Source of the DNA: Actinomycetota bacterium
GTDB lineage: Bacteria > Actinomycetota > Aquicultoria > JACQXZ01
Direction of reading: 5' to 3'
Assembly (NCBI GenBank): GCA_016208465.1
Contig: JACQXZ010000064.1
Coordinates: 1-55,217, forward strand
Length of the DNA: 55,217 bases
Shown: positions 1 to 55,217 of the stretch, in pieces
How positions within the stretch are numbered: position 1 is the stretch's first letter
Layout: each line of letters starts with the position of its first letter
Made by a program: the position numbers and the translations under genes
Notes under the pieces: generated by a model
The model's database searches: none
The model's input: the letters and a program-made list of their open reading frames with translations, nothing else
What the model was told of the DNA's origin: nothing

Positions 1-138
1 AAGATATATCACTTGACTTATACTCTATCCTCGTATTGAGGAAGTGTTTCTGAAGAGCCGTGTGAGGGAAATCCTCACGCACGGTTCTGTGAGGGGCATT
101 AAGTAACCAAATGAGGTTATAAAGGATGTCTACTCGAC
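1..138 (+). mobile_element. 3' end of a group II intron (domain V 55-87, domain VI 91-135, 3' splice site after 138); the rest lies upstream of the window
   Basis: 55-87 gagccgtgtgagggaaatcctcacgcacggttc fits the domain V consensus (AGC triad, 2-nt bulge on the 3' strand, purine-rich loop). A 3-nt linker follows. 91-135 pairs as gaggggcat/atgtct(A)ctc with bulged A132, six nt before an AC terminus, as in Ll.LtrB. Confidence 0.75.
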
Positions 139-224
139 AGCATCGGGGCTTGTCCCCGACGAAGATAGCAGTGAGACGTAAGACAATAAGTTAGGTTTTT
201 CCTCAAAGCGAGTGGGTAAATAAA

Positions 225-256
225 TTCCCCTCTAAAAAGAGGGGTGCAGGGGTGTG
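225..256. repeat. C-run/G-run hairpin repeat
   Basis: ttcccctctaaaaagaggggtgcaggggtgtg: a CCCCT/AGGGG stem followed by a second G-run. Confidence 0.7.
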
Positions 257-338
257 TAGAAATGAAAATCATCTATAATTCAGGCATCAAAGAATCATAC
301 GCAAAAGCAGGACAGGGAAGGGAAAAAACGGAGAATTA

Positions 339-1394
339 ATGAGAAGAACATCAAAACAAATAAAAATTGGTAATTTAAAAATTGGCGGGAATGAACCTAT
401 ATTGGTTCAATCAATGACAAATACGAAAACTTCGGATGTTTCAGCTACGGTTAATCAGATTAAAGAACTCGAAAAAGCAGGCTGTGAGATAGTGCGGGTG
501 GCTGTTTTAGACAAGAAATCCGCGGAAGTTCTTGGTGAAATAAAAAGGAGAATAAATATTCCATTGGTGGCTGATATTCATTTTGATTACCGTCTTGCTT
601 TAATTGCGCTGGAAAATGGAATTGATAAATTAAGAATAAATCCGGGCAACATCGGAAGTTATGAAAGAGTAAAAGCAATAGTTGAGAAAACCAAAGAAAA
701 AGAAGTTCCAATAAGAATTGGAGTAAACTCTGGGTCAGTTGCGGATAAATATATGAATCGAAGCAAAAATTTAGTTAAAGCTCTTGTTGACAGCGCTCTT
801 GATAGTATTGAAATTTTAGAAAGTCTGGGTTTTTATGATATTGTGCTTTCGGTAAAAGCTTCTTCTGTTCCAGTGACCATCGAGGCATATCAATTGCTTG
901 CTAAACAAGTTGATTATCCTTTGCACATAGGAATAACAGAAGCAGGTACGATTCTTTCAGGCACAGTTAAATCCGCAGTCGGATTAGGTGTTCTTCTTTA
1001 TGAAGGGGTAGGGGACACGATAAGAGTTTCTCTTACGGCTAATCCTGTTGAGGAAGTTAAAGTTGGATATAAAATATTAAATTCTTTAGACTTAAGAAAA
1101 CGGGGAGTAGATATAATATCTTGTCCCACTTGCGGCCGTTGCGAGATTGATTTAATTGAAATGGTAAATGAAATTGAAAAAAGACTAGAGTCTTGCGCCT
1201 ATCCATTAAAAATCGCGGTAATGGGTTGCGTGGTGAATGGACCGGGCGAAGCAAAAGAAGCAGACATTGGTGTAGCCGGAGGAAAAAAAGAAGGACTTAT
1301 TTTCGCGAAAGGCAAAACATTAAGAAAAGTTGCTCAGGAAGATATTGTTGATGTTTTGATGGCTGAAATAGAGAATAGGAAGATAGAGATTTGA
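339..1394 (+). CDS. ispG: 4-hydroxy-3-methylbut-2-en-1-yl diphosphate synthase (IspG/GcpE)
   Basis: 351-aa ORF, GcpE-like along its length; C-terminal Fe-S cysteines CPTCGRC ... GCVVNGPGE. Confidence 0.93.
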   Translation: MRRTSKQIKIGNLKIGGNEPILVQSMTNTKTSDVSATVNQIKELEKAGCEIVRVAVLDKKSAEVLGEIKRRINIPLVADIHFDYRLALIALENGIDKLRINPGNIGSYERVKAIVEKTKEKEVPIRIGVNSGSVADKYMNRSKNLVKALVDSALDSIEILESLGFYDIVLSVKASSVPVTIEAYQLLAKQVDYPLHIGITEAGTILSGTVKSAVGLGVLLYEGVGDTIRVSLTANPVEEVKVGYKILNSLDLRKRGVDIISCPTCGRCEIDLIEMVNEIEKRLESCAYPLKIAVMGCVVNGPGEAKEADIGVAGGKKEGLIFAKGKTLRKVAQEDIVDVLMAEIENRKIEI

Positions 1395-1422
1395 GATAGA
1401 GATAGATAAGGAGGAGACTTTT

Positions 1423-3126
1423 GTGCGTTTTTCTAAATTATTTGCGCCTACACTTAAAGAAGATCCGGCGGAGGCAGAAATTATAAGTCATAAACTATTG
1501 GTAAGGGCAGGCATGCTTAGAAAGGTTGCTTCTGGTATCTATTCATATCTTCCTTTAGGCTTCAAGGTTCTTAATAAAGTGATAAATATTGTCAGAGAAG
1601 AAATGGATAAAGCAGGAGCAGAAGAGCTTTTAATGTCTGCGCTTCAGCCTGCGGAGATTTGGCAAAAGAGTGGAAGGTGGGCCGAGTATGGTCCTGAGAT
1701 GATGCGGTTAAAAGACAGGGGGAACAGGGATTTTTGTCTTGGTCCTACGCATGAGGAATTAATTACAACTATTGTTATGAATGAAATGCTTTCTTATCGC
1801 CAGCTTCCGGTTACTCTTTATCAGATTCAGGTAAAATTCAGAGATGAAATAAGACCTCGTTTTGGTTTGATGCGGGGAAGAGAATTTATTATGAAGGATG
1901 CATATAGTTTTGATCTAAATGAAAAGACTCTTCAGGAATCATATAAAAAAATGCATGGCGCTTATTCGAGAATACTAGAGCGCTGCGGTCTTGAATACCG
2001 GGCGGTTGAAGCTGAATCTGGTTTAATCGGCGGTGATGTCTCGCAGGAATTTATGGTTTTGGCTGACAATGGAGAAGAGGCAATTGTCTATTGCGACAAA
2101 TGTTCATATGCGGCTAACAGGGAAGCGGCGAAAACGGCAAAAACTGAAGGCGAAAGTGATGATTTTAAACTCTTAGAAGAGGTTAATACACCAGAACGAA
2201 AAACCATAAGCGAAGTGAGCGAATTTTTAAGGATTTCTCCCAAAAATATTGTTAAAACTTTGATTTATCAGACAGAATATGGAATAAAAATTGTACTGGT
2301 TCGCGGCGACAGGGAAGTTAATCAGGAGAAATTGAACAGAGTTATTGAAACCGACAAGGTTACACTTCTCTCAAATGAGGAATTTGGTAGATATTCTGAT
2401 TTGATTCCCGGTTACAGTGGTCCGGTTGGTCTTAATAACTATGAGATTATCGGGGATAATGAGATTTTAAGTATGCGCAATTTTGTTGTTGGTGCAAATA
2501 AAAAAAATACTCATTTTGTAAACGTTAATATAGAGCGTGATTTTAAAGTTGATAAATGGGGGGATTTCGTTTTTATTAACGAAGGAGACAAGTGTCCTAG
2601 TTGCGGTGGAATTTTAAAGATTACTCGAGGGATAGAAATTGGCCATATTTTTCAATTGGGTGATAAATACAGCAAAGCGTTAAACGCAACGTTTTTAGAT
2701 GAAAATGGAGAAAGGCGTTTTTACACAATTGGTTGTTATGGGATTGGCGTGAGCCGCCTTGTTCAGGCAACCATTGAACAAAATCACGACGATAAGGGAA
2801 TTATCTGGCCGATTCCTCTTGCTCCATTTAAAGTAATAGTTATCGTTCTTAACACAAAAGACGAAGAGCAAAACACTATTGGAGAGAATATATATAATGG
2901 ATTACTAAATAAAGATGTTGAAGTGATTATTGATGATCGCGAAGAAAGCGCCGGCAAAAAATTTGCCGATGCGGATTTAATTGGTGTTCCGTATCAGATT
3001 ATTATTGGCAAAAGAACAAAGGCTGGTTCCAAAGTGGAATTGAAAACCAGAAAAGATAATCAGAAAACAGAAATACCCATTGAGGATGCAGTAGAAAAAG
3101 TTTGTTTATTGCTGAGGGCAGATTAA
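1423..3126 (+). CDS. proS: proline--tRNA ligase, bacterial type with editing insertion
   Basis: 567 aa with class II aaRS core, INS domain and C-terminal anticodon-binding domain. GTG start 8 nt after aaggagg. Confidence 0.93.
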   Translation: MRFSKLFAPTLKEDPAEAEIISHKLLVRAGMLRKVASGIYSYLPLGFKVLNKVINIVREEMDKAGAEELLMSALQPAEIWQKSGRWAEYGPEMMRLKDRGNRDFCLGPTHEELITTIVMNEMLSYRQLPVTLYQIQVKFRDEIRPRFGLMRGREFIMKDAYSFDLNEKTLQESYKKMHGAYSRILERCGLEYRAVEAESGLIGGDVSQEFMVLADNGEEAIVYCDKCSYAANREAAKTAKTEGESDDFKLLEEVNTPERKTISEVSEFLRISPKNIVKTLIYQTEYGIKIVLVRGDREVNQEKLNRVIETDKVTLLSNEEFGRYSDLIPGYSGPVGLNNYEIIGDNEILSMRNFVVGANKKNTHFVNVNIERDFKVDKWGDFVFINEGDKCPSCGGILKITRGIEIGHIFQLGDKYSKALNATFLDENGERRFYTIGCYGIGVSRLVQATIEQNHDDKGIIWPIPLAPFKVIVIVLNTKDEEQNTIGENIYNGLLNKDVEVIIDDREESAGKKFADADLIGVPYQIIIGKRTKAGSKVELKTRKDNQKTEIPIEDAVEKVCLLLRAD

Positions 3127-3130
3127 TGCA

Positions 3131-3170
3131 TTCCCCTCTCCCCTTGTGGGAGAGGGTCAGGGTGAGGGGT
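3131..3170. repeat. C-run/G-run hairpin repeat in the proS-GT2 spacer
   Basis: ttcccctctccccttgtgggagagggtcagggtgaggggt. Its 3' G-run doubles as the RBS of the next gene. Confidence 0.7.
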
Positions 3171-3175
3171 GAAGA

Positions 3176-3829
3176 ATGAGTTTAAGTAATTCGGAAAAGA
3201 TTGCTGTTATAATTCCAGCTCTTAACGAAGAAGAAAGAATTGAGTCGGTTTTAGATATTGTGACTAATCTTTCCTTGATTGATGAAGTTATTGTGGTTGA
3301 TGATGGTTCAATCGATAATACTTCGGAGATTGTAAAGAAAAATCCACGGGTTAAATTAATCAGTCATTCGGAAAATAAGGGTAAAGGCGGGGCGATAGCA
3401 ACCGGAATAAATTCAACAAACGCTGAAATCCTTGTTTTTATCGACGCTGATTTAATTGGTTTAACTGAAGAGCATCTTAGGGATTTAATTGAACCTGTTT
3501 TGGAAGATAAAAACCTGATGATGACCATAGGGAAGTTTGAGAGTGGTCGTTTAAGAACTGATTTGGCTCAAAAGATAAGCCCTTTTCTTTCAGGTCAAAG
3601 AGTAATTCGCCGGGAATTTTTAAATGGAATAGGGAATTTTGAGTCCTCTGGTTTTGGTGTTGAAATATATTTCACAAAACACGCGAAAGATTTGAGGCTA
3701 AAAACAAAGGAAATAAGATTGAGCAATATTAGCCATGTTATGAAAGAAGAAAAACTTGGATTTAAAGATGGCGTTATAGCTCGTCTGAATATGTATAAGG
3801 ATATTTTTAGCGTAAGACGTAAGGCGTAG
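3176..3829 (+). CDS. family 2 (GT-A) glycosyltransferase
   Basis: AVIIPALNEE...VVDDGSIDNT...FIDADL motifs. The last codons and the stop lie in a GCGTAAG-type repeat. Confidence 0.8.
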   Translation: MSLSNSEKIAVIIPALNEEERIESVLDIVTNLSLIDEVIVVDDGSIDNTSEIVKKNPRVKLISHSENKGKGGAIATGINSTNAEILVFIDADLIGLTEEHLRDLIEPVLEDKNLMMTIGKFESGRLRTDLAQKISPFLSGQRVIRREFLNGIGNFESSGFGVEIYFTKHAKDLRLKTKEIRLSNISHVMKEEKLGFKDGVIARLNMYKDIFSVRRKA

Positions 3830-3936
3830 ATTAGAATACAGAAAACAGAATACAGAAAGAAACTCTTGTTTGTCATTGCGAGCGACCAGAGGGAGCGTGG
3901 CAATCTCTTAAGATTCTTCACTTCGTTCAGAATGAC
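3810..3936. repeat. cluster of three repeat words (GCGTAAGACG, CAGAATACAGAA, GTCATTGCGAG hairpin)
   Basis: agcgtaagacgtaaggcgtag / tagaatacagaaaacagaatacagaaag / gtcattgcgagcgacc...cttcgttcagaatgac. Confidence 0.8.
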
Positions 3937-4021
3937 AGGTTTTTATGACAATTTAAAAAGGAATTTATGGTTTTAAGGAGAACTTAGAGGTATGTAAATT
4001 TATTTTTAAGGAGTGATTATT

Positions 4022-4414
4022 ATGGCGGATCAAGAACTTGCTCCTAATGAGTTATCTACCAAGACCGGAATGGATTTTCGTTTAGCAGGATTGCTTTGTT
4101 ATGTATTAGGATGGATTAGCGGTTTAATTTTTTATGTGATAGAAAAAGATAACAAATTTGTCAGATTTCATGCAATGCAGTCAATTCTTTTATCAGTTGG
4201 GTGGTTTGTTATTTATATAGGTATTTTTATCATTACATCAATAGCCGGCGCTGTTCCTTATCTTGGTTTTATTTTTAATGTAATAATGGGACTGGTTAAT
4301 TTGGTTATTGGTTTAGGCGCATTTGTTCTTTGGATATTTATGATGGTCAAAGCATATAATGGTGAAAAATACAAGCTCCCTTTGATTGGTGATATGGCGG
4401 AGAAGAATGCTTAA
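4022..4414 (+). CDS. DUF4870-like small membrane protein
   Basis: Multi-TM ORF with FHAMQS motif. ATG 4022 is 9 nt after taaggag; the track start GTG 4013 abuts the RBS. Confidence 0.7.
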   Translation: MADQELAPNELSTKTGMDFRLAGLLCYVLGWISGLIFYVIEKDNKFVRFHAMQSILLSVGWFVIYIGIFIITSIAGAVPYLGFIFNVIMGLVNLVIGLGAFVLWIFMMVKAYNGEKYKLPLIGDMAEKNA

Positions 4415-4438
4415 ACAACCTTAGTGTTTTAGGGCTTA

Positions 4439-4640
4439 AATCTCTTTTGGGTTCAATTCCCCGCAGCTTGCTGAGCGTCGTAGGAATTGCTTTATGTTTC
4501 TTGTTGTTGGAATTCAGTAGTCAGTAGTCAGTAGTCAGAATTCAGAAAAATACTAACCCCTATATTTCTATTTGTATTTCTTCTGTCTCCTGTATTCTGA
4601 ATACCTGATACCTCGCAGCTTGCTGCGAGGTAGTTCATTA
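4439..4640 (+). repeat. composite repeat Element A, copy 1 (~200 bp)
   Basis: Collinear with 41954-42152. Shared ends: aatctctt.tgggttcaattccccgc.gcttgc and gatacctcgcagcttgct.cgaggtagttcatta. Internal cagtagtcag and ctgtattctg runs. Confidence 0.85.
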
Positions 4641-4790
4641 GCTACTTGAATTTTGCATTATAATTTTTTCATTTTGATATGTATTTTTAAGTTCCTTCGC
4701 TTCGCTCGAGGACAAGTTTTATCTTTTATTTTTGATTTAGTCTCTGTTTTTAAACATTGTAATTTGAGATTTGTAATTTGTAATTTTCGG
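4641..4790. repeat. rearranged AT-rich composite repeat (shares arms with Element C)
   Basis: cttgaattttgcattataattttttcattttgatatgtattttt and aagttccttcgcttcgctcgaggacaagtttt (reverse complement of the word at 16868-16898). Confidence 0.7.
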
Positions 4791-4870
4791 CTTATTAGGG
4801 TATTTCATAATTCTTGATTAAAGCTAAGCGGTATGCTATTATAAATTTTGCCTCTAGAGAAATAAATTTT

Positions 4871-4900
4871 AGAGTGGGTTTAAGACCCACTCTTTTATTT
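4871..4900 (+). terminator. intrinsic terminator / attenuator hairpin in the rimP-nusA-infB leader
   Basis: agagtgggt-ttaag-acccactct followed by ttttattt, about 20 nt before the rimP ORF. Confidence 0.6.
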
Positions 4901-4921
4901 AGGGGGTAAAGAAATGAAGAT

Positions 4922-5413
4922 ATGTCAGTTATTTTCGGAGCAAAAATGGTTTCGACGAAAGATTTTATTAAGAAAATTGAAGATTTTACAACACCTCTTT
5001 TAGACAAAGAAGGAATAGAGCTAGTAGATATAGAGTGGGTTAAAGAGCCAGCGGGCAGATTTTTGAGATTTTTTATTGATAAAGAGGGCGGCGTGAACCT
5101 TGATACCTGCGCAAAGATGAGTGAGGTTTTAAGCAGAGCATTGGATCAAGTCAATATTATTTCAGATCCTTGCACGTTGGAAGTTTCATCGCCGGGAATT
5201 GAAAGACCATTGAAGAAATTGGAACATTTCAGAAGGCATATTAATTCAGAAATTTATGTGAAGCTTTTTAAGCCAATTGAAAACCAAAAAGAATTTGAAG
5301 GAATCTTAAAATCTGTATATGAAAATGGTATTGTTCTTGAATTTAACAAAAAGTTGGTTGAGATTTCTTTTGATTTGATTGCGAAAGCTCATCCTGTTGT
5401 AAGGTTTTTTTAA
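4922..5413 (+). CDS. rimP: ribosome maturation factor RimP
   Basis: IELVDIEW...FLRFFIDKEGGV...LEVSSPGIERPL, upstream of nusA. Start uncertain (alternative ATG at 4946). Confidence 0.88.
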   Translation: MSVIFGAKMVSTKDFIKKIEDFTTPLLDKEGIELVDIEWVKEPAGRFLRFFIDKEGGVNLDTCAKMSEVLSRALDQVNIISDPCTLEVSSPGIERPLKKLEHFRRHINSEIYVKLFKPIENQKEFEGILKSVYENGIVLEFNKKLVEISFDLIAKAHPVVRFF

Positions 5414-5609
5414 CTCAGTTTTGCATTAGGTTTCGATGAGAAGCGCAGGAATTTTGCTTTTAGGCAAGGAAGACGAGACTTTTTGGCGCAGGCGTACTTG
5501 ATTGTACATCGAGCACAAAAAGTTTCGGCTGACACAGCATAAAAGCAAAATAACAAGCTTATCGCGAAAGATAGTGCAAAATCTGAGTTTAATGAGTAAG
5601 GAGAGAGTA

Positions 5610-6779
5610 ATGAGTTCAGAACTTATTGAAGCATTAAAGCAAATTGAAAGAGAAAAGGGTATCAATTCAGAAATGATTTTGAATGCCCTTGAGACTGCTT
5701 TGATTTCTGCTTACAGAAAAGACTATGGCACTGTTCCAAATATTCGGGTTGAGATAGACAGAAAAACCGGAGAGGTTAAAGTTTTGTCTTCCCGGAAATC
5801 AGAAGAAAGCGATGAAGTGATTGAAGTCGAGGTAACTCCCGATGATTTTGGCAGAATCGCAACCCAGACTGCTAAGCAAATTATTCTTCAGCGAATCAGA
5901 GAAGCTGAACGTGATATAATGTATGAAGAATATAGCGACCGTCAAGGTGATATTGTAACAGGGATTGTAGAGCAGACGGATCAGCGCTATACATTAATTA
6001 ACTTAGGTAAAGTAGAGGCGCTTTTGCCGCCGGGTGAACAGGTTGTAGGCGAAAGATATGATCATGGTTCACGATTAAAGGTTTATGTGCTTGAAGTTCG
6101 ACGGACAAGCAAGGGACCACAGATAATTGTGTCACGGAGCCACCCCGGTCTCATTAAAAGGTTGTTTGAGCTGGAGGTCCCCGAGGTTTATGATGGTTTT
6201 GTGGAAATAAAGTCTGTTGCCAGGGAAGCTGGTTATCGTTCAAAAATCGCTGTTGCCTCAAAGGATTCGGGGGTTGATCCGGTAGGAGCTTGTGTCGGCC
6301 CCAAGGGTTCCAGAGTAAGAATGGTGGTAAATGAATTAAGAGGAGAAAAAATTGATATCGTTCAATGGAGCGAAGATCCGGCTGTGTTTGTTTCGAACGC
6401 TTTAAGTCCAGCTAAGGTTAAAGAGGTGAGTGTTGATTTAGAAAAGAATACGGCTAGTGTGATTGTTCCTGATTTTCAGCTCTCTTTGGCTATTGGGAAA
6501 GAAGGACAGAATGCAAGACTTGCGGCAAAATTAACCGGATGGCGTATTGATATAAAAAGCGAGACACAGGCAAAAGAAGGTCTTTCTGCGATAGTTAGCG
6601 AGCCCGACGAGGGTGAATCGGTCAAAGAAAAAGTCGCTGATGGTTTGAGTGAAGAGATTAAAGAGAAGACTGAAAGTTCAGAGGGACAATGTCAAGCGGT
6701 TACCTCAGCAGGACATCAGTGCAAGAATACGGCAAAGCCGGGGAGCAATTATTGCGGTGTCCATTTACGTAATAAATAG
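5610..6779 (+). CDS. nusA: transcription termination/antitermination factor NusA with an extra C-terminal Cys/His tail
   Basis: S1 and two KH domains (GPKGSRV, IGKEGQNARLA). ATG 5610 follows aaggagag; the track ORF start 5502 lies in the leader. Confidence 0.92.
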   Translation: MSSELIEALKQIEREKGINSEMILNALETALISAYRKDYGTVPNIRVEIDRKTGEVKVLSSRKSEESDEVIEVEVTPDDFGRIATQTAKQIILQRIREAERDIMYEEYSDRQGDIVTGIVEQTDQRYTLINLGKVEALLPPGEQVVGERYDHGSRLKVYVLEVRRTSKGPQIIVSRSHPGLIKRLFELEVPEVYDGFVEIKSVAREAGYRSKIAVASKDSGVDPVGACVGPKGSRVRMVVNELRGEKIDIVQWSEDPAVFVSNALSPAKVKEVSVDLEKNTASVIVPDFQLSLAIGKEGQNARLAAKLTGWRIDIKSETQAKEGLSAIVSEPDEGESVKEKVADGLSEEIKEKTESSEGQCQAVTSAGHQCKNTAKPGSNYCGVHLRNK

Positions 6780-6852
6780 GTCACAAAGTCACAAGACACA
6801 AGTAGGGTCCCGATAGAATCGGGGCAAACGCAGACCTAAAGGTTTACCCTAC
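6780..6852. repeat. GTCACAAG-word solo arm plus a tagggt...accctac hairpin, downstream of nusA
   Basis: gtcacaaagtcacaagacacaag, then tagggtcccgatagaatcggggc...ggtttaccctac. Confidence 0.7.
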
Positions 6853-6873
6853 AAGTGCGTTGGAGATGTTATT

Positions 6874-7176
6874 ATGGAGAAAATAAAAAAGGTTCCAATG
6901 AGAAGATGCATTGGATGCCGAGAGACTAAACCAAAAAAAGAGTTAATTAGAATAGTTCTTTCTCCTGAAAATAAGATTTTTATTGATTTAAAAGGGAAAG
7001 CAAACGGACGGGGAACATATATCTGTTATAATGATAAATGTTTTATAGAGGCATTAAAGAAGAAAAGGATTTCATACGCATTAAAAACCGAAATTGATAC
7101 GGACGAACTGGATCGATTAAAAACTGAAATTAATGTTTTGTTAAAACAAGAAACTATGCCCGGTTCAGGAAGGTGA
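6874..7176 (+). CDS. ylxR: YlxR/DUF448 RNA-binding protein
   Basis: RRCIGCRE...GRGTYIC motif; canonical position between nusA and infB. Confidence 0.88.
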   Translation: MEKIKKVPMRRCIGCRETKPKKELIRIVLSPENKIFIDLKGKANGRGTYICYNDKCFIEALKKKRISYALKTEIDTDELDRLKTEINVLLKQETMPGSGR

Positions 7177-7179
7177 AAT

Positions 7180-8946
7180 ATGGCGAAAATGAGGGTGTAT
7201 GAGCTTGCAAAGCAAGTGGGGATTGTAAGCACAGAACTAATTAAAAATCTGAATAAATTAAATATTGAAGTTAAGAATCATCTTAGCGTAATTGAGGCTG
7301 AGGACGTTGAGAGATTTTTAAACAGTATAAAAAAAAAAAAAAAAGATTCAAAAATCACCGAGAAAGAACCAGAAGCTCCTTTTTCTCACGAATAAAAACC
7401 TGAAGAAAAAGATTCAACCGAAAAAGAAGCTCCAACTGAAAAAGTAGAAAAAACTATCTCCCCGGCAATAGAATTCAAAGAAGGTCTAACAGTTAAAGAA
7501 TTTGCTCAGATTGTAAATAAACCTTCGACTGATATCATAAAGAAGCTTATTGCGTTAGGTGAAATGCTTACAATTAATCAGTCAATGAGCAATGAAGCGA
7601 TTAAGGTTTTAGCTGAAGAACTAGGGTTTGAAGCAAATAGGGCAAGGGGAGCCAAACTTACGGATATCGCAATTTTGGTTGTTGCCGCGGATGATGGTGT
7701 AATGCCTCAGACCATTGAGGCAATTGATCATGCGCTGGCCGCTAAAGTACCGATTCTGGTTGCGATTAATAAAATTGATAAACCGGGCGCAAACCCTGAC
7801 AAAGTGAAAAAAGAACTAGCTGAACAAAATCTTGCTCCAGAAGAATGGGGTGGAGAGACGGTTTTTGTTTCTGTTTCGGCAAAACAAAAAATTAACATTG
7901 ATGAACTTCTGGAAATGATAATTTTGGTTGCGGAACTACAGGAATTAAAAGCAAATCCAAATTGTTTGGCGAGCGGAATAACCATTGAAGCAAAGCTGGA
8001 TAAAGGAAGAGGTCCTGTGGCGACCGTTTTAGTTCAGCGTGGAACTTTGAAGATTGGCGATGCTATAGTGGCTGGATTTTCTTCTGGAAAAGTCCGCGCT
8101 ATGTATGACGACACAGGCAGGAATGTTTTTGAAGCTACTCCGTCCCAGCCGGTTGAGGTTCTTGGTTTTTCAAGTGTTCCTCAGGCAAGCGATTCTGTAA
8201 AAGTAGTTAGAAATGAACGCGAGGCTAAACAAATTGTAGAGGAAAGAATCATTAAGAAAAAATTGTCTGAGCGAAAAACAATTTCCAGCCATGTGACTCT
8301 TGATGATTTATTTAATAAGATTAAGGAAGGAGAAATTCAAGACCTTAACCTTGTAATAAAGGGCGATGTTCAGGGATCTGTTGAAGCGCTGGAGGAGTCT
8401 CTTTTAAAACTAGATCAAAGTGAAGTAAAAATAAATATCATTCATAAAGGCGTGGGTGCGATATCTGAAACAGATGTTATGCTTGCGGCGGCTTCCAATG
8501 CAATTATTATTGGGTTTAATGTAAGACCAGACAGCAAAGCTCGCGAGATGGCTGTAAAAGAAAATGTTGATATGAGAATGTATAGGGTAATTTACAAGGT
8601 TGTTGAAGATATTAATGCGGCAAGGATTGGTATGTTAAAACCTGAATTTGAAGAAGTTGAACGAGGCAGAGCTGAAATTAGAGAAGTTTTTAAGGTTCCG
8701 AAGATAGGATTTATTGCAGGTGTTTTTGTAACCGAAGGTGAGATAAAGCGCAATGATCAGGTGAGATTGGTGAGAGACGGTGTTGTGATTTATGAAGGAA
8801 CAATTTCTTCGCTGAGAAGATTTAAAGATGATGTTGGTTCTGTTAAAGAGGGTTTTGAGTGTGGTATTGGGTTAGAAGATTTTCAGGATGTTAAGGCTGG
8901 AGATGTAATAGAGGCATTTATTTTGAAAGAAAAAGCAAGGGTTTAA
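7180..8946 (+). pseudogene. infB: translation initiation factor IF-2, interrupted by an in-frame TAA (7393-7395) and lacking the G1-G3 GTPase motifs
   Basis: 7180-7392, 7396-7563 and 7564-8946 are all in one frame. Domains present: IF2_N (KEFAQIVNKPSTDIIKKL), G4 NKID, G5 SAK, domains II-C2. No GHVDHGKT or DTPGH: the sequence runs EELGFEAN directly into RARGAKLTDIAILVVAADDG. Confidence 0.85.
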
Positions 8947-8961
8947 AAGGAATGTAGTCAA

Positions 8962-9255
8962 ATGATTATCGGTAGCGCAGAAATGGAATTATTTCTGCCT
9001 GAAGCTAATTCATTAAAAGATAAAAGACAGATTGTCAAAAGTATAACAAGCAAAATTCGGAATAAATTTAATGTTTCAGTTGCGGAGATTGATTATAACG
9101 ATTTATGGCAAAGGGCATTGATTGGAATTTCCTGCGTTTCAGACTCTGATTATCAGGCAAGAAAAATTCTTACTACCATAGAGAAAACTGTTGAAAGTTT
9201 AAATAAAGCAACAATTATTAGTTTTAGAATTAACACATTTAGTTCTTATGAGTAA
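8962..9255 (+). CDS. DUF503 (YlxP-like) protein
   Basis: 97 aa; conserved position between infB and rbfA. Confidence 0.8.
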   Translation: MIIGSAEMELFLPEANSLKDKRQIVKSITSKIRNKFNVSVAEIDYNDLWQRALIGISCVSDSDYQARKILTTIEKTVESLNKATIISFRINTFSSYE

Positions 9256-9265
9256 GAAGTTGAAA

Positions 9266-9335
9266 AGTCACAAGGACACAAAGTCACAAAGACACAAGTG
9301 AAGAAACTTGTGACCTGTGACTTGCAACTTTTTGT
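9266..9335 (+). terminator. GTCACAAG-word hairpin with T-tract (terminator-like)
   Basis: aagtcacaaggacacaaagtcacaaagacacaag ... cttgtgacctgtgacttg, then caacttttt. Confidence 0.6.
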
Positions 9336-9349
9336 TAGGGTGATACAAA

Positions 9350-9700
9350 ATGGATTATCCTCGTTCTGTTCGTTTGGCTGAATCTTTAAAAAAAATAATA
9401 AGCGAATATCTTCATCAAGACCTTAAAGATCCGCGAATTGGTTTTGTTACCATAACAAACGTGGAAGTTACTCAGGATCTGAAATATGCAACTATATTTT
9501 TTAGTATTCTTGAAAAAAAAAGAGAAATTGAAAAAACTATTTTAGCTCTTGAAAACGCAAAAGGTCATATAAGAAAAAAACTCGGAAGAGAATTGAGGTT
9601 AAAATTTATTCCTCAATTAATCTTTAAAATTGATCACTCTTTAGAGGCTACTATGCGCATCTCGAAGATTCTTAATAAAATTCATCAAGAGGAAAAATAA
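9350..9700 (+). CDS. rbfA: ribosome-binding factor A
   Basis: 116 aa; RIGFVTITNVEVTQDLKYATIFFS; synteny. Confidence 0.9.
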   Translation: MDYPRSVRLAESLKKIISEYLHQDLKDPRIGFVTITNVEVTQDLKYATIFFSILEKKREIEKTILALENAKGHIRKKLGRELRLKFIPQLIFKIDHSLEATMRISKILNKIHQEEK

Positions 9701-9706
9701 AAGAAT

Positions 9707-10577
9707 ATGGCGAGAAAAAAATCTGATTTCAATTTGATAGTCGATTTGATAAAAAAAGATGATAAATTTGTAATTTTAACGCATGTTCAACCCGACGGAG
9801 ATGCGTTTGGATCTGTTTTAGGATTAGCAATGCTGCTCAAAAAAATGGGTAAAAATGTTTTTTTGAGCATCGACAAAGATATGAGAATCCCTCCCCAATA
9901 TTCATTTTTACCCGGAGTAGAATTAATTAAATCGATAAATGATTACCATAATGATTTTGTGAATTTTATTGTTTTGGATTGCGGCAGTATTGAACGATTA
10001 GGTTCATGGGAACAAATTGCGAAAAATGCTAAAAATATTATTAATATAGATCATCACAAAAGCAATACAAGGTTTGGAACATTAAACTACATTGATGAAA
10101 AAAGTTCTTCGTCTTCTGAGATGGTATACAAATTGAGTTTAAATCTTGGTGTGGAAATAGATAAAGATATTGCGCTTTGCTTGTATGTCGGCATTGTAAC
10201 CGATACAGGAAAATTCCAATACAGCAACACAACGTCTAAAACATTTAAGAATGCTTTAAAGTTGATTAAATATGATATTTCACCAACTTATGTATTTGAA
10301 AATGTTTACGAAAGAGCTTCCTTGGGATGTCTGAATCTTTTGGGAAAAATTTTAAATAGCGCCAGATTTCTTAAAGATGCCTAATGGAGCAATAAAGGTA
10401 AGTCTTCGTTCGAAAGATGCATTTGGTGTTGATGAAATTGCTGTTAGATTTGGAGGCGGCGGTCATAGAAACGCGGCTGGTTATAATTCATATGAAGATA
10501 TAGACAAAACAGTTGAGTTATTGAGAAATGCAATTAAAGATGTTGGTAAGTCGGAGAGTGAAAGATTTAGGACTTAG
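9707..10577 (+). pseudogene. nrnA: DHH/DHHA1 phosphoesterase (NrnA-like), split into two frames with the inter-domain segment missing
   Basis: DHH motifs (DGDAFGS, IDHHKSN) lie in 9707-10384. The DHHA1 end (IKVSLRSK...GGGGHRNAAG) lies in a different frame at 10377-10577. The combined length is about 45 aa short. Confidence 0.75.
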
Positions 10578-10599
10578 GACATCGGACTTAGGACTTAAA

Positions 10600-11310
10600 A
10601 TGGATGGAATTCTAATTATTAACAAACCTTCTGGTATAACCTCACACGATGTTGTTTTGAAATTAAGAAGGATATTGGGGCAAAGAAAAATAGGGCATGC
10701 TGGAACACTTGATCCAATCGCAACAGGAGTTTTAGTTTTATGTATAGGAAAAGCCACGAAAATTACTCAATTTTTACAGAGTGATGATAAAGAATATGAG
10801 GGAGAAATAATTTTTGGTATCAGAACAAATACAGGTGATATAACAGGAAAAATTGTTGAAGAAAAAGATTGTTCTGACATAAAGGAAGCAGATATAAAAC
10901 AGGTATTCAATAATTTTATTGGAGAGTCACTTCAGACACCGCCTGCTTTCTCCGCAATAAGCGTTAACGGCGAAAGACTCTATAAATTAGCTCGTCGCGG
11001 AGTGAAAGTTGATTTAGAACCAAGGAAGATAAAAATATATAACTTGAGAATGCTTAATATCTCAAGAGACAATATGATTGTTTCATTTAGGGTTAAGTGT
11101 TCAAAAGGAACGTATATTCGTTCGCTTTGTGAAGATGTTGGCAAGTCATTGGGGTGTGTTGCTTCTTTAAAATCATTGAAGCGGATTTCTTCGGGCAATT
11201 TTCATATAAAAGATTCTTTTAACTTAGAAGAAGTAGAAGAATTTGTTAAAAACGGAACTATTGAGGAAAAGGTTTTATCGATGAGCGAAGGTTTGGCGGA
11301 ACGACAGTAG
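10600..11310 (+). CDS. truB: tRNA pseudouridine(55) synthase TruB, apparently lacking the C-terminal PUA domain
   Basis: GHAGTLDPIATGVL catalytic motif. ATG 10600; the track start 10528 lies in a repeat. The ORF ends where repeat DNA begins. Confidence 0.85.
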   Translation: MDGILIINKPSGITSHDVVLKLRRILGQRKIGHAGTLDPIATGVLVLCIGKATKITQFLQSDDKEYEGEIIFGIRTNTGDITGKIVEEKDCSDIKEADIKQVFNNFIGESLQTPPAFSAISVNGERLYKLARRGVKVDLEPRKIKIYNLRMLNISRDNMIVSFRVKCSKGTYIRSLCEDVGKSLGCVASLKSLKRISSGNFHIKDSFNLEEVEEFVKNGTIEEKVLSMSEGLAERQ

Positions 11311-11401
11311 ACAGAGAAGTTAGGAAGACATTAGGCGCTTACAATTCAAATTCGTGTAATTTCTGGCAAAGTATATGAGGTAAGCACCAATTAACAATTA
11401 T

Positions 11402-11613
11402 CAAATAACAAACAAATTCCAATTAAGGAAAATTCAAAATCCGAAACTGACAGCCATGCTGTCATTCTGAGCGAAGCGAAGAATCTTCAAAAACATCTCT
11501 CTATGAGATCCTTCGTCGCAAGCTCCTCAGGATGACATTTCATGTCAGTTTCGATCATTTAAATATTGGAAATTGGAGCTTATTTGTTATTTGGATATTG
11601 AGATTTGGAATTT
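11402..11613. repeat. composite palindromic Element B, copy 1
   Basis: The 104-nt core 11447-11550 differs from 22480-22583 at only 4 positions. The outer arms (caaataacaaacaaattccaat / attggaaattggagcttatttgttatttgg) are mutually complementary. Confidence 0.88.
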
Positions 11614-11679
11614 TTGACTTTTGGTTCCGATTCATTCGGGTTAGGAAGATTGGAAGATGAGAAGATAGGATGATAAAAA

Positions 11680-12624
11680 TTGAGAATAGCTGAAGGTTTT
11701 AAAAAGGATCCATATTATAGTTTGCCCAGCGTTGCGGCTATAGGTTTTTTCGATGGTGTTCATCGGGGACACAAGGCTGTAATCAAAAAAGCGATAAAGG
11801 TCGCTATGAGAAAGAGATCTCAGCCCATAGTAATCACTTTCGACCGGCATCCGCTTGAAACCATAAAACCCGGCAGTCATCCTCCTATTTTAACCAGTAT
11901 ATCTTTAAAAGCGCAGTTAATTGAATCCTTAAATGTTGACTTATTGGTGATAATCCGTTTCACAAAGAAATTTTCACAGCTATCTCCTGCTGAGTTTCTG
12001 AATAAGATTTGCAGTTCAATAAACATAAAAGCAATTGTTGTGGGTGAGAATTTTCATTTTGGAAAAGATGGAGTAGGTGATGTTGAGTTTTTAAAGAAAT
12101 ATGGAGAAGAGCATAATCTTGAAGTAGAAGCCGTTCCGCTTATAAAAACAAAAGGCGACGTGATTAGCAGCACAAGGGTCAGGTCGTTTTTAAAAGACGG
12201 AAGAATAGATGAAGTTCAGGATATACTTGGTTATTTTCCCTTAGTGTACGGTTATGTTGTTGAAGGAGATAAAAGAGGTAGGGTTATTGGATACAGAACA
12301 GCAAATATAGAGACGGATGAAAGAACAATTGTTCCCGGAGAAGGGGTTTATGCAGGATATATTCTGTTTAATGATGAAAAGAAAAAATGTGTTATAAGCA
12401 TAGGAAAAGCTTCAACTTTTTCAAGGGAAGAATCCCTTGTCGAAGCGCATATTTTTGATTTTAATGATGACATTTATGGTGAGTTAGTGGAATTAGAATT
12501 TGTAGAGAAAATCAGAGATCAGTCTAAATTTGAAGACGAAAAAGCGCTGGCTGATCAAATAGAACAGGATATAGAAGAGGCTAAGTCTATTCTTGAAAAA
12601 TTGGAGAATGATTTACTGGTTTAA
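11680..12624 (+). CDS. ribF: bifunctional riboflavin kinase / FMN adenylyltransferase
   Basis: FDGVHRGH N-terminal motif plus a C-terminal riboflavin kinase domain; follows truB. Confidence 0.9.
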   Translation: MRIAEGFKKDPYYSLPSVAAIGFFDGVHRGHKAVIKKAIKVAMRKRSQPIVITFDRHPLETIKPGSHPPILTSISLKAQLIESLNVDLLVIIRFTKKFSQLSPAEFLNKICSSINIKAIVVGENFHFGKDGVGDVEFLKKYGEEHNLEVEAVPLIKTKGDVISSTRVRSFLKDGRIDEVQDILGYFPLVYGYVVEGDKRGRVIGYRTANIETDERTIVPGEGVYAGYILFNDEKKKCVISIGKASTFSREESLVEAHIFDFNDDIYGELVELEFVEKIRDQSKFEDEKALADQIEQDIEEAKSILEKLENDLLV

Positions 12625-12640
12625 AACGTTGAAGAACAAA

Positions 12641-12700
12641 AGAATCGGGTCAGGAGACCCGATTCTATCCTCGGATAGGGTCAGGTCTCCTGACCTGTCC
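12641..12700. repeat. two adjacent REP-like hairpins
   Basis: agaatcgggtc-agga-gacccgattct (11-bp perfect stem), then ggtcagg-tctc-ctgacc. Confidence 0.75.
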
Positions 12701-12872
12701 AGAATTATAATTTCCTATACATTAACAGAGGGTAGATTTGTTATTTACTGAATATATAAAGTGTGATAAGATTATTTTTGTACGAGTTAAGCCTTTACTG
12801 GGATAACGAATCACCGCCGTTTTCCCGGTAGAAGGGGATTTTATTACTTAGGAGGTGAAAGAGGAGTTGGTA

Positions 12873-13139
12873 ATGCCCGGAGATAAGAAAAGTTTAATTA
12901 TAAAGGATTTTCAGCTTCATGAGCAGGACACAGGTTCGCCAGAAGTTCAGGTAGCTATATTATCCAATCGAATTAGTGACTTAACAGAACATCTTAAAAC
13001 ACACAAAAAAGATTATCATTCTCGTCGGGGTTTATTAAAAATGGTTGGGCAGAGAAGAAGATTGTTGAGTTATCTCAAGAAAGTTGATATTGAGAGACAT
13101 AAAACTTTAATTGGAAGATTGGGAATAAGAAGCCAGTAA
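12873..13139 (+). CDS. rpsO: 30S ribosomal protein S15
   Basis: [13 protein letters not shown]...[15 protein letters not shown] 12873 is 6 nt after gaggag. Confidence 0.93.
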
Positions 13140-13140
13140 A

Positions 13141-13187
13141 GGTCACAAGTCACAAGGCACAAGTAAGGCAAGGCTTTAGTCTTGCTA
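13141..13187. repeat. GTCACAAG solo arm plus a small hairpin, downstream of rpsO
   Basis: ggtcacaagtcacaaggcacaag, then gcaaggctttagtcttgc. Confidence 0.65.
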
Positions 13188-13276
13188 AAAATTAGAAGCT
13201 TTAATGTAAATGAAAAGTGATAACCAATGACTTTAACGTCATTGGTTGCTATATATTTAGGAGGCAAAAATTTAAT

Positions 13277-15457
13277 ATGGCAAATGTCTGTAGAGTAAAA
13301 GCAGATGTGGAAGGCAGAGAATTTTCCATTGAAACAGGCAGGCTGGCAAAGCAGGCTGACGGAGCGGTTCTGGCGCAGTATGGAGAGACAGCGGTATTGG
13401 TCACAGCCGTTGTTTCCAAAGATTCACGTGAAGAAGCAGATTTTTTTCCGCTTACTATCGACGTAGAAGAAAAAATGTATGCCGCGGGAAAATTTCCCGG
13501 TGGTTTTGTGAAAAGAGAAACAAGACCGGGTGAAAAAGCAACGCTAACGGCTCGTTTGATAGATAGACCTTTAAGACCAAGTTTCCCAAAAGGTTTTTGC
13601 AACGATGTTCAGATAATAATTACAGTATTAAGCGCTGATCAGGTTAATTCCCCGGACGTACTGGCTTTAAATGCCGCTTCTGCGGCTCTCACCATCTCAA
13701 AAATTCCTTTCAATGGTCCGATCGGAGCAGTCAGAGTTGGAAAAATTGGCGACAACTGGTTAATAAATCCAACTTTTCAGGATATTATTAATAGCGAATT
13801 GGATATTGTTGTTGCTGGAACAAAGGAAGCAATCCTTATGGTTGAAGGAGGAGCCAAGTTTGTTCCGGAAGATATTGCTCTGGAAGCTTTGACGCGCGGG
13901 CATGATGCTGTTAGAAGGATAATAGACACTCAATTGGAATTGAGAGAAGAACATGAAAAGATTAATGGTCCGATAGAAAAAATGTCTTTCGAATCATTAA
14001 AGATTAATCCCGAGCTGGAAAAAGAAGTGAGAGTATTTATTACCTCAAGAATTGCAGAAGCAATTAAGATAAAAAAGAAAGAAGAAAGCGAAGAAGCGCT
14101 TTCTGAAATCAGAAAAGAAGCAATCGAAAAATTTAAAGACCATACTTCTTTGGAGCCAGAGAGTTCAGATATTGCTTATGAGGGTGTTGCTGGTGAAGTA
14201 GAAGAGCTGGCGAAAAAAAGTAAATTATTAAAAGCACAAGTAAATGCAATATTTAAAACAGTAGAAAAGGAAGAATTTGTAAAGCTTGTTTTAGAAGAGA
14301 AAAGACGGCCGGATGGACGTAAAACAAACGAGATTAGACCGATTAGTTGTGAAGTCGGATTATTGCCGCGGGCTCATGGGAGCGGATTGTTTACCCGTGG
14401 TCAGACTCAGGTCTTAACCGTTCTCACTCTTGGTACCGCGAGCGATGCTCAGACTATTGATAATCTTGATATAGAAGAATCACGTCGTTTTCTGCATCAA
14501 TATAATTTTCCTCCATTTAGTGTAGGAGAAATTGGTTTTTTGCGGGGACCAAAAAGAAGAGATATAGGGCACGGCGCTCTTGCTGAGAGAGCATTGCTTC
14601 CGGTTATTCCTTCAGGGGAAGATTTTCCTTATACAGCCAGACTGGTTTCGGAAGTTTTAGAGTCAAACGGTTCTTCTTCTATGGCAAGCGTGTGCGGAAG
14701 CACATTAGCCTTAATGGATGGCGGAGTAAACATAAAAGCTCCTGTTGCGGGAATAGCGATGGGTCTTGTTTTAAAAGATAACAAATTTGAAGTTCTGACT
14801 GATATTCAGGGAATAGAAGATCATATTGGCGATATGGATTTTAAAGTAGCCGGAACAGCGGAAGGAATAACTGCTTTTCAAATGGATATAAAGGTTCCGG
14901 GGGTTAACAAGGAAATTCTTGAAGCCGCATTAAATCAGGCGAAAGAAGCAAGATTATATATTCTTGACAAGATAAACAGCGCTATCGGCAAGCCGCGTGA
15001 AGAAATGTCGGCTCATGCGCCAAGGATCATCAGTTTTAAAGTTCCTACTGATAAAATCAGAGAAATAATTGGTCCCGGAGGAAAAATTATCAGAGGAATA
15101 ATTGAAGAAACAGGTGTAAGTATTGATATCGAAGATGATGGAACTGTTTTCATTGCCGGCAAAGATGTAGAAATGAGTGATAGAGCAAAGCGGTATATAG
15201 ATCAGATAGTAGAAGAAATAGAAGTTGGCAATAAGTATCTTGGCATTGTAACAAGAGTAACTAACTTTGGAGCTTTTGTTGAGATTACTCCCGGCAAGGA
15301 AGGCTTGATTCATATTTCACGTCTTTCAGATAAAAGAGTTGAAAAAGTTGAAGATGTTGTAAATGTTGGAGATAAAGTTAAGGTTGAGGTATATGAAGTT
15401 GACAGGCAAAACAGGATTAATTTAACTTTGTTAGGTTTGGTAACGTTGAATAAATAG
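13277..15457 (+). CDS. pnp: polyribonucleotide nucleotidyltransferase (PNPase)
   Basis: Two RNase PH domains, KH (GPGGKIIRGI) and S1. ATG 13277 follows taggagg. Confidence 0.93.
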   Translation: MANVCRVKADVEGREFSIETGRLAKQADGAVLAQYGETAVLVTAVVSKDSREEADFFPLTIDVEEKMYAAGKFPGGFVKRETRPGEKATLTARLIDRPLRPSFPKGFCNDVQIIITVLSADQVNSPDVLALNAASAALTISKIPFNGPIGAVRVGKIGDNWLINPTFQDIINSELDIVVAGTKEAILMVEGGAKFVPEDIALEALTRGHDAVRRIIDTQLELREEHEKINGPIEKMSFESLKINPELEKEVRVFITSRIAEAIKIKKKEESEEALSEIRKEAIEKFKDHTSLEPESSDIAYEGVAGEVEELAKKSKLLKAQVNAIFKTVEKEEFVKLVLEEKRRPDGRKTNEIRPISCEVGLLPRAHGSGLFTRGQTQVLTVLTLGTASDAQTIDNLDIEESRRFLHQYNFPPFSVGEIGFLRGPKRRDIGHGALAERALLPVIPSGEDFPYTARLVSEVLESNGSSSMASVCGSTLALMDGGVNIKAPVAGIAMGLVLKDNKFEVLTDIQGIEDHIGDMDFKVAGTAEGITAFQMDIKVPGVNKEILEAALNQAKEARLYILDKINSAIGKPREEMSAHAPRIISFKVPTDKIREIIGPGGKIIRGIIEETGVSIDIEDDGTVFIAGKDVEMSDRAKRYIDQIVEEIEVGNKYLGIVTRVTNFGAFVEITPGKEGLIHISRLSDKRVEKVEDVVNVGDKVKVEVYEVDRQNRINLTLLGLVTLNK

Positions 15458-15522
15458 CGGATGGGCTAGAGAGTTGAGATAGAGAAGAAATTAGTATCGG
15501 TTTAGAATAGGAGTAAGATTCT

Positions 15523-16779
15523 ATGGTTTTCAATAGAAGCATTCTTGATAACGGGATTCGTGTTTTAACAGAGATGCTTCCTCAGGTTCGTTCGGTTACT
15601 CTTGGTTTTTGGGTTGGTGTTGGGTCGAGAGATGAAGCGGAAGAACTAAGCGGCGCGTCACATTTTTTAGAACATATGTTGTTTAAAGGAACAGAAAAGT
15701 ATTCTGCCCGGCAGATTTCAGAAACTTTTGATTCGCTCGGCGGAGAGCTAAACGCATTTTCCGCTAAGGAATATACTTGTTTTTATGCTCGTTTGCTCGA
15801 TGAACACGTTCCTATTGGTGTAGAGATTTTATCTGATATGCTTCAAAATACGCTTTTCAGAGGAAACGATATCTCCTCAGAAAGAGAAGTTGTTCTGGAA
15901 GAAATTAATCTTTACGAAGATACTCCTGACGACAGAATTCACGATCTTTTTGCTTCTGAGCTCTGGAGCAATCATCCTTTAGGCAAAGCAGTATTAGGTC
16001 ATATGGATACTGTAAGTAATTTTACAAGAGAAGAAGTAGTTAATTTTTTCAAACAGCATTATGTTTCAAACAATATTGTAGTTGCCGCGGCGGGTCATAT
16101 TGATCATAATGAACTGGTTTCATTAATAAATAAATATTTTGTTTTAAATGGGAAAATTGCTTTTACAAGAAAATTGTTTGTGCCGGAAGTAGAATCTCAT
16201 ATTGCTGTTTATAATAAAAATACAGAGCAGGCACATATATGTTATGGAACACAGGGTTTATATGCCAAACACGAAGATAGATTTGCGCTCGCAATTCTTG
16301 ACAATATTTTAGGCGGCGGAATGAGCTCTCGTCTTTTTCAGGAGATAAGAGAGAAGAAAGGTCTGGTGTATTCTATTTACTCATATAGTTCTTTATATTC
16401 CGAAACTGGTTTGTTTAGTATTTATGCCGGAACAAGACCTTCTAAAACCGAACAGGTGGTAAGGTTAATTCAGGAAGAAATAGCTAAACTTGTTGAGGAT
16501 GGTGTAATGCTAGAAGAATTAGACCGTTCAAAAAATCATTTAAAAGGCGAATTGGTTTTAAGTCTTGAAAGCACCAGCCACAGGATGAGCCGTTTGGGAA
16601 AATTTGAATTGTGTGAAGGTGAATTTTTGTCGTTAGATGAATTAGTAGAGAGAATAGACAAAGTTACTTTGGATGATGTAAAACGAATAATAAGGAATAT
16701 TTTTGATCCAAACAAAATGGTTCTCACTGTAATAGGTCCTTTTAAAACAAAGGATTTATCTCATTTGTTGGAAAGGTAG
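15523..16779 (+). CDS. M16 family zinc peptidase (YmxG/MlpA-like)
   Basis: HFLEHMLFKGT (HxxEH) motif; follows pnp as in Bacillus. Confidence 0.88.
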   Translation: MVFNRSILDNGIRVLTEMLPQVRSVTLGFWVGVGSRDEAEELSGASHFLEHMLFKGTEKYSARQISETFDSLGGELNAFSAKEYTCFYARLLDEHVPIGVEILSDMLQNTLFRGNDISSEREVVLEEINLYEDTPDDRIHDLFASELWSNHPLGKAVLGHMDTVSNFTREEVVNFFKQHYVSNNIVVAAAGHIDHNELVSLINKYFVLNGKIAFTRKLFVPEVESHIAVYNKNTEQAHICYGTQGLYAKHEDRFALAILDNILGGGMSSRLFQEIREKKGLVYSIYSYSSLYSETGLFSIYAGTRPSKTEQVVRLIQEEIAKLVEDGVMLEELDRSKNHLKGELVLSLESTSHRMSRLGKFELCEGEFLSLDELVERIDKVTLDDVKRIIRNIFDPNKMVLTVIGPFKTKDLSHLLER

Positions 16780-16819
16780 GCGACTCCGATTAATCGGGAT
16801 CGAATTGTAAACTGGAGAT

Positions 16820-17128
16820 TTATAAATAACAAATTTCAAGCACCAAATAAGTTTAAAATCAAAAATAAAACTTGTCCTGAGCAAAGCGAAGGAACTTAAA
16901 ATGACAAGTTAAAATTCAAAGATGAATGCTAAACATATAGGTCTTAGGTCAAAGGTTTGAGGTCTAAAGGAGAAATTCCTAAAACGATCTTATTGATCAC
17001 TTGAATCTTGCATTATAATTTTTTCGTTTTGATATGTATTTTTTATCTTTTATTTTTGATTTTTTTCATATTCGAACATTGGAGCTTATTTGGGATTTGG
17101 ATATTGTTGTTTGAAATTTTTGATTTTT
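16820..17128 (+). repeat. composite nested-palindrome Element C, copy 1 (~310 bp)
   Basis: Concentric arms: acaaatttcaagcaccaaata...cattggagcttatttggg outside, aaaatcaaaaataaaa...gatatgtattttttatcttttatttttgattt inside, with core ataggtcttaggtcaaagg. It is the reverse-complement relative of 43570-43880. Confidence 0.8.
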
Positions 17129-17169
17129 ATCTAGTTCGGTCTTGAAATAAAATAAAGGAATGATAAATT

Positions 17170-17949
17170 GTGCTTAAAATAGTCGTTGTTGGAGCGGCTG
17201 GAAAAATGGGAAAAGAAGTTTGTAAAGCTGTTGAAAATGATTCTGAGCTTAAGCTTGTTGGAGTGGTTGATAAAAACTTTATAAATAAAAAATTATCCGA
17301 ATTATTTGATATCAAAAGCGATTTGACTATTAGAGAAGATCTGGAAGATGTTTTAAGAACAACAAGCGCCGATGTAATGGTTGATTTTACTCATCCATCA
17401 TCTGTGATGAATAATATAAAAACCGCAATTAAGCTAAATATTCATACTGTTGTTGGAACGACTGGCCTTAGCTCTGAAAATCTTGATGAGGTAAAGTCTT
17501 TGCAAGAAAATATTAAAGCAAATGTTTTTATTGCTCCAAATTTTGCAATCGGAGCAGTTTTAATGATGAGATTAAGCGGAATAGCGGCTAAATATTTTCC
17601 AAATGTTGAAATTATTGAATTGCATCATGACCAGAAAGCCGATGCTCCATCCGGGACAGCTATTAAGACAGCCGAGATGATTGAAGCAGCGCCGGCCAAA
17701 ACAAACGAAAAAGAAACGATAAAAGGATCTCGTGGCGGGGAGTATAAAAATATTCATATTCATAGCGTCAGGCTTCCGGGACTTGTGGCGCATCAAGAGG
17801 TTATTTTTGGCGGTCAGGGTCAGACATTAAAAATTCGTCATGATTCAATTGACAGAACTTCGTTTATGCCGGGTGTAATTATGGCAATAAAAGCAGTTAA
17901 AGACCGACCCGGTCTCACTTATGGCCTCGAATGTTTGCTTGAAATTTAA
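17170..17949 (+). CDS. dapB: 4-hydroxy-tetrahydrodipicolinate reductase
   Basis: VVGAAGKMG and ELHHDQKADAPSGTA motifs; GTG start. Confidence 0.92.
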   Translation: MLKIVVVGAAGKMGKEVCKAVENDSELKLVGVVDKNFINKKLSELFDIKSDLTIREDLEDVLRTTSADVMVDFTHPSSVMNNIKTAIKLNIHTVVGTTGLSSENLDEVKSLQENIKANVFIAPNFAIGAVLMMRLSGIAAKYFPNVEIIELHHDQKADAPSGTAIKTAEMIEAAPAKTNEKETIKGSRGGEYKNIHIHSVRLPGLVAHQEVIFGGQGQTLKIRHDSIDRTSFMPGVIMAIKAVKDRPGLTYGLECLLEI

Positions 17950-17998
17950 TAATTTAAAAAAAATCGTGGGTAGAAAAAACTTTAAGTTTGAGGTTAAT

Positions 17999-18093
17999 GG
18001 GCTATAGGCAAGAGGCGATAGGTCGTAGGGGCTAGATTGAAAGTTTAAACTATTCATCCTTATTGCCGCTGACCCCTAGCCTCTCGCCCCTTT
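17999..18093. repeat. GGCTA-AGGCAAGAGGCGATAGG word hairpin
   Basis: gggctataggcaagaggcgataggtcgtaggggctag ... gctgacccctagcctctcgcccc. Confidence 0.7.
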
Positions 18094-18150
18094 GTAATTT
18101 TGAATATTAATAATTAGAGTGGTATTATAATTGAAAGGATTTTGGTTTAG

Positions 18151-18288
18151 AGAGTCACAAGTCACAGGTCACAGGTGAAGAAAAATAAGAGAAAAAAGTT
18201 GAAATCTATAACTTGTGACTTTGTGACCTATAACTTGTGACTTTGTGACCTATAACTTGTGACTTTGTGACCTATAACTTGTGACTTT
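18151..18288. repeat. GTCACAAG-word hairpin whose right arm is a perfect 22-nt tandem array (3.8 copies, 18206-18288)
   Basis: Left arm agagtcacaagtcacaggtcacagg. Right arm ctataacttgtgactttgtgac x3 plus ctataacttgtgacttt. Confidence 0.9.
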
Positions 18289-18338
18289 TAATTAGTGTAA
18301 TCTGATATTAGGAACATTATGGGAGGAGGAGAAAAATT

Positions 18339-19220
18339 ATGAGTCAGTTTGGACAGGTTCTTACAGCGATGGTGACACCTTTCAAGAAAGATAAAAGTGT
18401 TGATTATGAAAAAGCAGCAGAATTGGCTTTATATTTAATTAAAAATGGTTCAGATGGTGTGGTAGTGTCAGGGACAACCGGCGAATCACCGACTCTTTCA
18501 AAAGAAGAAAAAATAGAACTGTTTAGAATAGTTAAAAGTACGGTGGGTAGAAAAGGAAAAGTTATTGCCGGAACAGGAAATTATTGCACATCAGAGAGTA
18601 TTGAATTGACTAAAGAGGCAGAGAAAACAGGCGTTGATGGGTGCATGCTTGTTGCTCCTTATTATAATAAACCTCCCCAAAAGGGACTTATCAATCATTT
18701 TAAGGCAATTGCTGGCAGTACATCATTGCCGGTAATTCTTTACAATGTTCCTTCAAGGACGAGCTGTAATATTGAATCGTCAACAGTGATTACACTTTCT
18801 AAGATAAAAAACATTGTAGCGGTTAAAGAAGCCAGCGGAAACATGGAACAGATTTCAAAAATTGCGGCAGAGACAGGAAATAGTTTCTATGTTTACAGCG
18901 GCGACGATTCATTAACACTTCCCATACTTGCATTAGGCGGCTGTGGTGTTATAAGCGTGGCATCTCATTTCGTTGGAAAAGACATTCAAAAAATGATAAA
19001 CGCTTACAAAAAAGGTTTGTATAAAAAGGCGGCAGAAATTCATTTTCGTCTTCTGCCTTTGTTTAAAGAATTATTTGTTATGACAAATCCAATAATGGTC
19101 AAGGCTGGTTTAAATCTTATTGGTTTAAACGTAGGTGGTTTAAGACTGCCTTTGGTCGAAGCAAATAAGGATGAAGTTGTAGGACTTAAGGAGATAATAA
19201 AAAAATTAGAAATAATGTAA
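18339..19220 (+). CDS. dapA: 4-hydroxy-tetrahydrodipicolinate synthase
   Basis: SGTTGESPTL, YNVPSRT and VAVKEASG (active-site Lys region). Confidence 0.93.
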   Translation: MSQFGQVLTAMVTPFKKDKSVDYEKAAELALYLIKNGSDGVVVSGTTGESPTLSKEEKIELFRIVKSTVGRKGKVIAGTGNYCTSESIELTKEAEKTGVDGCMLVAPYYNKPPQKGLINHFKAIAGSTSLPVILYNVPSRTSCNIESSTVITLSKIKNIVAVKEASGNMEQISKIAAETGNSFYVYSGDDSLTLPILALGGCGVISVASHFVGKDIQKMINAYKKGLYKKAAEIHFRLLPLFKELFVMTNPIMVKAGLNLIGLNVGGLRLPLVEANKDEVVGLKEIIKKLEIM

Positions 19221-19353
19221 GGCGTAAGGTGTGAGGCGTAAGGCAGGTTATAGGCGATGGGTAATAGGGAATAAAGTCCGAAGCTCTAAGTCGCGAATAT
19301 GAATAGCCAAGACTGGAAGTTTCGGCTATACACGTCTTACACCTTACGTATTT
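19218..19353. repeat. GCGTAAGG-word long hairpin between dapA and rnj
   Basis: taaggcgtaaggtgtgaggcgtaaggc ... tacacgtcttacaccttacgta, then tttt. Confidence 0.75.
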
Positions 19354-19368
19354 TAAAGGAGTTGTAAT

Positions 19369-21033
19369 TTGGTTAAATCACGAAAATTAAAATTGATTCC
19401 TCTTGGAGGTTTAGGTGAAGTTGGAAAAAATATGCTGGTTGTTGAATACGGGGCAGATATAATAGTAATTGATGCAGGTTTAATGTTTCCAAGAGAAGAA
19501 ATGCTGGGCATAGATTTGGTTTTGCCTGATTTTTCATATTTAAAAAGAAATAAAGAAAGAATCTTAGCCGTTTTTTTAACTCATGGTCACGAAGATCACA
19601 TTGGCGCGCTTCCTTATTTATTGAAGGAGATAAATGTTCCAGTTTACGGAACAAAGCTAACCTTGGGACTGGCAAAAGGAAAATTAGGAGAGCACAGACT
19701 TTCAAAAAACCTAAAGTTGAGGGAGATAAAACCGGAAAATGATGTTACAATTGGCAGTTTTCGTCTTCAGTTCATAAGGGTAAATCATAGTATTCCTGAT
19801 GGGGTTGCTATTGCTATCCATACACCGGTGGGAATTGTGCTTCATTCCGGGGATTTTAAAATTGATCAGACTCCCATAGATGGCAAATTGACTGAGTTTG
19901 GAAAATTTGCTCTTCTTGCTAATCAGCAGGTGTTGGCATTTCTCTCAGACAGCACGAACGCAGAACTTCCGGGTTATACTTTGCCCGAAAGGACTGTGGG
20001 AGATACGATTGGAGAAATATTTGAAAAAACACAAAATCGCATTATTGCTGCCTGCTTTGCTTCTCATATTCACAGGATTCAGCAGATAATTGATGCCGCT
20101 GGGAAAAACAACCGTAAAGTTGCAATTTGCGGGCGGAGTATGGTGGATAATGTAAATATTGCGTCAAAGTTGGGCTATCTTAATATCCCGAGTGACTTAA
20201 CGATTGATACGCATGAGATTGTTAATCTTCCTTTATCAAAAGTAGTTGTTCTTTGCACAGGAAGTCAAGGCGAGCCGCTTTCCGCGTTAACGCGAATGGC
20301 ATCCAGAAACCATAAACACGTAGAGATTACCAAAGGCGATTCGGTAATTATTTCTGCGACACCGGTACCGGGAAACGAAAAAGCGGTTCAACGAACAATC
20401 GATCAGCTTTTCAGATGCGGCGCAGAAGTTTATTACGAGTCCATTTCTGATGTTCATGTTTCAGGTCATGCCGCCAAGGAAGAGTTAAAGTTGATGCTTA
20501 ATCTTATTCGTCCGAAATATTTTATTCCTATTCACGGTGAACACAGACATTTACAGCATCATGCGGCACTGGCCAGAGAACTAGGCGTTTCAGAAGAGAA
20601 TATATTTATTCTGGAGAATGGTGATGTTGTTCAGATTGATAAAAAAACCGCTGAGGTGAAAACCAAGGTTACTGCCGGGGATGTTTTTGTTGATGGGCTG
20701 GGCGTTGGAGATATAGGCGATGTGGTATTAAGAGATCGCCAGCAATTATCTCAGGATGGAATATTTGTTGTAGTAGCTACAATTAACAGGCAGACCTGCG
20801 AAGTTGTGGCTGGCCCTGATATAGTTTCCCGTGGTTTTGTCTATATGAGAGAATCGGGTGAGTTGATTAATGAAGCGCGGGAAAAAGTGCGGCAGGCTCT
20901 GGAAGAAGCGGCATCAGAGGAAATTACAGACTGGGCGGTCTTAAGGTCTCGGGTGAGGAATGTTTTAAGTAAATATTTGTACGAAAAAACACGCCGCCGT
21001 CCAATGATTGTACCTGTAATAATGGAGTTTTAA
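19369..21033 (+). CDS. rnj: ribonuclease J
   Basis: Metallo-beta-lactamase HGHEDHIG, beta-CASP and C-terminal domain; 554 aa. Confidence 0.92.
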   Translation: MVKSRKLKLIPLGGLGEVGKNMLVVEYGADIIVIDAGLMFPREEMLGIDLVLPDFSYLKRNKERILAVFLTHGHEDHIGALPYLLKEINVPVYGTKLTLGLAKGKLGEHRLSKNLKLREIKPENDVTIGSFRLQFIRVNHSIPDGVAIAIHTPVGIVLHSGDFKIDQTPIDGKLTEFGKFALLANQQVLAFLSDSTNAELPGYTLPERTVGDTIGEIFEKTQNRIIAACFASHIHRIQQIIDAAGKNNRKVAICGRSMVDNVNIASKLGYLNIPSDLTIDTHEIVNLPLSKVVVLCTGSQGEPLSALTRMASRNHKHVEITKGDSVIISATPVPGNEKAVQRTIDQLFRCGAEVYYESISDVHVSGHAAKEELKLMLNLIRPKYFIPIHGEHRHLQHHAALARELGVSEENIFILENGDVVQIDKKTAEVKTKVTAGDVFVDGLGVGDIGDVVLRDRQQLSQDGIFVVVATINRQTCEVVAGPDIVSRGFVYMRESGELINEAREKVRQALEEAASEEITDWAVLRSRVRNVLSKYLYEKTRRRPMIVPVIMEF

Positions 21034-21034
21034 G

Positions 21035-21092
21035 GGACAGAATACAGAATACAGAAAGTCTGACTTCTGGCACCTGTCTTCTGTGCTCTGAT
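21035..21092. repeat. CAGAATACAGAA-word hairpin downstream of rnj
   Basis: ggacagaatacagaatacagaaag ... cttctggcacctgtcttctgtgctctg. Confidence 0.7.
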
Positions 21093-21110
21093 TTAAAGGA
21101 GGAATCGACG

Positions 21111-21563
21111 ATGAAAATCGGAGAAATAATGACAAAAACTATCTATACAGCTAGTCCAGACGATTCAATCAAAAAAATTGTGGAACTTATTTATGGATAC
21201 AGAATTAGTGGTGTTCCGGTTGTAAACAGCAAGGGAGAGCCAGTTGGTATTATATCAGAAAAAGATATTCTCAAAGCGATTTATCCCACTTATGGGGAGT
21301 TTCACGAAGATTTGTTTCGGAATATGGATTTTGAAGAAATGGAAAAACGATACAATGATGTTACAAATTTAAAGGCATTAGATTTAATGACAAAAGATGT
21401 GATTTCTGTCTCACCAGATGCGCCAGCGCTGAAGGTTGCCTCATTGATGTTATTGGAGAAGATTCGCCGGGTTCTGGTAGTTGAAAACAAGAAACTAGTA
21501 GGCATTGTTAGTCAGGGTGATATTCATCAGGCTGTTTTTAAAAAGGAAATTCTTGGTTTTTAA
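21111..21563 (+). CDS. CBS-pair domain protein
   Basis: Two CBS repeats (ISGVPVV..., RRVLVVENKKLVGIVSQGDI). Confidence 0.8.
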   Translation: MKIGEIMTKTIYTASPDDSIKKIVELIYGYRISGVPVVNSKGEPVGIISEKDILKAIYPTYGEFHEDLFRNMDFEEMEKRYNDVTNLKALDLMTKDVISVSPDAPALKVASLMLLEKIRRVLVVENKKLVGIVSQGDIHQAVFKKEILGF

Positions 21564-21596
21564 AATAGATTTATTACATAAACAAAGGGGAAATTA

Positions 21597-22409
21597 TTGA
21601 CTCTTTTTCAATCAATATTTTTGGGATTTGTCCAAGGGTTAAGTGAATTTGCACCAATAAGCAGTTCTGCGCATCTCGTGCTTATCCCCCGACTTCTAAA
21701 CTGGCCTCTTCCTTCAATTGGTTTTGATTTAATCCTTCATTTAGGAACTCTGGTTGCTGTAATTGTTTATTTTAAAAGCGATTTAAGGGTTTTAATTGCT
21801 GCGCTTTTTAATATATTAAAGAAAAGGCAGATAGGTGAAGATTCAACAGAAAAGTTAGTCTTGTTTCTTTTTAGCGGGACACTTTTAACTTCAGTTATTG
21901 CATACATTTTTAAAAGTGAATTTGAAAAGCTTTTTGAAAGACCATTTCTGGTTGCGTCACTTTTACTTATAACAGGTATTTTACTCTGGTTGAGTGAAAG
22001 AATTGGCAGGCAGGAAAAAGCATTAAAAAGAATGAATATTATTGATAGCCTGGTAATTGGATTAGCTCAGGGATTTGCTGTTGCCCCGGGAATTTCGCGT
22101 TCCGGAGCAACGATTTCCGCTGGATTATTCAGAGGTTTAAGTAGAGAAGAATCCGCAAGATTTTCTTTTTTGCTGTCAATACCAATAATTTCTATTGCCG
22201 CCCTTGACAGGTTGGGTGAATTTTTAAGAGTGTTAAATGGAGATGGCTGGATAAATTATCTGGCTGGTTTTATAGCGTCTGCAATAGCAGGTTATTTGTG
22301 CATTAAGTTTTTGCTTAAATATTTGCAGAAAAGAAAACTTGATGTTTTTGCGTTTTATTGTTGGTTTTTAGGGATAGGATTTATTTTGGTTAAGTCGTTT
22401 TGGCACTAA
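21597..22409 (+). CDS. uppP: undecaprenyl-diphosphate phosphatase
   Basis: BacA/UppP-like multi-TM protein (SEFAPISSSAHL, PGISRSGATI); TTG start. Confidence 0.9.
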   Translation: MTLFQSIFLGFVQGLSEFAPISSSAHLVLIPRLLNWPLPSIGFDLILHLGTLVAVIVYFKSDLRVLIAALFNILKKRQIGEDSTEKLVLFLFSGTLLTSVIAYIFKSEFEKLFERPFLVASLLLITGILLWLSERIGRQEKALKRMNIIDSLVIGLAQGFAVAPGISRSGATISAGLFRGLSREESARFSFLLSIPIISIAALDRLGEFLRVLNGDGWINYLAGFIASAIAGYLCIKFLLKYLQKRKLDVFAFYCWFLGIGFILVKSFWH

Positions 22410-22414
22410 AGTGT

Positions 22415-22645
22415 AAATAACAAATAACAAGCACCAAATACCAAATAAATTCCAATGAACAAAATTCAAAAATCCAAAACTGACAGCTATGCTGTCATTC
22501 TGAGCGAAGCGAAGAATCTTCAAAAACATCTCTCCAGGAGATCCTTCGTCGCAAGCTCCTCAGGATGACATTTCATGTCAGTTTGAATTATTTGGACATT
22601 GGAAATTGGAGCTTATTTGTAATTTGGATATTGTAATTTGGGATT
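22415..22645. repeat. composite palindromic Element B, copy 2
   Basis: See 11402-11613. Core is 22480-22583; arms aaataacaaataacaagcaccaaat / attggaaattggagcttatttgtaatttgg. Confidence 0.88.
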
Positions 22646-22667
22646 TATTAAGAGAGGGTCCATCAAA

Positions 22668-24833
22668 ATGGGTAAAAATTCAAAAAAAACAAGTAATAAA
22701 AAATTATCGCTTTATAATCTTTTAGGGGATATTTACGGAGTAGCTCTAATAATTTTTGCCTTGTTTTTAATTATTAGCACGTTTAGTAGCGCCACGGGTA
22801 TTGTTGGAAGTTATACCGATTTGTCTCTTGGGGTTTCAGTAGGGTTTGGACGTTATTTAATTTCGTTGTTTATTCTTATCTGGGGCATAACCTTTATTAT
22901 TAAGCGCCCAGACGTTGATACTTTTACCTCAGGTTTAGGTTTAGCTATTTGTTTTTTAAGTTTAATTGCAATTATTCACCTTAATGTACCGACAGAAAAA
23001 AATTTTGATTTAGAGCTGAGTAAAGAATATGGAGGAGTTATAGGAGCAGGTATTGATTATGTGTTGCGGAGCCTGACAGGACAAGCAGGTTCTTATCTGA
23101 TATTATCGGGTCTTTTGGTATTAGGTGTTTTAATTGCTTCAAATATATCACTGGTAGATTTATTTTCTCGTTTGTGGTCTTGGGTTTGTGAATTAAGAGA
23201 AAAACGAAAAGCATCTAAAGCTGAGAAGAAAGAAGAAAAAACTTATGAAAAAGAAAGCAAACGGCCGGTAATAATTGACGTAAATGGAGCCAAGAAATCA
23301 GGAGAAATTTCTTTAAAAAATATATTGCCTGAAAAAGGCGCTACTGAAGAGATTCAGGAAGCCAAAACGCCGCCAAAGATACCATCGGCAGAAGATAAAT
23401 ATATTCTTCCTCCTTTAACTTTGCTTAAAAAGGGTATTTCATCATCTGGTTTAAGCCGCAAGAGTATAAACGAAAGCATTAAAATTCTCGAACAGACATT
23501 GGAAAACTTTGATGTTGACGCAAAAGTTTCAAAGGTTATAAAAGGACCGACAGTTACCAGATTTGAAATTCAGCTTGCTTCTGGTGTCAAGGTAAACAAA
23601 ATATCAAGCTTGTCAGATGATATTTCCTTGGCGCTGGCAACTCCTGATGTTCGTATTTTAACTCCTATCCCCGGCAAATCAGCAGTTGGCATAGAGGCAC
23701 CCAACAAACAAAAAGATGCTGTTACATTGGGGGATATTCTGGACACAGATGAAGCCAAAAAATCCGCTAGCACATTAACAATTGCTATTGGCAAGGATAT
23801 TGCGGGCCAGCCGGTTTTAGCTGATTTGGGAGATATGCCTCATTTATTAATCGCAGGAGCAACAGGATCGGGTAAAAGTGTTTGCATAAACAGTATTTTA
23901 ACTTCTCTTTTAATGCGGGGGCATCCTGATCAGTTAAAATTTATTCTGATTGATCCTAAAAGAATTGAATTAAATTTATTTAACAATTTACCCCATTTGT
24001 TGATTCCGGTAATAGCAGATATAAAACGCGCTCCAACAGCGCTTGGCTGGGCTGTTCATGAAATGGAAGAGCGGTTTAAATTGTTAGCCGGGGTGGGGGT
24101 AAGAAACATAGATTCATACAACAAGGTTTTAAACAGTAAGAGAAGCAAGGAGTTTGATGGTTTTGAGCCGCTTTCCTATATTGTGATAATAATTGATGAA
24201 TTGGCAGATCTTATGATGGTTGCCGCTTCAGAGGTAGAAGATATGATTTGTCGGTTAGCTCAGCTTGCCAGAGCGGTTGGGATTCATCTTATTGTTGCTA
24301 CCCAAAGACCTTCTGTCGATGTAATTACAGGTCTTATTAAGGCAAATATTACTTCCAGAATTGCGTTTTCTGTTTCTTCCCAAATGGATTCAAGAGTTAT
24401 TCTGGATACAGCAGGCGCTGAAAAATTGATTGGTAAAGGTGATATGTTGTTTAGTGGACCCGGCGCATCCAAACCAAGAAGAATACAAGGAGCAATGGTT
24501 GGCGAGGATGAAATAGAGGCAGTAACTAAATTTATAAGGAATCAAAGAGAAGCAGATTATAGAAAAGAAATTTTAGAGAACAGCAAGTCTAGGATTTCTC
24601 ATGGCGATTTTCATGACGATTTGCTCGATCAGGCGATGGAGCTGGTAATATTAACCGGTCAGGCATCAATTTCAATGCTCCAGAGACGTCTTCATGTAGG
24701 CTACAGCAGGGCAGCGCGTTTGGTTGATATGCTTGAGGAAAAAGGAGTTATTGGCGGACATGAAGGCAGTAAGCCGCGGGCGGTTTTAATGACTATGGAT
24801 GATTTTGAAATTCTAAAAAATCGGGAGGATTAA
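22668..24833 (+). CDS. ftsK: DNA translocase FtsK/SpoIIIE
   Basis: N-terminal TM helices, Walker A GATGSGKS, Walker B IIIDELADL, C-terminal gamma wHTH. ATG 22668; the track TTG 22638 lies in a repeat. Confidence 0.92.
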   Translation: MGKNSKKTSNKKLSLYNLLGDIYGVALIIFALFLIISTFSSATGIVGSYTDLSLGVSVGFGRYLISLFILIWGITFIIKRPDVDTFTSGLGLAICFLSLIAIIHLNVPTEKNFDLELSKEYGGVIGAGIDYVLRSLTGQAGSYLILSGLLVLGVLIASNISLVDLFSRLWSWVCELREKRKASKAEKKEEKTYEKESKRPVIIDVNGAKKSGEISLKNILPEKGATEEIQEAKTPPKIPSAEDKYILPPLTLLKKGISSSGLSRKSINESIKILEQTLENFDVDAKVSKVIKGPTVTRFEIQLASGVKVNKISSLSDDISLALATPDVRILTPIPGKSAVGIEAPNKQKDAVTLGDILDTDEAKKSASTLTIAIGKDIAGQPVLADLGDMPHLLIAGATGSGKSVCINSILTSLLMRGHPDQLKFILIDPKRIELNLFNNLPHLLIPVIADIKRAPTALGWAVHEMEERFKLLAGVGVRNIDSYNKVLNSKRSKEFDGFEPLSYIVIIIDELADLMMVAASEVEDMICRLAQLARAVGIHLIVATQRPSVDVITGLIKANITSRIAFSVSSQMDSRVILDTAGAEKLIGKGDMLFSGPGASKPRRIQGAMVGEDEIEAVTKFIRNQREADYRKEILENSKSRISHGDFHDDLLDQAMELVILTGQASISMLQRRLHVGYSRAARLVDMLEEKGVIGGHEGSKPRAVLMTMDDFEILKNRED

Positions 24834-24835
24834 AA

Positions 24836-25327
24836 TTGGCAAAAGAAAGTTCTTTTGATATAGTTTCTCAGGTTAATTTTCAGGAAGTTGACAATGCAGT
24901 TAATCAGACTAAAAAGGAAATCCAGACCAGATACGATTTCAAAAATACAGACAGTATGATTGTTTTTGAAGCAGAAGAAATTGAGATTTTGACATCCGAT
25001 GAATACAAGTTGAAAAGCATAATTGATGTGCTTCAGTCTAAGATGGTAAAACGAGATGTTTCTCTTAAAAGTCTTGACTATGGAAAAGTTGAAGAAGCTG
25101 CCAAAGGAAGAGTAAGACAAAAAATAGGCATAGTTTCGGGAGTTTCTTCCGAAAAGGCAAGGGAGATAAATAAATTCATAAAGACTTTGGGGATAAAGGT
25201 TAACACTCAGGTTGAGGGAGACAAAGTAAGAGTAAGCGGAAAAAATAAGGATGATATTCAGGCTGTAATTAAGAATATAAAAGAAAAAGATTTTGGAATT
25301 CCCTTGCAGTTTATTAATTATAGATGA
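24836..25327 (+). CDS. yajQ: YajQ family (DUF520) nucleotide / cyclic-di-GMP-binding protein
   Basis: 163 aa, SFDIVS...QTRYDFK signature; TTG start. Confidence 0.85.
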   Translation: MAKESSFDIVSQVNFQEVDNAVNQTKKEIQTRYDFKNTDSMIVFEAEEIEILTSDEYKLKSIIDVLQSKMVKRDVSLKSLDYGKVEEAAKGRVRQKIGIVSGVSSEKAREINKFIKTLGIKVNTQVEGDKVRVSGKNKDDIQAVIKNIKEKDFGIPLQFINYR

Positions 25328-25330
25328 AGA

Positions 25331-25492
25331 TGGGCTAGCGGCAAGAGGCGATGGGCGAAGAATAAAAATCAAAATGAAAAAGTCAAAAATTAAAATGACA
25401 AATTAAAATTTAAAAATGACCCCAAAGGATGCATTGTAATTTTTTCATTTTAATATGTATTTTTGATTTTTTAATCTTTGATTTTTGATTTA
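25331..25492. repeat. GGCTAGCGGCAAGAGGCGATGGG word plus an AT-rich long hairpin
   Basis: gggctagcggcaagaggcgatgggcg, then aaaatcaaaatgaaaaagtcaaaaatt ... cattgtaattttttcattttaatatgtatttttgatttt. Confidence 0.75.
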
Positions 25493-25528
25493 AAATAAGT
25501 ATTAACTTAAGTCATCTTAGAGAATAAA

Positions 25529-26878
25529 ATGAATCAAATACAAAATATAAAAATTCTAATGGTTACTCTTGGCTGTGCTAAAAATACAGTTGAGAGTGAA
25601 TACATTGAGGGTTATTTAAAAAATAAAAATTTAAAAATTATTTCAGAACCCCAAGACGCAGATGTAATTATTGTAAACACCTGCGGTTTTATAGAAATAG
25701 CCAAACAAGAAGCCATCGATACAATTTTAGAATTAACGGAATACAAAAATAACGGCAGGTGTAAAGCTTTAATTGCCGCGGGTTGTCTTGCTCAGAGGTA
25801 TCCGGACGAATTGTTAAAAGAAATGCCGGAAATTGACGCAGTGGTTGGCATCCTGAAAGCAGATGTTTTTGATGTTGTGATAAAGGAAGTTTTAAACGGA
25901 AAGCGAATCAAAAACGTTGATTCTAATCCATCTACAATCAGCCCGAGTGAATTCAGAAATATAAATAAAAATCCATCCGCATATCTTCAAATTTCAGATG
26001 GATGCAATAATTTTTGTTCTTTTTGCGCAATTCCATTCATCAGAGGAAGATATAGAAGCAAATCAATTGAGTCTTTGGTTAACGAGGCTGAAACTCTGGT
26101 CAAAAATGGCGTTAAAGAAATTTGTTTGATTGGTCAGGATATTACAAAATATGGAATTGACTTAAACAACGGTTCAAATCTTATAAGCTTACTTAATTCT
26201 CTCCTGAAGATTCCAAAAATAGAGTGGATTCGGCTGCTTTATCTCCAACCAGAAGGTATCTCTGATGAATTAATTCAATCAATAACAGATAATGAAAAAA
26301 TTTGTAATTATCTGGATATTCCATTTCAGCATGCCAGTCCAAAAATCCTTAAAATGATGAAACGATGGGGCACAGGAAAGGATTATCTTGCTCTTATCTC
26401 GAAATTAAGAAAAAAGATTCCTGATTTAGCAATCAGAACTTCGATTATTGTGGGTTTTCCCGGCGAAACAGAAGGTGATTTTAAAGAATTGGTTTCTTTT
26501 ATAAAAGAGGCAGAATTTGATTACGCTGGCATATTTCAGTATTCAAAAGAAGAAGACACGGCCGCGGCTTTATATCCAAATCACACAACAGCCAAGTTGA
26601 AACAATATCGATATGATCAAATCAGGGCGATTGCTGATTCTATATCCTTTAAAATCAATGAATCTTTGATAAATAAGACATTTAATGTTTTGATAGAAAA
26701 GGTTTCTTGTGAAGGAGGCTTTGATTGCGAGGGAAGAATCTTCAGACAAGCGCCAGAAGTTGATGGCAGTGTTTTAATAAAAAGCTTTAAAGATAAAAGT
26801 TTAAAAATAGGCAATTTTGTTAAGATTAAAATAAAATCAACAGAGAATTATGATTTTTTGGGAGAAATTAATGCCTAA
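25529..26878 (+). CDS. rimO: ribosomal protein S12 methylthiotransferase RimO
   Basis: MTTase N-domain cysteines, radical SAM CNNFCSFC, C-terminal TRAM. Confidence 0.88.
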   Translation: MNQIQNIKILMVTLGCAKNTVESEYIEGYLKNKNLKIISEPQDADVIIVNTCGFIEIAKQEAIDTILELTEYKNNGRCKALIAAGCLAQRYPDELLKEMPEIDAVVGILKADVFDVVIKEVLNGKRIKNVDSNPSTISPSEFRNINKNPSAYLQISDGCNNFCSFCAIPFIRGRYRSKSIESLVNEAETLVKNGVKEICLIGQDITKYGIDLNNGSNLISLLNSLLKIPKIEWIRLLYLQPEGISDELIQSITDNEKICNYLDIPFQHASPKILKMMKRWGTGKDYLALISKLRKKIPDLAIRTSIIVGFPGETEGDFKELVSFIKEAEFDYAGIFQYSKEEDTAAALYPNHTTAKLKQYRYDQIRAIADSISFKINESLINKTFNVLIEKVSCEGGFDCEGRIFRQAPEVDGSVLIKSFKDKSLKIGNFVKIKIKSTENYDFLGEINA

Positions 26879-27419
26879 TTTGGCTAACAGAATCACAATT
26901 ACGCGGATTCTTTTAATACCAGTCTTTATGTTTTTTATTTTACTTAAATCCATTCAGCCTGTTGGTTCATACATTGCGGCATTTATTTTTACCATTGCAG
27001 CAATTACAGACAGCGTTGATGGGTATATAGCAAGGGTTCAGAATAAAATTACTCTTTTTGGTCAATTTCTGGATCCGGTTGCTGACAAACTTTTGATTTC
27101 TGCCGCGCTTGTTTCCCTCGTAGATTTAAATTATCTTTCAGGATGGGTAGCGATGATAATTATTGCAAGAGAATTTACGGTTTCAGGCTTAAGACTAGTC
27201 GCGATGGGCGAAAATAAAATTATCGAAGTTTCTGCACTGGGAAAAATAAAAACAATCTTTCAGGTCATAGCAATAATAGTTTATATCTTAAAACCTTTCT
27301 TTTATGTTAAAAATGTTTCAATAGCAGACGGTTTAATGTTCATAGCAGTTCTTTTAACAGTGATTTCCGGGATTGATTATCTGATTAAAGCAAGGCATAT
27401 TATTTTGCCTGAGGGATGA
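26871..27419 (+). CDS. pgsA: CDP-diacylglycerol--glycerol-3-phosphate 3-phosphatidyltransferase
   Basis: CDP-alcohol phosphotransferase motif DGYIARVQNKITLFGQFLDPVADK. ATG 26871 overlaps the rimO stop. Confidence 0.9.
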   Translation: MPNLANRITITRILLIPVFMFFILLKSIQPVGSYIAAFIFTIAAITDSVDGYIARVQNKITLFGQFLDPVADKLLISAALVSLVDLNYLSGWVAMIIIAREFTVSGLRLVAMGENKIIEVSALGKIKTIFQVIAIIVYILKPFFYVKNVSIADGLMFIAVLLTVISGIDYLIKARHIILPEG

Positions 27420-27426
27420 GGATAGA

Positions 27427-27480
27427 GGACAGCCGAGACGGCTGTTCTACCGGGCCGTAGGTCAGGCGTCCCGCCTGACA
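27427..27480. repeat. GACAG-CGAGACG-CTGTCCTAC type REP-like hairpins upstream of the truncated cinA
   Basis: ggacagccgagacggctgttctac and gtaggtcaggcgtcccgcctgac. A relative occurs at 36200-36225. Confidence 0.75.
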
Positions 27481-27523
27481 ATTTTCATATTCTTTGTTTC
27501 TCCGATAAAAGAGGAAAACGAGT

Positions 27524-28228
27524 GTGAGACCAATGGAAACCAGGGTTTTTAAATTATTTGGAATTTCCGAAGAACTTTTGGAGGAAAAACTAAAAACCAT
27601 CGATGAAAAAATTAATTTTAACATAGAAAATAATAATGGAGATATTTCTTTAACCATTAGCAGTCAAAAAATAGAAGAAGATATGTTACGTAACGAACTC
27701 GCAGAATATAGTTACGGCACCGGCGCTGATACTCTTGAAAGCATAACGGGAAATTTATTGAAAGAGTATGAGTTAAAATTGTCTGTTGCAGAGTCCTGCA
27801 CAGGCGGCAGGCTGAGCGATAGATTAACAGATGTTCCGGGAAGTTCAAATTATTTTTTGGGAGGAACAATTTGTTACAACAATGAATCAAAAAATAAATT
27901 ATTAAGTGTTTCAAACAAGACACTGCTCAGATATGGGGCGGTAGGTGAGACAACGGCTTTGGAAATGGCAAGCGGTGTCAGGTGCTTATTTGATAGTGAT
28001 ATTGGAATTAGCGTTACCGGCATTGCTGGCCCTTCCGGAGGAACGGAAGATAAACCTGTTGGTTTGGTTTTCATTGCTCTTTCTTCTAAGTTTTCTAATT
28101 TATGCAATAAATATAATTTTGAAGGTTTACGAAAAGACATAAAAACAAAAGCGGTCAATAATGCTCTTAATATTTTAAGATTATTTTTGCTTGATAATTA
28201 TAAAAATCCAAAAAATGAAATTTCTTAA
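27524..28228 (+). CDS. cinA: CinA C-terminal part (middle domain plus PncC-like nicotinamide-nucleotide amidase); the N-terminal MoCF-type domain is absent
   Basis: Starts at the RVFKLFGISEE segment, which aligns to about residue 190 of full-length CinA. SVAESCTGG and GISVTGIAGP motifs. pgsA-cinA-recA synteny. Confidence 0.8.
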   Translation: MRPMETRVFKLFGISEELLEEKLKTIDEKINFNIENNNGDISLTISSQKIEEDMLRNELAEYSYGTGADTLESITGNLLKEYELKLSVAESCTGGRLSDRLTDVPGSSNYFLGGTICYNNESKNKLLSVSNKTLLRYGAVGETTALEMASGVRCLFDSDIGISVTGIAGPSGGTEDKPVGLVFIALSSKFSNLCNKYNFEGLRKDIKTKAVNNALNILRLFLLDNYKNPKNEIS

Positions 28229-28238
28229 GGAGGATAAA

Positions 28239-28799
28239 TTGAGGTTATTTGTGGCGATAGAATTGCCAGCCGAGGTGCAAAATTCTCTTTATGAAATTAA
28301 AGATTATGTTGGTTCGAAGCTGAAAAATGCCCGCTGGATAAATCCTTCCAATTTACACCTTACCTTGCAGTTTCTTGGAGAATGTTCACGCGAGCAGGCT
28401 GAAGAAATCAAAGACGCGTTAAAAAAAGCTGTTTACGATTTTGGTTCATTTTCATTTGATATAGGCGGCTTTGGCGGTTTTCCTTCAAATAGAAGACCCC
28501 GTGTTTTTTGGATTAGCGCGACCAAAGGCAATGAAAAAATTCTGGAGCTTCAACGATTAGTTACAGAATCTCTTTCTTCCTTGGGTTTTAAGGAAGAAAA
28601 AAAAGATTTTAAGTCACATATAACAATTGCCAGATTCAAACAGCCGGATGATCTTAAAGAAGCGCTGGAATCAGAAGCGTTATTAAAATTTTCCCGTAAA
28701 GAAATTTTAGTTGATAAAATAGTTTTATTTCAAAGCCAGCTTAGCCCGAAAGGCGCTCAATATACCGCTCTTGAAAAAATTTTTTTAAAAAGTGATTGA
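28239..28799 (+). CDS. thpR: RNA 2',3'-cyclic phosphodiesterase (2H family, ThpR/LigT)
   Basis: Two HxT motifs (HLTLQF, HITIARF). TTG 28239 is 5 nt after aaggagg. Confidence 0.85.
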   Translation: MRLFVAIELPAEVQNSLYEIKDYVGSKLKNARWINPSNLHLTLQFLGECSREQAEEIKDALKKAVYDFGSFSFDIGGFGGFPSNRRPRVFWISATKGNEKILELQRLVTESLSSLGFKEEKKDFKSHITIARFKQPDDLKEALESEALLKFSRKEILVDKIVLFQSQLSPKGAQYTALEKIFLKSD

Positions 28800-28824
28800 C
28801 AGTAAACATATGTTCGTATAGAAT
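28796..28824 (+). promoter_or_regulatory. recA promoter with an embedded LexA (Cheo-like) box
   Basis: TTGACA (28796-28801), 17 nt, TAGAAT (28819-28824). The palindrome aAACatatGTTcg at 28804-28816 fills the spacer. Confidence 0.65.
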
Positions 28825-28868
28825 GCATTTAGATTAATTCACCAACATTTAGTATTGGAGGAGGAAAA

Positions 28869-29918
28869 ATGGAACGAGATAAAGCTTTAGATATTACCTT
28901 GTCTCAGATTGAAAAACAATTCGGCAAAGGCGCGATAATGAAATTAGGGGAGGATTCTCATCTTGATATAGAGGTTATTCCCACAGGAGCGCTTTCGCTT
29001 GATTTGGCTCTTGGCGTGGGAGGTGTTCCAAGAGGCAGGATAGTAGAAATATTTGGTCCCGAATCTTCAGGTAAAACGACACTTGCTTTACAGATTATCT
29101 CAGAAGCCCAGAAAAAAGGAGGTATTGCCGCTTTTATTGATGCCGAACATGCACTGGATCCTGTTTATGCCCGCAAGCTTGGAGTAGATATGGACAATCT
29201 TCTTGTTTCTCAGCCCGACACGGGAGAGCAGGCACTAGAAATTGCGGATATGCTTATAAGAAGCGGAGCGATTGACGCGTTAATTATTGATTCAGTTGCC
29301 GCGTTGGTTCCTAAGGCTGAAATCGAAGGAGAGATAGGAGATTCCTTTATAGGACTTCAGGCCCGTTTAATGTCTCAGGCGCTTAGAAAGTTAGCTGGTT
29401 CGCTTAACAAGTCAAACACAACGGCTATATTTATCAATCAGTTGAGAGAAAAAATTGGAGTAATGTTTGGCAATCCTGAGACAACTCCCGGAGGCAGAGC
29501 GCTAAAATTTTATGCTTCTGTAAGGTTAGACATAAGAAGAATTGATTCATTGAAGCAGGGAGCGGACATTGTCGGTAACAGAGTAAGAGTAAAAGTTGCC
29601 AAAAATAAAGTAGCTTCACCTTTTAAGCTAGCTGAATTTGATATAGTTTACGGCGAAGGAATTTCCAAAGAAGGATGTATTTTAGATATTGGGTCTGAAC
29701 AGGGAGTTATTTTAAAAAGCGGAGCCTGGTATACCTATGGCGGTGAGAGATTAGGTCAAGGCAGAGAAAATGCCAAACAATTTTTAAAAGAAAATCCTGA
29801 AATGACTAAAAAATTAGAAAAAGAAATAAAAATTAAAGTTGGTTTCACGAAAGAAGAAATTAAATCCGTTAAAGAAACCAAAGATTTAAAAGAAAAACAA
29901 AAAGTCCCAGTTGCTTAA
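28869..29918 (+). CDS. recA: recombinase RecA
   Basis: Walker [10 protein letters not shown]; full-length RecA similarity. Confidence 0.97.
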
Positions 29919-30051
29919 AATAAAGAAAATGAAACGGCTTATATCTTAATAAAAAATAACTGATAGAGGAAATAATGTTATGACACAAGAATAAATTAAC
30001 ATGTTGAGTATAAAAATAGAAACGTAATTTAAGATATGGTGTGGTGTTTTT

Positions 30052-31008
30052 ATGTTTACAAGAAATACAATAAATATATCAAATAGTTTTGATCAAAAAG
30101 AACATGTTGTTGTATATCATGGTAGTTGTCTTGAGTTGCTCAAACAAATACCTGATAGAAAAATCCAACTTATAGCAACTTCTCCTCCTTATAACATCGG
30201 GAAGGAATATGAAAGGAAATTGAAATTACAAGAATATATTAATCAGCAGGTTGCAGTGATAGAGGAATGTGTGCGTGTTCTCTCTGATCAAGGAAGTATC
30301 TGTTGGCAAGTAGGAAACTATGTTGAGGATGGAAAAATAATTCCTCTTGATACAATTCTTTATCCAATATTTAATGATCTTGGATTAGTAATGCGGAATA
30401 GGATTATCTGGCATTTTGAACACGGCTTGCATTGTTCAAAGAGGTTTTCTGGGCGCTATGAAGCAATTATTTGGTTTACCCGAAACACAAAAGATTATAT
30501 TTTTAATTTAGACCCCATAAGAATTCCGCAGAAATATCCTGCAAAGAAATATTTTAAAGGTCCCAAGGCGGGAGAATACTCATGTAATCCGCTTGGGAAA
30601 AATCCTGGAGACGTATGGGACATTCCAAATGTTAAAAGTAACCATGTAGAAAAAACCGATCATCCCTGTCAATTTCCAGTTGAGCTTATTGAGCGAATGG
30701 TTCTTTCAATGAGCAATGAAGGAGATTGGGTGTTCGATCCATTTTTGGGTACGGGCACAACTATTGTCGCGGCTATTAAAAACAAGCGCCGAGGTATAGG
30801 GTCCGAGGTTGTTGAAAAATATGTAGCATTAGCTAATGAACGAATTAAAAAAGCGATTAAAGGAACACTTAAAACACGGCCAATGAATAAACCTAAATAT
30901 GACCCTAAAGATTATAATAATAAACAAGCTATTCCTCCTTGGGAAACCAATAGTGATAAATTGAGACAGGTTGAATTATTTGCTCAAACCAGGAGTTCCT
31001 TGAAGTGA
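30052..31008 (+). CDS. beta-class DNA methyltransferase, probably N4-cytosine (type II R-M)
   Basis: Motif IV SPPY (ATSPPYNIGKEY) lies N-terminal to motif I FDPFLGTGTT. Its stop overlaps the start of the downstream endonuclease gene. Confidence 0.85.
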   Translation: MFTRNTINISNSFDQKEHVVVYHGSCLELLKQIPDRKIQLIATSPPYNIGKEYERKLKLQEYINQQVAVIEECVRVLSDQGSICWQVGNYVEDGKIIPLDTILYPIFNDLGLVMRNRIIWHFEHGLHCSKRFSGRYEAIIWFTRNTKDYIFNLDPIRIPQKYPAKKYFKGPKAGEYSCNPLGKNPGDVWDIPNVKSNHVEKTDHPCQFPVELIERMVLSMSNEGDWVFDPFLGTGTTIVAAIKNKRRGIGSEVVEKYVALANERIKKAIKGTLKTRPMNKPKYDPKDYNNKQAIPPWETNSDKLRQVELFAQTRSSLK

Positions 31009-31616
31009 AAATAGTCGAAATATATTCTCACTTAAATGGGCTTGACTTCTTATTAGTACATAAGAAGTCATTATGGAAAGAAATTCAAGCTGTGATTAAA
31101 GAAATCGATGCCAGAAAGTGTAAAACAAAAGTCTCAAAAGAAAAGACAATGAAGGGTCGTTTGCTTTATAGTCCTATTGAAATGAATAAGGATTTTAAAA
31201 ATCTTCTCAAAATAAAAAATTGGGAAGAGAGTCGAGTAAGTTATTGGGTTACAAAAGATGAAAAACTAATTCGTAAAACATTAACAATGGCTCCCGATGA
31301 ACAAAAGAAAGAAATTGAATCTGAGGGATTTGCTCCTATCTTTAGCTATAACCAAACGGACCATATAAAAGACAGAGTTGCCATTGAAGTGCAATTTGGA
31401 AAGTATTCTTTTGTGGCATACGATTTATTTGTGAAACATCTAGCTTTTTATGTTGGAGACAAAATTGATGTTGGTATAGAAATATTACCAATGAAATCAC
31501 TTCAAAATCAAATGAGTTCGGGTGTGGCTTATTACGAAGGTGAATTATATAACGTAATAAGACAGGGGCGGGGTGTTCCGGCTGTTCCTCTTGTGATAAT
31601 TGGAATTGAACCGTAA
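31005..31616 (+). CDS. BglII/BstYI-family type II restriction endonuclease
   Basis: TDHIKDRVAIEVQFGKYSF parallels the BglII catalytic D...E-V-Q-F segment. The N-terminal LWKEIQ also matches BglII from memory. GTG 31005 overlaps the TGA of the methylase. Confidence 0.7.
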   Translation: MKIVEIYSHLNGLDFLLVHKKSLWKEIQAVIKEIDARKCKTKVSKEKTMKGRLLYSPIEMNKDFKNLLKIKNWEESRVSYWVTKDEKLIRKTLTMAPDEQKKEIESEGFAPIFSYNQTDHIKDRVAIEVQFGKYSFVAYDLFVKHLAFYVGDKIDVGIEILPMKSLQNQMSSGVAYYEGELYNVIRQGRGVPAVPLVIIGIEP

Positions 31617-31810
31617 AAATAAATTGCCTAACGATCCTACTCTTACCTACTGTTTCCGTGGTTTTTCACGTTGTCTGTATCAGTAGGTATGTTTAATTGT
31701 TAGATTACAATGGTTGTACTGGTTCAAGGCAGATATTGTTTTATATTGTTAATATTTTAATTGTCAATATAAACTAAACATTGTTGTGTGTCTAAGGTGG
31801 TAATAATTCA

Positions 31811-32791
31811 ATGACAAAGGTCCCCATTTCTGCACTAAAGGAGGTTCCTTTTCTTAGATCACTATCACCCCTTGATTCTCCTCCCACAATTGCCACTCTC
31901 CAGTTTTATGTTGAGGAGAAGTGGCACTGTTGGCTCCCCCACAGAGAGGGGCTAGTTAAGATGCAGATGTGGCCGTACGATGCCAATTACTTCGGCGACA
32001 AGTCAGAGCTCAAGACAGACCAGCACTTTCCTCTTCTCCATATGATTGTCCAGCATACTCTCGACATAGGAATGTATAGACACTTCCAGTCCTTGGTAAA
32101 CGACTATCAGAATCTAAGCGCGTCACTTACGAAGATGCGTCTATTTTATGCCAATCGTGACTCGAAAAACTACGGAATTTGTCGTTGTGTTCAGTCAGAA
32201 ATCGAATACTTGGCAGTCTTGTGCCGAAGTATATTCGACTTACTGCAGGTGTTGGTGCGCTTGCACATCGAGCGCATACGCATCCTAGATGGTCCACAAC
32301 CTAAAAAGCTCCCTGACAGTTTCCGTGAGGTCATCTACAAGAAAAAAGCGAATCTGTCTGTCGACGAAATTGTTTTACGATACGGTCTACCAATCCCTAT
32401 CGCAAATTGGTATGTCCAGCAATGCGATTTCTTCATGCGACTTCGCGCGATTCGGGATCGAATAGTCCACAGGGGCTCGACAGTTGAAGTGATTTTCTCA
32501 ACTGATCGCGGATTCGCTGTTTCGCGCGACGACGATCCGTTCGACGGACTATACGATTGGCCGGCAGAGTGTGAACTTCCGAATTCACTCGTTCCGATTC
32601 GGCCCGCGCTCGCAACGATGGTAAAAAACACTATGGATGCCTGCAACACGTTTGCCACAATGCTCTCAGCTACAATCGCGGTGCCGGACGAGTTGGCTCC
32701 AAATTTGAAGCTGTTCACGCGCGGCACGAACGACCAGGAGTTTCAGACTCTTGACGCGGCAATTATACACTCGCTGTGGGACGACACATAA
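31811..32791 (+). CDS. hypothetical protein with a HEPN-type R-x4-H motif (RAIRDRIVH); compositionally foreign
   Basis: 326-aa ORF. Hand counts of 60-nt lines give about 48-58 percent G+C, against about 20-35 percent in flanking genes. Predicted helical; no family recognised. Confidence 0.55.
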   Translation: MTKVPISALKEVPFLRSLSPLDSPPTIATLQFYVEEKWHCWLPHREGLVKMQMWPYDANYFGDKSELKTDQHFPLLHMIVQHTLDIGMYRHFQSLVNDYQNLSASLTKMRLFYANRDSKNYGICRCVQSEIEYLAVLCRSIFDLLQVLVRLHIERIRILDGPQPKKLPDSFREVIYKKKANLSVDEIVLRYGLPIPIANWYVQQCDFFMRLRAIRDRIVHRGSTVEVIFSTDRGFAVSRDDDPFDGLYDWPAECELPNSLVPIRPALATMVKNTMDACNTFATMLSATIAVPDELAPNLKLFTRGTNDQEFQTLDAAIIHSLWDDT

Positions 32792-32958
32792 CAGGCATTT
32801 GAGGTGACACATTAATGTGCGCCACTTAAACTTCATAGAATTAGCAATGAGAGGAGGAGGAACGCGTTGTCCTATACGCAGTTTAGTTTCTTCTATCTCA
32901 TTGCAGGTACATTTAAAAAAATACCGAAAATAACAAAAAACACTGGAGGCATTTTGCT

Positions 32959-33693
32959 ATGAAGAAAATTGGTATTTTGGTGTTGGTTGGGATTACTTTA
33001 ATGGAATTGTATGTTACGCCTATCGAAGCGCGCGCGGGCGCAGCTTCTGAATCCGAATTTATTGAACTTTATAAACAGGCGCATCTCCAAAACAATGTAG
33101 AGATGTTTATGCGGTTAGTTTATATGAATGGTGTTACCGAAGAGATTGCTGAGAAGATTAAAAAAATGGCCTCAGAAGATTTTAAAGATAAATTAGCCAG
33201 CGCAAGAATTACTCCAAAACGGGAGAATCAAATAACCGAATATATACGGGATGGAATTATATATCGCTCAAATTTGAAAGTCATTGGTAATCTTGAAATT
33301 AAATATGAAGGGAATTCAAGAATATCATATCTTCCGATAGGCATTAAAAATGGTGTTTATTATTTTCCAGCGACGGTTCCTGCCGGAAAATCTAAAACAT
33401 TGATCAAGGGAACACCTATGCTGGATGTAATCAGTTATGGTTATCAGGTTAGTGTTTTTATAAATGGCACCAGAATTTATTCTGGTAAGGATGCTAGTTA
33501 TTCAGGCATTATACCTAAAGGGATTAAAAAAGGTTTAAATCGTTTAAACGTAAAATATCAACAAATTTCTAATCCTCGCCTTAAGAAACTTGAAGTCAAA
33601 GTGCGTTTGATGGAGAAAAACAAAAATAAAATCCTTCTTAACTGGAGGGCGCCAAACCCATCAGGAGCAGTTAGTCTCAATTTTACATTTTAG
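32959..33693 (+). CDS. secreted protein of unknown function
   Basis: N-terminal signal peptide (MKKIGILVLVGITLMELYVTPIEARA); no recognisable domain. Confidence 0.6.
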   Translation: MKKIGILVLVGITLMELYVTPIEARAGAASESEFIELYKQAHLQNNVEMFMRLVYMNGVTEEIAEKIKKMASEDFKDKLASARITPKRENQITEYIRDGIIYRSNLKVIGNLEIKYEGNSRISYLPIGIKNGVYYFPATVPAGKSKTLIKGTPMLDVISYGYQVSVFINGTRIYSGKDASYSGIIPKGIKKGLNRLNVKYQQISNPRLKKLEVKVRLMEKNKNKILLNWRAPNPSGAVSLNFTF

Positions 33694-33703
33694 TCTCGCG
33701 ATA

Positions 33704-34462
33704 TTGTTTTTCTTAGGGGAGTATCTTGTGAATATTAAAAACGTCTCATCAAGTCTTTTTCGATGGCAGCCATCCCGCGAGACCCTTGTTCCAGTTGTCA
33801 GCGGTTTTGTTGTTTTTGCCTTATCAGCCGCCATGATACCTGCTCATGAAATGCCTTGGGCAGGTATTTTACTTAGAGATATAGGAATGATTTTTACAGC
33901 GGGCATAGCGTTTCCTCTTTATTATCTTCTGCTTTCCGGTAGTAATTTCACTGAGTTTGGTCTAACGCTTAAAAAATGGTACATTGTTTTTCCGATTAAT
34001 TTTGTACTCGGAATACTTTTGCTTCTCTCTTTCGTTTCAGAAAATTCCCCCATAGGTTTCCGGTTTGACTTACTTACTTTGGCGAAAGTGATTTATATTT
34101 TACTGGCAGGTATTTTTGAAGTGATTTTCTTTTATAGTTTCCAGAGAACTTTATTTGAACGGTCCTTTGGAATTGTTCCCGGAATTGTCCTTGCTTCTCT
34201 TTTTTATTCTTTGCATCATATTGGTTTTCAGCCAGAGTTTGGTAAACTCTTCTTTGTAGGACTAATGTATGCCAGTGTTTTTCGGCTTGGGAACAGCGCG
34301 TTTTTAATTTATCCGTTTTTCTGGACGGTTGGCGCGGCTTATGATGTCTTAATTCAATCGCGGGAGGTATCGCCAATCTTATATCCTGAAATACGCAGTT
34401 TGTATTTGATTGTTCTTATTCTAGCGGTAGTAATTTGGGCAGGGAGGAGCGCGAAATTATAA
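33704..34462 (+). CDS. CPBP (CAAX-type) intramembrane glutamic endopeptidase family protein
   Basis: Multi-TM protein with FEVIFFYSFQR and SLFYSLHH motif regions. An alternative GTG start at 33728 follows ggggag. Confidence 0.65.
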   Translation: MFFLGEYLVNIKNVSSSLFRWQPSRETLVPVVSGFVVFALSAAMIPAHEMPWAGILLRDIGMIFTAGIAFPLYYLLLSGSNFTEFGLTLKKWYIVFPINFVLGILLLLSFVSENSPIGFRFDLLTLAKVIYILLAGIFEVIFFYSFQRTLFERSFGIVPGIVLASLFYSLHHIGFQPEFGKLFFVGLMYASVFRLGNSAFLIYPFFWTVGAAYDVLIQSREVSPILYPEIRSLYLIVLILAVVIWAGRSAKL

Positions 34463-34550
34463 AATGTATTGACTCTCCCTTAAGGGAAGACCTTATTCTT
34501 ATAACTGAAGATTGATTTTTGTTAGACTATATAAGGAGGAACGCGGAATT

Positions 34551-35162
34551 ATGAAAAAAATAGATTTCAAAAAAGAATTAAAACACCTGTACAATGCTTC
34601 CATGAAAGAGGTTGTAATTGTTGATGTTTCAAAGATGAATTTTCTTATGATTGATGGCATCGGCGATCCAAACACATCTCAGGACTTTAAGAATGCTGTA
34701 GAAGCATTATATAATTTATCCTATGCTCTCAAGTTTATGGTTAAAAAAGGAAAAGAAGCGGTTGATTATGGCGTTATGCCTCTTGAGGGTCTTTGGTGGA
34801 TTGATGATATGACCAAATTCAGCGTAGAAAACAAAGATGTCTGGAAATGGACAGTAATGATTATGCAGCCGGAATATGTAACAAAAGATTTGTTCGATGA
34901 AGCTTTTGAAGAGGTAAAGGAAAAGAAAAACCCTCCAGCGCTTTCAAAGGTAAGATTTGAAAATTTTCATGAAGGGTTGTCGGCTCAGATAATGCATATT
35001 GGTCCATATTCTACCGAAGGTCCAACTATTGAGGGGATTCATAATTTTGTAAAGGAGAAGGGATATAGTCTGACTGGAAAACATCATGAAATATATTTAA
35101 GCGATCCTCGCAAAGCCGCGCCGGAAAAATGGAAAACTATTATAAGACAACCCATAAAATAA
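34551..35162 (+). CDS. GyrI-like small-molecule-binding domain protein
   Basis: KELKHLYN...FLMIDGIGDPNTS...MPLEGLWW...LSAQIMHIGPY pattern. ATG 34551 follows aaggagg. Confidence 0.75.
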   Translation: MKKIDFKKELKHLYNASMKEVVIVDVSKMNFLMIDGIGDPNTSQDFKNAVEALYNLSYALKFMVKKGKEAVDYGVMPLEGLWWIDDMTKFSVENKDVWKWTVMIMQPEYVTKDLFDEAFEEVKEKKNPPALSKVRFENFHEGLSAQIMHIGPYSTEGPTIEGIHNFVKEKGYSLTGKHHEIYLSDPRKAAPEKWKTIIRQPIK

Positions 35163-35259
35163 AAATCAAAATGCAAAAATCAAAAGTCAAAATTACAAAT
35201 CAAAATTTAAATATAAAGAGTTTTGCCTGTAAGAAACAGAGAGGGAATTAAAAACAGTA

Positions 35260-36144
35260 ATGATTACCGAAATTCAAGCGAAATCAATTTTAAATAAACA
35301 CAAGAAACGGGATGACTGGTTTTTAGATGACTATTCGGTAAATCCCTATCAGCGCTGTTCCTTCAATTGCATTTATTGTTATACGCGTGGGAGTAAATAT
35401 GGAACTCACATGGCAAAGACTTTATCGGTGAAGATAAATGCTCCGGAACTTTTAGAAAAACAACTTTTAGGAAGAGCGAAAAAAGGAGAATATGGAATTA
35501 TATTTATTGCTTCACAAGAAGCATATCTGCCGATTGAAGAGAAATATAAAATAACAAGAAAATTACTTGAAATAATTTTAAAATACAAATTTCCTGTTGA
35601 GGTAGTAACAAAATCAACTCTAGCATTAAGAGATTTAGATTTATTAAGAGAAATTGATAAAAATGCCATTTTGCCTGATGATCTAAAGCCAAAATTAAAA
35701 CACGGCACAATTATTTCCTTCTCCGTTTCAACTTTGGATGAGAAGCTAGCAAAGATTCTTGAACCCGGAGCGCCTTCCCCAATAGAAAGACTTAAGACAA
35801 TGCAAAAGTTTAAAGAAGAAGGATTCTTTGTCGGGGTGAATTTTATTCCTGTTTTGCCGTTTTTGTCTGATTCAGAAGAACAATTAGATGAGATGATAAG
35901 GCAGGCTAAAAGCTATGGAGCCGATTTTGTTTTTGTTGGAGGATTAACTTTGTTTGGCACCGGTCCGACAGATTCCAAAACACTTTATTACAAATTTCTG
36001 GAAAAATATTACCCTGAACTTGTGTCAAAGTATAAAAGCCTGTATAGAATTTTCTTTGCGCCATCAAGGGATTACCAAAGGCAACTTGAAGAAAAATCGA
36101 AATTGTTGTGCGAGAAACATAGAATCAAGAATGGGATTGTTTAA
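35260..36144 (+). CDS. radical SAM protein, SplB/DNA-repair-photolyase-like (COG1533 type)
   Basis: CSFNCIYCY CxxxCxxC motif near the N-terminus; 294 aa. Confidence 0.75.
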   Translation: MITEIQAKSILNKHKKRDDWFLDDYSVNPYQRCSFNCIYCYTRGSKYGTHMAKTLSVKINAPELLEKQLLGRAKKGEYGIIFIASQEAYLPIEEKYKITRKLLEIILKYKFPVEVVTKSTLALRDLDLLREIDKNAILPDDLKPKLKHGTIISFSVSTLDEKLAKILEPGAPSPIERLKTMQKFKEEGFFVGVNFIPVLPFLSDSEEQLDEMIRQAKSYGADFVFVGGLTLFGTGPTDSKTLYYKFLEKYYPELVSKYKSLYRIFFAPSRDYQRQLEEKSKLLCEKHRIKNGIV

Positions 36145-36199
36145 GAAATGTCTTCGATGAGTTTAAGGAAGCAGAATAAACAGATGTTTGCCTAAAGCA

Positions 36200-36236
36200 T
36201 AGGACAGGCGAGACGCCTATCCTACTGATACTTTTT
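36200..36236 (+). terminator. REP-like hairpin with T-tract downstream of the radical SAM gene
   Basis: taggacaggcg-aga-cgcctatccta, then ctgatacttttt. Confidence 0.4.
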
Positions 36237-36412
36237 GTTGACATAAGACTGCTTAAATTATAAGATAAACTAGAGGCAAAGTATTTTAGTATATAAGCGA
36301 GAAATTCGTTTATTTTGATATATTTATTGGTTTGTAAAGATAGATTTATTGTGTTCAATAGTTCTATTATTAATAAACGCTGAAGTTAATTTTTAATTAG
36401 TTAAAGTATTTT

Positions 36413-36442
36413 GCCGAGCATTTGCTCGGCTTTTGTATTTTT
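36413..36442 (+). terminator. intrinsic terminator about 40 nt upstream of rny
   Basis: gccgagc-attt-gctcggc followed by ttttgtattttt. Confidence 0.65.
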
Positions 36443-36481
36443 AGGTGAATTATATACAATGAAAGGAGGAGTAGAAGTTAG

Positions 36482-38011
36482 ATGTACATACTGTATGCGA
36501 TTGTTGGTATTATTGTTGGCGTTTCTGTAGGTTATTTTCTTAGAAAGTATGTTGGTGAAGCAAAAATTACCTCTGCTGAGTCAGCGGCTCATAAAATTGT
36601 AGAAGATGCTCAAAAAGAAGCTGAAACACGCACAAGAGAAGCAATTATTGGAATAAAAGACGAGATTCATATTTTAAGAATGGATGCGGAAAAGGAAATC
36701 CGCGAAAGAAGAACTGAACTTCAGAGACTCGAAAAAAGAGTAATCCAAAAAGAAGAAATGCTGGACAAAAAAATTGATCAGATAGAAAAAAGAGATCAGT
36801 TTCTTAAGAGCAAAGAGAAGGAATTAGTTGATAAAGAGGGAGAGCTTGAAACAATTACAAAACAGCAGAAGGAAGCGCTTGAAAGAATCTCCGGACTTAG
36901 CGTTGAAGAAGCAAGAAGTATTTTTCTTAAACGAGTTGAAGATGAATCAAAGCGGGAAGCCGCGGTTTTAATTAAAGCAATAGAAGATAAAGCGCGTGAA
37001 GAGGGCGAAAAAAGAGCAAAAAATATTGTTACGCTTGCCATTCAAAGATGTTCCGCAGATCACGTCGCGGAGACAGCAGTTTCTGTAATTCCACTTCCCA
37101 ATGATGAAATGAAAGGCAGAATTATTGGCAGGGAAGGAAGAAATATAAGAATATTTGAAAATCTTACAGGCATCAATCTTATAATTGATGATACGCCGGA
37201 AGCTGTTATTCTATCTAGTTTTGATCCATTTAGACGAGAAGTTGCCCGTTTAACTCTGGAAAAATTAATTACAGATGGCAGGATTCATCCTGCGAGAATC
37301 GAAGAAATGTACGAGAAGTCAAAAGAAGAAGTTGAAGCTGAAATAAGGGAAGCTGGGGAACAGGCAATTTTTCAGACAGATGTTCATGGATTAAATCCTG
37401 AATTAGTCCGTGTTTTAGGAAGACTTAAGTTTAGAACCAGTTATGGTCAAAATGTTTTAAAGCATTCATTAGAGGTGGCTCATTTAGCAGGAGTGATGGC
37501 TTCAGAGCTTGGGGTGGATGTAAAAATTGCTAAAAGAGCCGGACTCTTGCACGATATTGGCAAGGCAGTTGATCATGAAATTGAAGGATCGCACGCTCAG
37601 ATTGGAGCCGATCTTGCTAGACGGTTAAGGGAATCAGTTCCAGTTTGCCATGCGATTGCGGCGCATCATGAAGAGATTCAGCCACAAACGATAGAGGCGG
37701 TTCTGGTGCAGGCCGCTGATGCTGTTTCAGCCGCCCGTCCGGGCGCAAGAAGAGAAACGCTTGAGAGCTATATTAAGCGATTGGAAAAATTGGAAGCAAT
37801 AGCTGAGTCCTATAAAGGTGTTGAAAGGTCATTTGCTATGCAGGCTGGACGAGAAATAAGAATTATGGTTAAACCGGATGAAATTAACGACATAGAATCA
37901 TCCCAGCTTGCTAAAGAAATTGCAAAAAATATTGAAGAAGAACTGGATTATCCCGGTCAGATTAAGGTAATTGTAATCAGAGAAAACCGTGCTATAGAGT
38001 ACGCTAAGTAA
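36482..38011 (+). CDS. rny: ribonuclease Y
   Basis: N-terminal TM helix, coiled coil, KH ([12 protein letters not shown]), HD domain (LLHDIGKA). Confidence 0.95.
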
Positions 38012-38127
38012 AAACGTAAAGCGTAAGACGTGAGACGTGAGACGTGATTAAATCCCCCTTTTCCAAAGGGGGACAAAGGGGGATTTAGAATTAAATCCCT
38101 CCCAACCTCCCTTTAAAAAGGGAGGAG
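38012..38127. repeat. GCGTAAGACGTGAGACG word followed by two C-run/G-run hairpins
   Basis: aaacgtaaagcgtaagacgtgagacgtgagacgtg; aaatcccccttttccaaagggggacaaagggggattt; aaatccctcccaacctccctttaaaaagggaggag. Confidence 0.8.
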
Positions 38128-38165
38128 TATAAACTCTTGCGATTTTTAAGACAGGATGTAATTTA

Positions 38166-39293
38166 ATGGAAGAAACAGGCGGACTTTTAAATTTTGTTAC
38201 GAATGTAACAGGAGATCGGTTCACTAGAATAGAGGAAGATCTAGGGAATGGATATGTTCGCCTGAGTATCACCGAAGCTGAGCGCAGACAGGCAAAAAAT
38301 GATATCCAGTCTGTCGAAGATGCGGTTCTTGAGCTTTTGCGGAATGCCCGTGACTCCGGCGCGTCTAAGATTTTTATGTCTTTTCAAAAGGAAGCAGATC
38401 AAAGAAGAAAGATTTCAATTATTGATGATGGATGCGGTATTCCTAAACCAGCCCAGGAAAGAATTTTTGAATCTAGAGTAACGACCAAACTTGATACGGT
38501 TAATTTTGATCAATATGGTATTCATGGAAGAGGGATGGCTCTTTTTTCCATCAAACAATCAGCAGATGATATTAGAATACTTCATTCTATTGAAGGAAAA
38601 GGAACTTCTTTAAGATTTATCGCCGATACCACCAAGCTGAACGAGAAAGTAGATCAATTCGAAATTCCTGAAATAGAAATTATAGATGGGAAACCAGAAG
38701 TGACAAAGGGAGTACGCAATGTACTAAGAGTTATAACTGAATTTCTTATCAATCATCCTCAATTAGAAATATATATGGGGATCGCAGGCGAAATTCTTGC
38801 AACAATGTATACAAAAAGTCAGTCAACTGTTTTTGAAAGCGAAAGATCAAAGAATTTTGGAATTGCTTGTTTTAATTGGGAGAGAAGGAATTTAAAAATC
38901 TGGCAGCTTTGTGGATTTGCTTCCAACGCTGAAACATTAAAGGAGATTGCGAATAGTTTTTATGGGCTTGAACTTTCAAACAGGCATATTAATCGAATAA
39001 TGTGTGGTCAGATAAAAACCGTATCTCCTTTATCAATAAATGAGATAATGAGAAAAAAAGTTGGGTTAACTCAAGGCGAGAAGTCAGTCGGGAAGAAAAA
39101 GATATCAATTAGCGAAAATTTAAGCAAATATTTTAACGACAATGATCTTCAGGTATTAAGGGAATCTTTAAATATTATTGCGGAGGATATTGGTAACAAA
39201 TATTTCTTGAAACTTCAAAGAGACCCGGAAATCGTCAGGGAGAAGAACAGACTAAAAATCTTGCTACCATTTGAAAAAGATGAGATAATTTAA
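38166..39293 (+). CDS. orphan GHKL (HATPase_c-like) ATP-binding protein
   Basis: N box ELLRNARDSGA, G1 IIDDGCGIP, G2 GIHGRGMALFS. No DHp/His-phosphoacceptor region is visible; the C-terminal half is unassigned. Confidence 0.7.
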   Translation: MEETGGLLNFVTNVTGDRFTRIEEDLGNGYVRLSITEAERRQAKNDIQSVEDAVLELLRNARDSGASKIFMSFQKEADQRRKISIIDDGCGIPKPAQERIFESRVTTKLDTVNFDQYGIHGRGMALFSIKQSADDIRILHSIEGKGTSLRFIADTTKLNEKVDQFEIPEIEIIDGKPEVTKGVRNVLRVITEFLINHPQLEIYMGIAGEILATMYTKSQSTVFESERSKNFGIACFNWERRNLKIWQLCGFASNAETLKEIANSFYGLELSNRHINRIMCGQIKTVSPLSINEIMRKKVGLTQGEKSVGKKKISISENLSKYFNDNDLQVLRESLNIIAEDIGNKYFLKLQRDPEIVREKNRLKILLPFEKDEII

Positions 39294-39339
39294 TAAATAT
39301 AATATTTCCAATCGCAGTTTTATGCTTTAAGGAGGAATA

Positions 39340-39600
39340 ATGGAAACACTAAAGGTCTCTTCAAAATCGAACCCTAATTCAGTCGCAGGAGCAATTGCAG
39401 GAGTTTTGAGAGAAAAGGGGGCAGTAGAGATTCAGGTTGTAGGAGCAGGCGCGCTAAATCAGGCAATTAAAGCTATAGCAATTGCGAGAGGATTTGTTGC
39501 TCCCACAGGAATAAATTTAGTATGTATTCCTTCTTTTGCAGATATTCAGATTGATGGGGAAGAAAGAACTGCTATTAGATTAGCAGTTGAACCGCGTTAA
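39340..39600 (+). CDS. spoVS: SpoVS family protein
   Basis: 86 aa, LKVSSKSNPNSVAGAIAGVLRE...AIKAIAIARG signature. Confidence 0.92.
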   Translation: METLKVSSKSNPNSVAGAIAGVLREKGAVEIQVVGAGALNQAIKAIAIARGFVAPTGINLVCIPSFADIQIDGEERTAIRLAVEPR

Positions 39601-39672
39601 AAAGTCACAAGTCACAAGGACACAAGTCACAAGTAAAAAATTAACCTGTGACTTGTAACCTGTGACTTTTTA
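39601..39672 (+). terminator. GTCACAAG-word hairpin with T-tract downstream of spoVS
   Basis: aaagtcacaagtcacaaggacacaagtcacaag ... acctgtgacttgtaacctgtgac, then ttttt. Confidence 0.6.
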
Positions 39673-39691
39673 ATTTCAACTTATTGGTAGT

Positions 39692-39735
39692 CGCACCTTT
39701 AAAGGTGCGTAATTCCCGCAGGCTAAAGCCTGCGG
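39692..39735. repeat. two adjacent perfect mini-hairpins
   Basis: cgcacct-ttaa-aggtgcg and ccgcaggc-taaa-gcctgcgg. Confidence 0.75.
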
Positions 39736-39782
39736 CTACCCAAAGAAGGCAGAGTAGAAGAATTTATGTTAGAGGTTATTAT

Positions 39783-40607
39783 ATGTCTATTGATTTGCAT
39801 CTTCATAGCACTATGTCTGATGGAACCTTCTCGCCCGCTGAACTTGTTTCTCAAGCCGAAATCCTTGATCTTAGGGCAATAGCGATTACTGATCACGATA
39901 GTGTTGACGGGATAGAAATTGGGATTGAGGAAGGAAAAAAAAGAAACGTAGAAGTTATTCCCGGAGTGGAATTAAGCTCTGATTTGGATGGTATTGATAT
40001 TCATTTTCTGGGTTATTTTATAGATTATAAAAATAGTGATTTTGTCGGTCATTTAAAAAAGTTAAGATATATGCGGTACGAACGGGCTTCACGGATGGTA
40101 GAGGAACTTAAACAAATAGGCATAAATGTTGATTTGGTTGATGTGCTGGATATTGCTAAAGAGGGATGTTTAGGACGGTCTCATATCGCAAGAGCAATGA
40201 TAAAGAGAGGATACATTGACAGCATCGAGGAGGCTTTTGAAAAATACATAGGTCGTCAGGCCGCTTGTTATGTTGAGAAATATGCCTATGCTCCAAAAGA
40301 TGTTATTGAGTTGATTAATAACGTGGGAGGGATATCTGTTCTGGCTCATCCGGGAATAAGTGATTGCGATGAAATGATTTCTGAATTTGTAAGATTCGAA
40401 ATGAAGGGAATAGAAGTTATTCATAGTGAGCATACGTTAGAACAGATAGAGCATTACACCAATCTGGCTAATGGATATAATTTGCTGATTACCGGTGGTT
40501 CTGATTGTCATGGTTTATCAGAAAAACGAGAAATGAAAATGGGTTCAGTAATTGTGCCTGATAGTTTCCTCGACGATATTCGCAGTTTTAAAGAAAATGG
40601 AATGTAA
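39783..40607 (+). CDS. PHP domain phosphoesterase (TrpH/YciV-like)
   Basis: IDLHLHSTMSDG...ITDHD motifs. ATG 39783; the track start 39684 lies in repeat hairpins. Confidence 0.85.
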   Translation: MSIDLHLHSTMSDGTFSPAELVSQAEILDLRAIAITDHDSVDGIEIGIEEGKKRNVEVIPGVELSSDLDGIDIHFLGYFIDYKNSDFVGHLKKLRYMRYERASRMVEELKQIGINVDLVDVLDIAKEGCLGRSHIARAMIKRGYIDSIEEAFEKYIGRQAACYVEKYAYAPKDVIELINNVGGISVLAHPGISDCDEMISEFVRFEMKGIEVIHSEHTLEQIEHYTNLANGYNLLITGGSDCHGLSEKREMKMGSVIVPDSFLDDIRSFKENGM

Positions 40608-40621
40608 ATTAGGTGTGTTAA

Positions 40622-41950
40622 TTGGAAGAAGAAAAAAAATTACTCCATATTGTTACCTTTGGCTGTCAGATGAACAAGTTTGATTCTGAGAGAATCGCTG
40701 GCTTAATGTCCGCAACTGGCTATAGATTAACCAATGAAGTTAATAGTTCAAATTTGGTTATTTTTAATACCTGTTGTGTTCGCAAGCACGCAGAACAAAG
40801 GCTTTATGGAAGAATAGGTGAGCTTAAAAGGCTTAAAAAGAATAATCCGAATTTGAAGATTGCTGTAGGGGGATGTTTGGCTCAGAGCGAAGGCAGGAAA
40901 ATTCAGGAAAAATTTCCTTATGTGGATATTGTTTTTGGAACTCATAATTTAAATGATTTGCCTCAGTTGGTAGAAAAAGCATTAGTGGAAAATACAAAAT
41001 CAAGTCTTTGTGAAACTTCTTCTTCTGTTTTGGATTCAAAAGATTTAGAGTGTGTTATCAGAAAAGACAAACACCACGCATGGGTGCCAATAACAATAGG
41101 CTGTAATAATTCCTGTTCTTATTGCATTGTGCCTTATGTTAGAGGGAAAGAGCGAAGTTATCCGAAAGAGGATATCTTTGAGTTTGTGAGGAATTTATCT
41201 TTAGATGGAGCAGTTGAGATAACTCTTCTAGGTCAAAATGTTAATAGTTATGGAAATGATATTTATGGCAAGCCTGAATTCTCTTCATTGCTTAAAGAAA
41301 TAAGCGGTATAGACGGTATAAAAAGAGTCAGATTTACAACTTCTCATCCAAAAGATTTGACAGATGAAATTATTGATAATGTTTCCAGATATCCAAACAT
41401 TTGTGAACATATACATTTGCCTGTTCAGGCCGGCTCTGACAGGGTTTTGAAATTAATGAATCGGAAATATACCAAGGACTATTATCTTGGGCTGGTGGAA
41501 AAAATAAGAAAAAATATACAGGATGTAAGCATAACAACAGATATTATTGTTGGTTTTCCCGGAGAAACAGAAGATGATTTTAAAGAAACACTGGAAGTGG
41601 TTGAAAAATCAAGATTCGATCAGGCTTTTACTTTTATTTATTCATCCAGAAAAGGAACCAAAGCTGAGACAATGAAAGATGAAGTTAAATATGAAGTAAA
41701 GGCTGAGCGTTTTAATAGATTACTGTGTCTTCAAAACCAAATTAGTCTTGAAGAGAATAAAAAATATCTTGGGAGAACACTGGAAGTTTTAGTTGAGGGC
41801 TCTAGTAAAAAAGATTCAAATATTTTGAGCGGCAGAACAAGAAACAATAAAGTGGTAAATTTTGAGGGATCTTTTGATTTAGCTCACAAGCTGGTTGATG
41901 TTAAAATAGAAGAAGCCTTTACCTGGTTTTTAAAGGGTTCAGTTGTTTAA
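40622..41950 (+). CDS. miaB: tRNA-i6A37 methylthiotransferase MiaB
   Basis: MTTase N-domain, radical SAM CNNSCSYC, TRAM domain; TTG start. Confidence 0.9.
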   Translation: MEEEKKLLHIVTFGCQMNKFDSERIAGLMSATGYRLTNEVNSSNLVIFNTCCVRKHAEQRLYGRIGELKRLKKNNPNLKIAVGGCLAQSEGRKIQEKFPYVDIVFGTHNLNDLPQLVEKALVENTKSSLCETSSSVLDSKDLECVIRKDKHHAWVPITIGCNNSCSYCIVPYVRGKERSYPKEDIFEFVRNLSLDGAVEITLLGQNVNSYGNDIYGKPEFSSLLKEISGIDGIKRVRFTTSHPKDLTDEIIDNVSRYPNICEHIHLPVQAGSDRVLKLMNRKYTKDYYLGLVEKIRKNIQDVSITTDIIVGFPGETEDDFKETLEVVEKSRFDQAFTFIYSSRKGTKAETMKDEVKYEVKAERFNRLLCLQNQISLEENKKYLGRTLEVLVEGSSKKDSNILSGRTRNNKVVNFEGSFDLAHKLVDVKIEEAFTWFLKGSVV

Positions 41951-41953
41951 TCT

Positions 41954-42152
41954 TAATCTCTTCTTGGGTTCAATTCCCCGCGGCTTGCCGCGTAAGAATT
42001 GTTTTATGTTTCTTGTTGTTGGAATTCAGTAGTCAGTAGTCAGAAGACACCAATCGCTATATTTTTTATTTGTATTTCTTCTGTATTCTGTATTCTGTAT
42101 TCTGTATTCTGAATACCCGATACCTCGCAGCTTGCTACGAGGTAGTTCATTA
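41954..42152 (+). repeat. composite repeat Element A, copy 2
   Basis: Collinear with 4439-4640. It begins 4 nt after the miaA... rather, the miaB stop, and its 3' end creates the spurious N-terminal extension of the next ORF. Confidence 0.85.
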
Positions 42153-42167
42153 AGAAAGGATATTCCT

Positions 42168-43559
42168 ATGTCAATTATTTTTGGGTCCATTGTCCCCCAT
42201 CCTCCAATTTTGATTCCTCAGATAGGGCGGGATAACCTCATTTTTGTTGAAAAAACCAAAAAAGCAATGGAGACACTGGCAAAATTAGCAGTTGAAGAAA
42301 ACGTTGAAACGTTAGTGGTTATTTCTCCTCACAGCCCGGCTTTCGCGGATGCGATTGCGGTTAAAACAGGGGATGAGCTAAAAGGATCATTCAGACAATT
42401 TGGCGCAGGATCTGTAGCCCTTAATTTTAAAAATAATCTTGAGTTTGTGGATTTAATTTTTAAATACGCTGAAGAAGAAAATGTTCCTTTCTTTAAATTT
42501 AGCACCAAGTTTGGCTTTAAAGATCTTGAAGAATTAGATCACGGCGCGCTTGTTCCTCTCTTTTATTTGCAAGATATTGAATTGCCCATTGTTTCTTTGT
42601 CTATCTCAGATTTTAGTTATTATAAGCACTATCTTTTGGGTGTTGCTATTCAAAAGGCGGCAGAAGAATATGGCAAAAGAGTGGGATTTATCGCAAGTGG
42701 AGATTTGTCTCACCGTCTAACCCCGGAAGCCCCGGCTGGCTTTAACAGAAGAGGAAAAGAATTTGATTTAACAATAAAGAGCATTATAGAAAAGGCAGAT
42801 TTTGAGGAATTGTTTGCTTTGGATGACAGTTTGATTGACGATGCAGGCGAATGTGGTCTTCGTTCAATTTTTGTTTTGGCTGGTTCAATGAACGGATACA
42901 GGGTTGATTCAAAGGTTTTATCATACGAAGGACCATTTGGCGTGGGTTATCTGGTTGCTTTTATTAAGGCGCTGGAAAAGGATTCAAAGAGGGATTTATT
43001 GGAGAGCTTAAACGAAAGGAATATTGCCGGGCAGAAAAAGACAAAAGAAAGCGAATCGCCTCCAGTAAAGCTGGCAAGAGAAACGGTTGAGTCATACATA
43101 AAGAATGTAAAAGTAATTTCACCGCCTGAGGTTTTACCGCAATACATGAAGAAAAAGGCAGGTGTTTTTGTTTCAATAAATAAGAATAAAGCTTTAAGAG
43201 GATGCATTGGAACAGTTAATCCCACCGAGCCGGATATCGCAATGGAAATCATAAGAAATGCCATTAACGCTTCAACCAATGATCCAAGATTTGATTCAGT
43301 GGGTGTTTCTGAGTTAGATGACTTGGTGTATTCGGTAGATATTTTGGAAGAACCGGAAGAAATTCCGGACGAAACATTTCTTGATCCTGCTAAATATGGG
43401 GTTATTGTTAAGTCGGGTTTTAAAACTGGTTTGTTACTGCCAAACATTGAGGGAGTAGAAACAGTTGAAGAGCAATTATCGATAGCTAAAAGAAAAGCAG
43501 GTATTGGCGAAAACGAGCGCGTAAAACTGTATAGATTTAAAGTTACACGGTACTATTAG
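42168..43559 (+). CDS. fusion protein: LigB/Memo-like class III extradiol dioxygenase fold plus AMMECR1 domain
   Basis: N-terminal IVPHPPILIPQ... and C-terminal AMMECR1 (GVFVSINKNKALRGCIGT...DPRF). ATG 42168; the track start 42132 lies in repeat Element A. Confidence 0.8.
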   Translation: MSIIFGSIVPHPPILIPQIGRDNLIFVEKTKKAMETLAKLAVEENVETLVVISPHSPAFADAIAVKTGDELKGSFRQFGAGSVALNFKNNLEFVDLIFKYAEEENVPFFKFSTKFGFKDLEELDHGALVPLFYLQDIELPIVSLSISDFSYYKHYLLGVAIQKAAEEYGKRVGFIASGDLSHRLTPEAPAGFNRRGKEFDLTIKSIIEKADFEELFALDDSLIDDAGECGLRSIFVLAGSMNGYRVDSKVLSYEGPFGVGYLVAFIKALEKDSKRDLLESLNERNIAGQKKTKESESPPVKLARETVESYIKNVKVISPPEVLPQYMKKKAGVFVSINKNKALRGCIGTVNPTEPDIAMEIIRNAINASTNDPRFDSVGVSELDDLVYSVDILEEPEEIPDETFLDPAKYGVIVKSGFKTGLLLPNIEGVETVEEQLSIAKRKAGIGENERVKLYRFKVTRYY

Positions 43560-43569
43560 GTTGTAGGCT

Positions 43570-43880
43570 TAACAACGTCCAAATTCCAAACAAGCTCCAA
43601 ATTACAGTGTTTAAGATGAAAAAAATTAAAAATAAAAGATAAAAAATCAAAAATACATATCAAAATGAAAAAATTATAACTCAGGAGTCAGATGGACAAA
43701 TAGTATTATAGGTTATTTTAGGGATTTTACTCTTAAACCTCAGTTCTTTGACCTAAGACCTATAATGAATCCAAGCCATTTTCGTGTTCGTTTTTGAACT
43801 TTAAATTGTCATTTTAATATTTGATTTTTTATTTTTGACTTTAAAGCTTATCTGGCGCTTGGAATTTAGAGTTTATCTCG
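43570..43880 (-). repeat. composite nested-palindrome Element C, copy 2 (inverted relative to copy 1)
   Basis: The reverse complement contains ataggtcttaggtcaaaga...ataattttttcattttgatatgtattttt, matching 16937-17050. The outer arms are ccaaattccaaacaagctccaaatt / cttggaatttagagtttat. Confidence 0.8.
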
Positions 43881-43970
43881 ATTTTGGAGGTAAAATAAGT
43901 TAAAAATTCTAAAAATATAGAATTAATTGTTATAGTTGGTCCAACTGCTGTAGGGAAAAGTAAATGCGCG

Positions 43971-44831
43971 TTGGAGCTTGCAAAAACTCTGGATGGGGAA
44001 ATAGTTTCTGCTGATTCGATGCAGGTTTACAAAAGATTAGACATAGGAACCGCCAAACCAACAGATTTTGAGCAAGCGCGGGTAAAACATCATCTTATTG
44101 ATTTATTTGATCTTAAAGAGGATTTTAGCGTTGCCATATATCAAAAAATGGCAAGAGCCGCGATAGAAGCAATTTATTCAAAAAACAAAGCGCCTTTACT
44201 GGTTGGAGGCTCTGGCCTTTACATGAGAGCAGTGATAGATAAATTTTCGTTTCCCGAGGGTAGTTTAGCTTCTGATGTGAGAATTGAACTTGAAACAAGA
44301 AGCAAACAGGTTTCACCTCAGCTTTTATATGATGAATTATCCAGATTAGATAAGACCTCAGCCGAAAAAATCCATCCTCACAATATAAAAAGGATTATTC
44401 GTGCCTTGGAAGTGATATATTTAACCGGCAGGCCGTTTTCCGAATTTCAAAAGAACTGGAAGGAAAGAGAATCAATCTATAATCTTAAAATGTTTGGCTT
44501 GTTTTTAGAGAGAGATAAATTATATGAAAGGATAAATTTAAGAGTAGATGAAATGTTTAAGAAAGGTTTGCTGGAAGAAACAAAAAGGCTTGTTAATGAG
44601 GGATATAAGGATGTTTTGATTTCAAAACAGGTATTAGGGTATACTCAGATTCTGGATTATCTTGATAAAAAATGTTCTTTTGATGAAATGGTTAATTTAA
44701 TTAAGCAAAAAACCAGAAATTTTGCCAAAAGACAGATGACATGGTTTGAGGCAGATCCAAGAATAAAATGGATTGATGCGGATAAGGAGAAATTTGTTGA
44801 ATTGATGCTGGAGGAAATAAAGAATGGTTAG
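43971..44831 (+). CDS. miaA: tRNA dimethylallyltransferase MiaA; the true start must lie upstream of the first canonical start codon
   Basis: DSMQVYKRLDIGTAKP. The P-loop IVGPTAVGKS is encoded in frame at 43932-43961, upstream of TTG 43971. The frame is open from 43899. Confidence 0.88.
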   Translation: MELAKTLDGEIVSADSMQVYKRLDIGTAKPTDFEQARVKHHLIDLFDLKEDFSVAIYQKMARAAIEAIYSKNKAPLLVGGSGLYMRAVIDKFSFPEGSLASDVRIELETRSKQVSPQLLYDELSRLDKTSAEKIHPHNIKRIIRALEVIYLTGRPFSEFQKNWKERESIYNLKMFGLFLERDKLYERINLRVDEMFKKGLLEETKRLVNEGYKDVLISKQVLGYTQILDYLDKKCSFDEMVNLIKQKTRNFAKRQMTWFEADPRIKWIDADKEKFVELMLEEIKNG

Positions 44832-45496
44832 TTTTTCAAAATATCAGGGAATAGGTAATGATTTTATTATTTTTAATAATCTGGATAAGACAATAAAGCC
44901 CGAAGAAGCATCTATTGTAAAATTATGCGACAGGCATTTTGGAATAGGGGCAGATGGCGTGATTTTTCTGGAATCATCAGAAAACGCTGATTTTGAAATG
45001 GTTTTCTTTAATAGAGATGGGAGCCGGGCGGAGATGTGCGGAAATGGGATTAGATGTCTGGCGGCTTATATGCGCGATAACAACTTGATTTCCAATTAAC
45101 ACAGGAGATACGACTTTAAGGGCTACCTGTCTTTCGATGGGGAATCCTCATTGTGTAATTTTTGTTGAGGATATAAAAAACGTTCCCATTCTAAGATATG
45201 GTCCGTTAATTGAAAATTTATCAACATTCCCCCGAAAAACAAATGTGGAGTTTGTTGAAGTAAAAAATAAAACAGAAATTAATCTTCGTGTTTGGGAGAG
45301 AGGAGCAGGAGAAACTTTAGCCTGTGGAACAGGCGCCTGCGCTTCAGTAGTCGCGGCAAACAGGAATGGTTTAACCGAAAGGAAAGTTCTTGTCCATTTA
45401 AAAGGAGGAGATCTGGAGATTGATTGGCTGAAAAGCGGCGATGTATATATGACTGGTCCTGCGGTTAATGTTTTTAATGGAGAGGTAGATTTTTAG
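44824..45496 (+). pseudogene. dapF: diaminopimelate epimerase, frameshifted and missing about 45 central residues
   Basis: The N-terminal half (GNDFIIF...CGNGIRC) ends at TAA 45097-45099. The C-terminal half (SMGNPHCV...ACGTGACA) is in another frame. The two halves total about 210 aa, against about 275 aa for a typical DapF. Confidence 0.8.
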
Positions 45497-45507
45497 AGTT
45501 CTAGCTT

Positions 45508-45600
45508 TGCCTCCCCCATAAGCCCCCTTAATTCCCCCCTTACCAAGGGGGGACACAGAGGGGTTAAAAGGGGGCAGCGAGCAGAGCGAGCGGGGGATTT
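45508..45600. repeat. cluster of C-run/G-run repeats downstream of dapF
   Basis: gcctcccccataagcccccttaattccccccttaccaaggggggacacagaggggttaaaagggggcagcgagcagagcgagcgggggattt. Confidence 0.75.
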
Positions 45601-45666
45601 TTTGGGAGCAGCAAATTTGAGTTTTCAATTCAAATGCAATAAAGGAGACTTTAAAATAAGCAATAG

Positions 45667-47046
45667 ATGAAGAAAAAGAAGACGTTATTATTTAAAACAT
45701 TTATCTTAATATTTTTGCTTACTTTGCTTAGCGGTTGTAAAAACGAAGCTTTTGAATCTTTTGGGTTTTTATTTGGCGGTGAATCAAAAGTTTTAAGAAA
45801 TCAGAGTCTTCCTGATATGCCACTTTATCCCGGTTCTTTAAATATTTTTTATCTTGAAACAATAAACCCGGAGGGAAGCGCAAAGGTTGCCTCAGTCATT
45901 TATCAAACACAGGAAGAGCCGGTTAAGATCGCCAATTTTTATGCGTCCAAAATGACTCAGTACGGATGGAAGAAAAAGAGTTTTGAATCGAAGATCATCA
46001 AGGAGGGCGCGAAAAATTATTTTATTACGTTTACAAAGAGCAATACGATATCCCAGATAACTATTTTGGGAGAAAAAAGGATTCAATCTTCAATTATTCA
46101 GATTGCGTTCTATGGTAAATACAAAAAAACCTCGGTAGAAGATTTATATATAAGTCCGCCTGTGAAGGCTTGGCGTTATTTTATGAGTTTTCCATTGTGG
46201 GCAAGATATGTTTTTATAATTTTTCTTTTGGGCGCTCTTTATTTTATATTTGGCGAAAATTTGCTTTATTACAAAATGGTTATATTCAAAGAAATTCTTT
46301 TTTATTCTTTTATAGTGGCTGTTTATTCAGCTTTTTACTTTTACTTTGTAAGAAAAATGGAAAAGATTTTTTTCGGTCAGTCAGTGTTTATTTTATTTGG
46401 TTTTTTGATTTTAATTGTTGTGTCGTTTACCCCTCTTCGGCGCATTATTTTAAGATTAATCGAAAGTGTTTTTTTTAGAGAAGAATATAAATATAGGGAA
46501 TTTTTAAATAAATTCAGCCAAACGTTAAGTTTTCTTTCCGATATCAATAGTCTTTCGGATAAAATTGTTCAAATGATGGGAGAGAGCATAAAACTTAAAA
46601 ATATTTCTTTATTTTTATACGAAGAGGATAAAGATGAATTTAAATTAATGTCTTCGCGAGGCTTACCTGAGTTTGTTTCAACCGGTTTAGCCCTGAAAAG
46701 AAAAAAAGATACCCTTTTGAATAAATGGAAGTGTGAAGATACTGAGGATTTTAAAGTTATCTGGCAGACCAGCGAGAAGGACATATTCTCCAAAGATAAA
46801 ATTTTTATCTCAACAATTGATGCGGTAAAGGAAAATGAACAGTTCTATGAGAGAGTTATTTCAATACCTTTAAGGGGCAGGGATAAATTGATTGGCTTGC
46901 TTAATTTAGGAAGAAAAATATCCAGCCGCCGTTTTAGTTCAGAAGATCTTAGTTTTTTTGCGGACATAGCTGATAAAATTGGAGTTTCTTTAGAGAATTC
47001 AAGGGTGTATCAGAATGCGATTGATAAAGAGTTTAAGTCTCAGTAA
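45667..47046 (+). CDS. membrane lipoprotein with extracytoplasmic domain, TM helices and a C-terminal GAF domain
   Basis: Lipobox LLSGC, hydrophobic block around residues 170-260, GAF-like C-terminus (ISIPLRGRDKLIGLLNLG). Confidence 0.65.
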   Translation: MKKKKTLLFKTFILIFLLTLLSGCKNEAFESFGFLFGGESKVLRNQSLPDMPLYPGSLNIFYLETINPEGSAKVASVIYQTQEEPVKIANFYASKMTQYGWKKKSFESKIIKEGAKNYFITFTKSNTISQITILGEKRIQSSIIQIAFYGKYKKTSVEDLYISPPVKAWRYFMSFPLWARYVFIIFLLGALYFIFGENLLYYKMVIFKEILFYSFIVAVYSAFYFYFVRKMEKIFFGQSVFILFGFLILIVVSFTPLRRIILRLIESVFFREEYKYREFLNKFSQTLSFLSDINSLSDKIVQMMGESIKLKNISLFLYEEDKDEFKLMSSRGLPEFVSTGLALKRKKDTLLNKWKCEDTEDFKVIWQTSEKDIFSKDKIFISTIDAVKENEQFYERVISIPLRGRDKLIGLLNLGRKISSRRFSSEDLSFFADIADKIGVSLENSRVYQNAIDKEFKSQ

Positions 47047-47101
47047 ATCATTTCCATTTTTAATTGCTTATGAATCTAATTAGAGACATAGCAGGACGAT
47101 G

Positions 47102-47134
47102 GGTCACAAAGTCACAAGGACACAAGTCACAAGT
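47102..47134. repeat. GTCACAAG-word solo arm
   Basis: ggtcacaaagtcacaaggacacaagtcacaagt. Confidence 0.7.
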
Positions 47135-47184
47135 GTGGAGATTTCAAATCAATTAAATATCAATGATTAAAACCTAAAAAATTG

Positions 47185-47193
47185 TGTTATAAT
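47185..47193 (+). promoter_or_regulatory. extended -10 promoter element upstream of the receiver gene
   Basis: tgtTATAAT (TGnTATAAT), about 37 nt before ATG 47230. Confidence 0.4.
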
Positions 47194-47229
47194 GAACCTT
47201 GAAATTGAAGAAAAAGGAGGGCTGTTAAA

Positions 47230-47616
47230 ATGGAAGATATCAAAATATTGATAGCAGACGATCACCCTAATTTCAGAAAAGCGCTTAAGTGTGTTTTAGG
47301 TTTTGAAGATGGACTTAAAGTAGTTGGAGAATCAGACAGCAATCAAGATGCTTTAAAAAAAATGACAGCTCTTCTTCCGGATGTTATATTGGCTGATTTG
47401 GAAGACGAAGGAGTCGACGGTATAAGGCTGGCTGAAGAAATTAAAGAAATATCTCCATCTACGGCTATTATAATCGTAACAGCAGATGATAATTCTGCTT
47501 TAAGAGAAAGAGCGGCAAAAATAGGAGTAAGCGCTTATATTTTAAAAGAAGACATAGTAGATGATTTATTGCCTGCAATAAGGCAGACAAAGATATTTTC
47601 CAACGTAGATTGTTAA
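47230..47616 (+). CDS. stand-alone response regulator receiver domain protein
   Basis: ILIADDHPNFRKAL...DVILADL...; 128 aa with no output domain. Confidence 0.8.
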   Translation: MEDIKILIADDHPNFRKALKCVLGFEDGLKVVGESDSNQDALKKMTALLPDVILADLEDEGVDGIRLAEEIKEISPSTAIIIVTADDNSALRERAAKIGVSAYILKEDIVDDLLPAIRQTKIFSNVDC

Positions 47617-47717
47617 TGACACCCTCGTCCGTCATTGGCTCCTCTTTATTTTTCTTTTACTGTTTTATTTTGTTATGTTAAAATTACTTCCAAAATGAAA
47701 AAGAGGAGGAATAAATT

Positions 47718-48875
47718 TTGCAGCAAGCCAACAGAATAGCGAATCTGCCGCCATATCTTTTTGCTGAAATTGACAAGAAAATTGCCAAAAAGAAAGCGGA
47801 TGGAGTTGATGTTATCAGTTTAGGAATAGGAGATCCTGACCAGCCTACTCCCGACCACATACTCAAAAGAATGTGCAAAGAGGTAAGAAATCCCAAAAAT
47901 CATCAGTATCCCTCATACTACGGACTACCTGAATTCAGAAAAAGTATTGCGGAGTGGTATTACAAACGCTTTAAGATAGAGTTAAATCATGATACTGAAG
48001 TTTTGCCATTAATTGGCTCAAAAGAGGGAATAGCTCATATTTTACTAGCCTTAGTTGATCCGGGGGATGTTTCACTCGTTCCCGATCCCGGCTATCCTGC
48101 CTATAATACAGGAACAATTCTGGCAGGAGGAATTCCTCATTTTATTCCGCTTCTTAGAGAGAACAACTTTTTGGTTGATTTTGATAAAATTGATGAAGAA
48201 ACTGCCAAAAAATCAAAAATTGTGTTTATAAACTATCCAAACAACCCTACAGCGGCAATTGCAGACATTAATTTTTATAACAAAGCTGTTGAATTTGCTA
48301 AAAAGCATAATATAGTAATTTGTCACGATTTTGCCTATTCTGAAATCACTTATGACGGCTATACTGCGCCCAGTTTTCTTGAGACAGAGGGAGCGCGTGA
48401 GGTGGGTGTCGAATTTCATTCTCTATCAAAAACATATAATATGACCGGCTGGCGAATTGGTTTTGTGGTAGGAAACGCGGATGTAATTGAGGCGCTCGGA
48501 AGAGTTAAAACCAATATCGATTCAGGGATATTTAACGCTATTCAGTATGCCGGCGTAGAAGCTCTGACTTCTTCTCAGGAATGCGTAAGTAAAATGTGTG
48601 AAATTTATAAAAGAAGAAGAGATTTGGTGGTCGAAACTTTAAACGCTCTTGGCTGGAATGTTTCAAAACCAAAAGGCTCTATTTATATCTGGGCATCAGT
48701 TCCTTCAGGTTATACTTCTGCCAGTTTTGCGACTCACGTACTGGAAAAAGCCGGCGTGGTGGTTTCACCGGGGAACGCTTATGGTTCTTCGGGAGAAGGA
48801 TATTTTAGAATCTCTCTTACAATTAATGATGAAAGATTAAAGGAAGCGCTTGACAGAATAAGAAAGATTTTATAA
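47718..48875 (+). CDS. dapL: LL-diaminopimelate aminotransferase (DapL-type PLP aminotransferase)
   Basis: N-terminal [17 protein letters not shown]...[13 protein letters not shown] is typical of DapL; [15 protein letters not shown]-Lys motif; TTG start after agaggagg. Confidence 0.8.
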
Positions 48876-48990
48876 AAACAAGGAGATAATAAGAATAGCC
48901 AAAAGCAACAATCTGGATAACAATTTAAAAGAAAAAGTAATTATTGTTGGTCTTGAGCTTCGGTCGTCTGAACGGGAGATAGAAGAATCT

Positions 48991-50217
48991 TTGGACGAAC
49001 TGGAGCAATTAGTTTTAACAGCAGGAGGAATTGTTGTTGCCAGAGTTATTCAATTGAAAGACAAACCAGACCCCCGCACCTATATCGGAAAAGGTAAGGT
49101 CGAAGAAATAAAAATTCTGGCGGGAACAAAAAACGCGGACATAGTTGTTTTTGATGATGATTTATCAGCCTCCCAGCAGAGACATCTGGAAGACGAATTT
49201 AATTGCAGGGTAGTAGATAGAACAACCCTTATTCTTGATATCTTTGCCCAAAGAGCTCATTCAAATGAAGGTAAACTTCAAGTTGAGCTTGCGCAATTAA
49301 ATTATCTTTTGCCTCGTTTGGTTGGAAGAGGGGTCGAATTATCAAGACTTGGCGGCGGAATTGGAACACGTGGTCCCGGTGAAACCAAGTTAGAGGTGGA
49401 TAGAAGACGAATAAGAACCAGAATAGGAAGTTTGCGAAGTCAACTGAAAAAAGTTGCCCAGACAAGGAACATTCAGAGAAAACATCGAAAAAAAACTTCG
49501 GTTACCTGTGTTTCTCTGGTTGGTTATACTAATGCCGGAAAATCAACTTTGTTAAGTCTGTTAACAGGCGCCGATGTTTTTGTCGAAGACAAACTATTTG
49601 CTACACTTGATTCAACAACAAGACGACTTGCTTTACCTAATCAGCAAAATATTTTAATAAGCGACACAGTCGGTTTCATTCACAAGCTTCCCCATCATCT
49701 GGTAGCGGCATTTAAGTCTACTCTGGAAGAAGTAAGGGAAGCAGATTTATTGTTGCACATAATTGATTCGAGTCATCCTGCAATGAAAGATCAGATTAAA
49801 GCTGTCTATAAAGTCTTGGACGAATTAGAAAGTCTGGAAAAACCGCGGATAGAAGTTTTTAATAAAATTGATAAAATTACTTCTGATGAATTAACGAATT
49901 TGAAATCTCAATTCACAAACGGTGTTTTTATTTCAGCTAAAGATGGTGTTAATGTAAAGGAGCTTTTGGAGAGAATAGAGAATAGTATTGAATCAAGGCA
50001 CGTAGAGACAACCCTGCTGATTCCTTACAACGAAGGAGGTTTGATTGCAAGGGCGCATAGTGAAGGAATAGTGTTAAAACTAGAGTATCTTGATGATAAG
50101 GTTAAAATTAAAGCAAAAATACCTTTTAATATCTTAGGTGATTTTGAAAATTATATTATGACAGAAGACAGAAAACAGACGACAGACAGATTGAAAAACC
50201 ATAAAGTTAGAGGTTAA
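48991..50217 (+). CDS. hflX: GTPase HflX; the N-terminus probably extends upstream of the first canonical start
   Basis: G motifs (GYTNAGKS, DTVGF, NKID). The conserved HflX N-terminal segment KVIIVGLELRSSEREIEES is encoded in frame at 48934-48990. Confidence 0.88.
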   Translation: MDELEQLVLTAGGIVVARVIQLKDKPDPRTYIGKGKVEEIKILAGTKNADIVVFDDDLSASQQRHLEDEFNCRVVDRTTLILDIFAQRAHSNEGKLQVELAQLNYLLPRLVGRGVELSRLGGGIGTRGPGETKLEVDRRRIRTRIGSLRSQLKKVAQTRNIQRKHRKKTSVTCVSLVGYTNAGKSTLLSLLTGADVFVEDKLFATLDSTTRRLALPNQQNILISDTVGFIHKLPHHLVAAFKSTLEEVREADLLLHIIDSSHPAMKDQIKAVYKVLDELESLEKPRIEVFNKIDKITSDELTNLKSQFTNGVFISAKDGVNVKELLERIENSIESRHVETTLLIPYNEGGLIARAHSEGIVLKLEYLDDKVKIKAKIPFNILGDFENYIMTEDRKQTTDRLKNHKVRG

Positions 50218-50242
50218 CTGTAATAGAAAAGAGGTTGATGTT

Positions 50243-51190
50243 ATGACCACTACAAAAACATTACACAAAGAAAAAATTCTAGTTATTGATGATAGTCAGA
50301 CAGTTTTAAAAGTTTTAGAGGATTTATTGGAAGAATCTGGCTGTGAGGTTCATACATTAAATAATGGCAAGAATGTGCTTCAGACTGTAAAGGATCTCGA
50401 TCCAGACCTTGTCCTGCTGGATATAATTCTGCCAGACGCGGACGGTTTTGAGATTTGCAAAGAGATTAAACGGAATCCCAAAACGTCTCATATTCCGGTT
50501 ATTATGCTTACTGTTCGGGGGGAAGTTGAAGATAAAGTAATCGGCTTGGAAAAAGGAGCAGATGATTATATTACCAAACCATTTGAGTCGCGCGAATTAA
50601 TCGCAAGAGTCAAAGGGACTATAAGGAGAACGCAGGAAGAACGATCGGCGAATCCACTTACGGGCTTGCCGGGAAATATTTTAATTCAAAAGAAAATAAA
50701 ACAAAGAATTTCATCTCAAGATGAACTTGCTGTTTTGTTTGCAGATCTTGATAATTTTAAATCATTTAATGATGTTTATGGTTTTTTAAAAGGAGATTTG
50801 GTAATAAAATTAGTTGGTGAAGTTCTGATCGATGCAGTTGATACGTATGGCAATCCAAGTGATTTTATTGGGCATATAGGAGGAGATGATTTTATAGTAA
50901 TTACCACCCCGGACAAAATTGACACAATATGCAAACACGTAATAGCAAAATTTGATGCCCAGATTGGTTCACTTTACAGAGAGGAAGATTACAAAAAAGG
51001 TTACATCGTAGCAGTTGATCGTCAGGGCAAAATGCAGAAAGTTCCAATAATGACCATCTCAGTTGGCGCGGTGACTAATGAGAAAAAAAGATTGACTTCA
51101 CTGGGTATGGTGAGTGAAATTGGCGCAGAGTTGAAAAATTATATAAAACAGAAATCCGGCAGTAATTATTTTATTGACAGGAGATATTGA
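50243..51190 (+). CDS. response regulator with GGDEF-type output domain carrying a GGDDF variant
   Basis: REC domain (LVIDDS...DLVLLDI...) followed by PLTGLPGN...DLDNFKSFNDVYGF...HIGGDDFIV. Confidence 0.8.
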   Translation: MTTTKTLHKEKILVIDDSQTVLKVLEDLLEESGCEVHTLNNGKNVLQTVKDLDPDLVLLDIILPDADGFEICKEIKRNPKTSHIPVIMLTVRGEVEDKVIGLEKGADDYITKPFESRELIARVKGTIRRTQEERSANPLTGLPGNILIQKKIKQRISSQDELAVLFADLDNFKSFNDVYGFLKGDLVIKLVGEVLIDAVDTYGNPSDFIGHIGGDDFIVITTPDKIDTICKHVIAKFDAQIGSLYREEDYKKGYIVAVDRQGKMQKVPIMTISVGAVTNEKKRLTSLGMVSEIGAELKNYIKQKSGSNYFIDRRY

Positions 51191-51196
51191 TCAATT

Positions 51197-51709
51197 TTGA
51201 GAAGAGCAAGAACTGTATTTTTTATTTTTACATTAATCTTTTTAGCGTTATCTTTAAGCGGTTGTGGTGAAAAACAATTAAAAAGCAAGATTAACTGGAT
51301 TGATTATTCAACCGCGATTGCAGAGGCAAAACAGGAGAAAAAACCGATTTTTATAGATTTTTTTACCGAGTGGTGTTTTTATTGTAAAAAAATGGATAAG
51401 GAAACTTTTTCCGATCCAAAAGTTATAGAATATATGAATAATAACTTTAAATCGGTAAAAATAGATGCTGAATCGAATGAAAACGTAGTTCATCAAGGGA
51501 AGATATTCACAAAGAAAGAGTTGGCAAAAGAATATAGTGTTTCAGGGTATCCTACTTTATGGTTTTTGGATTCCAAAGGAAATAAAGTTGCGCCTCAAAC
51601 TGGTTTTGTAGATGCGCAAGGACTTCTTTATATCTTGGAATACGTTAAATCAGGGTCTTATAAAAGTATGAATTTTCAGGACTTTATAAATTCCAAGGCT
51701 GATAAATAG
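51197..51709 (+). CDS. thioredoxin-fold lipoprotein (CxxC: WCFYCK)
   Basis: Lipobox LSLSGC and thioredoxin-like WCxxC; sits upstream of ccdA; TTG start. Confidence 0.8.
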   Translation: MRRARTVFFIFTLIFLALSLSGCGEKQLKSKINWIDYSTAIAEAKQEKKPIFIDFFTEWCFYCKKMDKETFSDPKVIEYMNNNFKSVKIDAESNENVVHQGKIFTKKELAKEYSVSGYPTLWFLDSKGNKVAPQTGFVDAQGLLYILEYVKSGSYKSMNFQDFINSKADK

Positions 51710-51710
51710 A

Positions 51711-52457
51711 ATGTTTGCCAGAGAAGAATCTGTTACTTTTTTAATAGCATTTACCGGCGGATTGTTTTCTTTTTTTACTCCCTGCATTTTTCCTTTAATT
51801 CCTTCCTTTTTTTCTTTTTTAATGGGAAAGACGAATCCAGAGGAAATAAAAGCAGAAAGATTTAAACTGGTAATTCATTCTCTTTTATTTATAGCGGGTT
51901 TTTCGGTAATTTTTATTGTATACGGAGCCACAGCATCGGTTCTCGGTTCTTTTTTCGCTAAAAATCGTTTGGTTTTTAGTTATTTTGGCGGAACAGTTGT
52001 TATAATTTTTGCTTTACATATCTTAGGTATTATAAAAATACCGTTTTTGGAGTATGAGACACATATACTAATTCCCCCTTTAGGAAAGGGGGAGAAGGGG
52101 GGATTTGGAAAAATAAAAAGAAAGGGGCTTATAGGTTCTTTTGTTGTAGGGATGGCTTTTGCTGCCGGGTGGGTACCCTGCGTAGGTCCCATTTTGTCTT
52201 CTATTTTATTGTATACAGCCGCTACAGCTACTTTACAAAAGGGAATAATCTATCTGGTTTTTTATAGTTTAGGATTGGGCGTTCCGTTTTTGCTAAGCGC
52301 GCTTCTTCTTGATTTTATCATTAATAAAACCCATAAACTTAACCGTTTTCTTAAATATTCATCCAAAATAGGAGGAGTATTTCTTTTAATAGTTGGAACT
52401 TTGATTCTTACCAACAACCTGACTGTTTTAGTTTCATTTTTATATAAATTCTTTTAA
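51711..52457 (+). CDS. ccdA: cytochrome c biogenesis / thiol-disulfide transporter CcdA (DsbD family) with a 12-aa repeat-derived insertion
   Basis: FTPCIFPLIP and AAGWVPCVGPIL Cys motifs. Residues IPPLGKGEKGGF (52071-52106) are encoded by a C-run/G-run repeat. Confidence 0.88.
   Translation: MFAREESVTFLIAFTGGLFSFFTPCIFPLIPSFFSFLMGKTNPEEIKAERFKLVIHSLLFIAGFSVIFIVYGATASVLGSFFAKNRLVFSYFGGTVVIIFALHILGIIKIPFLEYETHILIPPLGKGEKGGFGKIKRKGLIGSFVVGMAFAAGWVPCVGPILSSILLYTAATATLQKGIIYLVFYSLGLGVPFLLSALLLDFIINKTHKLNRFLKYSSKIGGVFLLIVGTLILTNNLTVLVSFLYKFF
52070..52106. repeat. C-run/G-run repeat inserted in frame inside ccdA
   Basis: aattccccctttaggaaagggggagaaggggggattt, closely similar to the intergenic copy at 38049-38087. 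Confidence 0.8.
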
Positions 52458-52477
52458 TTTCCCGTTCTAACCCTCTC

Positions 52478-53116
52478 CTAAATCTTTCTTAAAAGACCAA
52501 TAACTTTCCCGATTATTTTTACATCTTTGGTTATGATAGGTTTCATTGCGCTGTTTTCTGGCTGGAGTCGGATGCCATCTGCTTCTCTGAAAAATCTTTT
52601 TAGTGTGGCTTCATCTTCAAGCAAGGCTACAATAATATCTCCTTCATCAGCGTTATTTTGTTGTTTTACAATTACAAAGTCTCCCGGCAGGATACCTGCA
52701 TCTTTCATGCTTAAACCTTTAACTTCGAGCATAAAAGAATTTTCGTCTTTCACAAAGTCGGCAGGGAGAGGAAAGGTGTCTTCTATGTTTTCCTGAGCCA
52801 GAACTGGCTGTCCGGCGGCAATTCTTCCAACCAGCGGGATATTTCTTAATTGTTTTGATGTATGCTGAAATTCGGTATTTCGATATCCAATAATTTCTAT
52901 AGCTCTTGGTTTAGTTGGATCTTTTCTTACATAACCCTTTTTTTCAAGAATATCCAGATGACTGTAAGCTGTCGCGCTTGATTTAACTCCAATAAATTTT
53001 CCAATTTCTCTGATAGATGGCGGATAACCCTTTCTGTGTATCTCGCTTACGATAAAATCAAGAACTTCTTTTTGTCTCGGACTTAAATTTCTTTTTTCAG
53101 AAGCATTCTTTTTCAT
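52478..53116 (-). CDS. lexA: SOS repressor LexA
   Basis: wHTH N-terminus, AAG cleavage site, S24 peptidase Ser (GLSM) and Lys (LKRF). Confidence 0.95.
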   Translation of the reverse strand: MKKNASEKRNLSPRQKEVLDFIVSEIHRKGYPPSIREIGKFIGVKSSATAYSHLDILEKKGYVRKDPTKPRAIEIIGYRNTEFQHTSKQLRNIPLVGRIAAGQPVLAQENIEDTFPLPADFVKDENSFMLEVKGLSMKDAGILPGDFVIVKQQNNADEGDIIVALLEDEATLKRFFREADGIRLQPENSAMKPIITKDVKIIGKVIGLLRKI

Positions 53117-53174
53117 AAAGAGACCCCCTTAAATAGTTTTCATAAAATAAATTAGCACAATATATTTTAAAACG

Positions 53175-53188
53175 CAAACGGTTGTTTG
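53175..53188. promoter_or_regulatory. candidate LexA operator upstream of lexA
   Basis: Perfect palindrome CAAAC-ggtt-GTTTG, 59-72 nt upstream of the lexA start on the minus strand. It has the same AAAC-N4-GTT architecture as the recA box. Confidence 0.5.
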
Positions 53189-53267
53189 GATAGGAAGATT
53201 TTATTTGACAATAATAAACCGGCAGTGTAGGCAGGGCAGGCTTTTACAGGCTGTTGAAAAAGCATAT

Positions 53268-53393
53268 TCGTCATTGCGAGTTACCAACCCCGCCTACGGC
53301 TGGGTAAGTCAGGGAACGAACCTTTTCGTCATCGCGAAGGAGCGGAGCGACTGCGGCGATCTCTTGAGATTGCTTCACTTTGTTCGCAATGAC
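53268..53393. repeat. GTCATTGCGAG-family REP-like units directly upstream of the HUH transposase gene
   Basis: tcgtcattgcgag..., then tcgtcatcgcgaaggagcggagcgactgcggcgatctcttgagattgcttcactttgttcgcaatgacg. Same family as 3872-3936. Confidence 0.8.
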
Positions 53394-53409
53394 GGTTCGT
53401 TATGAATCG

Positions 53410-53431
53410 GGGGTCAGGTCTTGCTTTGCCA
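53410..53431. repeat. left inverted repeat flanking the HUH transposase gene
   Basis: ggggtcaggtcttgctttgcca; its exact reverse complement is at 54321-54342. Confidence 0.9.
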
Positions 53432-53457
53432 CATTTGTTTATGTTATAAATTAACAT

Positions 53458-54318
53458 ATGGCTAGACCACTTAGAATAGAATTTGAAAACGCATTTTACC
53501 ATATTACTTCCAGAGGAAATGCTGGTAATAACATATTTTTAAAAAAAGAAGACTTTAAAGATTTTCTGGAAATTCTTGAGTCAGTTATTGATCGCTATAG
53601 TTGGATGTGTCACGCATACTCTTTAATGGATAATCATTATCATTTATTAATTGAAACCCCAAAAGCAAACCTATCCCTTGGTATGAGACAGCTAAATGGA
53701 GTATATACCCAATCATTTAACAGAAGACATAAAAGCTACGGACATATATTTCAGGGAAGATTCAAAGCAATACTAATAGATAAACAAGCATATCTATTGG
53801 AGCTAAGCAGATATATAGTTCTAAATCCCGTAAGAGCAAAGATAGTATCTGACCCAAAAGATTATGAGTGGAGCAGCTACTCAGTAACAGCAGGAATAGT
53901 TAAACAGCCATCCCTTTTAGAAAAATCTTACATACTTTCACAGTTTGGAAAAAACATTAAAAAAGCAAAACAGCGTTATATTCAGTTTGTATATGATGGA
54001 ATAAATAAAGAATCACCCTGGATCCTTTTGAGAAACCAGTTTATTCTCGGCGATGATGATTTTATTGATGAGCATAAAAGTAAACTGAAAGAAAAGGTAA
54101 AAGACGGCGAAATTCCTATACTCCAACGTCGATCAGCAATGCCAACACTTAATGAAATTTTTAAACACAAAGAATTATCAGATAAAGTAAAAAAAGATCA
54201 AATGATTTATTCTGCTTTTAAACATGGTTATAAATTAAACGAAATAAGCTCATTTTTAAACATCCATTATTCAACGGCAAGCAGGGCAGTAAAAAGAGCG
54301 GAAAGACGGAAGGATTAA
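53458..54318 (+). mobile_element. Y1 HUH (IS200-like / REP-associated tyrosine transposase-like) protein with a C-terminal HTH
   Basis: HUH motif NHYHLLIE and Tyr region RYIVLNPVRA...YEWSSY. C-terminal HTH-like GYKLNEISSFLNIHYSTASRAVKR. Flanked by perfect 22-bp inverted repeats. Confidence 0.8.
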
Positions 54319-54320
54319 TA

Positions 54321-54342
54321 TGGCAAAGCAAGACCTGACCCC
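54321..54342. repeat. right inverted repeat flanking the HUH transposase gene
   Basis: tggcaaagcaagacctgacccc, starting 3 nt after the stop codon. Confidence 0.9.
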
Positions 54343-54433
54343 TTATGCTTATGCTCAACGCTTCGCGGTCTGTTGAAAATCCCCGCTTGACCAAATTCAC
54401 GGTATGATATATAGTAATACCAGGAGGTGGGCC

Positions 54434-54676
54434 ATGAATAAGAGTAAAATTGCAATCACCCTAGATCAAAACATCATCGAACGTTTAGATCGACTGATTA
54501 AGAAGCATCTTTTTACAAACCGCAGCAGGGCAATTCAGGAAGCTGTACAGGAAAAGCTGGAACGGATGGAGCGTAGTCGTTTAGCGAAAGAGTGTGCTAA
54601 GCTCGACCCGGCTTTCGAAAAGGCAATGGCTGAAGAAGGTTTGTCTGAGGAGTTGAGTGAATGGCCCGAATATTGA
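54434..54676 (+). CDS. ribbon-helix-helix (CopG/MazE-like) antitoxin
   Basis: [18 protein letters not shown] start. ATG 54434 is 6 nt after aggagg; overlaps the toxin gene by 16 nt. Confidence 0.75.
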
Positions 54677-54999
54677 GGAGTGAAATTCGTTGGGCTGATT
54701 TAAATCCTGTGCGAGGTCATGAGCAAGCAGGTCTAAGGCCAGTTTTAATTTTAAGTCAGGATGTTTTTAATGAACGCTCAGGTACGGTTATAGCAATGGC
54801 AATTACAAGTCAACCTCAAAGAGCAGGCTTCCCGCTGACTCTGGAGCTAAAATCAAAAAACTTACCAAAACGTTCATGGATCAAGATTAGCCAGATTAGA
54901 ACACTTTCCGTAGAAAGGATTGGTAAAAAGATAGGCCTAGCGTCTCCAGAGGAATTAATTCAAGTTATCGAAGGTTTAGGTGAAATAATCGGAACCTAA
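54661..54999 (+). CDS. mazF: MazF/PemK family endoribonuclease toxin
   Basis: [29 protein letters not shown]...ITS signature; 112 aa. Confidence 0.88.
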
Positions 55000-55060
55000 C
55001 TAATAGGAATTTCCTTTTTGATGAAATTCCTATAATTGCAAAATATAAAATGGGTAATTC

Positions 55061-55216
55061 TTATTCATGATAATTAGCTGGAGCAACAATAAAATTTTTA
55101 ATCATTCCCAAATCATTAATTTTAAGATGCAGTCTAAACCCAAAAAATGTTTGCCCAAACCATTTACCATAACTTGCAGATCTCTTAAACAATTTGGTCT
55201 GGTTAGCTCGAACAAA
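55061..55216 (-). mobile_element. fragment of a DDE transposase (IS982/IS4-like), truncated and running off the window
   Basis: The minus-strand frame reads FVRANQTKLFKRSASYGKWFGQTFFGFRLHLKINDLGMIKNFIVAPANYHE then stop. The GWFFGFKLHL..N..G motif is typical of IS982-type transposases, but the ORF ends far too early. Confidence 0.45.
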
Positions 55217-55217
55217 C

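Follow-up and report, generated by a model that had tools for sequence, protein, structure and literature searches.

Heptamer arrays, REP-like units and nested palindromes in the operon spacers of an uncultured Actinomycetota-related lineage

Repeated words and heptamer arrays of the spacers

The window, that is, the whole stretch of 55,217 nucleotides analysed here, encodes PNPase, RNase J and RNase Y, as well as a RAYT-like or TIRYT-like Y1 (HUH) transposase of 286 amino acids (53458-54318, plus strand). Three of its genes are broken: infB (at an A16 run), nrnA and dapF. The initial annotation had suggested that the spacer repeats might be recombination hotspots, given truncated genes beside them; none of these three breaks lies at a repeat, and they resemble frameshifts or an internal deletion. 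Such damage might suggest an error-prone assembly and spacers that are assembly chimeras, but relatives' contigs from independent assemblies of two samples (Logan for SRR22388171, JGI for 3300038466) share the gene order and the kind of heptamer hairpin at orthologous spacers, and this recurrence of the same architecture rules out an assembly artefact for practical purposes.

The recurrent words that drew attention to the locus are real: they were recovered 0-10 nt from where they had been placed and lie far above chance expectation. In the 55 kb of genome that the window covers, GTCACAAG has 15 copies (0.75 expected), all in spacers, CAGAATACAG has eight (0.05 expected), GGTCAGG has 12 (2.3 expected) and the unit GAGCRAAGCGAAGRAAY has ten at ≤3 mismatches (1.4 expected). 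Two of the listed patterns, if their wildcards are read as single letters, match nowhere exactly, the copy at 15458 is no more than a weak relative, and the one at 52070, listed as a spacer copy, is a C5/G5 unit in frame within a DsbD_TM (ccdA-like) ORF (52070-52106, plus strand). "Almost every spacer" is too strong: only 22 of 39 share sequence with another spacer, amounting to 33% of spacer nucleotides, and few repeats occur at 28.8-36.1 kb and 47.6-52.4 kb. By our own count no more than 8 nt separate the preceding stop codon from the first repeat in about 16 of the 22 repeat-bearing spacers, as had been claimed, and no Rfam family accounts for the spacer repeats, which agrees with the remark that annotated features leave them unexplained.

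What the initial annotation missed is the link between most of these words, namely that they belong as units to tandem arrays of heptamers. Arrays of period 7 account for 4.0% of intergenic DNA versus 0.1% of coding DNA, the other periods from 4 to 12 have near-zero coverage, and the autocorrelation of the spacers has its peaks at lags of 7, 14 and 21; a similar or higher period-7 density was found in three of 80 unrelated control loci. Heptameric repeats are known to be over-represented in intergenic DNA (PMC4692102). Most arrays form inverted pairs, giving hairpins just 3' of stop codons, much like the 7-bp STRR hairpins between operon genes of filamentous cyanobacteria (PMC2670836). The copy numbers of the two arms are unbalanced.

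The arrays listed in this paragraph are all on the plus strand. GCGTAAG/ACGTAAG arrays supply the stop codon of a GT2 gene and are followed by AGAATAC x3.6 (3807-3857), and a related GCGTAAG/CGTGAGA x3.7 array precedes two C5/G5-type palindromes (38013-38131). GTCACAA-type arrays recur six times: directly at the nusA stop (0 nt; GTCACAA/GACACAA, then a GTAGGGT...ACCCTAC hairpin; 6780-6858); at 9264-9330, with an inverted CTTGTGAC/CTGTGAC arm and a T-run after the hairpin; 2 nt after the rpsO stop (x3.3 with a small hairpin; 13142-13185); in the dapA leader (18154-18288), where the partner of GTCACAA x3.3 is a perfect tandem expansion of a 22-nt unit (x3.8, CTATAACTTGTGACTTTGTGAC; 18206-18288), a sign of recent slippage; at 39598-39673, where a 22-nt arm is 91% complementary and a T-run follows (z = -11); and, lacking an inverted partner, at 47103-47134. 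The last two are identical over 26 nt (39609-39634 and 47109-47134), including their irregular 7/8-nt spacing. TTAGGAC x4.4 at the nrnA/truB junction (10567-10597) is likewise unpaired. GG-phased heptamers (GGCTATA GGCAAGA GGCGATA GGTCGTA) pair with CCCCTAGCCTCTCGCCCC at 17997-18090, a GTAAGGC/GTGTGAG hairpin overlaps the dapA stop codon (19217-19349), an ACAGAAT x2.9 hairpin starts 3 nt after the rnj stop (21037-21092), and an AAAATCA array, the kind that forms left arms in the AT-rich palindromes described below, overlaps the end of its upstream gene (35156-35211).

The spacers fold strongly: the z of their folding energy averages -2.4 and is below -2 in 20 of 39, compared with -0.3 and three of 39 for length-matched coding controls. 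Strand makes little difference to the summed fold energies (-952 and -904 kcal/mol), and there is no consistent G-U asymmetry. Many hairpins end in TTTT(A)A, and roles as terminators or RNA stabilisers are plausible.

Small units, composite palindromes and the transposase

REP-like hairpin units of 25-28 nt, tagged TGTC or CGTC, occur singly or as head-to-head dimers and in both orientations (three plus, three minus). A TGTC-tagged dimer lies at 3872-3936 (GTCATTGCGAG... / ...TTCAGAATGAC), and a CGTC-tagged singlet with a dimer (53328-53393) occupies 53270-53393, upstream of the transposase gene. Both tags are known from REPs that form head-to-head dimers (PMC3733652), and the units of the window resemble the CGTC-tagged REPs of that study. 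Other palindromes are also present: a GC-rich double one with GGGTCAGGTCT, which forms the core of the inverted repeat of the transposase (12641-12697), two GC-rich ones at 27427-27479 (GGACAGCCGAGACGGCTGTTC and GGTCAGGCGTCCCGCCTGAC), a relative of the 27427 palindrome at 36200-36224 (TAGGACAGGCGAGACGCCTATCCTA), and a C5/G5 cluster at 45509-45610.

MITE-like AT-rich palindromes, 130-320 nt long, have arms that consist of degenerate heptamer arrays. A basic one without nested insert follows GG-phased heptamers (25331-25357) at 25331-25492. The type B composites at 11388-11622 and 22410-22640 are 90% identical over 214 nt (11388-11600 and 22421-22633); the former has CAAATAA-type heptamer outer arms around a TGTC-REP dimer core (11461-11536), and the latter fills the entire uppP-ftsK spacer and has as its MFE structure (-72 kcal/mol) one long hairpin in which both ends of the 231-nt stretch are paired with each other. 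Type X, present in opposite orientations at 16815-17135 and 43565-43875, has four layers, which in the first copy run from arms common to type B through AT-rich heptamer arms and a 27-nt REP-like singlet (16871-16897) to a GGTCTTA/GGTCAAA heptamer hairpin. On the plus strand, an AT-rich right arm followed by TTGTAAT x4.3 (4644-4790) is interrupted at 4689-4716 by the same 27-28 nt unit, reversed relative to 16871-16897, here as a 28-nt singlet (AAGTTCCTTCGCTTCGCTCGAGGACAAG); other copies of these arms are uninterrupted, so that 4689-4716 is a filled site set against three empty copies. Upstream of it lies a D element (4439-4640, plus strand) with a T-arm-like GGGTTCAATTCCCC, TCAGTAG x3.6 paired with CTGTATTCTG and a CGCAGCTTGCTGCG palindrome. 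The second copy (41955-42160, plus strand), which contains TTCTGTA x4.7, matches it with 80% identity at 41955-42131. Neither target-site duplications nor sharp element ends could be defined. The long nested hairpins at 11385-11625, 16815-17135, 22410-22640 and 43565-43875 are real, and the earlier picture of modular, mostly palindromic, concentrically nested repeats reused in different combinations is borne out.

The transposase carries HUH and Tyr motifs and scores 76.8 bits against NCBIfam REP_Tyr_transpos, below the cutoff of 80. It is flanked by perfect 22-nt inverted repeats of the GGGGTCAG type, the left one (GGGGGTCAGGTCTTGCTTTGCCA; 53409-53431, plus strand) fitting the motif GGGGWSAS and the right one (54321-54342, minus strand) being its 100% complement. 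This arrangement makes it a TIRtron, like those described alongside the tagged REPs (PMC3733652). Could all palindromic modules be REPIN-like substrates of this enzyme, as the initial annotation had raised? The flanking repeats, the CGTC-tagged units just upstream and the five-fold enrichment of GGTCAGG, which lies in palindromes at 12648-12695 and 27460, speak for the idea; among spacer modules, only these few GGTCAGG-type palindromes share sequence with the transposase's own repeats. Heptamer arrays, AT-rich palindromes and GTCATTGCGAG/TGTC units have no sequence in common with the GGGGTCAGGTCTTG repeats, and no transposase could be assigned to them. Homologs in four other contigs keep GGGGTCAGGTCTTG inverted repeats with no GTCATTGCGAG unit at any of these loci, none of 179 viral-contig loci (120 carrying the TGTC unit) has a homolog of this transposase, and no dedicated transposase was found for CGTC REPs (Di Nocera 2013). 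That all the modules are REPIN-like substrates of the enzyme is very unlikely.

Relatives and other phyla

In a relative with 68% DapA identity (L082) the dapB-dapA-rnj-uppP-ftsK spacers measure 2-32 nt, compared with 33-389 nt in the window. Three closer genomes (L081, L089 and L090; 79-85% protein identity) have heptamer hairpins at orthologous sites built from other heptamers, as at the rnj stop in L081, where the dapA-stop hairpin also has an interior about 80 nt shorter. Presence and absence of single modules, which the initial annotation had suggested comparing, was found: the rpsO array is absent from L089, and upstream of pnp (...TATATATTTAG|GAGG...) the window is empty and L089 and L090 hold two different inserts. 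Filled and empty sites in the window and its relatives show insertion, nesting and recent slippage. Some modules also range into unrelated phyla: the unit GTCATTSYGAGCRAAGCGAAG is present in >120 IMG/VR contigs of GC 0.35-0.71, palindromes with CAGAATA-type arms occur in a MAG of 58% GC, and outer arms like those of the window in a Deltaproteobacteria MAG.

Downstream of a conserved promoter-like site (TTGAAT-17-TATTAT), the dapA-leader hairpin keeps its position in three genomes, between which its two arms have changed in concert; this also fits selection for structure, and it counts against the selfish or near-neutral reading of the repeats that we favour below. Symmetry might instead be made in place and without transposition, template-switching during replication in quasi-palindromes copying arm-adjacent sequence onto the other side while heptamers slip, so that hairpins grow outwards and arms stay complementary. 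Concerted change in orthologous arms, unbalanced arm copy numbers beside a perfect recent expansion, and the heptamer periodicity of the long arms as well would follow. The scheme fails for 214-nt copies that are 90% identical, loops included, at unlinked loci, for copies in opposite orientation and for the same units in other phyla; as the sole source it is improbable, and it may act alongside insertion, not in its place.

The hairpins might also be selected RNA elements (terminators or attenuators, 3'-exonuclease barriers, 5' stabilisers) that set relative expression in long operons, heptamer arms being an easy route to register-tolerant stems. Their place on the sense strand right after stop codons, their TTTT(A)A ends, the conserved setting of the dapA-leader hairpin, the three ribonucleases encoded nearby and the transcript stabilisation proposed for cyanobacterial STRR hairpins (PMC2670836) are consistent with this. 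Against it stand the near-equal fold energies of the strands with no consistent G-U asymmetry, the occurrence of composite elements and REP-like units in both orientations, the complete lack of hairpins in one relative, the presence of the same modules in unrelated phyla and contexts, one of them inside a gene, and the harm that full termination behind each gene of essential operons would do. We consider selected function unlikely as the general explanation.

Origin of the repeat-filled spacers

On the sequence comparisons above, the spacers probably house, side by side, several families of small non-coding repeats, selfish or near-neutral, that accumulated in operon spacers which were ancestrally tiny. 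Four layers are superimposed: tandem heptamer arrays, usually in inverted pairs that form hairpins; TGTC/CGTC REP-like units and dimers with the C5/G5 and GGTCAGG palindromes; MITE-like AT-rich palindromes with heptamer-array arms; and one TIRtron, whose transposase can be tied only to the GGTCAGG palindromes. Copies of whole units have reached new sites, in one orientation or the other, and small units have landed inside larger ones, which produces the onion-like nesting; slippage has enlarged and altered the arrays. Selection would spare only those insertions that fall after a stop codon and ahead of the following ribosome-binding site, and this would be why repeats hug stop codons. As a by-product, the hairpins would form 3'-end barriers or leaky terminators in polycistronic mRNAs.

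The architecture had been thought to exceed classic REP, BIME, ERIC or MITE loads, yet each layer matches a kind already described, down to REP dimers nested in long palindromes (PMC3733652). The repeats are best read as known types inserted beside and inside one another and not as a new kind of element; what is new is the occurrence of such repeats in an uncultured, low-GC, Actinomycetota-related lineage.

Tandem heptamers in the intergenic spacers

The short sequence words that the initial annotation reported from the spacers of the window are present where it placed them and are far more frequent than chance allows, with 15 copies of GTCACAAG (0.75 expected), every one of them in a spacer, 8 copies of CAGAATACAG (0.05 expected) and 12 of GGTCAGG (2.3 expected); the GCGAAGC mini-hairpin alone shows no enrichment in the window (5 copies vs 3.95 expected). 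The statement that repeats fill almost every spacer holds in part: one third of the spacer nucleotides recur elsewhere in spacers, but only 22 of the 39 spacers are concerned. Scored against mononucleotide shuffles, folding of the spacers has a mean z of -2.4, with 20 of 39 below -2, compared with a mean of -0.3 and 3 of 39 for length-matched coding segments, and four spacers do fold into nested hairpins of 230-320 nt each, as the annotation described. Searched with gathering and E-value thresholds, Rfam returns a single match, the 3' end of a group II intron, and explains none of the repeat families; matches to whalefall-1 (E = 0.17) and to a miRNA (E = 0.11) were dismissed as chance. Literature queries by sequence string gave no relevant result. 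The intron match (domains V-VI, RF00029, 58.4 bits) forms the start of the window (53-138, + strand) and is followed by a GGGGCTTGTCCCC hairpin and then a GTGAGAC/GTAAGAC heptamer stretch.

The anatomy has five layers: heptamer arrays, units of 25-28 nt, C5/G5 and GC-rich palindromes, AT-rich palindromes, and a Y1 transposase. Most of the annotated words are units of tandem heptamers, a feature that the initial annotation missed. Tandem Repeats Finder detects dozens of period-7 arrays in the window, which by a strict criterion cover 4.0% of intergenic vs 0.1% of coding DNA, coverage by periods 4-6 and 8-12 being essentially nil under the same criterion. Autocorrelation of the pooled spacers peaks at lags 7, 14 and 21, and coding DNA has period 3 only. 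The GGC-rich words are GG-phased heptamers, and heptamers in degenerate arrays (CAAATAA..., AAAATCA...) also make up the long arms, rich in A/C or in G/T, of the big palindromes. Usually an array lies right 3' of a stop codon and its inverse complement a few dozen nucleotides further on, often followed by a T-run. Inverted pairs of this layout form hairpins at 9264-9330, 18154-18288, 19217-19349, 21037-21092 and 39598-39673; half-sites at 6780, 10567, 13142 and 47103 have no partner. The imperfect 26-nt heptamer blocks at 39609 and 47109 share 100% identity, which points to copying and away from independent slippage; a perfect array of 3.8 22-nt units at 18206-18288 marks a recent tandem expansion. 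In truB and in the LigB/AMMECR1 gene, the mechanical ORF starts run into repeat arrays (10528-10600 and 42132-42160); the true starts probably lie at about 10601 (MDGILIINKPSG) and after 42160, respectively.

Judged from protein similarity, the host belongs to an uncultured, Actinomycetota-related lineage of low GC, because its closest proteins sit in metagenome contigs (79-85% identity) and then in Actinomycetota-type MAGs (~60-68%), among them Ca. Subteraquimicrobiales, Ca. Oleimmundimicrobium and Ca. Aquicultor. The window has a G+C content of 36-37% and a strongly positive GC skew, and its + strand carries nearly all genes. These include a housekeeping run (ispG, proS, rimP-nusA-ylxR-infB-rbfA-nrnA-truB-ribF-rpsO-pnp-pepM16-dapB-dapA-rnj-uppP-ftsK), miaB, pgsA, cinA and recA, rny, miaA, dapF and lexA, a BglII-like restriction-modification pair, the Y1 transposase and an RHH/MazF toxin-antitoxin pair. 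A repeat-free island at 29919-34511, with a higher GC of 0.415 and almost no GC skew, encodes a DNA methylase, a BglII-like endonuclease and three ORFs that have no Pfam match; base composition, skew and freedom from repeats all fit an island that was probably acquired recently.

In the species-representative genome collection the closest PNPase is 58% identical, and 80 PNPase loci (1.34 Mb), none above that identity, were thus employed as controls only. Period-7 density is 5.9 nt/kb in the window vs a mean of 0.39 nt/kb in the controls. Arrays are present in 11 of the 80 loci, two of which equal or surpass the window; the highest densities are 12.7 nt/kb in a Chloroflexi MAG, 6.1 in a 58%-GC MAG and 4.8 in a Syntrophaceae MAG.

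In filamentous cyanobacteria, 7-bp STRR hairpins lie between operon genes, and a role in transcript stability has been proposed for them (PMC2670836); several bacteria have over-represented heptameric repeats in intergenic DNA that vary between close relatives (PMC4692102). The window arrays likewise are 7-bp tandem units confined to intergenic DNA. As with STRRs and the long heptameric SSRs of Xanthomonas and Nostoc, they often form inverted pairs or hairpins within operons and vary among close relatives. They differ from STRRs in heptamer sequence, in a host that is non-cyanobacterial, Actinomycetota-related and low-GC, in the many heptamer families packed into 55 kb, and in the heptamer-periodic arms of long palindromes. 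The canonical STRR units CCCCAGT, TTGGTCA and CAACAGT belong to heterocystous cyanobacterial hosts, and the window units are different. In Nostoc and Anabaena, small dispersed repeats (SDR) are reportedly mobile units of 21-28 nt that lie within heptamer arrays and larger palindromic elements, nesting of 21-27 nt units in heptamer arrays and MITEs being reported for Nostoc, and Nezha-type MITEs reportedly insert in operons without disrupting them. The window resembles these systems in having small mobile-type units inside heptamer arrays and larger palindromes, and MITE-like palindromes in operons that stay intact; sequences and host differ, and in the window mobility is deduced from only a few sites, filled or empty.

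REP-like units, palindromes and their nesting

The second layer consists of units of 25-28 nt with the form GTCATT(CT/GC)GAGCGAAGCGAAG(A/C)AATC. Head-to-head dimers of these units lie at 3872-3936, 11461-11536, 22494-22569 and 53328-53393, and singlets at 4689-4716 and 16871-16897; their unpaired terminal tags read TGTC at 3870, 11459 and 22492 and CGTC at 53268, 53326 and 53393 (reverse strand). The stem opens with AT (ATTCT...AGAAT or ATTGC...GCAAT) and runs for only 5 bp, beyond which lies an interrupted inner GCGAAGC hairpin; window copies end in CTT or CTC, and the consensus of 134 IMG/VR copies ends in ...GCAATCCa. More than 120 IMG/VR contigs, their GC spanning 0.35-0.71, contain the 21-nt core, often as dimers and sometimes adjoining heptamer arrays or a C5/G5 unit, and period-7 arrays are five times as abundant in these contigs as in the control loci.

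The survey of Di Nocera, De Gregorio and Rocco (2013) describes REPs tagged CGTC/TGTC whose stems start with AT, which have CCA tails, form head-to-head dimers and have no dedicated transposase, and REP dimers nested within long palindromes in Anabaena (PMC3733652). The window unit, ATTGCGAGCGAAGCGAAGCAAT, was compared with the four CGTC families of that survey by their description. Shared features are the unpaired tag, the AT stem start, the prevalence of head-to-head dimers, placement downstream of genes and as a rule not beside a transposase gene, and occurrence in several phyla. The families described there have a stem of 8-9 bp, a loop of 4-5 nt and a CCA tail; the window copies have the 5 bp plus interrupted GCGAAGC mini-hairpin and CTT/CTC tails, although the IMG/VR consensus does end in CCA, and the five host phyla that the survey lists do not include that of the window host.

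C5/G5 palindromes lie at 225, 3131, 38050, 45509 and 52070, and GC-rich palindromes built on GGTCAGG or GGACAG at 12641, 27427, 27460 and 36200. The C5/G5 unit at 52070-52106 (AATTCCCCCTTTAGGAAAGGGGGAGAAGGGGGGATTT) lies in frame within a DsbD_TM/ccdA-like ORF, to which it adds a PPLGKGGEGGD-like loop. The AT-rich palindromes measure 130-320 nt. Long composite elements recur at sites that are not linked, with 90% identity across 214 nt in one pair and opposite orientation in another. Composite types B (11388 and 22410) and X (16815 and 43565) have outer arms of 27-30 nt in common and wholly different interiors. Among the AT-rich palindromes, the sequence at 25358-25492 is the basic form, free of inserts, and its relatives bear additional units. 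A 27-28 nt unit splits one right arm (4689-4716) and, inverted, one left arm (16871-16897); each of these arms is intact in three further copies. With MITEs the window palindromes share terminal inverted repeats, small size, lack of coding capacity and multiple dispersed copies. We found no clear target-site duplication, apart from a possible TAG at the insertion in a relative's contig (L089), and no IS with matching TIRs within the window.

Both copies of the D element open (4439-4475 and 41965-41995) with TTGGGTTCAATTCCCCGC, which resembles a tRNA T-arm and may be the remnant of a tRNA-derived attachment site; ARAGORN predicts no tRNA. Three genes are broken: in infB (7177-7563) the split falls at an A16 homopolymer (7329-7344), nrnA (10380-10527) has a frameshift near 10384 that leaves the GGGH motif in another frame, and dapF (44824-45496) lacks ~60 central residues (model positions 90-151), replaced by 37 nt. 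The initial annotation had linked truncated genes to adjacent repeats, but none of these breaks coincides with a repeat, and they may be sequencing errors or pseudogenes.

The Y1 transposase and its inverted repeats

The Y1 transposase gene (53458-54318, + strand) encodes a 286-aa protein that matches Pfam Y1_Tnp (E = 1.3e-12), has HYH and RYIVLNP (RYIxxNP) motifs, and scores 76.8 bits against the NCBIfam RAYT model NF047646, below its 80-bit cutoff. The gene lies between perfect 22-nt inverted repeats beginning GGGGTCAG, and GGGGTCAGGTCTTG inverted repeats likewise flank it in four homologous loci (L085-L088). Among the matches listed, homologs number at least thousands at 52-62% identity, many on contigs of ~1 kb. 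PMC3733652 describes TIRtrons as having long terminal inverted repeats with a GGGGWSAS motif. Like TIRtrons (TIRYT), the window locus combines a Y1 HUH enzyme carrying HYH and RYIxxNP with long inverted repeats fitting GGGGWSAS and a few solo relatives of the repeat elsewhere in the window; as differences from TIRtrons and RAYTs, the enzyme falls just under the RAYT cutoff, has a C-terminal extension of ~140 aa and is accompanied by no GTAG-tagged REPs.

By sequence, the suggestion that this enzyme acts on the spacer repeats applies to one family. The GGTCAGG palindromes, at 3-4 spacer sites, are the only window palindromes that resemble its inverted repeats; the abundant families are unrelated to them. 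TGTC units were not found in the four homologous transposase loci, nor the transposase in the IMG/VR loci with TGTC units.

Toxin-antitoxin genes follow the transposase gene in three loci: RHH and MazF in the window (54404-54999), PemK in L087 (2002-2325), and PIN/MazE plus PIN/VapB in L085 (1848-3130). In a homologous locus from another phylum (L088, 10879-10995), the right inverted repeat runs directly into five CCTATT copies and related 9-13 nt tandem repeats, and this locus has five heptamer arrays at gene junctions.

Comparison with relatives and the mode of spread

Metagenome contigs of relatives from two other samples, SRR22388171 and JGI 3300038466 (L081, L089 and L090; 79-85% protein identity), bear heptamer hairpins in orthologous spacers, built of different heptamers; these are independent assemblies, and the concern that the repeat-filled spacers are assembly chimeras can therefore be dismissed. 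Where the window has a 300-nt composite the relatives have GGATTCA, and after rnj they have ACGTGAA/GCGTAAA instead of CAGAATA. A MAG with 68% DapA identity keeps the order dapB-dapA-rnj-uppP-ftsK with repeat-free spacers of 32, 30, 11 and 2 nt; the corresponding window spacers measure 389, 148, 77, 33 and 228 nt, and an additional gene, with a CBS domain, separates rnj from uppP. Upstream of pnp, the site between ...TATATATTTAG and GAGG... is empty in the window and filled in L089 by a 157-nt heptamer hairpin; L090 has a different AT-rich insert there with the same right end. In the dapA leader, the three genomes all have a hairpin at the same point downstream of a conserved TTGAAT-17-TATTAT site, and its arms differ in concert (GTCACAA/TTGTGAC, ATTACAA/TTGTAAT and GGTCACAAG/CCTGTGACT). 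Hairpins with long loops fall outside the model of the consensus promoter/terminator scan. Outside the repeat families, a hairpin just upstream of pnp (13222-13247, AACCAATGACTTTAACGTCATTGGTT) is kept in the 79% relative (L089, ~430-455) and could be a true leader structure of pnp or one for its processing.

Related modules occur in more distant hosts. The 58%-GC MAG contains two hairpin elements with AGAATAT/AGAATAC array arms as in the window and different cargo, and a Deltaproteobacteria MAG has a palindrome bearing the window's outer arms. A metagenome scan with a 28-nt AT-rich module returned one locus, on two related JGI contigs of another organism, whose GC is 45-48%; at L083 2279-2331 and L084 1078-1130 it matches the AT-rich right arm of the window (28 nt exact, ~50 nt at 86-89% identity) and adjoins TTTTCGTG repeats. 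We do not count this match as a sign of transfer; in AT-rich sequence it may be chance, or it may be a shared element. CAGAATA arrays are present in 59 viral contigs from IMG/VR, many with one recurring upstream flank, ...TAACGCGTTAGTAACAGAGC-CAGAATACAGAATA...; this flank and the lack of an inverted partner in all 59 led us to reject them as kin of the window hairpins, and they may be iteron-like repeats. The outer-arm pattern had no match in viral contigs.

These sequence comparisons show that units have been copied and inserted into other units, that arrays have expanded in tandem, that gains are specific to lineages and that the modules are distributed across phyla. The repeats would hug stop codons as the only permissive position in operon spacers that were presumably 2-30 nt long ancestrally; once there, the hairpins could serve as leaky terminators or exonuclease barriers, and slippage, possibly also arm-to-arm template switching, would maintain the complementarity of the arms. 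Strand asymmetry of folding, a test for RNA-level selection, gave no consistent signal. Fold energies differ little between the strands, and units lie in either orientation; we therefore rank selfish spread at the DNA level above a selected RNA function. A further reading, which we consider improbable, is that heptamer hairpins, TGTC units and C5/G5 palindromes are a co-travelling cross-phylum set, spread and nested by one common mechanism that recognizes or produces arms of 7-nt periodicity; it is hinted at by the 5-fold period-7 excess in TGTC-unit contigs and by the same module adjacencies recurring in contigs of unrelated GC. Were it true, this contig would offer a natural setting of unusual density in which to test that mechanism.

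The initial annotation saw an architecture beyond REP, BIME, ERIC or MITE. What we find is a dense, real mosaic of known repeat kinds (STRRs, CGTC REPs, MITEs and TIRtrons) in a new lineage, and no new class of element. The repeats have practical consequences: they break short-read assemblies, the contigs of close relatives being 3.6-5.3 kb long and two of them (L081 and L090) terminating within repeat arrays, and they yield spurious ORFs and mis-called start codons, as in truB and the LigB/AMMECR1 gene. With this contig, the range of STRR-type heptamer hairpins, of CGTC-type REPs and of TIRtrons now takes in an uncultured, Actinomycetota-related lineage of low GC. It is also a compact case, since comparing relatives of 68-85% protein identity directly reveals how mini-repeats were inserted, nested and altered by slippage. 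The occurrence of the 25-nt TGTC unit in contigs of 35%-71% GC bears on the old question of what mobilizes CGTC-type REPs.

What the first reader, a model, noticed from the sequence alone, without database searches (positions are those of the whole stretch)
31811..32791. Compositionally foreign 326-aa ORF with a HEPN-type RxxxxH motif next to the R-M system: candidate new defence effector
This ORF stands out sharply in base composition. Hand counts of 60-nt lines give 48 and 58 percent G+C, against about 20-35 percent in neighbouring genes. It even spawns long antisense ORFs. This points to recent horizontal acquisition from a higher-G+C donor. It lies directly downstream of, and co-oriented with, the R-M pair. 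The protein matches no family I recognise. It does contain …QQCDFFMRLRAIRDRIVHRGSTV…, an R-[DN]-x-x-x-H motif in a predicted helical context, which is the hallmark of HEPN RNase domains (AbiD/F, AbiU2, Cas13, RnlA-type toxins). No MNT antitoxin partner is adjacent. A solitary HEPN-like protein in a defence neighbourhood would fit an abortive-infection-type effector of an undescribed family.
Basis: partly seen in the sequence, partly recalled or inferred. Interest (0 to 1): 0.7.

Follow-up and report, generated by a model that had tools for sequence, protein, structure and literature searches.

The report
Unclassified solo HEPN-like RNase gene
A horizontally acquired 326-residue gene beside a restriction-modification cassette belongs to an unannotated, widely scattered protein family that looks like a stand-alone HEPN-type RNA-cutting toxin, probably used against phages; this is a new family of a familiar kind, not a new kind of system.

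Summary
ORF 31811-32791 (+, 326 aa) is the strongest compositional outlier of 50 genes in the window (GC 48.7% vs 36.3%; GC3 55% vs 29.6%, z=5.1). It matches no model in Pfam, NCBIfam, PADLOC, PHROGs or PDB. It is not an orphan: an exhaustive HMMER search finds 643 cluster representatives. Across 129 diverse members, the only invariant columns are R215 and H220 of the R-D-x3-H motif. A confident AlphaFold model (pLDDT 87) shows four long helices with the motif at the end of helix 3, an insert between helices 2 and 3, and conserved acidic residues in helix 2, which is the published HEPN layout. Formal homology tests stay below threshold but all point to HEPN: five HEPN-clan Pfam families at E 0.002-0.05, HepT/YutE Foldseek hits at TM 0.36-0.46, and hhalign z about 3.5 against a HEPN-TPR family. 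No partner gene is conserved. Members sit beside GmrSD-like, HNH, ubiquitin-like and Septu-like genes, beside integrases, and in prophage accessory slots. The adjacent R-M pair is a separate mobile cassette: 0 of 80 related R-M loci carry this gene. Best reading: a self-contained HEPN RNase acting as an abortive-infection-type effector, a new member of a known kind. Function is untested.

The parts
31811..32791 (+). Full ORF, 326 aa plus stop: member of an unclassified solo HEPN-like family
   Evidence: ORF list. Homologues cover residues 1-326. 643 family representatives. No hit in any curated library.
31794..31800 (+). Shine-Dalgarno-like AAGGTGG, 10 nt before the ATG; supports the 326-aa start over the 276-aa public gene call
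   Evidence: Sequence read directly. N-terminal residues P13, F32, W38 and W41 are invariant in close homologues.
31740..31773 (.). AT-rich 14+14 nt inverted repeat (TTTATATTGTTAAT / ATTGTCAATATAAA) 38 nt upstream of the start; possible operator. Function unknown.
   Evidence: the repeat finder pair I8, 86% complementary, 6 nt between arms. Not tested further.
31811..32020 (+). Family-specific N-terminal module (residues 1-70), beta-rich (strands 31-62), with conserved W38, W41, P55, Y60 and D70. Candidate sensor or oligomerisation module.
   Evidence: AF2 secondary structure. Conservation. No family match.
32066..32674 (+). HEPN-like helical core: H1 residues 86-114, H2 123-153 (CRSxFDxLQ block; near-invariant E130, E132, R139, S140, D143), insert 154-194, H3 195-218, beta insert 221-263, H4 264-288
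   Evidence: AF2 full-length model pLDDT 86.8 and core-only model pLDDT 88.1. Layout matches the criteria in PMC3710099. Sub-threshold HEPN hits.
32453..32470 (+). Predicted catalytic motif R215-D216-R-I-V-H220 (Rx4H) at the C-terminal end of H3
   Evidence: R215 and H220 are the only invariant columns in the 129-sequence alignment; D216 is at least 90% conserved. Codons read directly.
32335..32727 (-). 130-aa antisense ORF (and a nested 60-aa one at 32433-32615): by-products of the GC-rich composition, not genes
   Evidence: ORF list. They lie wholly inside the conserved sense ORF; no independent evidence of coding.
30016..31632 (+). Context only, not part of the unit: type II R-M cassette (M 30052-31008, R 31005-31616), acquired independently
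   Evidence: Pfam/PADLOC. More than 551 metagenome relatives of the REase at 75-90% identity. DNA homology to the window is confined to 30016-31632, and 0 of 80 loci carry the HEPN-like gene.

Best explanation
The ORF encodes a self-contained, horizontally mobile endoribonuclease of the HEPN superfamily, from a family that no curated database yet recognises.

Proposed mechanism; every step is inferred, by analogy with characterised HEPN enzymes:
1. The four-helix core dimerises, so that two R215-D216-x3-H220 motifs form a composite active site. Helix-2 acidic residues E130, E132 and D143 assist.
2. Cleavage is metal-independent and leaves 2',3'-cyclic phosphate ends.
3. The enzyme is held inactive until infection or another stress is sensed. 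The sensor would be the family-specific parts: the N-terminal beta-rich module, the H2-H3 insert and the H3-H4 beta insert.
4. Once active, it cuts cellular and/or phage RNA (tRNA, rRNA or mRNA) and stops translation. This is an abortive-infection-type defence.

In this genome it is a solo cargo gene. It landed, separately from the neighbouring R-M cassette, in a variable slot between recA and rny, coming from a higher-GC donor lineage.

Shown here: gene intact, family real, R/H invariance, HEPN-like predicted topology, no conserved partner, patchy distribution with foreign composition, frequent defence/MGE/prophage contexts. Inferred: RNase chemistry, dimerisation, trigger, defence phenotype.
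For: Family and motif:
- 16 close and 643 total relatives.
- In 129 diverse members the only invariant columns are R215 and H220. D216, a polar residue after R as in HEPN, is at least 90% conserved (criterion from PMC3710099).

Structure:
- AF2 pLDDT 86.8, pTM 0.87. Four long helices, Rx4H at the end of the third helix and running into the loop, insert between H2 and H3, near-invariant acidic residues in H2.
- HEPN proteins from three lineages recur among Foldseek's best small-domain hits: HepT 7bxo (prob 0.33, TMt 0.46), YutE 1ylm, HEPN toxin 7ae6/7ae8.
- HepT is also reported as the closest structural homologue of the insertion-bearing ApeA HEPN domain (bioRxiv 10.64898/2026.01.26.701840).

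Sequence profiles:
- Sub-threshold hits to five HEPN-clan Pfam families. In the scan of members, 8 of 48 member-family hits were to four of them: LA2681 (E=0.002), Cthe_2314, MAE_28990 and Apea.
- The fifth, RiboL-PSP, appeared in a subclade consensus scan.
- The family consensus's only Pfam hit is HEPN_Cthe2314, spanning H2 to the motif.
- hhalign against a HEPN-TPR family aligns RDxIVH on RSxYVH with score 23.6. The shuffle null has mean 16.3, sd 2.1, max 21.8.
- UniRef names one member 'Apea-like HEPN'.

Solo status: no neighbour is conserved across 27 non-redundant loci.

Context:
- GmrSD_N adjacent (L006, L027), HNH_5 abutting (L012), E1/E2 ubiquitin-like cassettes (L019, L032), PtuA-like ATPase (L037).
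- Pycsar cyclase and PDC candidate systems among neighbours.
- Integrase, transposase or recombinase adjacent (L002, L003, L030).
- Two real prophages carry it in accessory slots.

HGT: window gene is +12.7 GC points against its flanks; in other hosts the median is -7.6 points, down to -22. At least seven phyla.
Against: - No comparison with any established HEPN domain reaches significance. Pfam hits are 14-17 bits against gathering cut-offs of about 27. Foldseek E is at least 0.6 and TM is below 0.5. hhalign probability is 1.4%.
- The helix-2 acidic residues are not in the canonical Ex3[KR] arrangement.
- PADLOC has no hit, including to its ApeA and Abi models.
- There is no hit in 50,697 GenBank phage genomes.
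- Many loci are flanked only by housekeeping genes such as H+-PPase, MreB, GlyS and a Na/H exchanger, so the defence-island association is partial and was not tested against a matched control.
- Two copies are pseudogenes (L025, L034).
- A constitutively expressed solo toxin with no antitoxin needs an autoinhibition mechanism, for which there is no direct evidence.
- No experimental data exist for any member.
Confidence: 0.55

Rival explanations
1. The protein is a toxin or addiction module of mobile elements, not a phage-defence effector. It is an HEPN-like RNase that stabilises plasmids, integrative elements and prophages by post-segregational killing. Its antidote would be an unrecognised small protein or antisense RNA, or regulation would be purely transcriptional.
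For: - It sits directly downstream of a tyrosine integrase in a TA-rich, IS-rich region (L002), next to transposases and ArdC (L003/L028), and next to a large serine recombinase (L030).
- It occurs on rhizobial plasmids and in prophages.
- A fragment is fused to an integrase fragment (P0013).
- In L001 a DUF6932 + HTH pair follows it.
Against: - No conserved neighbouring ORF of at least 70 aa exists in 27 loci.
- Many copies sit between housekeeping genes with no MGE marker nearby.
- The window has no credible small partner ORF and no known RNA family nearby.
- Defence and addiction roles are not mutually exclusive.
Confidence: 0.17
2. The protein is not an RNase. It would be a helical protein of a different or novel fold in which the invariant Arg and His bind a ligand or nucleic acid, or catalyse different chemistry; for example a nucleotide sensor, a DNA-binding accessory factor or a phosphotransfer enzyme. 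The HEPN resemblance would be convergent.
For: - All homology and fold tests are below threshold.
- Generic helical bundles (LXR, translin, designed bundles, GPCRs) score similarly to HEPN proteins in Foldseek.
- Several other residues are nearly invariant (Y60, D70, D98, K108, Y201, W250, P297), suggesting a larger functional surface than a minimal HEPN site.
- HEPN domains without catalysis are known (PMC3710099).
Against: - The only invariant residues are exactly the R and H of an Rx4H motif, with a polar D after R, at the end of the third of four long helices.
- The weak hits are heavily enriched for HEPN-clan families and structures and not for any other enzyme class.
- hhalign co-aligns the motif with that of a HEPN-TPR family above the shuffle null.
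Confidence: 0.15
3. The ORF is a functional third component of the adjacent type II R-M system: an R-M-linked HEPN 'second line' that fires when restriction fails, as PrrC does with EcoprrI.
For: - It is co-oriented 194 nt downstream of the REase, with no strong terminator or promoter between them; only a weak 5-bp stem at 31657-31670.
- HEPN genes are often embedded in R-M operons (PMC3710099).
- Other members abut DNA-targeting genes: GmrSD_N and HNH_5.
Against: - 0 of 80 loci carrying the closest relatives of this R-M pair contain a family member.
- DNA homology to those loci stops at 31632, before the ORF.
- The R-M genes have host-like GC (34.8%) and the ORF does not (48.7%).
- No R-M gene recurs next to other family members.
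Confidence: 0.05

Closest known systems
ApeA (single-gene HEPN anti-phage system; Pfam HEPN_Apea PF18739)
   Same: Both are single-protein systems with no partner gene. Both have a diverged HEPN core that keeps four helices, with the Rx4H-type site in H3 and an insertion between H3 and H4. In both, the closest structural relative is the minimal HepT toxin. Both carry an N-terminal region with no recognisable homology. One family member is auto-labelled 'Apea-like HEPN' by UniRef.
   Different: ApeA is about 560-600 aa with N-terminal, Mid and HEPN domains and forms decameric or dodecameric rings. This protein is 326 aa with a 70-residue beta-rich N-terminal module and no Mid domain. There is no PADLOC hit at all. 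HEPN_Apea was hit by only 1 of 129 members, at E=0.056. Oligomeric state, trigger and RNA target are unknown here.
Lactococcal-type solo Abi HEPN proteins and R-M-associated HEPN families (AbiD/F, AbiU2, AbiV, AbiJ; Anantharaman et al. 2013)
   Same: These are stand-alone or R-M-neighbouring HEPN proteins with an R-[NDH]-x3-4-H motif, carried on mobile DNA and proposed or shown to act by abortive infection (PMC3710099). AbiV (9bj6) appears among the weak Foldseek hits.
   Different: No sequence-profile match to Abi_2, AbiU2, AbiV or AbiJ models in Pfam or PADLOC. The N-terminal module and beta insert differ. AbiV needs a second component, whereas this family has no conserved partner.
LA2681-like, Cthe_2314-like and RiboL-PSP HEPN families, and the P4-hotspot 'HEPN-TPR' protein (Rousset et al. 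2022)
   Same: These give the best sub-threshold profile hits (E 0.002-0.05), and the located ones run from helix 2 to the motif. The block order is the same: conserved helix (…ESLxQ… against …CRSxFDxLQ…), a long insert, then …RSxYVH… against …RDxIVH…, then a further helix. hhalign co-aligns the motifs with z about 3.5.
   Different: All scores are below the families' gathering thresholds. There are no TPR or L-PSP fusions. hhalign probability is only 1.4%, and helix 2 is not aligned in register.
HepT/MntA (HEPN/MNT) type VII toxin-antitoxin
   Same: HepT is the best structural match among solved structures (7bxo TMt 0.46; 7ae8 TMt 0.38). The predicted chemistry is the same.
   Different: HepT is a minimal domain of about 130 aa that is always paired with an MNT antitoxin, which adenylylates it. 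No MNT or other conserved partner is present here, and this protein is 2.5 times larger with extra modules.

Membership tests
HEPN superfamily (Anantharaman et al. 2013; Pfam clan HEPN) | Conserved Rx4-6H motif | tested here: met
   R215 and H220 (Rx4H) are the only invariant columns among 129 members down to 23% identity. They are also invariant in the 15 close homologues.
HEPN superfamily (Anantharaman et al. 2013; Pfam clan HEPN) | Polar residue (mostly N, D or H) immediately after the conserved R | tested here: met
   D216 is conserved in at least 90% of members, and N occurs in some. Criterion quoted from PMC3710099.
HEPN superfamily (Anantharaman et al. 2013; Pfam clan HEPN) | [quoted passage not shown] | tested here: met
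   AF2 models (pLDDT 87-88) give helices 86-114, 123-153, 195-218 and 264-288, an insert at 154-194, and the motif at 215-220. Criterion. This is met at the level of secondary-structure order only; 3D packing could not be inspected with these tools.
HEPN superfamily (Anantharaman et al. 2013; Pfam clan HEPN) | Second conserved acidic residue in helix 2, typically in an Ex3[KR] motif | tested here: inconclusive
   E130, E132 and D143 are at least 90% conserved and lie in predicted helix 2. None is followed by K/R at +4; R139 is at +7 from E132.
HEPN superfamily (Anantharaman et al. 2013; Pfam clan HEPN) | Significant profile or structural similarity to an established HEPN domain | tested here: inconclusive
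   Pfam: five HEPN-clan families hit, all below threshold (best E 0.002; 14-17 bits against a GA of about 27-28). Foldseek: HepT, YutE and HEPN toxin at prob up to 0.33 and TMt 0.36-0.46. PDB sequence searches: nothing. hhalign against HEPN-TPR: P=0.036, z about 3.5 against shuffles.
HEPN superfamily (Anantharaman et al. 2013; Pfam clan HEPN) | Metal-independent endoRNase activity; dimer with composite active site | not testable with these tools
   Needs biochemistry, or at least multimer modelling. Only monomer prediction was available.
ApeA (Gao et al. 2020 system; PF18739; PADLOC ApeA) | Match to the ApeA/HEPN_Apea models | tested here: not met
   PADLOC: 0 families at E<=1. HEPN_Apea was hit by 1 of 129 members at E=0.056. 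None of 103 relatives carries a precomputed Pfam domain. The only support is one automatic UniRef name.
ApeA (Gao et al. 2020 system; PF18739; PADLOC ApeA) | Architecture: N-terminal + Mid + C-terminal HEPN, about 560-600 aa | tested here: not met
   This protein is 326 aa: a 70-residue beta-rich N-terminal module followed by the helical core. ApeA architecture.
HEPN/MNT (HepT-MntA) toxin-antitoxin | Adjacent MNT nucleotidyltransferase gene | tested here: not met
   None in the window. No conserved neighbour of any kind in 27 loci. No NTP_transf family among the recurrent neighbours.
DUF4238 single-gene defence (Rst_DUF4238, Rousset et al. 2022) | Sequence-profile similarity to the validated DUF4238 protein | tested here: not met
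   hhalign of the family profile against the cloned E. coli TA007 protein gives probability 0.2% over 16 columns. The 'DUF4238' UniRef label on one member is not corroborated.
R-M-embedded HEPN (PrrC-like linkage to a specific R-M system) | Recurrent co-occurrence with the same R-M genes | tested here: not met
   0 of 80 loci with this R-M cassette carry a family member, and homology ends at 31632.

The most novel reading that the evidence does not exclude
The family is a new, compact, single-protein sensor-effector. Its family-specific N-terminal beta module and H3-H4 insert would form a ligand pocket against the HEPN core, as in ApeA, which is switched on by deoxydinucleotides released during DNA degradation. 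Its repeated placement beside DNA-cutting systems (type II R-M here; GmrSD-like and HNH genes elsewhere) would then reflect a functional logic: the RNase reads out nucleic-acid breakdown products made by neighbouring nucleases or by the phage, and acts as a portable back-up alarm that plugs into any DNA-targeting defence.
Probability: 0.08. Interest if true: 0.7.

Novelty: new member of a known kind. Interest (0 to 1): 0.38.

Why it matters
If the prediction holds, this adds a moderately large protein family (about 640 clusters at 50% identity, spread over at least seven bacterial phyla, plasmids and prophages) to the catalogue of stand-alone HEPN RNase effectors. The family is currently labelled 'hypothetical' almost everywhere and is invisible to Pfam, NCBIfam, PADLOC and PHROGs. 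At 326 residues with no partner gene, it would be one of the more compact self-contained HEPN defence proteins. That makes it a tractable model for how solo HEPN toxins are kept silent and then triggered. It would also give defence-annotation pipelines a new profile. It does not challenge current concepts: solo and R-M-neighbouring HEPN proteins have been predicted since 2013, and ApeA shows how such proteins can work.

Tried and rejected
Searches that found nothing for the ORF:
- Direct library searches of the ORF (Pfam, NCBIfam, PADLOC, PHROGs, PDB sequences) gave no match.
- The family profile against PDB sequences found only a designed coiled coil.
- Foldseek of the full-length and core-only models against PDB and BFVD gave nothing at E<0.6.
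- A profile search of the 5.8-billion-cluster database at E<=10, meant to surface marginal hits with HEPN Pfam labels, returned only 20 family members.
- A search seeded with the 'Apea-like' Methylobacterium member found 103 relatives, none with a precomputed Pfam domain.

Comparisons that were negative or uninformative:
- hhalign against the single DUF4238 and HEPN-TPR sequences was uninformative or negative.
- I had recalled DUF4238 as being ApeA. The literature showed they are different systems, and the DUF4238 link was rejected.

Context tests:
- An empty-site search using the downstream 244-aa gene as anchor found no relatives in metagenomes.
- A search for insertion scars, att-like repeats or tRNAs around the ORF found nothing convincing.
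- The promoter/terminator scan was not informative.
- The search for a conserved partner or antitoxin found none.
- Obligate linkage to the adjacent R-M was rejected.
- Assembly chimera was considered and rejected: both flanks are host-like in one contig, and the ORF is intact with all conserved residues.
Full report

Yes. The ORF is at 31811-32791 on the + strand and is 326 aa long.
- Sliding windows give 46-54% GC across it, against 31-38% around it.
- Among 50 greedily called genes in the window it is the top outlier. GC is 48.7% against a mean of 36.3% (z=3.8). GC3 is 55.0% against 29.6% (z=5.1).
- The antisense ORFs of 130 and 60 aa exist and are by-products of the composition.
- The upstream genes are a genuine type II R-M pair: N6_N4_Mtase at E=5e-56, and a BglII-family REase matching PADLOC REase_II at E=9e-98.
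- The motif R215-D-R-I-V-H220 is encoded at 32453-32470.
- The public gene call for this ORF is 276 aa (P0001). An AAGGTGG 10 nt before the first ATG, and conservation of residues 1-50 in homologues, show that the 326-aa reading is right.

**2. Is it a real gene family?**

No model in Pfam, NCBIfam, PADLOC or PHROGs matches the protein, and neither does any PDB sequence.
- The word-indexed search found only 16 relatives among 5.8 billion clusters.
- The exhaustive HMMER profile search found 643 representatives at 50% identity, 326 of them with E<1e-30 and nearly all 300-360 aa long.
- A second seeded search found 103 more relatives. None carries a Pfam domain, and essentially all are named 'hypothetical protein'.
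- No paper cites the accessions I could find.

So this is a coherent, moderately large family that is uncurated.

**3. Motif and fold**

In the 15 closest sequences, 42 columns are invariant. In an alignment of 129 diverse members, down to 23% identity to the query, only two columns remain invariant: R215 and H220. D216 and 12 other positions are at least 90% conserved, including E130, E132, R139, S140 and D143 in one helix.

AlphaFold2 gives a confident model (pLDDT 86.8, pTM 0.87) with these elements:
- a beta-rich N-terminal module (strands 31-62);
- four long helices (86-114, 123-153, 195-218, 264-288);
- a 40-residue insert between the second and third helices;
- a beta insert between the third and fourth helices.

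A core-only model of residues 72-296 reproduces this layout (pLDDT 88.1).

The founding HEPN paper states the criteria (PMC3710099):
- the residue after R is usually N, D or H;
- a conserved acidic residue, when present, is in helix 2;
- inserts between helices 2 and 3 are frequent.

All of these fit. The one exception is that the acidic residues are not in the typical Ex3[KR] spacing.

**4. Formal homology tests**

All of these are below threshold, but they are strikingly one-directional.

| Test | Result |
|---|---|
| Pfam scan of all 129 members at E<=1 | 48 member-family hits; 8 fall on four HEPN-clan families: LA2681 x3 (best E=0.002), Cthe_2314 x3, MAE_28990, Apea |
| Family consensus against Pfam | Exactly one hit at E<=10: HEPN_Cthe2314 (E=0.052), from the CRSxFDxLQ helix to the RDxxxH motif |
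| Subclade consensus sequences against Pfam | Add HEPN_RiboL-PSP (0.017), Cthe_2314 (0.011) and LA2681 (0.019) over the same span |
| Foldseek, both models | Nothing significant. HEPN proteins from three lineages recur: HepT 7bxo (prob 0.33, TMt 0.46), B. subtilis YutE 1ylm, Aphanizomenon HEPN toxin 7ae6/7ae8, and AbiV. No other enzyme fold appears. |
| hhalign against a 'HEPN-TPR' family profile | RDxIVH aligns on RSxYVH; score 23.6, P=0.036, probability 1.4% |
| Null for that hhalign score | Reversed template 18.7; 60 block shuffles mean 16.3, sd 2.1, max 21.8 |

The HEPN-TPR profile was built from a protein in Rousset et al.'s supplement plus ten plasmid homologues.

The ApeA preprint reports that ApeA's diverged, insertion-bearing HEPN domain also has HepT (5YEP/7AE8) as its closest structural homologue. 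One family member is auto-named 'Apea-like HEPN domain-containing protein' by UniRef. Another is auto-named 'DUF4238', but hhalign against the validated DUF4238 defence protein is negative (0.2%).

I conclude that HEPN membership is probable, at roughly 75%, but not proven.

**5. Genomic context**

Across 27 non-redundant loci, no neighbouring gene is conserved. The family therefore travels as a solo gene.

Defence-type neighbours within three genes:
- GmrSD_N: directly upstream in L006/L007, and two tandem copies downstream in L027, together with an HTH-Peptidase_M78 regulator upstream.
- An HNH_5 protein abutting the 3' end in L012.
- E1/E2/multiubiquitin cassettes in two Bradyrhizobium replicons (L019, L032).
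- A PtuA-like AAA_21 ATPase in L037.
- A Pycsar cyclase and several PADLOC candidate systems, in loci I could not assign.
- Source calls for this list: 16, 19, 36, 46, 47, 49, 50.

Mobile-element neighbours:
- A tyrosine integrase 10 bp upstream, in a TA-rich and IS-rich region (L002).
- Transposases and ArdC (L003/L028).
- A serine recombinase (L030).
- Two rhizobial plasmids.
- A gene fragment fused to an integrase fragment.
- Source calls for this list: 14, 15, 34, 36, 37, 49, 60.

Two IMG/VR contigs are genuine prophages. One carries the gene between the primase and the large terminase. The other carries it just beyond the tail-fibre/baseplate module. These are typical accessory-gene slots.

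Against this, many copies sit between housekeeping genes, and I could not run a matched control. The association is therefore suggestive and not quantified.

**6. Horizontal transfer**

- The family occurs in Planctomycetota, Alpha-, Beta- and Gammaproteobacteria, Chlorobium, Acidobacteria, Cyanobacteria, Brocadiales and Desulfovibrio.
- In almost every host the gene's GC differs from its flanks. The median is -7.6 points, with extremes of -22. The window is the only strong positive case, at +12.7.
- The window's closest relatives (55-64% identity) are on contigs of 50-62% GC, including a 3.3-Mb Planctomycetaceae contig.

**7. Relation to the R-M pair**

- The REase has more than 551 metagenomic relatives at 75-90% identity.
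- In 80 fetched loci, none contains a family member.
- DNA similarity to the window is confined to 30016-31632, for example 82% identity in L040.
- The R-M genes also have host-like GC (34.8%).

The R-M pair and the ORF are therefore two independent cassettes that landed in the same variable slot between recA (28869-29918) and rny (36482-38011). Their adjacency marks a small defence/cargo islet, not an operonic system.

**8. Mechanism, rivals, novelty**

The best-supported reading is a self-contained HEPN endoribonuclease acting as an abortive-infection-type effector, with family-specific modules as sensor or autoinhibitor. The chemistry, dimerisation and trigger are inferred from characterised HEPN proteins (PMC3710099; ApeA preprint).

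Rivals:
- an MGE addiction toxin with a cryptic antidote;
- a non-RNase helical protein using R/H for another purpose;
- a true third component of the R-M, largely refuted.

The finding is a new family-level member of a well-known kind. A specialist would find it useful but not surprising. Interest is 0.38. The most novel reading still open is a compact ApeA-like ligand-gated RNase that reads out DNA-degradation products from neighbouring nucleases. I give that about 8% probability.

Noticed in passing
window 30016-31632: The type II R-M pair (N6/N4 methyltransferase + BglII-family endonuclease) is itself a compact mobile cassette. More than 551 metagenome contigs encode the REase at 75-90% amino-acid identity. 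DNA homology to the window (82% in L040) starts and stops within tens of bases of the two genes.
   Followed up: partly
window 53-138 (+): Rfam Group II catalytic intron (RF00029) match, 58.4 bits against a gathering score of 40, at the very start of the window. It is the only Rfam hit in 55 kb, and the window has no tRNA genes.
   Followed up: no
window 29919-36481: The recA-rny interval holds a run of cargo-like genes: the R-M pair, the HEPN-like ORF, a 244-aa protein with a signal-peptide-like N-terminus and no family match or metagenome relatives (32959-33693), a weak Rce1/CAAX-protease-like membrane protein, a GyrI-like protein and a 294-aa protein with a CxxxCxxC motif that I did not scan (35260-36144). 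It looks like a variable islet between two conserved housekeeping genes.
   Followed up: partly
window 31740-31773: AT-rich 14+14 nt inverted repeat (TTTATATTGTTAAT ... ATTGTCAATATAAA) in the host-like intergenic region 38 nt upstream of the ORF. It could be a regulator binding site. The GC-rich foreign segment begins only at about the start codon.
   Followed up: no
window 31811-31960 / P0001: The public collection's gene call for this ORF is 276 aa, starting at the internal Met51. The conserved N-terminus and an SD site show the true product is 326 aa. Several relatives are likewise stored as N-terminally truncated calls (for example P0176, 290 aa).
   Followed up: yes
L025 7902-8912; L034 8004-8976: The family copies in Asticcacaulis sp. 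YBE204 and Candidatus Kuenenia hertensis are split into two ORFs by a stop or frameshift, so they are probably pseudogenes. This is consistent with turnover of a costly cargo gene.
   Followed up: partly
L009 1622-2665 (P0013): A 347-aa called protein is a chimera: residues 1-155 match residues 109-263 of the family at 65% identity, and the rest carries a weak tyrosine-integrase match. It is a rearrangement remnant. L002 has an intact integrase 10 bp upstream of an intact family gene.
   Followed up: partly
L001 11092-12092: In the Planctomycetaceae genome the family gene is followed by an overlapping DUF6932 + HTH_31 gene pair and preceded by a Uma2-family gene. A metallo-beta-lactamase with an Anti-Pycsar Apyc1 Pfam hit lies 4.5 kb downstream. 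I did not determine whether DUF6932 is a nucleotidyltransferase-like partner.
   Followed up: no
L019 5007-7914; L032 4152-5840: Two Bradyrhizobium replicons carry the family gene immediately after a multiubiquitin / E2 / ThiF-E1 / DUF6527 / DUF2188 cassette, which gives strong PADLOC 'E1-E2' hits. In L019, an S8 peptidase + AAA ATPase pair lies upstream. This is a dense plasmid defence island.
   Followed up: partly
L120-L129 (plasmid loci): Homologues of the Rousset et al. 'HEPN-TPR' protein on plasmids are all annotated 'hypothetical protein'. They sit beside GIY-YIG nuclease, UvrD-like helicase, TrlF-like ATPase or thermonuclease genes. This looks like another under-annotated HEPN family in defence-like contexts.
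   Followed up: no
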